32,000 nt of DNA, taken from positions 1 to 32,000 of the forward strand of contig JAAVHP010000010.1 in the NCBI GenBank assembly GCA_014799665.1, in the 5' to 3' direction. The translations under genes were made by a program, and so were the position numbers. Numbering within the stretch: the stretch's first letter is position 1; the number at the start of each line of letters is the position of its first letter. Of this stretch, positions 1-32,000 are shown one piece after another. Below the pieces are notes generated by a model, which was not told where the DNA came from, searched no databases, and saw only the letters and a program-made list of their open reading frames with translations. This DNA is from Clostridiales bacterium (GTDB taxonomy: Bacteria; Bacillota; Clostridia; Christensenellales; Pumilibacteraceae).

Positions 1-315
1 CTCGTCGATTTTGAGTAGCGACGGGAACCGCTCGCCCGTTTCGTTGACTTGCTCTTGCTCGTCCGCTTCCTCATCCCCGTCTTTCAATAGATCTTCGGGC
101 GCGCTGTCGGGCTTGTCGGTAGCTTCCGCATCGCCCACTTTCTTATCGATAATGATTTTAGACCGACTGTCCGCCACGAGCACGGACACAATCAAAAGCG
201 CCACTAGCGCGATAATAACTATGGCGTAGATAAGAATGGCTATACCCGAGGTGATATACTCCCAAATCTCGTTTATGCCGTTCAAATATTCGTTTGTAAC
301 AAACCCGTAAGGCAT
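1..315 (-). CDS. hypothetical single-pass membrane protein, first 105 codons only (ORF continues past the left edge)
   Basis: ATG at 315-313 follows GAGGTG about 5 nt upstream. Hand translation is open for all 105 codons to nt 1: MPYGFVTNEYLNGINEIWEYITSGIAILIYAIVIIALVALLIVSVLVADS..., one hydrophobic helix then an acidic linker. It is absent from the ORF track because no stop lies in the window. The plus ORF 11..229 is its antisense shadow. Confidence 0.55.
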   Translation of the reverse strand, partial: MPYGFVTNEYLNGINEIWEYITSGIAILIYAIVIIALVALLIVSVLVADSRSKIIIDKKVGDAEATDKPDSAPEDLLKDGDEEADEQEQVNETGERFPSLLKIDE

Positions 316-323
316 ATCCACCT

Positions 324-3300
324 CTAACCGTTAAATACGTTAAGCACCGTCAAGCAATGCCCGATATTATCGTCTCCGAAGCAGCTACCGAAGACCGCGG
401 CAAGCTCGGGATCGTCCGCCGAAAGCTTACCTTTAAGCGCGTACGCGATATGCGGCGCAAGCTTCATGGCGACTGCGGTATCGAGCGCTTCCACACCGTC
501 CGCGCCGCACTCCAAGCACACCGAGATTATCTTTTCCATCTGAACGCAAGCCTTGTTGCCGAGATTCAACGCAGTCCGCGCCGAAACGAAGCTTTCGAGC
601 TTGTCGAGCCGCTTCCAAAGCTGCTCGTCTATATCGAACGCATTTTCGGTCGCCGCGCACGCCGCGCCGAACTGGTAATAGTTGGGCGAAGTCACCATGC
701 CGCCCGCGGGCGCAACGCGCGAAACCTTGGGAATTATCACCGCCGCCATATCTGCTATGTACGCGGGATAACGCTTGTACGCGCGCTCGTCCAACCGCAT
801 GATAAACCAAAGATTAGGAGAAACGTTAAGCGCGCGCTTGTTCCTGCCGAATGTCACCGTCATGCTATCGGGCGCGGTCGCGTACCTAATGAACGGCACG
901 AACACCTCGCCGAGAATATCTGTACTTACGTTGTCGAGCGAAACGAGCGTCATCACGTCGCGGTGCGTTTCGGCAAACCCGATCGCCGACGTGAGCGCCG
1001 TGTCGTTGCCGTTGATAAAAAGATTATCGCTGTTTACGTAGCTTGCGCTGTCGTCCTTACTCAGCGCGCATCCGCAAAACGCGCTTAGCGCTTCCGATAG
1101 CATAGCAAACTCGCTTTGCGAGCATTTAAAGAGCACCGCACGCGACGCCGAGAACGCGCCGACTATCTCACGCGCGGTTTTTTGGTCGATACCCACACCC
1201 TTGCTCTTGCCCGCCGATATAAGCCACCCGACGAGCGTTTTGGCGGTAACGCCGTCGTCGATATACATGGAGTAGTCATCCTGCCCGTCGTCCTCGAACT
1301 CGTCGTCCGCAATGTCGGGACTGTCGTCCTCGAACTCATCGGCGAACAGCTTTTCGAACGAGAACGATTCTGCGGGGCGCGCCGAGTTAAAGCCTTTTTT
1401 GTCGACGGCGGAAAAGTCAGGTGCTTCGTCGAAGCCCTCCAAATAGTCGCTCATATTTCCGCGTTTAGTGAATGTCGCGCCCGACACCTCAACCGCGCCG
1501 CGCAAACGAATATCGGTACACGACGCACCTACGTAAATTTCGTATCTGCCGCCCTCGGTCTTGCGCGTTCCCGTAGCCTCATCGAACGTGTCAAGCATAG
1601 CGGCGTTAATGGGGAAAGTTATGTGCACGGATGAGTTGGGCTGAATAAGCGTTTTGGCAAATCCCTTAAGCTCCTTAACGGGGCGCGGCACCGCCGAATC
1701 GGTCTTGCCCACATAGAGCTGCGCAACCTCGTACGCGGGAACGGAACCCACGTTCTTAACTGTCACCTCGATATTCTCTGGCGTAATGACAAGGTTGGAG
1801 TACTCGAACTTGGCGTACGAAAGCCCGTACCCGAAGGGATACTTGATCCTGCGGTTTTCGGTCGTGTACCGTCTGTACCCGACGAACTCGCCCATCTTGA
1901 ACTTATTGTTCCTAACGCAATTTCTAAGATACGCCATAGCCTCGTCGGTATCGTCGTAAGCCGAGCACGCAAGCTTGCCCGACGGTGAAGCGCCGAAAAT
2001 AATATCGAACAACGCATTAAGCGTACCCGAGCCGCCGAGCGGAACGGACAGCGATGCGTGGACGTTATTATCGAATTTCATATCGACTATCGCGCCGCAA
2101 ACTACGGCTATTACCTTTTTCCCCGAACGCAAAAGCGTATCCAAAAGAACGAGCTGGTTTGCGGGCAGCTTGACCGACCGCGTATCTTGAAGCTTTTGCT
2201 CGCGCCGCGCGCCGAGCCCCAAAAACGCGACCACTATATCGCAATCCTTTGCAAGACTCGCCGCGCCCTGTAAAAGCTCGTCACTTCGGTCCTGGTCCAA
2301 GCGGTAGCCGTCGGCGTACCCGACGAAAGTCGAGCCGCTCGCTTCTACGGAAGATTTGATCGACTTTACGTGATCGGGGTAAGCGGAAAGGATCTCGCCC
2401 ACCGCGCCGATACGAACATTCCTAACGGGCAGCACGTTATCGGCGTTTTTCAAAAGAACAATACTTTCGAGCGCCGCGCCATAAACCTGACGCTTGGAAT
2501 AATCGCTTTGACCGTTGCCCGCCGCGTAATGTTTGCGCGCACGCTGTAATTTTTTACCGAACTCTATAACATTATCTACGGCGGTATCGAGCGTTTCGGT
2601 AGAGATCGCCGTACCGCGCTCGATCGCGGTTTTCAATTCTTCAAGAGATATAGAGCCGCGCTCCACGTCCTCTTTCATGCGCTTATAATTTTTGAGCGCA
2701 GACCGCACTGCAGCGGGCGACGACCCGATAAACAAAAGCTTATCCTTGCCTATGCCGCTGCGCAAGGCTTCTTCGTACGCGCCATCCACAATCACCGTTT
2801 TGGTAACGTTCTTTTCGAGGTTTCTGTTTACTATATTATCGTTTACTTCCTTGTAGCTTCCTTTCAGCTTGCCATACGAAAGCCTTACCGCGCTCGGCTC
2901 GCGGTTGCGCATGACCATGTCGAACGCTTTACCGTAAAGCTCATTGATTGCTCGTGGGTCGGGCTTTAAGTCGGAGTAGTCTGCGTCGATTTGTCTTACG
3001 CTTCCGCCGATAACGCACGCCGCCGCGCCCGTATCCTCGATAGCAGTCACCGCCGCCCCGCCGATTTTTGCCGAAAGGAAGGGATCCTCGGACAGTCCGC
3101 TTGAATACGCACTACTCTTAAAACTCACATCGGGCGCGAACACGAGGTTGTATTTCTCGGCGCCGCTGCGTTGCATAATATCGCTTACCACCTGCGTAAT
3201 AAGCTTGGGGTTCCACGAGGAAGCGAGCGAGGACAGCGCGGGATAAACCGCGTCGCCGCCGAACAGAGCGCATACGTTTTCGAGCGTGGTGCTTTCTATG

Positions 3301-3416
3301 CGCGGCACGCCGAGCGAAGTCAACGCGTCGCTCGCTGTGGCATTTATATCAGTGGCAAACGCGATCTTTTGATCGTCCGTCAGCTTACTTATAATATCTC
3401 TGTTTTTAAGCATCAT
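324..3416 (-). CDS. glycoside hydrolase family 3-like protein with a ~376-aa non-GH3 C-terminal extension; probably not a working glycosidase
   Basis: 1030-aa ORF. The blocks LSEDPFL, VLLKNADNVLP, KLPANQLVLLDTL, KKVIAVV, PSGKL, GYRRY, YPFGYGLSY and KELKGFAKT follow the GH3 order (N domain, alpha/beta sandwich, Fn3-like). The ATGATG start overlaps the upstream stop by 11 nt. There is no signal peptide. The last ~376 aa (nt 327-1454) are unrelated to GH3. Confidence 0.8.
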   Translation of the reverse strand: MMLKNRDIISKLTDDQKIAFATDINATASDALTSLGVPRIESTTLENVCALFGGDAVYPALSSLASSWNPKLITQVVSDIMQRSGAEKYNLVFAPDVSFKSSAYSSGLSEDPFLSAKIGGAAVTAIEDTGAAACVIGGSVRQIDADYSDLKPDPRAINELYGKAFDMVMRNREPSAVRLSYGKLKGSYKEVNDNIVNRNLEKNVTKTVIVDGAYEEALRSGIGKDKLLFIGSSPAAVRSALKNYKRMKEDVERGSISLEELKTAIERGTAISTETLDTAVDNVIEFGKKLQRARKHYAAGNGQSDYSKRQVYGAALESIVLLKNADNVLPVRNVRIGAVGEILSAYPDHVKSIKSSVEASGSTFVGYADGYRLDQDRSDELLQGAASLAKDCDIVVAFLGLGARREQKLQDTRSVKLPANQLVLLDTLLRSGKKVIAVVCGAIVDMKFDNNVHASLSVPLGGSGTLNALFDIIFGASPSGKLACSAYDDTDEAMAYLRNCVRNNKFKMGEFVGYRRYTTENRRIKYPFGYGLSYAKFEYSNLVITPENIEVTVKNVGSVPAYEVAQLYVGKTDSAVPRPVKELKGFAKTLIQPNSSVHITFPINAAMLDTFDEATGTRKTEGGRYEIYVGASCTDIRLRGAVEVSGATFTKRGNMSDYLEGFDEAPDFSAVDKKGFNSARPAESFSFEKLFADEFEDDSPDIADDEFEDDGQDDYSMYIDDGVTAKTLVGWLISAGKSKGVGIDQKTAREIVGAFSASRAVLFKCSQSEFAMLSEALSAFCGCALSKDDSASYVNSDNLFINGNDTALTSAIGFAETHRDVMTLVSLDNVSTDILGEVFVPFIRYATAPDSMTVTFGRNKRALNVSPNLWFIMRLDERAYKRYPAYIADMAAVIIPKVSRVAPAGGMVTSPNYYQFGAACAATENAFDIDEQLWKRLDKLESFVSARTALNLGNKACVQMEKIISVCLECGADGVEALDTAVAMKLAPHIAYALKGKLSADDPELAAVFGSCFGDDNIGHCLTVLNVFNG

Positions 3417-6400
3417 TCCCCCCGTAGTAGAAGGTTAAGTTGATAATATTTGCGGTGATATACCCGTAATTACCGAACGTGGTAAACGTAATCGTGATTT
3501 CCGTGTCGGCGACCAGCTCGCTCGAAAAATAGGTATAATAATAGTTATAGCCATTGCAAGACGAATACTCGACGCCGTCGATACTCACCGTAATTCTATC
3601 GTTATAGTTGCCGTTCACCATAAAACCGAACTCGACCCTAGCGTCTCTTTTAAGCGTAATAGTAAGCGTAGAGGCGCTACATGCGGAAATCGTGCCGTCA
3701 TCGCTCACGGCGAACGCACCGTCGTTATCTACCGAAGCGCATGACAGCGTGCCGAAATTATCCTCGGTCACGACCTCACGTTTAAGCTTACAAAACCTGC
3801 ACTCGTCGTTTACAAAGTCGTGCGCAATCGGCTCGATTTCTTCTGTAAGCTTCCTATTGCATTCGGGGCAAATTATTTCTTTCTCGCCCGCCGTCAAGCA
3901 TGTCGGTTCTTTGGTTACTGTGTAATCACTCTCGTCAAAGCGGGTGAGCGAAACGGTAGGCTGACCATACTCGTACCGCCACAACCGCGTTCCGCTTTCA
4001 TGAATACACGCCGAGTAAAGGTACGCGTAATAGTTTTCATTCCCCGCTACGCCGCCCCACTCTGCCTCGGTACCGAGGAAGAAAACGGTAGGCGCATAAT
4101 ATCCGAACGCTCGGATTGCAACGGAGCTTACGCTCTTTCCGAAAACTACGGAAGACAGCGAGCCGCCGTTCATTAAAGCATAGCCGCGCACCGCATAGCT
4201 TGTTACCTCGCTCCCGTTGAGCGTTGGTTTTTCGGGTAGCTTAGCCGAATCGTACGCGCTTTCTATATCGTAAAGAGTCCACGCCTTGCCGTCGCCGACA
4301 AACGAATAGGTAACGCCGTCCTCGGTAACCTTGTCGTATGTAAGCGATATTTCTTTATCACCCAAAACGACAGGCGCGACCGTGAAATGCTCAGCTGTGA
4401 TTTGTCCGCTCTTGTCGACCACAGACAAAATACGGTAGTTATTGGAAAACGCCGTCGCGCTCACTCTTACAACGGTAGAAGGAAAGGAAACGAAGCCGAG
4501 CGACTGGCACGCCTCGAACGCGCTTTCGCCTATCGTCGTAAGCCCTTCTGGAAGAACAACACTTTCGAGCGTATAGCAGTTATAGAACGCATACCGCTCT
4601 ATCTGTTGCACAGCGCCACCGAACGAAAGCGACTCTATAGCGTTGTTAAATGCGAATGCATACGCCCCGATCGTGCCGATATCGCCGTTGAATTGCAACG
4701 AAGCACGCAAATTTACAAACGCAAATCCGCCTATCTCGTCGACCCTACCGAGCGACAGACTCTTTAAACCGCTGCCGCTGAACGCATATTCGCCTATCGA
4801 TCCGATATATCCGTCGTTGTCGAAACTTTCGAGATTGACGCACTCGCCGAACGCGTTATCGCCAATGCTTCCGACAGTCCCGAAATCGACGGCGGTCAGC
4901 TGACCGCAACCCTTAAACGCGTAATCGCCGACAGTCCCCACATCGCTTGCGACGAAGCTTTTAATAGAACTGTTCGAAAACGCGTTATCCCCGATAACGC
5001 CGACTTTGCCCGCATTAAAGGTAAACTCGCCGCTGTTCGAAAAAGCACTCTCGCCGATTTCGGTAATTGTTGCCGTCGCCGTAAACGATTTTAACCGCCA
5101 CTTGCCGCTGAACGCTCTATCGCCTATGCGAATACCGTCATAGCCGCCCGAGGAAATCTCTACGCTTTCGAGCTGAGTGAACGTAGAAAACTCGTCGGTG
5201 ATTTCTTCCGTGACCGCACCGAGGCGTAGCGCCGTTACTTCTCTCATGCCGTCGAATATACTCTCGTGCCAATAGGAAATGGGATTGCGGTAAATGCCGA
5301 ACTTATCCACCCTTTCGCCGCCGTACGTAAACGGCAGGAGCGTAAGCGACGTCGCGTTCTCGTCTACGACGTCGACAGCCCACCACGACGTTTCGTCCAT
5401 ATTAAGCTTATAATACTCTACGCCGCTGACCGTGGTCTTATCGAGCCCGTCATTCGTATTTGCAAACACTGCGGAAGCGTACCGCGCAACGCCGCCGTTG
5501 TCGGTCGCACCCACCGTAATATCAAGCGAACCGAGGTCGTACACCTCGAAAAGCCTGTAACACCCGTAAAACGCGCTGTCCTGTATTTCGGTAACGGAGG
5601 ACGGCAATGTAAAGCTTTTAAGCCTGTCGCACGAGCCGAACGCGTATTCGTAAATCGTATTCACTCCGTTTGCGAGGTTCGCGTTTTTCAAATTAGCGCA
5701 ACCGTCGAACGCGTGCCCGCCGATAGCCGTAACGTTTTTCGGTATAGTCACCGACCTTAAATTACGGTTGCCGTACAAAAGCCCGCTGAACAGCGAATAT
5801 CGGGTAAACTCGTGCTCGCCTACGCTGACGCTTGATTCGAAAACCAAATCTTCTTTATCCGTCGCACAGTCGATAAGGTAATACTCGCCGTCGGCAAGCA
5901 CGTATTTATTGTCACCGCTTACGATCGTAGTAAGCGCTTTTTCATCTCTATCGGTATGTACGGCAAGGATATTATAGCCGTCTATCGCGAGCGAATTACC
6001 CGAATAGTCGAACACCTCGTAAAGCTTGTAGCTCCCGTCGAACGCGCTAGCATCGATACCCTTGATCTCGCAGTCCAATACGATTTGCTCCAAGTATCGG
6101 CAGTTCATAAATGCGGACGCCTGGATATACTCACTATCGGTAACGGTAACCTTTTTAAGCTCCGTAAGCTCGCGCGCACCGAGATAGTACATATCCATAT
6201 TCCAATAATATTCGGTACCGATCGGGCGCTCCGTGCCCACAAACGGAACAGACAAGCTTTCGAGCGACGAACATCCGAAAAAAACATTCGTGCCGAAATA
6301 AGTAACGCTGTTTGGAATAACAAGCGAAGTAAGCGACGAACAGTCGTAAAACGCATAGTTACCGACGGAGGTAATACCCTTCTCGGGCAACGTTATATTC

Positions 6401-8811
6401 TCAACGCTCTCGCACCCGTAGAACGCGTCTTCGGGTAAGCTTGTTCCACCCGTCACCGTAATGTTTTTAAGCGCGGACGGTACGGCCTCGCTCGCGTTTC
6501 CGTTCCACCCGAACAAGTACCCGATCGTACCGTTCCCGTCGCTCATGCCGACGAACGGCAAAGTGAGCGAGGTTAGGTTATCACAAGCCGAAAACACGCC
6601 CCTGCCGAGCGATTTTATATTATCTTCGACTACGAACTCGGTAAAGCCCGTGCACCCGACGAACGCGTAATCGCCTATCGCCGTGACCGTGCTCGGTATA
6701 TCGAGTTCGGTAATGCCGGTACAGCCGCCGAATGCGTGTTCGCCTATCGACGTAAGCCCGTCGGAAAGAACGAAGTCGGTTATGCTATCACATCCATAAA
6801 ACGCGCCGTCACACAAAACCTCGCTGTCGGTAACGACCACGAGTTTGAGCGTGTCGGGCACCGTATCGTAGCCGATATGGCTAGGCTCGTCAAAGATATG
6901 CGAGAGCCCGCCGTCACCATCGCGCGACTCGCCTACGAACGGCGCGGTAAAGCTTATGAGCGGACAGCCCGCAAACGCACCCATACCGACCGACTTCACG
7001 GAATCGGGCAGCGTGATATCTACGACCGCGGTTTTTGCAAACGCGCAATCGCCTATATCGACTACGCCATCGGGCAAGTTGATACTTGTAACATTTTCGC
7101 AATTTTCAAACGCCGAGTCGCCTATCTCGATAAGCCGATTACAATCGAGTTCGATTTCGCTCAACCCCGAGCAATCGGTAAATGCGCCTTGCTGTATACG
7201 TACAAGCTCGGAACCTTGCTCGAAGTTCAATAATTTAAGTCCGCCGCAACCTTTAAAAGCATCTTGCTCAATCGACAAAACGGCAGAAGGTATCGTCACC
7301 CTTTCGAGCGCGGAACACTCGTAAAAAGCCGCCTCACCGATCGCCGTCAAAACGTCGTTATCGGTAAAGTCCACGGAAGCGAGCTTACCGTTTGCAGCAA
7401 AGCATTTTGTTCCCAGCCCTTCAACGGCGGTCAGATCGAACTCGGTAAGCGAGCTGTTCATAAACGCGCAATTGCCGATAGAGGTTATTGGCGTAGGGCT
7501 GACGAACTCAGCAAGGTTTATGCACCCGTTGAACGCGCTCTCGCCCACGGTAGCGCTTTCGAGCGAACCCACCTCGAACTTTTCTATATCGAGCGACGCG
7601 CAGAAATTATCGGGAATAAATTGCAGAGAATCGATAGTAAGCGAGCCGACCTTGCCGCTCGCACCGAACACATTGAAAATGTTTATTTCGCTCGCCCTAC
7701 CCGAAACGTCGAAAGACAGTAAATGCAGTTCGTCGACAACGGAGCTCTCGAAATAATTACGCATGCCGTTACAGAACGAGAAATCGATCGGTCTGGCGAA
7801 ATCCACACTATCGATAACACACTGTGAAAAAACGAGCCGACCTAGCTTTAACGGTGTTTCGCTTTCCTCGACTACAACCGATTTAAGATTTACGCAACCG
7901 TAAAACGCTCCGAGCGAAATGACGTCAATCTTATCGGTGATCGTCACGTTTTCAAGACTGATGCAGCTTCGGAACGCGCCCTCGCCTATCTGCGTGATAT
8001 TGCCGAAGCCGACCGATTTCAAATTTTTGCACCCGTCGAACGCGTATTCGGAGATAGCAATCTCGCCCTCGAAATCAATACACGTAACCGCGGTGTTGCC
8101 CGCAAACGCACGCGCATCGAGGCTCTTAACCTCGTGTCCGTCTATATCGGCGGGAATAACCACACGCGCGGACTTGCCTCGATAGCCGACCACTTTTACA
8201 TCGCCGTCCCTCGCTTCTTGATCAATAAACGCATACTCCACCCCTGCGTGAAGAAAGGTTTTTTCGGTCGCCTTAAAGTATACGAGAAAACCGAAAATCG
8301 CCGCTACGGCAAAAATAAGCGCCAATATGAGGACGACGGTAATCGCAACGGGCGTTTTATCTCGGCGCGCCGTTACAGAAATAACGTCCTTATCTGTTTT
8401 GTTATCCGTCGAAATCTGCTTTTGATTTACCTCTTTTTTCTCAGCAAAATCAACGGCAACCTTACCACCGCTCATTCGGTACGTATATTCTCCGTATGTT
8501 GCGGAAGAAACGGTAACCTTGCAATCGACCGTACCACTCGGCACAGGCAAACGCTTATCGCAAACGACAGTATTATTGGGAGGACAGATCGCGTCCGCTT
8601 TTTCTTTGGACTTGCCTATAACTCTCCCCGCCTCGTCGTACGCGACGATACCGAAAGTAACCGAATTAAGACGCTCGCCCCGCCCGTTGCACAGTTTAAC
8701 AATGACAAACCGCTCGCCGTTTTCTTCAACGATCACGAGCTGTTTAACGTGGGCTATATCGGTCGGCTGAGAATAAGCGCACGACTTTTTGTTGATTACG
8801 CTTACGCTCAT
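3406..8811 (-). CDS. giant membrane-anchored BspA-type leucine-rich-repeat (LRR_5-like) surface protein
   Basis: 1801-aa ORF whose ATG overlaps the upstream stop (ATGA at 8808-8811). It has a single TM helix at about aa 154-179 (PVAITVVLILALIFAVAAIFGFLVYF). Dozens of ~23-aa repeats have the form AFxxCxxLxS(V/I)x(I/L)PxSVxxIGxxAF. A Cys-rich module (CLTAGEKEIICPECN...HDFVNDECRFC) and a beta-rich tail close the C-terminus. Confidence 0.85.
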   Translation of the reverse strand: MSVSVINKKSCAYSQPTDIAHVKQLVIVEENGERFVIVKLCNGRGERLNSVTFGIVAYDEAGRVIGKSKEKADAICPPNNTVVCDKRLPVPSGTVDCKVTVSSATYGEYTYRMSGGKVAVDFAEKKEVNQKQISTDNKTDKDVISVTARRDKTPVAITVVLILALIFAVAAIFGFLVYFKATEKTFLHAGVEYAFIDQEARDGDVKVVGYRGKSARVVIPADIDGHEVKSLDARAFAGNTAVTCIDFEGEIAISEYAFDGCKNLKSVGFGNITQIGEGAFRSCISLENVTITDKIDVISLGAFYGCVNLKSVVVEESETPLKLGRLVFSQCVIDSVDFARPIDFSFCNGMRNYFESSVVDELHLLSFDVSGRASEINIFNVFGASGKVGSLTIDSLQFIPDNFCASLDIEKFEVGSLESATVGESAFNGCINLAEFVSPTPITSIGNCAFMNSSLTEFDLTAVEGLGTKCFAANGKLASVDFTDNDVLTAIGEAAFYECSALERVTIPSAVLSIEQDAFKGCGGLKLLNFEQGSELVRIQQGAFTDCSGLSEIELDCNRLIEIGDSAFENCENVTSINLPDGVVDIGDCAFAKTAVVDITLPDSVKSVGMGAFAGCPLISFTAPFVGESRDGDGGLSHIFDEPSHIGYDTVPDTLKLVVVTDSEVLCDGAFYGCDSITDFVLSDGLTSIGEHAFGGCTGITELDIPSTVTAIGDYAFVGCTGFTEFVVEDNIKSLGRGVFSACDNLTSLTLPFVGMSDGNGTIGYLFGWNGNASEAVPSALKNITVTGGTSLPEDAFYGCESVENITLPEKGITSVGNYAFYDCSSLTSLVIPNSVTYFGTNVFFGCSSLESLSVPFVGTERPIGTEYYWNMDMYYLGARELTELKKVTVTDSEYIQASAFMNCRYLEQIVLDCEIKGIDASAFDGSYKLYEVFDYSGNSLAIDGYNILAVHTDRDEKALTTIVSGDNKYVLADGEYYLIDCATDKEDLVFESSVSVGEHEFTRYSLFSGLLYGNRNLRSVTIPKNVTAIGGHAFDGCANLKNANLANGVNTIYEYAFGSCDRLKSFTLPSSVTEIQDSAFYGCYRLFEVYDLGSLDITVGATDNGGVARYASAVFANTNDGLDKTTVSGVEYYKLNMDETSWWAVDVVDENATSLTLLPFTYGGERVDKFGIYRNPISYWHESIFDGMREVTALRLGAVTEEITDEFSTFTQLESVEISSGGYDGIRIGDRAFSGKWRLKSFTATATITEIGESAFSNSGEFTFNAGKVGVIGDNAFSNSSIKSFVASDVGTVGDYAFKGCGQLTAVDFGTVGSIGDNAFGECVNLESFDNDGYIGSIGEYAFSGSGLKSLSLGRVDEIGGFAFVNLRASLQFNGDIGTIGAYAFAFNNAIESLSFGGAVQQIERYAFYNCYTLESVVLPEGLTTIGESAFEACQSLGFVSFPSTVVRVSATAFSNNYRILSVVDKSGQITAEHFTVAPVVLGDKEISLTYDKVTEDGVTYSFVGDGKAWTLYDIESAYDSAKLPEKPTLNGSEVTSYAVRGYALMNGGSLSSVVFGKSVSSVAIRAFGYYAPTVFFLGTEAEWGGVAGNENYYAYLYSACIHESGTRLWRYEYGQPTVSLTRFDESDYTVTKEPTCLTAGEKEIICPECNRKLTEEIEPIAHDFVNDECRFCKLKREVVTEDNFGTLSCASVDNDGAFAVSDDGTISACSASTLTITLKRDARVEFGFMVNGNYNDRITVSIDGVEYSSCNGYNYYYTYFSSELVADTEITITFTTFGNYGYITANIINLTFYYGGNDA

Positions 8812-9500
8812 TTCTTCACCCCGTTCCTTTTACGCCGTACGGCAAATGTCGATACTACCGTGATAATATCAACAAGCACAAGCGCGGCGGCGACCAGGCC
8901 GGAAACAAGATTACTGCGCGAAACGTGCCAAAAACTTTCGGCGTACAGCCCGCCGAAGATATACCCCATGCACACGCGAATACCGTAAACTGCCGCGGCA
9001 AGAAGCACAGCGTTCACAATGCAAAATCCAAAGATGCGTTTTCCCGAAACATTTTCAACTATATTATGATCAAACTTAACGCCGTCCGCCTCGTTGATTA
9101 CGAGAGACACGTTCACCGTGTCGAACGGTAGCTCTACGGCGTGCGTATAGTCGCCGCCGCCCACGTCGTCCTTAACGTTGAATACGCGCCTTACGTTGCT
9201 CTTGCCGTCGAACACGACCACGTCGTAGTCCAAACGGTCGATAGGCTTATTAAGCTTGCAAACTAGCACGCGCTTGCCGTCACGGTCGGATAAAGCGTAG
9301 CGGCTTATGTACTCGCTCGTTTCTTCCGTCGGATAAAACACCATGCCGCGATTATCTTTGCCATCGCCTGATTTTACGAAACGGTCGGAAGAAGCGGACA
9401 CGGAATAGCGCGTGGAAAAAAACAGCTTTGGGAAAGCTCCCAAGGCAAGCGCTAAGTACGCGGCTATTATAACTATAAGTAAAGCAACAAAGCCCGCCAT
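8808..9500 (-). CDS. hypothetical membrane protein (N-terminal TM, ~100-aa soluble domain, C-terminal TM helices)
   Basis: I start the ORF at ATG 9500 (MAGFVALLIV...), which has GAGG 7 nt upstream. The track start at 9530 is a TTG with no RBS and lies inside the U-tract of the upstream terminator. The stop overlaps the next start. Confidence 0.7.
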   Translation of the reverse strand: MAGFVALLIVIIAAYLALALGAFPKLFFSTRYSVSASSDRFVKSGDGKDNRGMVFYPTEETSEYISRYALSDRDGKRVLVCKLNKPIDRLDYDVVVFDGKSNVRRVFNVKDDVGGGDYTHAVELPFDTVNVSLVINEADGVKFDHNIVENVSGKRIFGFCIVNAVLLAAAVYGIRVCMGYIFGGLYAESFWHVSRSNLVSGLVAAALVLVDIITVVSTFAVRRKRNGVKK

Positions 9501-9526
9501 AAGAACCTCTTCACTGTTTTTTCGCA

Positions 9527-9559
9527 ACAAAAAATTACGACGAAGGTCTCGTCGTAATT
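9527..9559 (-). terminator. rho-independent terminator after leuS
   Basis: On the minus strand an 11-bp perfect stem AATTACGACGA / TCGTCGTAATT (9533-9543 and 9549-9559) with a 5-nt loop is followed by TTTTTTG. Confidence 0.55.
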
Positions 9560-9585
9560 ATAACATATATACGGTTAAATATCAA
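9557..9585 (-). promoter_or_regulatory. sigma-70-type promoter for the LRR operon, overlapping the leuS terminator
   Basis: Minus strand reads TTGATA (9585-9580), a 17-nt spacer, then TATAAT (9562-9557) with TGT immediately upstream (extended -10). Confidence 0.5.
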
Positions 9586-9625
9586 GTAATTTAAGAAATT
9601 AGGATACAGGTCATGAAAGCACTCT

Positions 9626-9661
9626 AATTATCCTTAATTCACAATTCACAAGTCTCAATTA
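9626..9661. repeat. AT-rich heptad array at the leuS stop codon
   Basis: aattatccttaattcacaattcacaagtctcaatta has 7-nt periodicity (CTTAATT CACAATT CACAAGT CTCAATT). It contains the AATTATCCTTA module also seen at 17548 and 27797. Confidence 0.6.
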
Positions 9662-12079
9662 AACCACAATATTCACAAGTCTATCGGGAATAACGATAAC
9701 CTTTTTAGGCATAGCGCCGGCAAGTGCTGCTTTAACCTCATCGTTATCGAGCGCGAACGCCGAAACCTCGTCGCGGCTCATGCCCTGCGGCACGACTATC
9801 TTGCAGCGGATACGCGAATTGATCTGTACGGCGTATTCGGTCGTGGCTTTTACAAGCTTGCTCTCGTCGAACGTCGGGTAGCTTTCGAGGAACACCGATT
9901 TTTTGCCGCCCATCATCTGATTGAGTTCTTCGCAGAAATGCGGTGCGAGCGGCGCCATAAGCTTTACGAGCACCTGCAAAACGTATTTAAGATACGCGGG
10001 GCTGTAACCGCTCTCGCCTCGATACTTGTATGCGGCGTTCACAAGCTCCATGAGCCGAGCCACGGCGGTGTTAAACCCGAACTCGGGAATGTCTTGGAGC
10101 AGCTCTTTAATGCAGTAGTTAAGCTCGTAATCGAGCGCGCCCGCCTTTCCGTCCGCCTTTTCGTCCTTGACTTCCAAAACGAGCCGCTCTATCCTATCCA
10201 TGAACTTGGCGCACGATACGATACCGCCGTCCGACCACGGACCGCCTTCCACGTAATCGAATCCGAACATCAAGTAAAGCCTGAGCGCGTCCGAGCCGTA
10301 CTTTTCTATAAGCGGATCGGCGGACACAACGTTGCCGCGCGTCTTGCTCATGCGGTAGCCGTCGGGACCCAGGATAACGCCCTGGTGAACGAGCCTTTTA
10401 AACGGCTCGTCGAAATCGAGATATTTAAGGTCGTGCAAGACCTTGTTTATAAACCGAGAATACAACAAGTGCGTGCAAGCGTGCTCGGGTCCGCCCACGT
10501 AGCAGTCCACGGGCAGCATGGCGTTGACCGTTTTCTTATTGAACGGCTCGCGGTCGTTATGCGCGTCGGGATAGCGCAGATAGTACCAGCTCGAACAAAC
10601 GAAGGTATCGAGCGTGTCCGTTTCGCGCTTGGCTTTTTTGCCGCAAACGGGGCAAACGGTTTCGACGAACTCGGGGCACTTTGTTAGCGGCGACTTTCCG
10701 TCGGGCGTAAAGTTCACGTCGTACGGCAGCGTTACGGGCAGATCCTTTTCGGGAACGGGCACCGCGCCGCAATGCTCGCAGTAAATAATGGGAATGGGCG
10801 CGCCCCAGTACCGCTGACGGGATACCGACCAGTCACGCATACGGTAATTGACCTTGCGCCCGCCGTGCCCGATCTTAGAAAGCTCGTCCAGAACGGCGAG
10901 CTTACCGTCCGCCGACTTCATACCGTCGAACTTGCCGCTGTTTACCATAACGCCGTACTCGGTATACGGTAATTCACACTCGCCCTTTTCGGCTTTGATG
11001 ACCTGCTTAATGGGCATATTATTCTTTATAGCGAACCCGTAGTCGCGCGTGTCGTGCGCGGCAACGCCCATGACCGCACCCGTGCCGTAAGTGCCTATGC
11101 AGTAATCGGCAATATATACGGGCACTTTCTCGCCGTTAATGGGATTAATGCAGTAGCAACCGAGGAACACGCCCGTCTTTTCCTTGCTGGTGGACGAACG
11201 CTCGATCTCGGACTGTTTGGCTGTTGCAAGCTTGTACGCTTCGACCGCCGCGCGCTGCTCATCGCTTACCAGAATATCCACGTACTTATGCTCGGGCGCA
11301 AGCACCACGTAGCTTACGCCGAACAACGTATCGGCGCGAGTTGTGAACACGGTGATGCTCTTAACGTCGCCGATCGGCTTTTCTAGGTCGAAAACTACTT
11401 CACCGCCCACCGACTTACCTATCCAGTTGCGTTGCATGGTCTTGGTCTTTTCGGGCCAATCGAGCGCGTCGATACCCTCCAAAAGCTTTTCGGCGTAATC
11501 GGTAATCTTAAAGAACCACTGGGTCATTTCCTTATGAACGACCTCTGTCTTGCAACGCTCGCACTTGCCGTCCACTACCTGCTCGTTGGCTATTACCGTT
11601 TGGCAGGACGGACAATAATTGACAGGCGCTTTCTTTTGGTAAGCGAGCCCGTTCTTGTAAAGCTGTAAAAACAGCCACTGCGTCCACTTGTAGTAATCGG
11701 GCGCGCAGGTACGGAACTCATGCGCCCAATCGACCATCGTGCCCATGTCGGCGAGCTGACGCTCCATCGTGGAGATATTGACGTCCGTCGAGTCCTTGGG
11801 GTGAACGCCCGTCTTAATGGCGTAGTTCTCTGCGGGAAGCCCGAACGCGTCGAACCCCATCGGCTGAAAAACGTTATAGCCGCGCATACGCATAAACCGC
11901 GCGTACGAATCGGCAATGCCGTAGTTATACCAATGCCCCATGTGAAGCTTTGCGCCCGACGGGTACGGAAGCATTTCGAGAACGTATTGCTTTTCGCCCT
12001 TCGCCTTGGGATCGAACGTGTTTATACCCGTTTCGTTCCAAATGCCTTGCCATTTCTTTTCGATTTCGTTATGGTTCAT
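9659..12079 (-). CDS. leuS: leucine--tRNA ligase
   Basis: 806 aa with an N-terminus [14 protein letters not shown] typical of LeuRS. It has an HMGH (HIGH-type) motif, an RMSKT (KMSKS-type) loop and CxxC zinc knuckles. GGAGA lies 5 nt upstream of the ATG. Confidence 0.97.
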
Positions 12080-12091
12080 TGTATCTCCGAT

Positions 12092-12141
12092 TAATGCGTA
12101 ATTCGTAATGCGTAATTCGTAATTACGGACCGCTTCGCGGT
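12092..12141. repeat. left arm of the heptad inverted repeat, plus a GC mini-hairpin
   Basis: TAATGCG TAATTCG TAATGCG TAATTCG TAATTACG (7-nt period) is followed by ACCGC-TTC-GCGGT (12129-12141). Nt 12092-12117 are the perfect reverse complement of 12549-12574. Confidence 0.85.
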
Positions 12142-12144
12142 TAA

Positions 12145-12489
12145 TTAATTATTTTGTGTCTTAGTTATTGCCATAAGTATTTTTATTAACTCTTGACATT
12201 CTGAATAAATGCCATTAAAAGCGCCGTCATCGACATAATCACATTCATGTAAAAGTTCCAACCAATACTCGGTTTCGCTTGCCTCTTTCAAAGAAATATT
12301 CAGTTTATTATAAAAATCCGATTTGCTTACGGCACGTATCGCTTCTTTTGCATTTGCACCGATACTTGTACCGCTACGCAAAAGCTGTTTTGACATTATA
12401 AATTCATGTTTTTCGTTTTGAATATCTTTAACGAAATTTACAATGTGTATTGCAAAAATTTTGCTCTTATCGACTATGGCGTTTCCCAT
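12145..12489 (-). CDS. four-helix-bundle protein (23S rRNA intervening-sequence protein / Avd family)
   Basis: 114 aa carrying [15 protein letters not shown] and [14 protein letters not shown], the hallmark blocks of PF05635/TIGR02436. The gene is visibly AT-rich (20 G+C in nt 12181-12240). GAGG lies about 9 nt upstream of the ATG. Confidence 0.85.
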
Positions 12490-12512
12490 ACTCTAAAACC
12501 TCGATCATTGAA

Positions 12513-12581
12513 TAATTCGCAATTACGCATTAACTTTAAATTGACCTTAATTACGCATTACGAATTACGCATTACGAATTA
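12513..12581. repeat. right arm of the heptad inverted repeat
   Basis: taattcgcaattacgcattaac ... ttaattacgcattacgaattacgcattacgaatta. A 26-nt perfect complement to the left arm lies at 12549-12574. An alternative 25-nt register pairs 12557-12581 with 12099-12123. Confidence 0.85.
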
Positions 12582-14540
12582 TTATAAATACTGCCACGAC
12601 GGACGCGTAAAGAAGTCTGTTTTAGGTTCGAGGAATTTAAGCGCGTGCGCTTTACCTACCAGCTCGCCCACGGGCTTGAATACGTTATCCCACGAATACA
12701 GCTGCGCGCTCGTAAGCCCCAAATATTCCCGCACCTTTTCGGTAGATACGGGCGCGATCGGGTGCGACAGCGCAGTAGCCGTTTTAATAAGGTGCAGCCC
12801 GTCGATTATCGTTTGCTTGAACTCCGCCTCGTTGAAGTCGTTTTGGAGTTTACTCATTCGCTCGGACAGCGTCTTATTAATATACTTGAAGAATTCTTCG
12901 AGCTCGATCATGACGTCCGCAAACTCGAATCTGTACATACGGTTTTCGTACCGAACGATTTGATCTTCGCACTTTTGCAAGATCTCGGCAGATACGGCGC
13001 CCTGCGGCACGGTATTGTCGCCGTTGTTGTATTTCTGGAACGAATAGAACAGCGTGCGCCCCGCGCGGTTGAGGAAGTTGGTGAACATCGACCATTCTTT
13101 ATATACGGGGTCTCCCTGGTTGGTCGGGTTGGGGTTATACGGCTTGGGCTGGAACGGAACGCTCGCGTTGCCCAGACCCAACCCGAAAAAGTGCGCACGC
13201 AACTGCTCCGCCGAATAGTGCGTCAACAGCTCCTGCGCCATGGGCGGTTTTATCTTGCCGCTGCTGCTCGCCTTGGCGTTAAAGAACAGGATATGTTTAT
13301 TGGGCACTATCGTCGGCATCTTGATATTCCAGTCGTTATCTGAGTTCAACGCCTCGAACAGCGCGCCCTCGGCGAGCGCATAGAAGTAAATATTATCCTC
13401 GCCGATAAACTGATAAACGCCCGCGTCGTCGCTGCACCAGTAATCGCGCCACGCGTCTTTCGGCTTGCCCACGCTTTCGAGATAGGCTTGCGTGAACGAA
13501 ATAGGCGCCCACAGCGATTCGGGCCACACCCAGAACGTGAGGTCTTTCATATCGCCCTCGTCGGGAATTTTCACGCCCCACTCGATATTTCCCGAAATAC
13601 GGAAAGGCACGAGCGTTTTCCCCGTGCGGAAGCGAATGCCGTTTTGAGCGAGCAACGTGCACGCGCTCTCGCGGTCTTTAAGTTTCTCGAATTCTACTTT
13701 GCAATTGTTCTTTTGCTCGTCCGCTTCGCAGGTATATTTAAGCTTGGACTTCGCCAAAATTTTCTCGACGGCTTCTTTGTTTTCGGTTTTGGTATACAGT
13801 GTCGGTTTATTAAGCGACTCTTTGCATACGTTGGTCAAGAACGCGCGGACCTTGGGATCGCCTTCCCATTTCTCTACAAGCTTTTTGAGGTACGGCGCGA
13901 ATTTTTCTATATCCAAATACCAGTTTTTAACGTCTTTAAGCACGGGCGGTTTCCCGGAAAGCGTGCTGACCGGCGCTATCAATTCCTCGGGGAAATACTG
14001 ATGCCCGAGCGAGCATTCGTCGGCGTAAGCCTGTTCGGACTTACAGCCGTTTATGGGGCACCTGCCCACCACTTGTCTGCCGTTGAGGAAGGTGCCGCGC
14101 TCCTCGTCGTAGAACTGCTTGGTGGAGAGCACGGACAACGCGCCGCTTTTGAGTAGCTTTTTAAACACCTCGCGCGACAGCTCGGCGTGCTTTCCGCCGC
14201 CTATCCCGAACGCCGAAGCGCCGAACAGCGACAAGCCTATAAGATAGTTATTGAGCGTATCGTTCTGGCTGTCGTGATTCTTTTTGACGAAATCTATTAT
14301 CGATCCGTCGAACTCGCCCGCAGCCGTAAGCGTGCGGTATTTTTCCACTATCGGCGAGCCGTAGCAATCTGTGCCCGAAACGAATATTACGTTCTCCTCG
14401 CCTATCCTGTCCTTCATGAACCGCGCAAAGACATCGGCGTGAACGAACACACCGCCTATATGCCCGAAATGCAGTTCCTTACTGCCGTAAGGCATACCGC
14501 CGGTTATAACTACGCGTTTGGGAAATTTCGGTCTTTCCAT
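12582..14540 (-). CDS. metG: methionine--tRNA ligase (no C-terminal tRNA-binding appendix; variant KMSKS loop KASSS)
   Basis: 652 aa with an HFGH (HIGH) motif, GTDCYGSPI, and a MetRS-type knuckle GRCPINGCKSEQAYADECSLGH. The blocks FWVWPESLWAPI and YQFIGEDNIYFY parallel E. coli YVWLDAPIGY and FIGKDIVYFH. GGTGGAG RBS. Confidence 0.8.
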   Translation of the reverse strand: MERPKFPKRVVITGGMPYGSKELHFGHIGGVFVHADVFARFMKDRIGEENVIFVSGTDCYGSPIVEKYRTLTAAGEFDGSIIDFVKKNHDSQNDTLNNYLIGLSLFGASAFGIGGGKHAELSREVFKKLLKSGALSVLSTKQFYDEERGTFLNGRQVVGRCPINGCKSEQAYADECSLGHQYFPEELIAPVSTLSGKPPVLKDVKNWYLDIEKFAPYLKKLVEKWEGDPKVRAFLTNVCKESLNKPTLYTKTENKEAVEKILAKSKLKYTCEADEQKNNCKVEFEKLKDRESACTLLAQNGIRFRTGKTLVPFRISGNIEWGVKIPDEGDMKDLTFWVWPESLWAPISFTQAYLESVGKPKDAWRDYWCSDDAGVYQFIGEDNIYFYALAEGALFEALNSDNDWNIKMPTIVPNKHILFFNAKASSSGKIKPPMAQELLTHYSAEQLRAHFFGLGLGNASVPFQPKPYNPNPTNQGDPVYKEWSMFTNFLNRAGRTLFYSFQKYNNGDNTVPQGAVSAEILQKCEDQIVRYENRMYRFEFADVMIELEEFFKYINKTLSERMSKLQNDFNEAEFKQTIIDGLHLIKTATALSHPIAPVSTEKVREYLGLTSAQLYSWDNVFKPVGELVGKAHALKFLEPKTDFFTRPSWQYL

Positions 14541-14565
14541 AAGACTCCACCTTTTTATTACTGCT

Positions 14566-16344
14566 TTATTCCAGTACAGCTTTGATTCTTCTTACACCCG
14601 CACTGCTCGACTGTTCTTTAACTATTCTGAAATGCCCGAGCTCGCCCGTGTGCGAGGCGTGCGGTCCGCCGCATATCTCCATGGAATACTTGCCCATGGT
14701 GTACACCTTGACTTTCTCGCCGTACTTGGACGTGAACAAGCCGACCGCGCCTTTCGCCTTGGCTTCGTCGACCGTCATCTCGTCGCAGGTGATAGTAACG
14801 TCGGCTTTGATCGCCGCGTTGACTTTATCCTCTACCGCCTTGACTTCTTCGGGGGTCATTGCCCGACCGAACGAGAAGTCGAACCTCAGCCGCTCGGGCG
14901 TAATATTACTGCCGCGCTGGTTGACTGTGGGATCGTTGAGCACTTCTTTAAGCGCTTGATGCATAAGGTGGGTCGCGGTATGCAGCCGCGCCGTAAGCTC
15001 TCCCGTATCTGCAAGCCCGCCTTTAAAGCGCTGTTCCGCACCCGCGTGTGAAAGATTGCGGTGCTCCTCGAACCGAGCGTTGAACCCGTCCACGTCCACC
15101 TTGAACCCGCGCTCTTTTGCAAGCTCGACCGTCATTTCGAGCGGGAAGCCGTACGTGTCGTAAAGCCTGAACGCCGACTTGCCGGGAATGGTGTCCGTTT
15201 GAAGGAACTTGACGAGCTTTTCGAACTCCTTCATGCCGTTTTCGAGGGTGCGCTCGAACCGCGCCTGTTCCTCGTCGATTTCGTGCTTTATCTTGTCGCG
15301 CGAAGCCACTAGCTCGGGATAGACCTCGGCGTAAATATCAACTACCACTTCGGCGATCTTTGAGTAATCGCCCGCTTTAAGCCCGATGCCCGAGCCGAAC
15401 CGAATAGCGCGGCGCAGAAGCCTGCGGAGAATATAGCCCTGGTCGACGTTGGACGGCGTAACGCCGCGCTCGTCGCCAATGATAAACGTGGAAGTTCTTA
15501 TATGGTCGGCGACGACGCGAATGGCCTTTACTTTCGTTTCGTCGTTCACGCTCGCGCCCGAAAGCTCCTCTATCTTTTTGACGATAGGCACGAACACGTC
15601 GGTGTCGTATACCGACTTCAAGCCCTGAACGTTCATTATAGCGCGTTCCAAGCCCATGCCCGTATCTACGTTCTTTTGTTTGAGCGGAGTGAAGCTGCCG
15701 TCGGCGTTCTTGTTGAACTCCATGAACACGTCGTTCCAAACCTCGATATACTTGCCGCAATCGCACGCGGGCGAGCAGGTATCGCTGCACTTGGGCTTAC
15801 CCGTGTCGAAGAACATTTCGGTGTCCGAGCCGCATGGACCGGTCTGACCTGCAGGGCCCCACCAGTTATGCTTTTTGCCGAGGAAGAAGATATTTTCTTT
15901 CTTGATCCCGCATTTTTCCCACAATGCTGCGGTCTTTTCGTCGCGCGGGCAGTCTTTATCGCCCTCGAACACAGTGACGGCGAGCCGATCGGGATCGAGC
16001 TTTAACACCTTAGTCAAGAACTCGTAGCTCCACGGCACCATCTCGTCCTTAAAGTAATCGCCGAGCGACCAGTTGCCGAGCATTTCGAAGAACGTGCAGT
16101 GCGCCGCGTCGCCTACCTCGTCGATATCGCCCGTGCGCACGCATTTCTGCGAATCGCAAAGCCTTTTACCCGCAGGGTGCGGCTGACCCAAAAGGTACGG
16201 AACGAGCGGGTGCATTCCCGCCGTCGTGAACAGAACGGTGGGGTCGTTTTCGGGAATGAGCGACGCCGACGAAATGGGCGTGTGTCCGCGCTCGATGAAA
16301 AAGTCCATCCATTTTTTTCTGAGCTCTTTGCTTGTAAGTTTCAT
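14566..16344 (-). CDS. alaS: alanine--tRNA ligase, compact 592-aa form lacking the C-Ala domain
   Basis: I start it at ATG 16344 (MKLTSKELRKKWMDFF...), with GGAG 7 nt upstream. AlaRS core blocks are present: FTTAGM, FFEMLGNWSLGDYFK, GPCGSDTEMFFD, VDTGMGLER. Editing motifs are HTATH (aa 455-459) and CGGPH (aa 558-562). The protein ends at GVRRIKAVLE. Confidence 0.9.
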   Translation of the reverse strand: MKLTSKELRKKWMDFFIERGHTPISSASLIPENDPTVLFTTAGMHPLVPYLLGQPHPAGKRLCDSQKCVRTGDIDEVGDAAHCTFFEMLGNWSLGDYFKDEMVPWSYEFLTKVLKLDPDRLAVTVFEGDKDCPRDEKTAALWEKCGIKKENIFFLGKKHNWWGPAGQTGPCGSDTEMFFDTGKPKCSDTCSPACDCGKYIEVWNDVFMEFNKNADGSFTPLKQKNVDTGMGLERAIMNVQGLKSVYDTDVFVPIVKKIEELSGASVNDETKVKAIRVVADHIRTSTFIIGDERGVTPSNVDQGYILRRLLRRAIRFGSGIGLKAGDYSKIAEVVVDIYAEVYPELVASRDKIKHEIDEEQARFERTLENGMKEFEKLVKFLQTDTIPGKSAFRLYDTYGFPLEMTVELAKERGFKVDVDGFNARFEEHRNLSHAGAEQRFKGGLADTGELTARLHTATHLMHQALKEVLNDPTVNQRGSNITPERLRFDFSFGRAMTPEEVKAVEDKVNAAIKADVTITCDEMTVDEAKAKGAVGLFTSKYGEKVKVYTMGKYSMEICGGPHASHTGELGHFRIVKEQSSSAGVRRIKAVLE

Positions 16345-16373
16345 GATTATTCTCCGAACTATTTTCTTCCTTC

Positions 16374-16509
16374 TTTGAAAAGAAGGAAGCGAAGAAACTT
16401 TTAAGTTGGGGTTAATGTGGTTTACGTTGCTTTTTCTTCCTGTCATTCTGAACGTTAGCGAAGAATCTCTGCCGCTTTTGAAAAGAAGTAAGCAAGAAAA
16501 CTTTAAGTT
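16374..16509. repeat. pair of ~33-nt direct repeats in the alaS upstream region
   Basis: 16374-16407 is tttgaaaagaaggaagcgaagaaacttttaagtt. 16477-16509 is tttgaaaagaagtaagcaagaaaactttaagtt. Copy 1 forms the 10-bp hairpin CTTCCTTCTT/AAGAAGGAAG (16366-16389) just upstream of the alaS RBS. Confidence 0.7.
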
Positions 16510-16538
16510 ATAATATTTTCAAAAAATTCGACCGCAAC

Positions 16539-16647
16539 GTTCGGCAAAGCCGAACATATCACGCGGCGAACGCCGCATTTCACAACCGCAAACGGTTATA
16601 TCATATACGCCTTAGCGTATATATCACTGCGCAACGCAACATTGCGC
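16539..16647. repeat. array of five different GC-rich hairpins joined by a conserved 7-nt linker
   Basis: H1 16539-16555 (7 bp, AAA loop); H2 16563-16576 (5 bp, GAAC); H3 16584-16597 (5 bp, CAAA); H4 16605-16620 (6-8 bp, CTTA); H5 16629-16647 (6 bp). The linkers are atatcac, atttcac, atatcat and atatcac. Confidence 0.8.
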
Positions 16648-16648
16648 T

Positions 16649-17491
16649 TTACCACTTTCTCGAAGCGAAGTACAAACTCTTAACGCCGTTCTGTACGGGC
16701 GTGAGCTTCAAGTTAGGAAGAACGGACAAAAGTTTCTGATTGCTGCCGCTGTATTCGGCGAGCGGCTCGTCGTTCTTCACCACTATCTCAATATCGCCGT
16801 CGTCCTTGCGCACCAAACGCTTGACCTGTTTGGCAATTTCGAGATAGCTCGTTTTCTCGTTCGATACAAGGTTATAATCGCCACGCGGCAAATCCTTTTG
16901 CAGGAACTCGGCGAATACACGCAATGCGTCATCGATAGCAATCGTGCTGACAACGCGGTCGCGCTGAATAACGATCTGCTTCTTGCCGCGCGCACCCGCC
17001 TGCACGATCTTGTCGATAATACCCTTGCCGCCGTCCGCGCCGTAAACGGTAAAAAGTCTTAAAACGGTCGTGATCTTATCCTTGCCCGCGAGCATGGTTA
17101 TAAGATACCGCCCCAAACCGTACGCGTCGTGCGGAATATGCTTACCTAACATTTCCTCGGTAAAGTCGACTATCGGCGTGCTCGAATCGAACTCCACGCC
17201 CTCGCCTACCGTGATAAGCTTTTTAACGCCGTACGCAATTGCCATGTACTGAACGTTCTTGAACATTATAAGGTTATCCGCTTCGAGCGTCGCGTTCGCG
17301 CCCCTATCGGGCAAGCACGCAAGGTGCAATACCGCATCAAACTTATTCTCTTGAAAAACCTTAGCGACCGAGCGCGCGTCCGTAAGATCCATTTGCTCGT
17401 GCGTAGGCGCGACTATGTCAAAAGTCTTTTTGTATTTCTTGACGAACGCCTTGCCGATAGAGCCGCTTCCGCCCGTAACGAGAATTTTCAT
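16649..17491 (-). CDS. NAD(P)-binding Rossmann protein of the extended SDR / epimerase-dehydratase type (atypical active-site motif)
   Basis: I start it at ATG 17491 (MKILVTGGSGSIGKAF), with GGAGG 5 nt upstream. The track start at 17503 is a TTG. 280 aa. It has AYGLGR where extended SDRs have YxxxK. Confidence 0.75.
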   Translation of the reverse strand: MKILVTGGSGSIGKAFVKKYKKTFDIVAPTHEQMDLTDARSVAKVFQENKFDAVLHLACLPDRGANATLEADNLIMFKNVQYMAIAYGVKKLITVGEGVEFDSSTPIVDFTEEMLGKHIPHDAYGLGRYLITMLAGKDKITTVLRLFTVYGADGGKGIIDKIVQAGARGKKQIVIQRDRVVSTIAIDDALRVFAEFLQKDLPRGDYNLVSNEKTSYLEIAKQVKRLVRKDDGDIEIVVKNDEPLAEYSGSNQKLLSVLPNLKLTPVQNGVKSLYFASRKW

Positions 17492-17508
17492 ACTATCCTC
17501 CAAATAAC

Positions 17509-17594
17509 AATTAGGAATTAAGAATGATTGACCGCTTCGCAGTGATTCAATTATCCTTATTAATTCCTAATTACTAATTACTAATTCCTAATTA
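17509..17594. repeat. heptad inverted-repeat hairpin element with a GC apex (no cargo)
   Basis: Left arm is aattaggaattaagaatgattga. The apex accgcttcgcagt (17531-17543) is a 1-mismatch copy of 12129-12141. Right arm is tgattcaattatccttattaattcctaattactaattactaattcctaatta. The outer 13 bp (AATTAGGAATTAA) are perfectly complementary. Confidence 0.8.
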
Positions 17595-19187
17595 AAACAG
17601 TCCGCTTATCTTGCCGTCGTTATCTATCTTCATGCCGACGGCGTTGGGAACTCTCGGCAGTCCCGGCATGAGCAGTATATCGCCCGCAACGGCCACAACG
17701 AAGCCCGCGCCCGCGCGGTACTGTACGTCGCGTACCGTAATGGTAAAGCCCTCGGGACGGCCCAGCTTCTTGGCGTCGTCGGACAAAGAGTATTGCGTTT
17801 TTGCAATACACACGGGAAGCTTATCAACGCCGAGCGGCAGCATCTTTTCGAGGTTCTTCTTGGCTTTCGCCGTCCAAACCACGTTAGCCGCGCCGTATAT
17901 CTTGGTCGCGACCTTTTGCACTTTTTCGACTATCGTGTCGTTATCGTCGTAAGTAAAGGTGAGCTTGGCTTTGCCGCTCGCCGCCTTGACGACGGCTTCG
18001 GCAAGCTCGGTCGAGCCCGTGCCGCCCTTAGCCCAGCACTCGCAGAGCACGGCGACCGCGCCAGCGGCGGCTACCGCTTTCTTTACGGTATCGATTTCTT
18101 CCGCCGTGTCGTCGGTGAACCTATTGATAGCAACGACAACGTTCTGCCCGAATACTTTGGTAAGGTTTTCTATATGCTTGATAAGATTGCCCATGCCGCC
18201 GACGAGATCTCCGCCGCCGCCGTATTTGAGCGCACGAACGGTCGCGACGAGCACGGTCGCCGACGGTACGATTCCCGACATACGGCACTTGATATCGTAG
18301 AACTTCTCCGCGCCGAGGTCTGCGCCGAAGCCCGCCTCGGTAACTACGTAATCGGCGTAGCTTGCCGCCGTCTTTGTCGCAATGACCGAGTTACAACCGT
18401 GCGCGATATTGGCGAACGGTCCGCCGTGAACGAACGCAGGCGTGCCTTCGAGCGTCTGTACGAGATTGGGTTTGGCTGCGTCCTTCAAAAGAACAGCCAT
18501 AGCCTCGTTGGCTTGGAGATCGCCCGCCGTAACGGGTTTGCCCTCGTAATCGTAGCCTATGATAATGCGCCCGAGCCGAACTTTGAGATCGTCGAAGTTC
18601 GCGGCAAGACAGAGCGTAGCCATTACCTCGCTCGCGGCGGTGATGTTGAACCCGTCGTCGCGCGCGCCCGAGCCGGCGTTGACCACGATAGAACGAAGCG
18701 CGCGGTCGTTGCAGTCCATGCAGCGGTTAAAAGTGACCTTGGCGATCTTTAACGGATTGCCGAAGTACAGGCTATTATCTATCATCGCGCACAAAAGATT
18801 GTTCGCCGCGGTGATGGCGTGAAGGTCGCCCGTAAAATGCAGGTTGATATCGTCCATGGGCAGAATCTGCGCCATGCCGCCGCCCGTCGCACCGCCTTTC
18901 ATACCGAAAACGGGTCCGAGCGACGGTTCGCGGAGCGCGAGCGCCGTCTTTTTGCCTATCTTGTTGAGCCCGTCCGCAAGCCCTATGGAAACGGTGGACT
19001 TGCCCTCGCCCGCGGGCGTCGGGTTGATAGCGGTAACGAGAATTATCTTCGCCTTGGGCTCGAACTTAGGCGTTACCTTGGCTACGTAATCGCCGTAACG
19101 GTAAACGTTATCGATACCGAGCTTTTTCGCTATCTTCTCGATAGGCTGAGGTTTAGCTTCGTAAGCTATTTCAATATCCGTTTTCAT
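17592..19187 (-). CDS. fhs: formate--tetrahydrofolate ligase
   Basis: 531 aa starting MKTDIEIAYEAKPQPIEKIA, with a PTPAGEGKST P-loop and full-length family resemblance. AAGGAG RBS. Confidence 0.96.
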   Translation of the reverse strand: MKTDIEIAYEAKPQPIEKIAKKLGIDNVYRYGDYVAKVTPKFEPKAKIILVTAINPTPAGEGKSTVSIGLADGLNKIGKKTALALREPSLGPVFGMKGGATGGGMAQILPMDDINLHFTGDLHAITAANNLLCAMIDNSLYFGNPLKIAKVTFNRCMDCNDRALRSIVVNAGSGARDDGFNITAASEVMATLCLAANFDDLKVRLGRIIIGYDYEGKPVTAGDLQANEAMAVLLKDAAKPNLVQTLEGTPAFVHGGPFANIAHGCNSVIATKTAASYADYVVTEAGFGADLGAEKFYDIKCRMSGIVPSATVLVATVRALKYGGGGDLVGGMGNLIKHIENLTKVFGQNVVVAINRFTDDTAEEIDTVKKAVAAAGAVAVLCECWAKGGTGSTELAEAVVKAASGKAKLTFTYDDNDTIVEKVQKVATKIYGAANVVWTAKAKKNLEKMLPLGVDKLPVCIAKTQYSLSDDAKKLGRPEGFTITVRDVQYRAGAGFVVAVAGDILLMPGLPRVPNAVGMKIDNDGKISGLF

Positions 19188-19232
19188 GTATTTCTCCTTG
19201 TCGCATTACTGCGAAAATGTAGTCGAATAATT

Positions 19233-20630
19233 TTATTCCTCGGTCTCGCTGCCTTCGTCGCCGTCCGCCTGTTCGTAGGCTTCGTTCGGCTCGCCTTCTG
19301 TGAATTCTTCGGCTTCCCTGTCTTGTTCCGTTTCTTCGGCTTCGCCGTCCGCTTGCGGGGGCGCGTCCAATTGCTCCTCGCCGAGTTCGAGTTCGGCGGG
19401 CTGCTCGTCGTCGCCGCTCGAAATCTTTTTAACGCTTATGGCAAGCGCGATCGTCGCGAGCACCGCCGCGACCGCAAACCCGCAAATGAACGAAGTCAGG
19501 TCGAACCAAATGGTAACGACGATCGCCGCGGCAAGGAGCGCAACGGCAAACGCCAAAAGCGTGACGAGCTCTGTCAGGATATACACAACCCCGCTAGTAA
19601 TGTGCGGCTTGATCGCAACTACTCTAAGCTTGGTCAGCCGCACGCAAAGCGCGCCGCACGCGCCGACAATGACCGAGGTAACTATCACTATTGCGGTGAA
19701 CCCCGCGATATTCATGGGAACGACGGAAGCTATTATCAGCAGCGCGGACGAAACCGCGAACCCGCCCGTCAGCACACCGAGCAAAACGTTATTGCACTTG
19801 GTAACGTATTTGGCGGACACCGACTGCATCGCGCCGTAGCCGCAAACAACGGCGAGCGCCACGAACACGGTCGTGTAGATCCAAATTCCGCGCACCGCCG
19901 TAAAAAACAATAACAGCGCCGCAATACACGCAAACGCCGCTTGGAACAGGAACGACGAAACAAACAGCCGAATATCGAGCCCCGTATAGAAAGTGCGGTA
20001 CACGCTCTTAACGGTGAGCGCACGCCGCCCGACCAGCTTGGGAATGCCGTAGTGAGTAACAAGGTACTGCACCATGGCGAGCACCACGCAGGTAAGCGAG
20101 ATCACGTACGCGCAGTTGATATACATAGTTTCGGGATCGGCGTACATAAAGCCTGCGTAGGACGCAAGCGCGCCGACGGCTCCCAGCACCGAGAAAACGC
20201 CCGACCACAACGAGTGCGAGGTAATGCCAAAGCCGCCCAACCTCGCGCGAACGGAGAAAGCGCAATACCGATATAGCGTAATGGAAACGGCAAACACGAG
20301 CGCGCCGATAAATACGAGCGCGATCGAGTTTTGATTGGTGAACATCATAACGAACGAAATCGCCGACACGAACGCCGAAATAGGCATAACGAGGTGATAC
20401 CGCCCGAAGAGTAGCATATCCACGCGGTGAACGAGCAAATAGAACAGCGGCATTACCGCAAGCGGGATAAGGCAGCACAGCGGCAAAAACCATGTTATTA
20501 TGCTCGCCTGGCTCGTCGCAATGAACGGCACGAACATCAACAAACACATGACGAAATAGCCCGTCGTGAACGAGTCGCTCGACAGCGCTATTGCCTGCAA
20601 TTTTGTTTCGTATTTGTTCTTTATTTCCAC
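19233..20630 (-). CDS. 12-TM (6+6) MFS-like membrane protein with a ~55-aa highly acidic C-terminal tail
   Basis: 465 aa with a GTG start and GGAG 6 nt upstream. By eye there are twelve hydrophobic helices and a central basic loop. The tail reads SSGDDEQPAELELGEEQLDAPPQADGEAEETEQDREAEEFTEGE... Confidence 0.7.
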   Translation of the reverse strand: MEIKNKYETKLQAIALSSDSFTTGYFVMCLLMFVPFIATSQASIITWFLPLCCLIPLAVMPLFYLLVHRVDMLLFGRYHLVMPISAFVSAISFVMMFTNQNSIALVFIGALVFAVSITLYRYCAFSVRARLGGFGITSHSLWSGVFSVLGAVGALASYAGFMYADPETMYINCAYVISLTCVVLAMVQYLVTHYGIPKLVGRRALTVKSVYRTFYTGLDIRLFVSSFLFQAAFACIAALLLFFTAVRGIWIYTTVFVALAVVCGYGAMQSVSAKYVTKCNNVLLGVLTGGFAVSSALLIIASVVPMNIAGFTAIVIVTSVIVGACGALCVRLTKLRVVAIKPHITSGVVYILTELVTLLAFAVALLAAAIVVTIWFDLTSFICGFAVAAVLATIALAISVKKISSGDDEQPAELELGEEQLDAPPQADGEAEETEQDREAEEFTEGEPNEAYEQADGDEGSETEE

Positions 20631-20660
20631 CCGCCGCTCCAGTTAAATGGGTATATCGAA

Positions 20661-20689
20661 ATTATATAGCAAACCCGAAGATTTGTCAA
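20661..20689 (-). promoter_or_regulatory. consensus sigma-70 promoter for the MFS-like gene and fhs
   Basis: Minus strand reads TTGACA (20689-20684), a 17-nt spacer, then TATAAT (20666-20661). Confidence 0.6.
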
Positions 20690-21514
20690 TTATATTGGTT
20701 CAGAATTATCCTGCGGTTTAGCAAACAACTCGATAGATAGCGCGCCGTCATCCTGCACGCCGTCCACGGTAACACGTTTAAGCCTCTTGGATAGAGCGAT
20801 TTTCTTTTCTATCTCGCGGTACTCGTCCATGCTCGAAAAGTCGGCAGTCGAGCGTATGACCGCGACCGATCCGCTCGACACTAAGTTGGAAAGCCGCAAC
20901 GCCGCCGCGTTGCCGTCGCCGCCCGCAAGCAGTAACGCCTTGTACGCATTGTCGAGCGTTTTCACATTGGGAAGAGCCTGTGCGACGGTATCTACGCGCT
21001 CATCGAAAAGGCTGTCTACCGTCAAAAGATATCCACGGTTAAACTTTATGGGCATCGCCTTTTCCTCATCCTCGGCTAGGAATCGTGTAAACCCGTAACA
21101 GCACAGCGCGGCAAACACTATATACACGAGCACGCCGATAAGAATACGCACCGCCAAAATATCGTATACGGCTTTTATCATGACGTCGACGACGAACGCG
21201 AAAACACCCGCCGTCACGAGCCCGAGCACGACCGCCGCTACGCCCTTGCCGCCGAGCGCGGACAACTCAGAACCGACCACGCCGCGCACGCTAACGAACA
21301 GATTATAAAGCGGCTTAGCCGATAAGCCCAGGAGCGCCGCCAGGGCGAGCGCAGAAACTATTATAACGATTATGCGAAACTCCTCGCGCATCACCTGCGG
21401 ATAGAAAACGAAATACTGCCATACCGCAGTACCGCCTACCGCCGCACCGAGCGCAATGAGCGCCGCGCGCAGGATTATCAGTTTCTTTTTGTCGTATTTA
21501 TTGTCGGATTTCAT
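20690..21514 (-). CDS. YacL-like integral membrane protein (4 TM plus a degenerate PIN-like domain, no TRAM domain)
   Basis: 274 aa with an AAGGAG RBS. Four N-terminal TM helices are followed by YLLTVDSLFDERV...RLSNLV...KKIALSKRLKRVTVDG, which parallels B. subtilis YacL ILDTSVIIDGRI...LDILNRI...KLVKLAKLTSGVVVTND as I recall it. Confidence 0.45.
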   Translation of the reverse strand: MKSDNKYDKKKLIILRAALIALGAAVGGTAVWQYFVFYPQVMREEFRIIVIIVSALALAALLGLSAKPLYNLFVSVRGVVGSELSALGGKGVAAVVLGLVTAGVFAFVVDVMIKAVYDILAVRILIGVLVYIVFAALCCYGFTRFLAEDEEKAMPIKFNRGYLLTVDSLFDERVDTVAQALPNVKTLDNAYKALLLAGGDGNAAALRLSNLVSSGSVAVIRSTADFSSMDEYREIEKKIALSKRLKRVTVDGVQDDGALSIELFAKPQDNSEPI

Positions 21515-21528
21515 ATATCTCCTTTTTC

Positions 21529-21569
21529 GCCTTCCCCAATTGGGGAAGGTGCCCGAAGGGCGTCGGGCA
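21529..21569. repeat. 20-bp perfect palindrome module, copy A, with an adjacent hairpin
   Basis: gCCTTCCCCAATTGGGGAAGGtg (21529-21551) is identical to 27814-27836. It is followed by TGCCCGA-AGGGCG-TCGGGCA (21550-21569). Confidence 0.85.
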
Positions 21570-21575
21570 TTATTT

Positions 21576-21612
21576 AATTACGAGCGGAGCGAGTCCGTAA
21601 TTCTTAATTCAC
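21576..21612. repeat. AATTACG-stem hairpin and heptads at the recD2 stop
   Basis: AATTACG agcggagcgagtc CGTAATT (21576-21602) is followed by cttaattcac. The recD2 TAA lies at 21604-21606. Confidence 0.6.
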
Positions 21613-23784
21613 ATCTCCGTACAGCTTAGTCATTCCCGCCTTAGCGTCGTCTATAAACACATTAAGCGCGGAGAACCGCTCGGCTACGTAGTTATTATCG
21701 ACCATGCGCTTGACCGCATACTCGTCGCCGACGAGTACCGCCATTTTCTTGGCGCGAGTGATAGCCGTGTACAAAAGATTGCGCGTCATAATTACGGGCG
21801 CCCCCACGATGACCGGCATTACCACCGCGTCGAACTCACAGCCCTGACTCTTATGCACAGTCACCGCGTAGGATAAAATAAGCTGACGGCGGTTTTCGCC
21901 CGCGTACAGTACGCGCCGCCCGTCCTCGAACTCAACTTCGATCTCGCCGGTATCGAACACATGCACCACTATTCCTATATCGCCGTTAAAAACGCCCACG
22001 CCGCTCGCGCTACCGCGCGACCATTCGAGCTCGTAGTTGTTCACGGTATGCATAACGCGGTCGCCTTCAATAAACGTGCAGTCGCCGACAACCACCTTTT
22101 TCTTCGCGCCGGCGTTGAGCGCGGCTTGAAGCCGAGTGTTAAGAGTATGCACGCCGCACACGCCGTTTTTGAGCGCCGCTATCACTTGGATACGGTGCGG
22201 CTCTATTCCGCAGAACCCCGTTATGCGCGTCGTGGCGAGCTGAACCGTCATGTCCGCAATCTCCTGCGCCGACCGCATACGGAAGAAAAAGAAATCGCCG
22301 TCGCGCGCCGTAAGGTCGGGGACCTTGCCGTCGTTTATCTCGTGCGCGCTTACCGCTATTCGGCTCGTGTTCGACTGACGGTAAATAAAGCTAAGCCGCG
22401 TTACGGGCACGAGCCCGCTCGCTATAAGATCGCGAAGCACATTGCCTGCCCCTACCGACGGGAGCTGATCGGCGTCGCCGACCACGATAAGTTTTGTTGC
22501 GTCGCTCATGTGGTCGAGCAAGTTTTTGTAGAGGAAAATATCGACCATGGAAAACTCGTCTACAATTACCGCGTTCGCGTCGAACTTGGCGCCGTCTTCG
22601 AGCATAAGCACCGCGCGGTGAATTGTAGATGCGTCTCTGCCGCAACCCTCTGTAATACGCTTGGCGGCTCTACCCGTCGGCGCGAGCAAAGTCGCAGTAA
22701 GAGAGAGCGCGTCGAGCACGAAAAGTATACAGTTGATAATAGTGGTCTTGCCCGTGCCCGGTCCGCCCGTAATCACGGACGCGCCGTGGGTCACGGCGTT
22801 AACGACCGCTTCGCGTTGCGCCGCATGCAGCGTTATATTCTCCGTCTTTTCGAACCTATCTATTACATCATTCACGTCGACGGGAACTATACCCGACGCA
22901 TCCACGCGCCTGACCGTCTTAACCGCCGCCGCGCGTTCGGTGCGGTAATACAGCTCGCCCATAACGGCGCCCTCGAACGGAATAACGACCTTACGCGCGA
23001 TCATGAGCGAATCGAGCGCACGCACAAGCCCGTCCTCGTCGTAGCGCACGAGCAGTTTTTTTGCCTCGTCGAACAGCTTATCTTTCGGCAGATAAGTATT
23101 GCCCTCTTTCTCGCACGACGAGCCCAGCGCGTGAACTATCCCCGCGCGCATACGGAAATCGCTAAGCGGGTCAATACCCATCGACTGCGCGATCTTATCG
23201 GCGGTGAGAAAGCCCACGCCGTCCACGTCCTCGACGAGAACGTACGGATTGCTCTTGACGGTGGAAACGGTAGAAGCGCCGTACACCGAATACAGTTTGA
23301 GCGCAAGATTGACCGACACGCCGTAGCCCGCGAGAAACATAATCGCCTCGCGCTGAGCACGGAGCGCGCCGAAGCTCTCCGCTATTTTGACCGCCTTCTT
23401 AGGGCTTATGCCGCGGATCTCGGAAAGTCTTTCGGGCGTTTTTTCTATTATTTCGATAGCGTCCACGCCGAACTTATCGACGATACGCGCAGCCGTTTTT
23501 TCGCCCACGCCCTCGATAAGCCCCGAGCCGAGAAACCGTATGATCCCGTACTCGCTGCGCGGCGCGGCAATGGACGCGCGTTCGGCTTTGAACTGCGTGC
23601 CGAACTTGGGATGAATGACAAACTCGCCTTCAAGCTCGATAAAATCGCCCGGCGTGACAGGCGGAAGCGTGCCCGCCACTGTAACGGGATCGCCGTCACT
23701 GTCGAGCACAAGCACTGTCCAGCCGTTTTCATCGTTGCGAAAACGTATTTCTTCAACCGAACCCGAAAGCCTGTCCAAAATCAA
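21604..23784 (-). CDS. recD2: RecD2-type SF1B ATP-dependent DNA helicase
   Basis: 726 aa with Walker A GGPGTGKTT, Walker B VDEFSMVD, TVHKSQG near the C-terminus and an N-terminal OB/HhH-like region. The TTG start overlaps the metK TGA (TTGA at 23781-23784). Confidence 0.9.
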   Translation of the reverse strand: MILDRLSGSVEEIRFRNDENGWTVLVLDSDGDPVTVAGTLPPVTPGDFIELEGEFVIHPKFGTQFKAERASIAAPRSEYGIIRFLGSGLIEGVGEKTAARIVDKFGVDAIEIIEKTPERLSEIRGISPKKAVKIAESFGALRAQREAIMFLAGYGVSVNLALKLYSVYGASTVSTVKSNPYVLVEDVDGVGFLTADKIAQSMGIDPLSDFRMRAGIVHALGSSCEKEGNTYLPKDKLFDEAKKLLVRYDEDGLVRALDSLMIARKVVIPFEGAVMGELYYRTERAAAVKTVRRVDASGIVPVDVNDVIDRFEKTENITLHAAQREAVVNAVTHGASVITGGPGTGKTTIINCILFVLDALSLTATLLAPTGRAAKRITEGCGRDASTIHRAVLMLEDGAKFDANAVIVDEFSMVDIFLYKNLLDHMSDATKLIVVGDADQLPSVGAGNVLRDLIASGLVPVTRLSFIYRQSNTSRIAVSAHEINDGKVPDLTARDGDFFFFRMRSAQEIADMTVQLATTRITGFCGIEPHRIQVIAALKNGVCGVHTLNTRLQAALNAGAKKKVVVGDCTFIEGDRVMHTVNNYELEWSRGSASGVGVFNGDIGIVVHVFDTGEIEVEFEDGRRVLYAGENRRQLILSYAVTVHKSQGCEFDAVVMPVIVGAPVIMTRNLLYTAITRAKKMAVLVGDEYAVKRMVDNNYVAERFSALNVFIDDAKAGMTKLYGDVN

Positions 23785-24947
23785 TACACCGCTTTGATCT
23801 TCTGAACGCTGTCGAGCTGTTCCCAGGGCAAGTCGCGTTTGCCGAAATGCCCGTAGTTAGTCGTCTTTCTGTAAATGGGGTTCCTAAGCCCGAGCTTCTC
23901 TATGAACGCCGCTGGACGGAAGTCGAACACCTTTTCGACCGCCGCTTTTATCTTAGAGTCGTCGCCCGTGCCGAACGTGTCGACGAACAGCGAAACGGGC
24001 CGAGCCTTACCTATCGCGTACCCGACCTGGATCATCACGCGCGAGCACAACCCCGCCGCAACGAGGTTTTTGCACACGTACCGCGCGTAGTAGGACGCCG
24101 AGCGGTCGACCTTAGAAGCGTCCTTACCGCTGAACGCGCCGCCGCCGTGCGGGATCGCGCCGCCGTAGGTATCGACGATTATCTTTCTGCCGGTAACGCC
24201 GGTATCGCCCGCGGGCCCGCCCACTACGAACCGCCCCGTCGGGTTGATAAGTATCTCCGCGCCCTTCAACATTTTTTCGGGCACGACCTTTTTTATAACG
24301 CTTTCGTAAATGCCGTCTTTGAGCTTTTTATCGCTTACGTCGGGCGAATGCTGCGCCGACACGACTACCGTTTTTACGCCGACGGGAACGTTATCCTCGT
24401 AGGCAAGCGAAACCATCGCCTTGCCGTCAGGGCGCAGAAAATCAAGCTCGCCGCTCTTTCTCACCTCGGCGAGCCTACGGGTGAGCGAGTGCGCGAGCGT
24501 GAGCGGCATGGGCATGAGCTCGTCGGTCTCAGAGCACGCGTAGCCGAACATCATACCCTGATCGCCCGCGCCTACCGCGTCGTAGGGATCGGCGGAGCTG
24601 AGCGTTCGGGTTTCGAGCGAGTTTATAACGCCCTGCGCAATGTCGGGCGACTGACCGTTGATGCAGTTAAGCACGGCGCAGGTCGTAGCGTCGAAGCCAA
24701 GCTCGGGATGAGTATACCCCACCTCGGCAATGGTCGAGCGCGCTATCTTTTGCACGTCGATAAAATCGGTCTGAGTATCGAACTCGCCGAGTACTACGGC
24801 AAGCCCCGTCGCACAGCACACCTCGCACGCAATGCGGCTGTTCGCGTCCTTTTCGAGCGCCGCGTCGAGCACGGAGTCCGCTATATAATCGCAAACTTTA
24901 TCGGGATGTCCTTCGGTCACGCTTTCCGACGATACTATTCTTTGCAT
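23781..24947 (-). CDS. metK: S-adenosylmethionine synthetase
   Basis: 388 aa starting MQRIVSSESVTEGHPDKVCD, with GAGDQGMMFGYA and full-length MetK resemblance. Confidence 0.97.
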   Translation of the reverse strand: MQRIVSSESVTEGHPDKVCDYIADSVLDAALEKDANSRIACEVCCATGLAVVLGEFDTQTDFIDVQKIARSTIAEVGYTHPELGFDATTCAVLNCINGQSPDIAQGVINSLETRTLSSADPYDAVGAGDQGMMFGYACSETDELMPMPLTLAHSLTRRLAEVRKSGELDFLRPDGKAMVSLAYEDNVPVGVKTVVVSAQHSPDVSDKKLKDGIYESVIKKVVPEKMLKGAEILINPTGRFVVGGPAGDTGVTGRKIIVDTYGGAIPHGGGAFSGKDASKVDRSASYYARYVCKNLVAAGLCSRVMIQVGYAIGKARPVSLFVDTFGTGDDSKIKAAVEKVFDFRPAAFIEKLGLRNPIYRKTTNYGHFGKRDLPWEQLDSVQKIKAVY

Positions 24948-24982
24948 AAGTAAACACTTCCTAAAATATTATTAACTATCAT

Positions 24983-25011
24983 ATAATACAATAATGCTAT
25001 CCCTTTGTCAA
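24983..25011 (-). promoter_or_regulatory. sigma-70-type promoter for metK-recD2
   Basis: Minus strand reads TTGACA (25011-25006), a 17-nt spacer, then TATTAT (24988-24983). The leader is only ~30 nt. Confidence 0.55.
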
Positions 25012-25062
25012 GTCCGGAGCAAAGATACACGCTCTGAACCTAAATTAATTAAAGAATAGCTA

Positions 25063-25091
25063 TTGACAAATACAATATAAAATGATATAAT
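25063..25091 (+). promoter_or_regulatory. perfect consensus extended -10 promoter for the plus-strand gene
   Basis: TTGACA (25063-25068), a 17-nt spacer ending TGA, then TATAAT (25086-25091). GGAGGA lies at 25115-25120 and the ATG at 25134. Confidence 0.65.
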
Positions 25092-25133
25092 ATCAAACAG
25101 CAAATAAAAACCACGGAGGAATTTGAAACAAAC

Positions 25134-25991
25134 ATGGAAGCATTTTTGGAAGCGCTCGATAATTTTTTCGGCAAGCTTTTTAAAAGCGGCGAAGCAGACC
25201 CCGCAAAGGCTTGGCGCGATTGGGGTTACGACTACATATCGGTAGTCATGCTCATTCTTGTCGTCGTCGCAGTCGTGCTTATTCTGACTATCATTATCGC
25301 GGCTATTGTCGGCGTTAAGAACAAGAAGAAGCGAAAAGCGTTGCAAGAGCAAAACGACAAGCTGTCGGCTGTCGAACCGCTACGCGACAGCGGCGAGCTT
25401 CGCGCCGAGATCCGTGCCGAAATGGAACCCATTATCCGCGAACAGGTCGACAGAGAGTACAGGGAACGCTACGCCAAGGAAGAACCCAAGGCTAAGGAAG
25501 TTAAAAAAGAACAGTCGAAAGAGCAACCCAAGGAGCAGCCGAAAGAGGATAAACAAACGGAAGAGCTTCGCTCTATGATAGTCGATATTCACTCGACCAC
25601 TCAGGACCTTAAAGAACAGATCGAAACGCTCACCGCCGAAAACACCGCGCTCAAAAACGAGGTCGCGGCGCAAAACGAGCAAGCGGCAGAGGACGAAAAG
25701 CCCGCTAAAAAGACGGCTAAAAAGCCCGCACCCGCTCCTGTCGAAGACGAGGACGATTACGGCGAAGACGAATACGACAATGAGTACGGCGACGAAAATT
25801 CGGCATTGCAGGTATCCGTCCAGTACGACAGAATGAAAATGAACTGGGTGGTATTGCGCTCCGACTCGCCGAGAACGTACCGCCGTTGCGACACCAAGCA
25901 GGAAGCGCTGCCGCTCGCAAAAGACCTTGCAAAACGCCTTCACGCACAGCTCGTCGTCCACAAAAAAGACGGAAAGTTCCAAAAGATTTAA
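25134..25991 (+). CDS. membrane-anchored coiled-coil protein with a C-terminal DUF2188-like domain
   Basis: 285 aa with a TM helix ISVVMLILVVVAVVLILTIIIAAIVGV, a K/E-rich coiled-coil and an acidic stretch. The C-terminus WVVLRSDSPRTYRRCDTKQEALPLAKDLAKRLHAQLVVHKKDGKFQ resembles DUF2188 (PF09954). Confidence 0.75.
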   Translation: MEAFLEALDNFFGKLFKSGEADPAKAWRDWGYDYISVVMLILVVVAVVLILTIIIAAIVGVKNKKKRKALQEQNDKLSAVEPLRDSGELRAEIRAEMEPIIREQVDREYRERYAKEEPKAKEVKKEQSKEQPKEQPKEDKQTEELRSMIVDIHSTTQDLKEQIETLTAENTALKNEVAAQNEQAAEDEKPAKKTAKKPAPAPVEDEDDYGEDEYDNEYGDENSALQVSVQYDRMKMNWVVLRSDSPRTYRRCDTKQEALPLAKDLAKRLHAQLVVHKKDGKFQKI

Positions 25992-25994
25992 TTC

Positions 25995-26025
25995 AATTAG
26001 GAATTGTGAATTAGGAATTAGAAAT
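25995..26025. repeat. 31-nt heptad array, perfect copy of 27740-27770
   Basis: aattaggaattgtgaattaggaattagaaat = AATTAGG AATTGTG AATTAGG AATTAGA AAT. Confidence 0.9.
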
Positions 26026-26036
26026 TATCACAAAAC

Positions 26037-26071
26037 AAAAATTAGGAGTTCAATCGAGCTCCTAATTTTTT
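26037..26071. terminator. bidirectional rho-independent terminator between the convergent plus-strand gene and proS
   Basis: A 12-bp stem pairs 26040-26051 with 26056-26067 (one G.U on the plus strand) around an AATC loop. An A-run precedes it and a T-run follows. Confidence 0.65.
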
Positions 26072-26103
26072 GTTTATTGACTTATTTAAATGAACGTATT
26101 ATT

Positions 26104-26225
26104 GAGTGCGTAGTCGCGGCGCAGACGGGCAACAGTTAGCGAGCCGCCGACGGGAGTGTAGACCCACCTACATGACCAAGGCGGCGAGCTAAGCGTAGCC
26201 CGTATCCGCCGATGAATACGCGCTC
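26104..26225. ncRNA. candidate structured RNA element (cloverleaf-like four-helix fold), family and strand unknown
   Basis: This is a GC-rich non-coding stretch between the proS stop and the terminator. P1 pairs 26104-26112 with 26217-26225 (9 bp). P2 pairs 26113-26120 with 26143-26151 (8 bp, one bulge). P3 pairs 26156-26161 with 26168-26173. P4 pairs 26180-26184 with 26206-26210. Confidence 0.25.
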
Positions 26226-27669
26226 AATACGCGCGCGCAAAGTAAATGCGCTTTTTCGCTTTCTTCCCGCAGCAAACGCATTTATGCTTTTCCACACCCG
26301 ATTGATCGGCGTGCATAACGCGGCTTGTCGCAGAATAGGTCTGTTTGATTTTCTCCTCGCATTCCCTATCGCCGCACCAGTACGCGTCGGTAAAGTTGCC
26401 GCCGTCGAGCGCCGCGCCCATCTCGTCGAGGTTATTGACCTTTACGATATGATCTTGCGTGAATTTAGCCGCCTTGTCGAGCATATTCTTTCTTATGGTC
26501 TCTAAAAGCTCGGTCGCGCCATTAACCACGCCGTCCAAAGGCATAGTGAACTTCTCAGCAGTATCGCGGCGGCAAACGGTAACGACGCCTGCTTCTATAT
26601 CTCGCCCGCCGAGTTCCATTCTTACGGGCACGCCGCGAAGCTCCCAATGGTTGAACTTAAACCCGGGCGACTGGTCGCGGTTATCCACCGTAACGCGCAC
26701 GCCAGCCTTAACCAGATCGGCTTTAATCGCTTCTGCTTTATCGGCAACTGCGTGGTTCTTTACCGCGCCGATAGGAATAATAACGACCTGAACGGGCGCA
26801 ACGGGCGGCGGCAGGCACAGTCCGCGCTCGTCGCCGTGCGCCATAATGATAGCGCCTATAAGCCGCGTGGAAATGCCCCAGCTCGCCTGGTACGCGTACT
26901 TATGCGTGCCGTCCTTGTCCAAGAACTTAATATCGAACGCCTTGGCGAAATTCTCGCCGAGGTAGTGCGTAGTGCCGGCTTGAAGGCTTTTGCCGTCTTT
27001 CATCATCGCTTCCATACCGTACGTAGCGACCGCACCCGCAAACTTCTCTTTTTCGGACTTCTGCCCGACAAGCACGGGCAAGCACAGAACGTCGTTGGCA
27101 AGCTCCTTGTACACGCCGAGCATAGTGAGCGCGTCGGCGTTCGCTTCCTCGGCGGAAGCAAACACGGTATGACCTTCCTGCCACAAAAACTCGCTCGTTC
27201 TGAGGAACGGGCGTGTGGTTTTCTCCCACCGCACAACGTTCGCCCACTGATTGAGTTTAAGCGGAAGATCGCGGTACGAGCTTATCCACTTAGAATACAT
27301 ATTGCCGATGATCGTCTCAGACGTAGGACGAAGCACGAGCTTTTCGCCGAGCTCGGTATCGCCTACGTGCGTGACAGTCGCAACCTCTGGCGCGAACCCT
27401 TCCACGTGCTCGGCTTCGCGCATAAGGAATGTTTGCGGTATGAGCATGGGGAAATACGCGTTCTCGACGCCCTGCGCCTTGAACCGTTTATCCGCTTCGG
27501 CTTGAATACGCTCCCAGATCGCGTAACCGTACGGGCGAAAAACCATAGTGCCCTTAACGGGACCGTAATCGCACAGCTCCGATTTAAGGCAAACGTCGGT
27601 ATACCACTTAGTGTAGTCGGTATTGATGTCGGCTATCTGATTGACAAATCTGTCGTTCTTTTCTGCCAT
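26224..27669 (-). CDS. proS: proline--tRNA ligase, archaeal/eukaryote-like type with a C-terminal zinc-binding domain
   Basis: 481 aa starting MAEKNDRFVNQIADINTDYTKWYTDV, with class II motifs. The C-terminus is YWCGDRECEEKIK...KCVCCGKKAKKRIYFARAY. Confidence 0.95.
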   Translation of the reverse strand: MAEKNDRFVNQIADINTDYTKWYTDVCLKSELCDYGPVKGTMVFRPYGYAIWERIQAEADKRFKAQGVENAYFPMLIPQTFLMREAEHVEGFAPEVATVTHVGDTELGEKLVLRPTSETIIGNMYSKWISSYRDLPLKLNQWANVVRWEKTTRPFLRTSEFLWQEGHTVFASAEEANADALTMLGVYKELANDVLCLPVLVGQKSEKEKFAGAVATYGMEAMMKDGKSLQAGTTHYLGENFAKAFDIKFLDKDGTHKYAYQASWGISTRLIGAIIMAHGDERGLCLPPPVAPVQVVIIPIGAVKNHAVADKAEAIKADLVKAGVRVTVDNRDQSPGFKFNHWELRGVPVRMELGGRDIEAGVVTVCRRDTAEKFTMPLDGVVNGATELLETIRKNMLDKAAKFTQDHIVKVNNLDEMGAALDGGNFTDAYWCGDRECEEKIKQTYSATSRVMHADQSGVEKHKCVCCGKKAKKRIYFARAY

Positions 27670-27699
27670 GATAAGCTCCGTATAATTTAATTATATAAG

Positions 27700-27728
27700 A
27701 GTTTATCACAATAATCGAAAACAGTCAA
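27700..27728 (-). promoter_or_regulatory. candidate promoter for proS
   Basis: Minus strand reads TTGACT (27728-27723), a 17-nt spacer ending TGA, then TAAACT (27705-27700). GGAG lies at 27679-27676. Confidence 0.45.
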
Positions 27729-27739
27729 GCAATATAATT

Positions 27740-27812
27740 AATTAGGAATTGTGAATTAGGAATTAGAAATGATTGACCCCTACGGGGTAATTTTCTTAAT
27801 TGTATCCTTATT
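27740..27812. repeat. 31-nt heptad array (copy 2) plus GC mini-hairpin and AATTGTATCCTTA module
   Basis: 27740-27770 is identical to 25995-26025. It is followed by gattg ACCCC-TAC-GGGGT (27776-27788) and taattttcttaattgtatccttattt. Confidence 0.85.
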
Positions 27813-27813
27813 T

Positions 27814-27853
27814 GCCTTCCCCAATTGGGGAAGGTGGCACGGCGTAAGCCGTG
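27814..27853. repeat. 20-bp perfect palindrome module, copy B, with an adjacent GNRA hairpin
   Basis: gCCTTCCCCAATTGGGGAAGGtg (27814-27836) is followed by CACGGC-GTAA-GCCGTG (27838-27853). Confidence 0.85.
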
Positions 27854-27864
27854 ACGGATGAGGG

Positions 27865-27894
27865 CATAATTCATAATTACTAATTCCTAATTAC
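27865..27894. repeat. heptad array inverted relative to 27740-27770, at the bofA stop
   Basis: The reverse complement of cataattcataattactaattcctaattac is gtaattaggaattagtaattatgaattatg. It matches the left array at 22 of 28 aligned positions, including the first 11 (AATTAGGAATT). Confidence 0.75.
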
Positions 27895-28148
27895 AACAGC
27901 ATCGCCGCGGCTACTACCACTCCCGCACCGGGCAAGCCCAAAACGCCGACCAAAAGCGCATTGAACGCATTGAACGGCAACACGATAATATTAAACGCCG
28001 AAAGGAACGCAATGAGCGCCCCGCCCGCGAATGAATTGATAAGCACGCGCATCACTCCGCGCGTTTTCAATCTCGTAACCCATGCAACGACGGCTACGAG
28101 CGCCGCCGCAGCAACGAATATGAGCACCGTTTCCCAACTGAATTCCAT
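27891..28148 (-). CDS. bofA: BofA-family membrane protein (pro-sigma-K processing inhibitor)
   Basis: 85 aa with two TM helices. INSFAGGALIAFLSAFN...LPFNAFNALLVGVLGLPGAGVVVAAAMLL parallels the BofA C-terminal block (..VAGALLL..N..T..ISGILGIPG...). Confidence 0.65.
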   Translation of the reverse strand: MEFSWETVLIFVAAAALVAVVAWVTRLKTRGVMRVLINSFAGGALIAFLSAFNIIVLPFNAFNALLVGVLGLPGAGVVVAAAMLL

Positions 28149-28171
28149 GCTACATTATATGCGCATAAAAC

Positions 28172-28200
28172 AAAAAAATACGGACAAGCTATCCGTATTT
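28172..28200 (-). terminator. rho-independent terminator after the histidine kinase gene
   Basis: On the minus strand a 9-bp stem AAATACGGA / TCCGTATTT (28176-28184 and 28192-28200) with a 7-nt loop runs into TTTTTTTG. Confidence 0.7.
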
Positions 28201-28209
28201 TCATAAAAC

Positions 28210-29532
28210 CTAATACAATTCGATAGTGAACGTACTGCCCTCGCCGAGCTCGCTGTCCACACGTATCTTGCCGCCCATCATCTCGACGATCTGCTTGCAA
28301 ATGGTAAGCCCGAGCCCGCTCGACCCCGCTGCGCGACTACGCACCTTGTCGCAGCGGTAGAACCGCTCGAATATATGCTCTCTGTCCTCTTTGGCAATGC
28401 CAATGCCGTTATCGGCGACGGCTATCTCTATATGCTCGTCAACGTTATTGACGGATATGGCTATCTCGCCCGCTTCGGGCGGCGTGTACTTTATGGCGTT
28501 GTCCACGAGCGTGCGCACCGCTTCGGTTATAAGGTTCTTATCGGCGTTGAGCGTGATCGACGGATCGCCCGAAAGGCTGAGCGCGTGGCGGAGATTAACC
28601 ATTTTGTACCCGTCCACTATGCCGTCTACCGTTTCGTAAAGATTGAACTCGGTATTGTTGAGCGTAAACTTGCCGAGCTTGGCGAGCCACAAAAGCTGTT
28701 CGACGATACGCTTCATATTCTCGGCTTCGCGCGAGATCGCTTCCACACTCTCGTCCAAAATCTTGGGATCGTCCTTGCCCCAACGCCGCAAAAGATTGGC
28801 GTAGCCCGCAATAACGGACAACGGCGTTTTGAGCTCGTGCGACGCGTCAGACACGAAGTTCTCCTGCCGCTCGAACGCTTCCTGCAAGCTGTCAAGCATG
28901 GCGTTAATTTGGTTTGTAAGCTCCATCAACTCGTCCTGCGTATCGACGGGCTCTAACCGTGCCGAGCTTATATTCTCGTCCGAAATCTGTTTAACGCGCT
29001 TTGTTATCTTGCGCACGGGATTGATCATGTACTGGCTCGAAAAACCACCTAGCGTCGCGCCGAGCACTATAAACAGCGCAACGAGCACCGTCGAGGTAAT
29101 TACGAGCCGCCGCATATAATCGGCTGTCACCGTGCCGTCCACAAGGCTATCAAGGCTCGCAAGGATAAACGCGGCGTACCCGATTATCATAACGCCGAAC
29201 ACGACTGTGAACACCACCGTGGTCTTTACGGTGATGCCCACTCGAAACTTTTTAAAAAGAAACCTAACGCCCATTACAATGAGCGTTATCGGGAAAAACA
29301 AGATTTTAACGAGCAGAAGAATGCTGTCCTTGACCTCGCGTTTGGTCGGGGCTTTCTCGGCGTTCTGTGCGCTCTTGATTTCGGCGAGCGTTTGGCGCAC
29401 CGCCTCTTTATTTTCGGGAAGCGCGTCCGCACGCACGGGCACGGTCAGCGTTTCGCTCTCGCCGACAGGACCGTCCACAGCCGCGTCGCCGCGCACGGGA
29501 CCGAATTCCTCGCGTTCGTCGCGCTCGCTCAT
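28210..29532 (-). CDS. sensor histidine kinase (multi-TM, HAMP, HisKA, HATPase)
   Basis: 440 aa with H-box [11 protein letters not shown]-box DNAIKYT and G-boxes DNGIGI and GLGLTI. The start overlaps the regulator stop (ATGA at 29529-29532). Confidence 0.9.
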
Positions 29533-30203
29533 CTTATAACGTATCCCGAGCCGCGCACCGTCTCGATGAGCGTAACGCCGTAAACGTCGTCTATCTTAGA
29601 CCGCAAGTACCGCACGTACACGTCGACGACGTTGGTACTGCCGTAAAAATCAAACCCCCAAACCGCGTCCAACAGCTGCTCGCGGCTGACTACAATATTG
29701 CGGTTCTGAATGAGATACAGCAAGAGATCGAATTCTTTTTTGGTAAGGTCAATGGTATGTCCGTCGTACGACGCGACGCGCGCTTCGGGATTGACGGACA
29801 GTTTGTTGCAAACGATATCCGCGCTCGCGTGCGCGCCGGAATGCTTTATGTGCAGGCGGATACGCGCAAGTAGCTCCTCTATTGCGAACGGCTTGGTCAT
29901 GTAATCGTTGGCGCCGATGTCGAGCCCCGTCACCTTGTCCACGACCTGATCGCGCGCCGTAAGAATTATTACGGGCGTTTGCTTTTGCTGGCGCAGCCTG
30001 CGCAAAACTTCTATGCCGTTGAGCGAGGGCAGCATAACGTCGAGAACAATAAGATCGAAGTCACGCGCGAGCGCGAGATCGAGCGCTTCCCTGCCGTCCG
30101 CGCTGATAGTGCAGCCGTAGTTCTCGTGTTCGAGTTCGAGCTGCAAAAACCGTGAAATCTGTGCCTCGTCCTCGACTATAAGGATTTCTTTTTTATCGGA
30201 CAT
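29529..30203 (-). CDS. OmpR/PhoB-family response regulator
   Basis: 224 aa. The receiver domain has ILIVEDE and DLIVLDVMLP. The winged-helix C-terminus has VYVRYLRSKID...TVRGSGY. Confidence 0.93.
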   Translation of the reverse strand: MSDKKEILIVEDEAQISRFLQLELEHENYGCTISADGREALDLALARDFDLIVLDVMLPSLNGIEVLRRLRQQKQTPVIILTARDQVVDKVTGLDIGANDYMTKPFAIEELLARIRLHIKHSGAHASADIVCNKLSVNPEARVASYDGHTIDLTKKEFDLLLYLIQNRNIVVSREQLLDAVWGFDFYGSTNVVDVYVRYLRSKIDDVYGVTLIETVRGSGYVIR

Positions 30204-30217
30204 GATAAAACCTTTTA

Positions 30218-31639
30218 CTAGTGCTTTTTAACGTATTCTATCCGCATATTATTGGTGTTACCCGAAACGCCCACGGGCACGCCCGCGGCGATAACAACGA
30301 GATCGCCCTCTTGAACCATACCGGTCGACAGCGCACAGTTGATAACGTGACGGAACAAATCGTCGCTCGACTCCTGCATCTTGCTGAGCGTAGGCAGAAC
30401 GCCCCAGTTCATGGCGAGCTGGTTATACGCCTTGACCGAGGTCGTGGGCGCGATAATAGGCGCGGACGGACGGAACCGCGAAATCTTGCGCGCGGTATAG
30501 CCCGACTGCGACACTGCGATTATCGCTTTCGCGTCGAGGTCGAACGCCGCCGCGCAGGTCGAGTGCGACACCGCGTCGGTTATCGACTTAATATCCGCTT
30601 CGAGCGAATTGAACCGTTTCTTGTAGTTTATACCGCTCTCGGCGCACTCGGCAATGCTCGCCATGGTGCGCACCGCTTCGACGGGATAATTGCCCGCGGC
30701 GGTCTCGCCCGAAAGCATGATAGCCGACGAACCGTCGTAAACGGCGTTGGCTACGTCCGATATCTCGGCACGCGTGGGGCGCGGATTAGTAATCATGGAC
30801 TCCAACATCTGCGTAGCGGTGATAACCTTTTTGCCGCTACGGTAGCATCTGGAAATCATATCCTTTTGTATGCCGGGCAGCTCCTCGAACGGGATCTCAA
30901 CGCCCATATCGCCGCGCGCGACCATAACGCCGTCGCACTCGGCAAGGATCGCGGGCATATTGTCAACGCCCTGACGGTTCTCGATTTTAGCAATAAGCTG
31001 AACGTTATCGGCGTCGTGCTCGGTAAGCAAACGCTTAATAATGCGCACGTCGTCAACAGTCCGCACAAACGACATAGCGATATAGTCCACGTCGTTCTCT
31101 ATGCCGAACACTATATCCGCACGGTCGCTCTCGCTGAGGTACGGCATATCGATAAAGGTGTCGGGCATATTAATGCTCTTACGGTTGGACAGCACACCGT
31201 CGTTCATGACGGTAGTCACTATATCGGTCGAGCTGATCGACTGAACGCTGAGCTCGATAAGCCCGTCGTTCACGAGTATGCGCGCACCCTTTTTAACATA
31301 GCTGGGAAGCTCGGCGTACGAAACGGAAACGCATGTCTCGTCGCCTTCTACCTCGCGCGTGGTGAGCGTAAAGCTGTTCCCCTTTTTAAGATCGACCTTG
31401 CCGTCCTTGAACGTTTTGATACGGATCTCGGGACCCTTGGTATCGAGAAGAATAGCCACGGGCACGCCGAGCTCTTTACGCGCGCGCTTGACCGCGTCTA
31501 TGCGCTTACGGTGTTCGTCGTGCGTGCCGTGCGAAAAGTTGAGCCGCGCCACGTTCATGCCCGCGCGTACCATGTTTTTAAGAACGGCGTAATCGTCGGT
31601 AGCCGGTCCGAGTGTGCAAACGATCTTTGTTCTGCGCAT
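30218..31639 (-). CDS. pyk: pyruvate kinase
   Basis: 473 aa starting MRRTKIVCTLGPA, with MVARGDMGVEIP and full-length family resemblance. GGGAG RBS. Confidence 0.96.
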   Translation of the reverse strand: MRRTKIVCTLGPATDDYAVLKNMVRAGMNVARLNFSHGTHDEHRKRIDAVKRARKELGVPVAILLDTKGPEIRIKTFKDGKVDLKKGNSFTLTTREVEGDETCVSVSYAELPSYVKKGARILVNDGLIELSVQSISSTDIVTTVMNDGVLSNRKSINMPDTFIDMPYLSESDRADIVFGIENDVDYIAMSFVRTVDDVRIIKRLLTEHDADNVQLIAKIENRQGVDNMPAILAECDGVMVARGDMGVEIPFEELPGIQKDMISRCYRSGKKVITATQMLESMITNPRPTRAEISDVANAVYDGSSAIMLSGETAAGNYPVEAVRTMASIAECAESGINYKKRFNSLEADIKSITDAVSHSTCAAAFDLDAKAIIAVSQSGYTARKISRFRPSAPIIAPTTSVKAYNQLAMNWGVLPTLSKMQESSDDLFRHVINCALSTGMVQEGDLVVIAAGVPVGVSGNTNNMRIEYVKKH

Positions 31640-31680
31640 AGTTTACTCCCTATTAAGCAATTTTATAGCGATATTTTAGC

Positions 31681-32000
31681 TTAAAGAACTTCCTTGACCC
31701 TCTGAACAAGCATAGCCTTCTCGTCACCCTTCACCTTCTGAACGTAAGTCATAAGGAGATTAGCCTGCTTGCGGTTAAGCTCGACGCGGTGCGTCGAATT
31801 CTTCTTCATCATCTCGATAAAGTACTTATCGAGGAACTTGATCATGTACCCGCCGTACGAAACCTTCATAGCCTCGTTCTTGATAAGGTTCTTGAAAATA
31901 CTCTCGACGGTATCGACCTTGCCAGCCACCAAAAGATTGACCGCAAGATCGAACAGCGCGCCTTCCGCCGCCGACGGAGCGAACGAGAACACTGCGCGGT
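31681..32000 (-). CDS. C-terminal ~106 codons of an unidentified protein (ORF enters from the right edge)
   Basis: The frame is open from the window edge to TAA at 31681-31683. The track start at 31992 is only an in-frame GTG. I do not recognise the sequence (...VSYGGYMIKFLDKYFIEMMKK...). Confidence 0.55.
   Translation of the reverse strand, partial: RAVFSFAPSAAEGALFDLAVNLLVAGKVDTVESIFKNLIKNEAMKVSYGGYMIKFLDKYFIEMMKKNSTHRVELNRKQANLLMTYVQKVKGDEKAMLVQRVKEVL

Follow-up and report, generated by a model that had tools for sequence, protein, structure and literature searches.

The 7-nt-periodic arrays that we examined in the intergenic spacers of a 32,000-nt stretch of a Clostridiales genome (the window) are, on balance, probably the paired arms of IVS-type cassettes and of miniatures without an ORF, both of which would form stems of the RNase III type in operon transcripts. 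One full cassette in the window carries a PF05635 gene, and this gene family was almost always bracketed by inverted 7-base repeats across many phyla. Two known kinds stand behind the elements, the rRNA IVSs and the intergenic heptamer pairs of the Xanthomonas type, and the window elements are a variant of these. Unless another strand is given, the features described below lie on the minus strand, and arms are named in the sense of transcription.

Tandem Repeats Finder (TRF) identified period-7 arrays in the window at 9636-9660, 12092-12124, 12549-12581, 17557-17594, 25995-26027, 27740-27770, and 27865-27894. The pattern of three AATTNNN units followed by AATT (at most 2 mismatches) matched 15 times, compared with 0.03 matches expected from shuffles, and all 15 matches fell in the intergenic spacers of a window with ∼53% GC. 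Based on TRF and on pattern counts against shuffles, the strict 7-nt period of AT-rich arrays that a preliminary description of this DNA had proposed for six loci holds at five of them; the remaining locus, 21576-21612, gave no TRF match and no pattern match. The same description had arms complementary within a locus and units differing between loci, and this was borne out by the arms at 12092-12117 and 12549-12574 (26 nt at 100% complementarity) and at 27739-27765 and 27867-27893 (27 nt at 85%). At 17.5 kb, the perfect outer stem is 13 bp, as described, within whole arms of 27 nt at 81%. It should be kept in mind that AATT is its own reverse complement, so that part of the arm complementarity is free and only the 3-nt spacers are informative; these match perfectly at 12 kb but only partly at 27.8 kb. 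RNA folding placed the arms in long stems, with z-scores of -5.7 (12 kb), -5.0 (27.8 kb), and -2.6 (17.5 kb). The elements had no Rfam match even at E <= 1 and no common consensus beyond the heptad period. None of the paired heptad stems (12, 17.5, and 27.8 kb) had a sense-strand U-tract, and terminator-like sites were found beside solo arrays only.

The arrays were placed at the ends of genes. The stop codons of leuS (9659), metG (12582), fhs (17592), and a BofA-like ORF (27891) each lie 0 to 3 nt from an array, as does that of a DUF2188 gene on the plus strand (25989). Stop codons had been described as lying in or beside arrays, which stands for leuS, metG, fhs, and the BofA-like ORF; the insert in the recD2 spacer is not heptad-periodic. 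The G-rich strand was the coding strand, with AATTAGG-, AATTGTG-, and AATTCGT-type arms following stop codons on the sense strand.

The full cassette (12080-12581) consists of a promoter-less S23p/PF05635 gene inside two inverted 7-nt repeat runs. Its 5' arm, (TAATTCG/TAATGCG)n at 12549..12581 (TRF period 7/14, 100% matches), starts 2 nt past the metG stop codon (12582-12584), is the perfect complement of 12092-12123, and forms the outer ∼30-bp stem of the cassette in the MFE fold. [quoted passage not shown] The cargo gene (12145..12489) encodes a 114-aa four-helix-bundle (4HB) protein of the 23S rRNA-IVS / S23p / Avd-like family, with matches to PF05635 (Pfam, E = 2.8e-25), TIGR02436 (NCBIfam, E = 2.7e-30), and PDB 2RLD (E = 2e-33) and with thousands of homologues at 65 to 74% identity. 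A GC mini-hairpin (12128..12142; sense ACCGCGAAGCGGT), identified by an alignment of three copies and as a direct-repeat family, separates the 4HB stop codon from the 3' arm. This arm (12092..12127; TRF array, inverted repeat, and fold) ends 12 nt before the leuS ATG (12079) and leaves only the GGAG ribosome-binding site free. The cassette thus fits exactly between the metG stop codon and the leuS ribosome-binding site, is co-oriented with both genes, and has a perfect stem of 26 to 30 bp and an MFE of -136.8 kcal/mol. No rRNA was found in the window by Rfam, and the cassette site is metG|leuS, not helix 25 or 45 of 23S rRNA. The cargo gene had previously been left unrecognized as a member of the 23S rRNA-IVS family; the PF05635 and TIGR02436 matches tie the design to a described element.

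Two further elements have no gene between their arms. [quoted passage not shown] The mini-hairpins at 12129-12141 and 17531-17543 differ by 1 nt, in agreement with the earlier view of them as near copies. At 27.8 kb, the 5' arm (27865..27894; TRF period 7/14; inverted repeat) overlaps the stop codon (27891-27893) of the BofA-like ORF, an assignment that is marginal (Pfam, 25.5 bits versus a cut-off of 26.1). The cargo here (27776..27853) is made up of a GC hairpin (27776-27788), the palindrome CCTTCCCCAATTGGGGAAGG (27815-27834), and another GC hairpin (27838-27853), and a related module was found in a different spacer of a relative (L230). The 3' arm (27733..27771) is 97% identical over 34 nt to a solo array at 25995-26028.

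This solo array (25992..26028, plus strand), with the successive units AATTAGG, AATTGTG, AATTAGG, and AATTAGA, directly follows the TAA stop of the DUF2188 gene and has a bidirectional terminator downstream (26037-26070); a 27-mer of it recurs at a locus in an unrelated Clostridia MAG (L076). A degenerate solo or half array (9626..9661; TRF, 3.6 copies, 83% matches) overlaps the leuS stop codon (9659-9661), has a weak partner arm, and is followed by a terminator at 9533-9559. The spacer between recD2 and the next gene is filled by a composite hairpin insert (21515..21603) that combines a single AATTACG/CGTAATT hairpin with a GC hairpin and the CCTTCCCCAATTGGGGAAGG palindrome; this is an insertion relative to related genomes. 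Heptads and the AATGATTGACCGCTTCGCGGT module were common to the 12 kb, 17.5 kb, and 27.8 kb elements, and the GC mini-hairpin of the 12 kb cassette also stands at the apex of the other two. These structures agree with the proposed family of stems with variable cargo. Only the 34-nt array (97%) and a ∼45-nt module (65 to 72% identity) were shared between loci, and whole elements differed; the proposed derivation of the miniatures from the full cassette is based on this ∼45-nt module.

We examined 97 loci encoding relatives of the 4HB protein (38 to 68% identity), 74 of which had enough flank on both sides. An array was found within 200 nt of the ORF in 71 of the 74 fully flanked loci and on both sides in 54, mostly 0 to 40 nt away. 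Across all 97 loci, TRF identified 209 period-7 arrays, compared with 10 to 21 for periods 6, 8, 9, and 10. These loci used 29 distinct 7-nt units, and the two arms co-varied, with the 5' unit recurring in reverse-complemented form in the 3' arm. Of 59 loci, 28 had a 3' unit that matched the reverse-complemented 5' unit exactly and 51 had one that matched it to within 1 nt, against a between-locus null of 4.7% exact and 18% within 1 nt; the median arm pairing score was 17.5 within a locus versus 7 between loci. Arms with non-AATT units were as complementary as AATT arms. The AATT core, which had been taken as the defining trait, is therefore not what is conserved among relatives, which keep instead the 7-nt period and the arm complementarity.

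The placement of these cassettes was also similar to that in the window. In 33 of 38 loci, the upstream neighbor pointed the same way as the cassette; in 23 of 33, the array began no more than 4 nt to either side of the upstream stop codon, and the downstream start codon was mostly 1 to 21 nt past the 3' arm. The layout was also found in Faecousia and Bacteroidales R-M operons, in one CPR bacterium, and in the cultured carriers Nostoc punctiforme, Planktothrix, Treponema, Bernardetia, and Monoglobus. Conservation of the 4HB protein was strong: 34 columns did not vary across 39 sequences. G exceeded C in the 5' arms in 41 cases compared with 24, and three-frame stops were depleted rather than enriched in the arms. 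Among the non-Watson-Crick positions of 58 arm pairs, mismatches of the G:U type on the sense strand (29) were no commoner than those of the A:C type (30); thus, there is no signature of selection specifically on sense RNA, and arm complementarity could be kept at the DNA level. The most frequent mismatches, G opposite A and T opposite C, came from un-matched order of AATT and AATG units, due to which many stems are imperfect. In the literature, we did not find a description of the link between the PF05635 family and inverted 7-base repeats.

Comparison with three syntenic relatives (MetG 86 to 90% identical) indicates that the elements are gained and lost between close relatives. The metG|leuS spacer was 55 to 196 nt in these relatives and lacked the 4HB gene, the spacer between recD2 and the next gene was 17 to 21 nt versus 89 nt in the window, the fhs|epimerase spacer held different inserts, and other spacers of the relatives carried arrays absent from the window. 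The insertion-like character of the arrays was thus upheld, with spacers of 17 to 55 nt or other inserts in the relatives where the window has elements. The element ends have inverted arms; relative to the shorter spacers, we found no target-site duplication, no linked transposase, and no other signature of mobility at the elements. Units inside one young array differed (AATTCGG, AATTAGG, and AATGCGG).

If the arrays are cassette arms, the host operon transcript would include the cassette, and the arms would pair into a ∼30-bp perfect double-stranded RNA stem that RNase III would cut, as in the homologous Coxiella 23S rRNA cassette. The cut would free a panhandle-shaped 4HB mRNA and would also split apart the messages on either side, each of which would be left with a paired terminus. 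At 17.5 kb and 27.8 kb, such stems would be closed over a GC mini-hairpin or small modules instead of a gene, and the 26.0 kb and 9.6 kb arrays would be solo or half arms. The unit sequence and repeat number of the arms change rapidly in evolution, probably through slippage combined with correction between the two arms, whereas the 7-nt period and complementarity are kept. We infer RNase III cleavage here by homology, and the same holds for the origin of the miniatures in full cassettes and for the mode by which the elements spread or move. The two natures first suggested for the arrays, a 3'-UTR or processing element and a MITE-like carrier, both come near this reading.

We consider it very improbable that the arrays are ordinary, functionless heptanucleotide SSRs generated by replication slippage, with stems due to AATT self-complementarity and AT-richness. 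Bacterial intergenic DNA is known to hold an excess of heptamer SSRs (Mrazek 2007, as cited in PMC4679880 and PMC4692102), AATT heptads occur in many phyla, mostly solo, and copy number differs among Coxiella strains (PMC4990558). Nevertheless, the 3-nt spacers are complementary too (26 to 30 bp perfect at 12 kb), non-AATT arms are equally complementary, arrays stand on at least one side of 71 of 74 4HB genes with period 7 far above neighboring periods, and differing units inside one young array are not expected from simple slippage. For the paired arrays, the flank counts, the within-locus pairing score, and the unit reverse-complement matches contradict a slippage origin. REP-like 3' stabilizers or terminators, whose post-stop stems would block 3' exonucleases or end transcription, would fit the position of arrays at gene 3' ends (41 abutted a stop codon versus 15 abutting a start codon in a genome sample) and the intrinsic terminators after the solo arrays at 9.6 kb and 26.0 kb. 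We give this explanation very little credence, however, as the U-tract-less 12, 17.5, and 27.8 kb stems stand within apparent operons and directly precede the next ribosome-binding site, and the enclosed gene is left unexplained.

It is possible, if unlikely, that these are DNA-level mobile elements, with arms that serve as terminal inverted repeats or as hairpin or cruciform substrates for a trans-supplied recombinase or a replication-linked process, in which case the RNA stem would be incidental and the complementarity would come from hairpin-templated correction. The presence/absence polymorphism, the 34-nt array at two loci with its 27-mer in another genome, and the lack of G:U over A:C bias favor such elements, and Clostridia and Bacteroidales copies whose proteins are 70% identical suggest that they spread horizontally. 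Yet the elements have no linked transposase or recombinase, we saw no target-site duplications, a sequence-specific enzyme could not recognize arms differing across 29 units, and the co-orientation together with the exact stop-to-ribosome-binding-site fit argues for a constraint at the transcript level. Quite improbable, in our judgment, is a role of the arrays in protein binding, in which the heptad would be a site for a pentameric Avd-like 4HB protein or a cold-shock-type protein that autoregulates the cassette or its neighbors. Avd is a pentameric, nucleic-acid-binding four-helix bundle that binds reverse transcriptase and RNA in diversity-generating retroelements. The 4HB protein is homologous to Avd, and the Avd-like family of CDD covers PF05635 (PMC10053308), but the context differs, with no reverse transcriptase domain among the scanned window proteins or the neighbors of homologues and neither a template repeat nor a variable repeat close to the window gene or to those of the sampled relatives. 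The strict physical linkage of 4HB gene and heptad arms, the invariant columns of the protein, and the binding of heptamer repeats by CspB (as cited in PMC4679880) would suit protein binding; in contrast, units are highly variable among loci with 55 to 70% identical proteins, which makes sequence-specific recognition unlikely, and most arrays have no nearby 4HB gene.

The IVS-type cassettes that we favor resemble the rRNA IVSs of Coxiella burnetii, Leptospira, Brucella, and Haemophilus (PMC4990558) in the PF05635 protein encoded in the loop, the terminal inverted repeats with a ∼28- to 30-bp stem around the ORF, the tandem heptamers of variable copy number by the start codon, and an ORF without its own promoter that is transcribed with the host gene. 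In the Coxiella 23S IVS, an S23p ORF is accompanied by a 28-bp terminal inverted-repeat stem and by GACAGAT heptamer repeats of variable number beside the start codon, and in vitro RNase III cleaved within the stem at the first of these repeats, the ends being mapped by RACE (PMC4990558). Whereas IVSs lie in helix 25 or 45, the window cassette lies between protein-coding genes and those of relatives lie in R-M or DISARM operons; ORF-less miniatures and solo arms accompany the window cassette, and RNase III excision, shown in Coxiella, is predicted for it.

The preliminary description knew of no described repeat family of this design, but Xanthomonas GGGAATC heptamer pairs (PMC4692102) and the STRR, LSSR, and TAACTGA intergenic heptamer repeats are known. 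The GGGAATC repeats form 70 to 75 convergent pairs between aligned ORFs, are transcribed, and have a G-rich strand that overlaps the stop codon or comes to within 50 bp of it (PMC4692102). Together with the Nostoc GGGGA(C/T)T repeats (Rehm et al. 2015, PMC4692102), they are like the window arrays in having 7-nt units, often as inverted pairs between co-oriented ORFs, and a G-rich coding strand near or over the stop codon; we also count as likenesses that they are transcribed and vary in length among related genomes. Their units are rich in G-tracts and have been read as G-quadruplex formers, whereas the AATTNNN units of the window cannot form G4 (AATTAGG, AATTCGT, and AATTGTG have no runs of at least three G), and no link to an S23p/4HB gene is drawn in PMC4692102. 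REP/BIME and MITEs are, like the window elements, short, strain-variable, palindromic intergenic insertions at gene 3' ends that can form RNA stem-loops. Unlike them, the window arms are internally 7-nt periodic and dissimilar between copies, and the elements have no REP consensus, no RAYT-like gene in the window, no evident transposase-type terminal repeats or target-site duplication, and no set of many near-identical copies. The STRR heptamer repeats of cyanobacteria were reportedly described by Mazel in 1990. LSSR heptamer repeats are attributed to Mrazek 2007 (as cited in PMC4679880), and TAACTGA repeats are known from Beggiatoaceae, Cyanobacteria, and Bacteroidetes (PMC4679880); all three kinds are likewise tandem 7-nt intergenic units. 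The TAACTGA repeats, for the most part direct, are found immediately upstream of start codons and contain three-frame stops (PMC4679880), whereas the window arrays are inverted pairs at stop codons.

More speculatively, and with a low probability in our estimation, PF05635/S23p genes with inverted heptad arms may constitute a distinct, very widespread class of promoter-less cassettes that ride host transcripts and are excised by RNase III, the protein acting in trans on the arrays and creating, maintaining, or using them. If true, solo and paired heptamer repeats in the same genomes would be footprints of the S23p protein, the long-unexplained intergenic heptanucleotide excess (STRR/LSSR) in Cyanobacteria, Bacteroidota, Xanthomonas, and others would be explained, and the S23p family would gain a function. 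Our scan of GTDB genomes identified AATT heptads, most of them solo, in many phyla including Cyanobacteria and Bacteroidota, a range that overlaps that of the STRR, LSSR, and TAACTGA repeats. In these other genomes, a PF05635 ORF was found at only 1 of ∼110 sampled AATT-type arrays for which a small ORF within 300 nt was tested, and an inverted partner within 700 nt was found for only 33 of 134 arrays, compared with 8 for the null; thus, most heptad arrays in nature are not cassette arms. In the genome sample, the G-rich strand was on the sense strand in 27 arrays versus 13.

Tandem arrays with a 7-nt period were found by TRF at seven places in the window (9636-9660, 12092-12124, 12549-12581, 17557-17594, 25995-26027, 27740-27770, and 27865-27894), and no further period-7 array was detected in the 32 kb. 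The preliminary description had named six array loci, five of which were recovered by TRF and a pattern scan; the array at 9.6 kb is present, though short and degenerate, and the stretch at 21576-21612 lacks a heptad period. A pattern of four AATT cores spaced 7 nt apart, allowing two mismatches, matched 15 times, versus 0.03 matches expected from dinucleotide shuffles. Every array lies in an intergenic spacer of a sequence that is ∼53% GC and carries nearly all of its genes on the minus strand. The complementarity previously noted between left and right arms (inverted arrays forming one stem) was confirmed. At 12 kb it is 100% over 26 nt; over 27 nt it is 85% at 27.8 kb and 81% at 17.5 kb, where the outer stem of 13 bp is perfect. 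Because AATT is its own reverse complement, pairing information resides only in the 3-nt spacers, which match perfectly between the arms at 12 kb and partially at 27.8 kb. The RNA folds are long stems (z = -5.7 at 12 kb, -5.0 at 27.8 kb, and -2.6 at 17.5 kb). No CRISPR, tRNA, or tmRNA was detected in the window, and the array repeats are contiguous, with nothing between them; no element matched Rfam even at an E value of ≤1, the sole match in the window being Gut-1.

The window makes up one end (32 kb) of a contig of 207 kb, and its arrays are concentrated among housekeeping genes, including four of the aminoacyl-tRNA synthetase type (leuS, metG, proS, and alaS-like). The 9.6 kb adjoining position 32000 (L227, 1-9639) is free of AATT heptad arrays; it encodes a serine recombinase, ABC transporters, and a LytTR regulator.

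The full cassette at 12 kb carries a gene (12145-12489, minus strand) whose 114-aa product belongs to the PF05635 "23S rRNA-intervening sequence protein" family (Pfam, E = 2.8e-25) and also matches NCBIfam TIGR02436; the nearest solved structure to this four-helix-bundle (4HB) protein is PDB 2RLD, which derives from Bacteroides thetaiotaomicron. PF05635 is an Avd-like family (PMC10053308). The 4HB protein had no match in the PADLOC defense-protein library or in a single-protein scan of viral contigs, while scans based on alignments did succeed. On the sense strand, 2 nt separate the metG stop codon from the 5' arm (TAATTCG/TAATGCG)n, and a short leader separates this arm from the 4HB ORF. The ORF is followed by a GC mini-hairpin, by the 3' arm, which is the reverse complement of the 5' arm, and then by GGAG and the leuS ATG. 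In this layout the entire 4HB gene is predicted to be looped out by a perfect stem of ∼30 bp.

Homologues of this protein number in the thousands at 65 to 74% identity in gut Clostridia and Bacteroidales, and the gene was found between co-oriented host genes, with heptad arrays on either side, in four distinct contexts, including methylase-4HB-ResIII and HsdS-4HB-HsdR. We sampled 97 loci encoding relatives of 38 to 68% identity, in which TRF identified 209 period-7 arrays, along with 50 whose period was 14 and 23 whose period was 21, compared with only 10 to 21 arrays each for periods 6, 8, 9, and 10. Among the 74 loci in which both flanks reach 200 nt or more, 71 had a period-7 array no farther than 200 nt from the 4HB ORF, and 54 had one on both sides; array-to-ORF distances were mostly 0 to 40 nt. 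The arm units were diverse (29 distinct units, e.g., AATTCGG, AATTCAT, AATTGAC, and AATGCGT), and GACAGTT-, CAAAGCA-, and GGAATGC-type units were present at further loci. Of 59 loci, 28 had a 3' unit exactly reverse complementary to the 5' unit, and 51 had one at most a single base off, against null rates between loci of 4.7% and 18%, respectively, and the median arm pairing score was 17.5 within loci versus 7 between loci. Inverted heptad arrays, co-varying from locus to locus, frame the 4HB family in nearly every case; the features kept are the 7-nt period and arm complementarity, and the AATT core is not among them. This framing spans at least six phyla, chiefly outside rRNA. A Patescibacteria locus has the same layout with GTTCACN units, and the layout recurs in cultured strains (complete records) of Nostoc punctiforme (PCC 73102, NPUN_RS34315 on pNPUN01, GTCGGAG units), Planktothrix agardhii (drmD-4HB-MmeI), Treponema saccharophilum, Bernardetia (TTAGTGA ×17), and Monoglobus pectinilyticus (hsdS-4HB-hsdR).

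Defense operons often host 4HB cassettes (L003-L009, L260, and L261), which are invariably co-oriented with the operon genes; the sites include methylase/ResIII, hsdS/hsdR, and DISARM drmD/MmeI-type enzyme junctions. On pNPUN01 (L257), xisH/xisI genes lie immediately downstream of the cassette, and TAACTGA heptamer repeats and XisH/XisI have been described as sharing a common phylogenetic distribution (MacGregor, PMC4679880).

The position of the cassettes was examined in 41 4HB loci having both arms and long flanks. The upstream neighbor was co-oriented in 33 of 38 loci; in 23 of 33, the stop codon of this neighbor was at most 4 nt to either side of where the array begins, and in most of the others it was inside the array; the next start codon mostly followed the 3' arm by 1 to 21 nt. 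The 5' arms had more G than C in 41 versus 24 4HB loci and the 3' arms the opposite, a modest polarity. In the window, the earlier proposal that arrays sit at stop codons held for metG, fhs, the BofA-like ORF, and leuS but not for the recD2 end, where 21576-21612 is without heptads; a plus-strand DUF2188 gene follows the same placement rule. Arrays in three syntenic relatives start between positions -2 and +1 relative to the stop codons of the leuS, fhs, alaS-like, and S15-peptidase genes.

These relatives, compared through contigs holding MetG orthologues of 86 to 90% identity, lack the window's inserts or carry other ones, in keeping with the presence/absence polymorphism that the preliminary description had suggested checking. 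The metG-leuS spacer is 502 nt in the window, with the 4HB gene, and 55, 191, and 196 nt in the relatives, which have no 4HB gene there; what they contain instead is a short heptad run by itself or a palindrome rich in GC. The spacer after recD2 is 89 nt in the window and 17 to 21 nt in the relatives. Between fhs and the epimerase gene, the window has a stem element, and the relatives have a solo heptad array of 40 nt, GC hairpins that are unrelated, or plain sequence. Conversely, the alaS-like-metG spacer is 25 nt in the window and 100 nt in L230, where it contains a heptad array and a module resembling the 27.8-kb cargo. MetG, Fhs, and LeuS lengths are constant save for 1 to 3 residues, which places the elements at the stop codon, outside the genes. 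The 34-nt arrays at 25995 and 27740 are 97% identical, and a 27-mer of this array occurs in an unrelated Clostridia MAG, indicating that defined arrays can be copied as units. No transposase was found with the window elements, and no target duplication was found when their ends were compared with the shorter spacers of the relatives. The palindrome in L230 (11960-12155) and L231 (11960-12150) is ∼190 nt, GC-rich, and imperfect, is followed by two or three heptads just ahead of the leuS ribosome-binding site, and is a different hairpin element occupying the site of the 4HB cassette.

The claim that no described repeat family has such a design did not hold. The Coxiella burnetii 23S rRNA intervening sequence (IVS) has the same build as the window's 4HB cassette, with an S23p ORF, a 28-bp terminal inverted-repeat stem cleaved by RNase III at the first repeat, and two to three tandem GACAGAT heptamers, variable in number among strains, 5' of the ATG (PMC4990558). 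Likewise, the GGGAATC heptamers of Xanthomonas share the design of the window's ORF-less stems: they form 70 to 75 convergent pairs, lie between aligned ORFs, are transcribed, and have a G-rich strand that overlaps the stop codon or lies within 50 bp of it; they were read there as G-quadruplexes, and the link to S23p was not drawn (PMC4692102). The window elements are an IVS variant of the S23p type located in the spacers of mRNAs, along with heptamer pairs of the Xanthomonas type, and their design is not unknown. Our literature search found no paper tying PF05635 genes in general to heptad arms, the Coxiella description aside, and it appears that the family-wide association of 4HB genes with inverted, co-varying heptad arms is previously undescribed.

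We also searched the representative genomes of GTDB for runs of five AATT cores spaced 7 nt apart and obtained at least 120 loci, with the matches listed coming from Bacteroidota, Cyanobacteria, Ignavibacteria, Acidobacteriota, Planctomycetota, Chloroflexota, CPR, Clostridia, and others. Among these listed matches, 33 of 134 arrays had an inverted partner within 700 nt (8 in a composition-matched null), arrays abutted a stop codon in 41 cases versus a start codon in 15, and the G-rich strand was on the sense side in 27 versus 13. The idea that each heptad array marks a 4HB gene was rejected, since PF05635 was identified by Pfam in just 1 of 80 small ORFs within 300 nt, and most of the arrays among the matches listed are without a nearby 4HB gene. 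With arms at nearly all 4HB genes and few 4HB genes near arrays, the linkage is one-way.

The best-supported reading of these observations is that the cassette has no promoter of its own and is transcribed along with the host operon. Host transcription would carry the 4HB cassette along, and the arms would pair into a long double-stranded RNA stem that, by homology with rRNA IVSs, RNase III would cut, freeing the 4HB mRNA and leaving paired ends on the neighboring messages. Such insertions would be able to persist because they fit exactly between stop codon and ribosome-binding site, and in the miniatures (the ORF-less stems at 17.5 and 27.8 kb) the stem function would be kept with the gene absent. 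Mismatches in 58 arm pairs gave no RNA-specific wobble signature, with no excess of G:U on the sense strand (29, versus 30 A:C), so that complementarity may be kept at the DNA level, e.g., by slippage plus hairpin-templated correction, and not by RNA selection. Three-frame stops were rejected as the cause of the 7-nt period because they are depleted: among 67 5' arms, 28 have them, against a shuffled-unit expectation of 42.5, and among 73 3' arms, 13 have them, against 39. Invertons are unlikely given the co-orientation of the 4HB gene and its neighbors (33/38 loci). As promoter-less cassettes carried by host transcription, the elements would split operon transcripts in housekeeping and R-M/DISARM operons.

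Two old puzzles converge here, the function of S23p and the excess of intergenic heptamer repeats. We know of no function for the S23p/4HB protein of 23S rRNA IVSs since the early 1990s. Heptanucleotide repeats in intergenic DNA have been noted since 1990. Their over-representation in bacterial intergenic DNA, still a puzzle, was shown in 2007 (Mrazek, as cited in PMC4679880 and PMC4692102), and TAACTGA intergenic heptamer repeats are likewise on record (PMC4679880). The coupling of 4HB genes to heptads makes both questions testable in culturable carriers (Nostoc punctiforme, Planktothrix, Monoglobus, and Bacteroides), namely, whether RNase III cuts the arms, whether the 4HB protein binds them, and whether the arrays depend on the protein. 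Moreover, strain-level spacer polymorphism in gut Clostridia arises from heptad elements, which can also mislead gene calling at stop codons.

A module common to 12, 17.5, and 27.8 kb (direct-repeat family D8) consists of heptads, (A/T)ATGATTGACC, a GC hairpin, and (G/A)ATT; at only 65 to 72% identity, it supports a relationship between the full cassette and the miniatures and is compatible with either order of events, a gene lost from the cassette or a gene inserted into a hairpin. The relative L229 has a half version of the heptad/GC-hairpin module after leuS. A perfect 20-nt palindrome, CCTTCCCCAATTGGGGAAGG, occurs at 21530-21549 and 27815-27834 with a GC hairpin beside each copy, and the L230 alaS-like-metG spacer has a related module, CACCTTCCCC..GGGAAGG with GCCCTCATCCG; the palindrome module looks like another small mobile module, travelling with or without heptad arms. 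The GC mini-hairpins at 12128-12142, 21548-21571, and 27776-27788, which have a GCGAAGC-type loop on the sense strand, score as terminator-like on the plus strand, antisense to the genes, because AT-rich heptads come next, and they might be stops for antisense transcription. Gut-1 RNA (RF01706, 56 bits; 16551-16629, minus strand) lies in a 202-nt spacer (16447-16648) with about five GC hairpins and ATATCAC-like linkers between them; this spacer is 30 to 34 nt in three syntenic relatives, and thus the Gut-1 motif behaves as an insertion polymorphism. In an uncultured Clostridia MAG (L076, 1985-2240 and 6340-6770), heptad elements are nested, with (ATTAGCA)n/(TGCTAAT)n arms outside and (TAATTCC)n arrays and GC hairpins inside, which suggests insertion of one element into another. 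In L114 (4122-4749), two direct (AATTCTG)4 arrays separated by 560 nt lie inside an apparent helicase-like coding region of the opposite strand and represent either an unusual intragenic placement or an assembly artifact. Finally, the 1,801-aa ORF at 3406-8811 (minus strand) is rich in internal DNA repeats spaced by multiples of ∼66 to 69 nt (families D1, D4, D5, D6, and D9) and probably encodes a repeat-domain surface protein.

Follow-up and report, generated by a model that had tools for sequence, protein, structure and literature searches.

In the 32,000-nucleotide stretch of clostridial DNA analysed here (the window), a short open reading frame (ORF) lies between metG and leuS, two aminoacyl-tRNA synthetase (aaRS) genes, raising the question of what kind of element it belongs to and how a housekeeping operon could accommodate it. 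The preliminary description of the locus spoke of an AT-rich ORF between GC-rich aaRS genes, and both halves of that statement are recovered: the ORF has 345 nt (114 aa; ORF114) and a G+C fraction of about 0.33, and the fraction over 12000-12600 is 0.30-0.37, whereas metG and leuS on either side have 0.52-0.60. The metG-leuS spacer measures 502 nt and the cassette within it about 490 nt, with a membrane protein gene as a further neighbour of the locus besides alaS, metG and leuS (Table 1). The metG stop codon is followed directly by a second in-frame TAA (12579-12581), which is the start of the first 7-nt unit (heptad), and at the other end only 3 nt separate the last heptad from the leuS GGAGA. 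That no convincing promoter lies between metG, the ORF and leuS also holds, as promoter-like matches in the cassette region number two, against 2.5 expected from shuffles, and a sequence scan found no convincing minus-strand terminator between metG and leuS either. One internal promoter-like site (12422-12395) was considered and discarded, being no better than chance.

Table 1. Features of the alaS-metG-leuS locus, in order of transcription.
Feature	Position	Strand	Sequence	Remark
alaS	16446-14566	minus		ORF call in window
metG	14540-12582	minus		ORF call in window
metG stop codon	12582-12584	minus	TAA	Read from sequence
5' arm on transcript	12581-12545	minus	TAATTCG TAATGCG TAATTCG TAATGCG TAATTA
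Inner partial heptad element	12513-12532	minus	AATGCGTAATTGCGAATTA	ORF 5' leader; lengthens stem in minimum-free-energy fold
Shine-Dalgarno-like site	12499-12502	minus	GAGG	9 nt before ORF ATG; read from sequence
Four-helix-bundle ORF (predicted fold)	12489-12145	minus		114 aa, ATG start; ORF call
GC mini-hairpin	12128-12142	minus	ACCGCGAAGCGGT	Between ORF stop and 3' arm
3' arm on transcript	12128-12092	minus	TAATTA CGAATTA CGCATTA CGAATTA CGCATTA
leuS Shine-Dalgarno	12084-12088	minus	GGAGA	Right after 3' arm
leuS start codon	12077-12079	minus		Right after 3' arm
leuS	12079-9659	minus		ORF call in window

The encoded protein matches PF05635 with 89.1 bits over residues 5-106 (cut-off 33.8) and TIGR02436 with 104.8 bits (cut-off 24), both well over the cut-offs, which bears out its earlier placement in the family of proteins encoded by rRNA intervening sequences (IVS) and of Avd. 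Among solved structures 2RLD is the closest (E = 2e-33, residues 3-114), and the profile of our alignment A1 also reaches 2GSC (XCC0516; E = 0.011); ORF114 is accordingly predicted to adopt the four-helix-bundle fold. The family motif (G)xxRxxxSxxxNxxE (PMC3936711) is present as R38, S42, N46 and E49, residues that are invariant or nearly so in alignment A1, with Q35 in the place of the leading G. A median dN/dS of about 0.09 among relatives shows that the ORF is under purifying selection. PF05635 is a large family, comprising 9,387 clusters at 50% identity (E up to 1e-3). PADLOC and PHROGs returned no matches for the cassette protein, and Rfam had no entry passing the gathering threshold, nor any with E up to 5 in 11950-12750.

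Because alaS, metG, the ORF and leuS are all on the minus strand, the array next to metG is the 5' arm on the transcript and that next to leuS the 3' arm. The former comprises four heptads and an inner AATTA and has TAA in all three reading frames; the latter is the inverted array and has a stop codon in none. Comparison of the arms confirmed the inverted TAATGCG/TAATTCG arrays and their 26-nt exact complementarity, both reported earlier, with 12092-12117 being the exact reverse complement of 12549-12574 (100%), and the full 37-nt arms (12092-12128 and 12545-12581) are 86% complementary. The heptad 14-mer occurs nine times in the window (up to two mismatches), against 0.6 expected, and eight of these occurrences are inside the cassette. 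When folded, the minus-strand RNA 12595-12080 forms a 30-bp outer stem (z = -6.1), and none of 100 shuffles folds as well. A GC mini-hairpin singled out in the preliminary description is present at the locus, reading CCGCGAAGCGG on the transcribed strand, and proved only occasional elsewhere: GCGAAGC occurs at four sites, the window's included, in the cassette flanks of about 80 related cassettes (about one expected). With only three instances besides the window's, the mini-hairpin was rejected as a family feature.

The first homologue found, 70% identical, lies between DNA methylase and ResIII-family genes on an integrative element and has inverted 7-nt arrays too. A scan of one genome per species then yielded 80 loci with proteins 60-70% identical, hosted by Oscillospiraceae, Ruminococcus, Acutalibacteraceae, Bacteroidales, Planctomycetota, Treponema, Synergistaceae, Myxococcales, Chthonomonadales, Victivallales, Negativicutes and Desulfotomaculum. 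Of 86 related loci, which come from many phyla, about 75 have the ORF flanked by inverted AATKCGN arrays with arm scores 2-5 times the shuffle mean, and the G+C fraction of the ORF is 0.33 in these loci, compared with 0.46 in the flanks. The geometry is strikingly regular: five AAT anchors (four heptads plus AATTA, 33-34 nt) are found in 55/66 upstream and 54/66 downstream arrays, the upstream gene ends in TAA in 60 of 68 loci, its stop codon overlapping the first unit in 46 of the 68, and the 3' arm is an inverted array that ends just before the ribosome-binding site of the next gene and often begins with the ORF's own TAA. Since 7 mod 3 is 1, three successive units give a TAA in each reading frame. 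The cassette in the window has this canonical geometry, and it appears to be one copy of a horizontally spread subfamily, whose proteins in many phyla are 60-75% identical to ORF114. The preliminary description saw the heptads and took them for a local detail; judged across these loci, fixed-length inverted heptad arrays fused to the upstream stop codon are the signature of the family.

The genes around these cassettes are mostly read in the same direction, the upstream neighbour sharing the direction of the ORF in 78 of 82 loci, and both neighbours doing so in 66 of 79. Genes of gyrB/gyrA type are the commonest neighbours (16 upstream, 14 downstream), followed by asd or argC (12), with dapA (7) or argJ (3), and by smpB (5); methylase|ResIII (mod|res) and BrxC contexts also occur. 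Within the gyrB|gyrA group the divergence of GyrB correlates weakly with that of the cassette protein (rho 0.17), and vertical descent and cassette replacement are thus indistinguishable there. In the smpB-context loci (L012, L024, L035, L050 and L083), GGGGATGAAAGGATTTCGACGGGG stands right after the 3' arm, which we take to be the 5' end of tmRNA (ssrA); the cassette would then lie between smpB and a non-coding RNA gene. Two loci, L062 (~2990-3860) and L010 (1-724), carry two or three four-helix-bundle ORFs in tandem in one spacer downstream of gyrB, so cassettes can stack; in L062 the second ORF follows the first by 33 nt, and the apparent 3' end of a third ORF, with its 3' arm, lies upstream.

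Comparison of the metG-leuS junction among relatives speaks to how the cassette came to be there. Genomes with MetG 82-90% identical keep the order FTHFS-epimerase-alaS-metG, leuS comes next in those at 86-90%, and the other gene in the syntenic neighbourhood is a response regulator. The spacer is a clean 14 nt in L094 and L095 (MetG 88%), 55 nt in L089 (88%), with sense heptad traces straight after the stop, and 191-196 nt in L087, L088, L093 and L090 (86-90%), where a different GC-rich long hairpin precedes heptad traces. The ORF is absent from the junction in every relative examined (MetG 86-90%), so that the cassette is dispensable and polymorphic and the junction has been hit repeatedly. 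Relatives with alaS-metG-leuS and an empty site, which the preliminary description had proposed looking for, therefore exist, and such ORF-less relatives, together with the 60-70% identical proteins in many phyla, uphold its suggestion of a mobile or once-mobile cassette. No target-site duplication is recognisable at the arm ends, the filled and empty junctions are too diverged to define breakpoints, and no transposition machinery (transposase) was identified at the cassette; the candidate target site is the TAA stop codon. A putative second copy in metG context, L072, was dismissed when tblastn gave no MetG there. The hairpin of L087 (5460-5620) and L090 (5460-5625) is an imperfect, GC-rich structure of about 160 nt (fold z = -2.3 and -3.3) with heptad traces after it; several differences between the copies look compensatory, Rfam has no match for it, and it may be an IVS-like element without ORF.

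Taken together, these observations are best explained, with a probability of roughly 0.65, by an IVS-type PF05635 cassette that rides in operons, is insulated by a hairpin, spreads horizontally and depends on transcription of the host operon. The compact cassette occupies the gap from the metG stop to the leuS ribosome-binding site in an alaS-metG-leuS operon and has neither promoter nor terminator of its own, a design that would limit harm to the operon. As the 5' TAATKCG array puts TAA in every frame, the upstream gene would always terminate, and as the cassette has no terminator the downstream gene would still be transcribed. The inverted arrays would pair in the transcript, looping the ORF out as a hairpin and bringing the upstream stop and the downstream ribosome-binding site together, a design matching that of the ORF-carrying 23S rRNA IVS, whose 28-bp stem RNase III cuts. 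This explanation draws direct support from the anatomy, the family, the spread across phyla, the presence/absence polymorphism at the junction, the purifying selection and the above-chance complementarity of the arms; we infer that the stem forms in vivo, and by analogy its processing by RNase III is plausible. The arrangement suggests a general principle, that a hairpin-insulated insert is tolerable inside essential transcripts.

The likeness to rRNA IVS extends to several details. The IVS of Coxiella burnetii has 428-444 nt, a low G+C content and a terminal stem of 28 bp, in the middle of which RNase III cuts, and it encodes a PF05635 protein (S23p) of unknown role (PMC4990558). In CPR bacteria, insertions in 16S and 23S rRNA likewise contain PF05635 ORFs (PMC11270868). 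The cassette shares with the 23S rRNA IVS of Leptospira and Coxiella the PF05635 protein, a length of ~430-490 nt, a terminal-repeat stem of ~28 bp enclosing the ORF, a G+C content below the host's and a sporadic distribution consistent with horizontal transfer (PMC4990558). As in an IVS, terminal inverted repeats enclose the insert (26-37 nt arms, 30-bp stem in the fold). An IVS, however, sits at the tip of an rRNA helix (H9, H25 or H45), whereas the cassette occupies an mRNA spacer between the protein genes metG and leuS, and its arms consist of a fixed number of tandem heptads joined to a stop codon. The window holds no rRNA, and a metagenome scan for a 23S helix-45 flank (one variant) combined with heptads gave two chance matches, neither in rRNA. 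The stem-plus-ORF architecture in an mRNA spacer, as originally proposed, is supported for the cassette, and a stem-plus-ORF element of IVS type lives inside ordinary mRNA operons.

Other known elements share less. A homologous four-helix-bundle fold is found in Avd, the pentameric accessory protein of diversity-generating retroelements (PMC10053308), but unlike Avd loci the cassette has no reverse transcriptase and no template/variable repeats nearby. MITEs, REP/BIME elements and integron cassettes are likewise short intergenic inserts with inverted repeats, to which versions without ORF add a further likeness, and integron cassettes are also promoterless and co-oriented with the transcription that expresses them. 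The cassette departs from all of these in its tandem 7-mer arms and its stop-codon-anchored insertion within ordinary operons; no RAYT, attC site or integrase was found at it, and the symmetric heptad arrays on both sides and the ordinary operons that serve as host sites separate it from integron cassettes. The intercistronic RNase III sites of T7 early mRNA are, like the cassette, hairpins between the cistrons of a polycistronic transcript, but carry no ORF in the loop and are not built of heptads.

How far the arms are selected as a stem is a separate question. Arms from the same locus are more complementary than arms combined across loci (20.9 vs 16.9, p = 1e-6). Among 42 canonical arm pairs 87.9% of cells pair, compared with 84.6% after shuffling, a level that none of 500 shuffles reached, and slid registers bring pairing to 21-38%. 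Double changes of a compensatory kind are concentrated at unit positions 6 and 7; in one example, AATGCAT arms face ATGCATT arms. The longest perfect run has a median of 13 bp, and at least 22 perfect pairs are reached by only 11 of 79 related cassettes, which makes the 26-bp perfect stem of the window unusually good; the norm is a near-duplex of ~34 bp with periodic mismatches. The perfect stem highlighted earlier is therefore real in the window and is not a conserved feature, and the arms appear to be only partly selected as a stem.

In the main rival explanation the heptads would be chiefly protein-binding arrays and not a stem, with five 7-nt repeats read on single-stranded RNA or on DNA, by the encoded protein or a partner in trans, as TRAP reads its repeats. 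Autoregulation, protection or mobilisation could be the purpose, and the arms would be complementary simply as a consequence of being inverted. Unit position 4 is T or G in 561/566 units, shows no covariation between arms and is unpaired (G.A or U.C) in about half of the sequences, as direct base read-out predicts. G.U-type mismatches (22) do not exceed A.C-type mismatches (21), so nothing points specifically to pairing of the sense RNA; like the behaviour of position 4 and the 13-bp median run, this counts against a stem. The lack of a G.U bias also suits protein binding, as do the constant array length of five AAT anchors and the five chains with which both solved homologues, 2RLD and 2GSC, were deposited. 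The match between pentamer and five anchors is, however, numerology so far; ORF114 has a net negative charge by residue count, and no nucleic-acid-binding domain was detected in it. The compensatory changes at positions 6 and 7 also tell against this explanation, as does the frequency of ORF-less heptad hairpins with no such gene nearby, although binding in trans is possible there.

Distant members of the family supply further evidence for protein-read heptads. In ten members of 38-51% identity, located on annotated replicons, the best period is 7 in 10/10 upstream and 9/10 downstream flanks, as against 12/451 control windows, while the unit itself changes: CAATTCG in Nostoc, AATKAGG in Monoglobus (hsdS|hsdR), GATTAGT in Bernardetia, CAGTNAN/TAACTGA-like in Chondrinema (RND adaptor|permease), ACTGGTC in Euhalothece, GAAAGNG in Treponema, and, in direct orientation, AATCCCC in Planktothrix (drmD|MmeI-type enzyme) and AGTAAAA in Anabaena (between cas2 and cas1, on the opposite strand). 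The 7-nt period, rather than the unit sequence, thus appears to be the constant of the PF05635 family. In the two members with direct-orientation arrays (L226 and L227) a stem is impossible. Two homologues from phage records have no heptads. We judge protein-read heptads to be unlikely as the chief account, with a probability of about a quarter, and they are not mutually exclusive with the hairpin-insulated cassette. Two of these loci deserve separate mention. In L221 (1740-2636; Nostoc sp. ATCC 53789 pNsp_c) the neighbours of the cassette are a CDS of 231 nt, annotated as DNA cytosine methyltransferase, and a hypothetical CDS of 279 nt; the two may be parts of one gene that the insertion split. 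In L220 (1727-2434; Treponema saccharophilum pTS1) GAAAGNG arrays of more than 70 nt face CNCTCTC arrays; they are ~72% complementary as DNA, and the recurrent mismatch would be A.C on the sense strand or G.U on the antisense strand.

Heptamer arrays without an ORF have been described several times and never explained, and the cassette offers a concrete link to them. The GGGAATC arrays of Xanthomonas form ~70 inverted pairs with 21-67 nt loops a few nt after the upstream gene, in spacers such as gltB|gltD, groES|groEL and those of atp genes (atpA|atpG), and heptamer repeats are over-represented in bacteria generally (PMC4692102); TAACTGA repeats are known from Beggiatoaceae, cyanobacteria and Bacteroidetes (PMC4679880). 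Like the cassette, the GGGAATC (Rehm 2015), TAACTGA (MacGregor 2015) and cyanobacterial STRR arrays consist of 7-nt units, usually about four per array, and stand a few nt past the upstream gene, between co-directional pairs and often as inverted pairs. The published arrays, however, have no ORF in their 21-67 nt loops and have been read as G-quadruplexes or translational regulators, whereas the cassette has the unit AATKCGN and an ORF in its loop; but for these two features it is a heptameric-repeat hairpin of the Xanthomonas GGGAATC type. Array 15 of Table S2A is located 6 nt from bccP and, on its other side, extends over the start of XCC0516 (PMC4692102), and XCC0516 is the PF05635 protein of PDB entry 2GSC. 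The PF05635 family is unmentioned in both heptamer papers (PMC4692102, PMC4679880), and a literature search found no paper combining heptamer arrays with it, literal heptad strings occurring only in unrelated papers.

ORF-less heptads also abound in viral sequence. IMG/VR contigs contain at least 120 heptad stretches, against about 0.1 expected by our own estimate, some of them short-loop hairpins between successive genes; a protein scan of IMG/VR with alignment A1 found no relatives, and no A1-type ORF lies near the heptad arrays there. On some viral contigs, such as L149, hairpins of heptads stand between one gene and the next, as the T7 sites do. Several AATKCGN arrays occur on viral contigs (L149 4790-9093, L128 1021-1246, and the giant-virus MAG contigs L103 and L152), those of L149 being placed between successive genes, and the stop-less orientation of such arrays lets naive ORF calls read through them (giving peptides such as ELRITNYELR). 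A further ORF-less hairpin, from a high-GC organism (L098 2720-2850; PVMK01121339.1), precedes the ribosome-binding site of a trpG/pabA-like gene and runs from a stop TAATAA through (AATTCGG)x4 and a GC-rich loop of ~55 nt to (CCGAATT)x4.

A bolder proposal, which we hold to be doubtful and somewhat less probable than protein-read heptads as such, is that PF05635 proteins and bacterial heptamer arrays belong together as the components of a single widespread system. About five 7-nt repeats would be recognised by a pentameric four-helix-bundle protein, or propagated with its help; ORF-carrying cassettes would be the autonomous form, and ORF-less heptad hairpins, among them the Xanthomonas GGGAATC pairs, the TAACTGA and STRR repeats and the phage-contig arrays, its non-autonomous derivatives, while the rRNA IVSs of classical type would represent this element after arrival in rRNA helices. 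Such a system, if real, would account both for the excess of heptamers in bacteria and for the function of the IVS protein. The anatomy of the cassette (four heptads plus AATTA per side, a stop-codon junction and no terminator) is in any case precise and testable.

Two further explanations fare worse than the hairpin-insulated cassette. That the gene serves defence systems (restriction-modification, CRISPR, DISARM, BREX) as an accessory, its position between aaRS genes being incidental, could appeal to family members at mod|res and hsdS|hsdR, between drmD and the MmeI-type enzyme, after brxC and near cas1/cas2, and to a 2013 paper that placed 18 PF05635 genes inside cas loci (PMC3936711); yet most of the 80 loci are in housekeeping operons (gyrB/gyrA 16, asd/argC 12, smpB 5), PADLOC has no matches and the common factor is a spacer between co-directional genes, which leaves a defence role very improbable. 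Since insertions of this gene are also found in operons such as gyrB|gyrA, caution is warranted before "four helix bundle protein" genes in restriction-modification or CRISPR loci are called functional partners. Least credible of all is the view that the cassette has no function as a unit, being a degenerating remnant or a normal resident gene whose simple-repeat flanks arose by chance. Although only one cassette copy is present in the 32-kb window and heptamers are over-represented in bacteria at large (PMC4692102), the dN/dS of ~0.09, the recurrence of fixed-length arms and the stop-codon junction in dozens of phylogenetically distant loci and the arm scores far above shuffles all contradict it.

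Two minor observations concern the start of the operon. A full-length Gut-1 RNA motif (RF01706) lies at 16551-16629 on the minus strand, in the leader upstream of alaS, and scores 56.1 bits (gathering score 50); in the syntenic relatives L087-L090 the epimerase gene is followed after ~30 nt by alaS, and Rfam detects no Gut-1 there. The mechanical alaS call (14566-16446, minus) gives 626 aa, with an N-terminus 34 residues longer than in the 592-aa calls of relatives, and the true start is probably the internal MKLTSKELRKKW.
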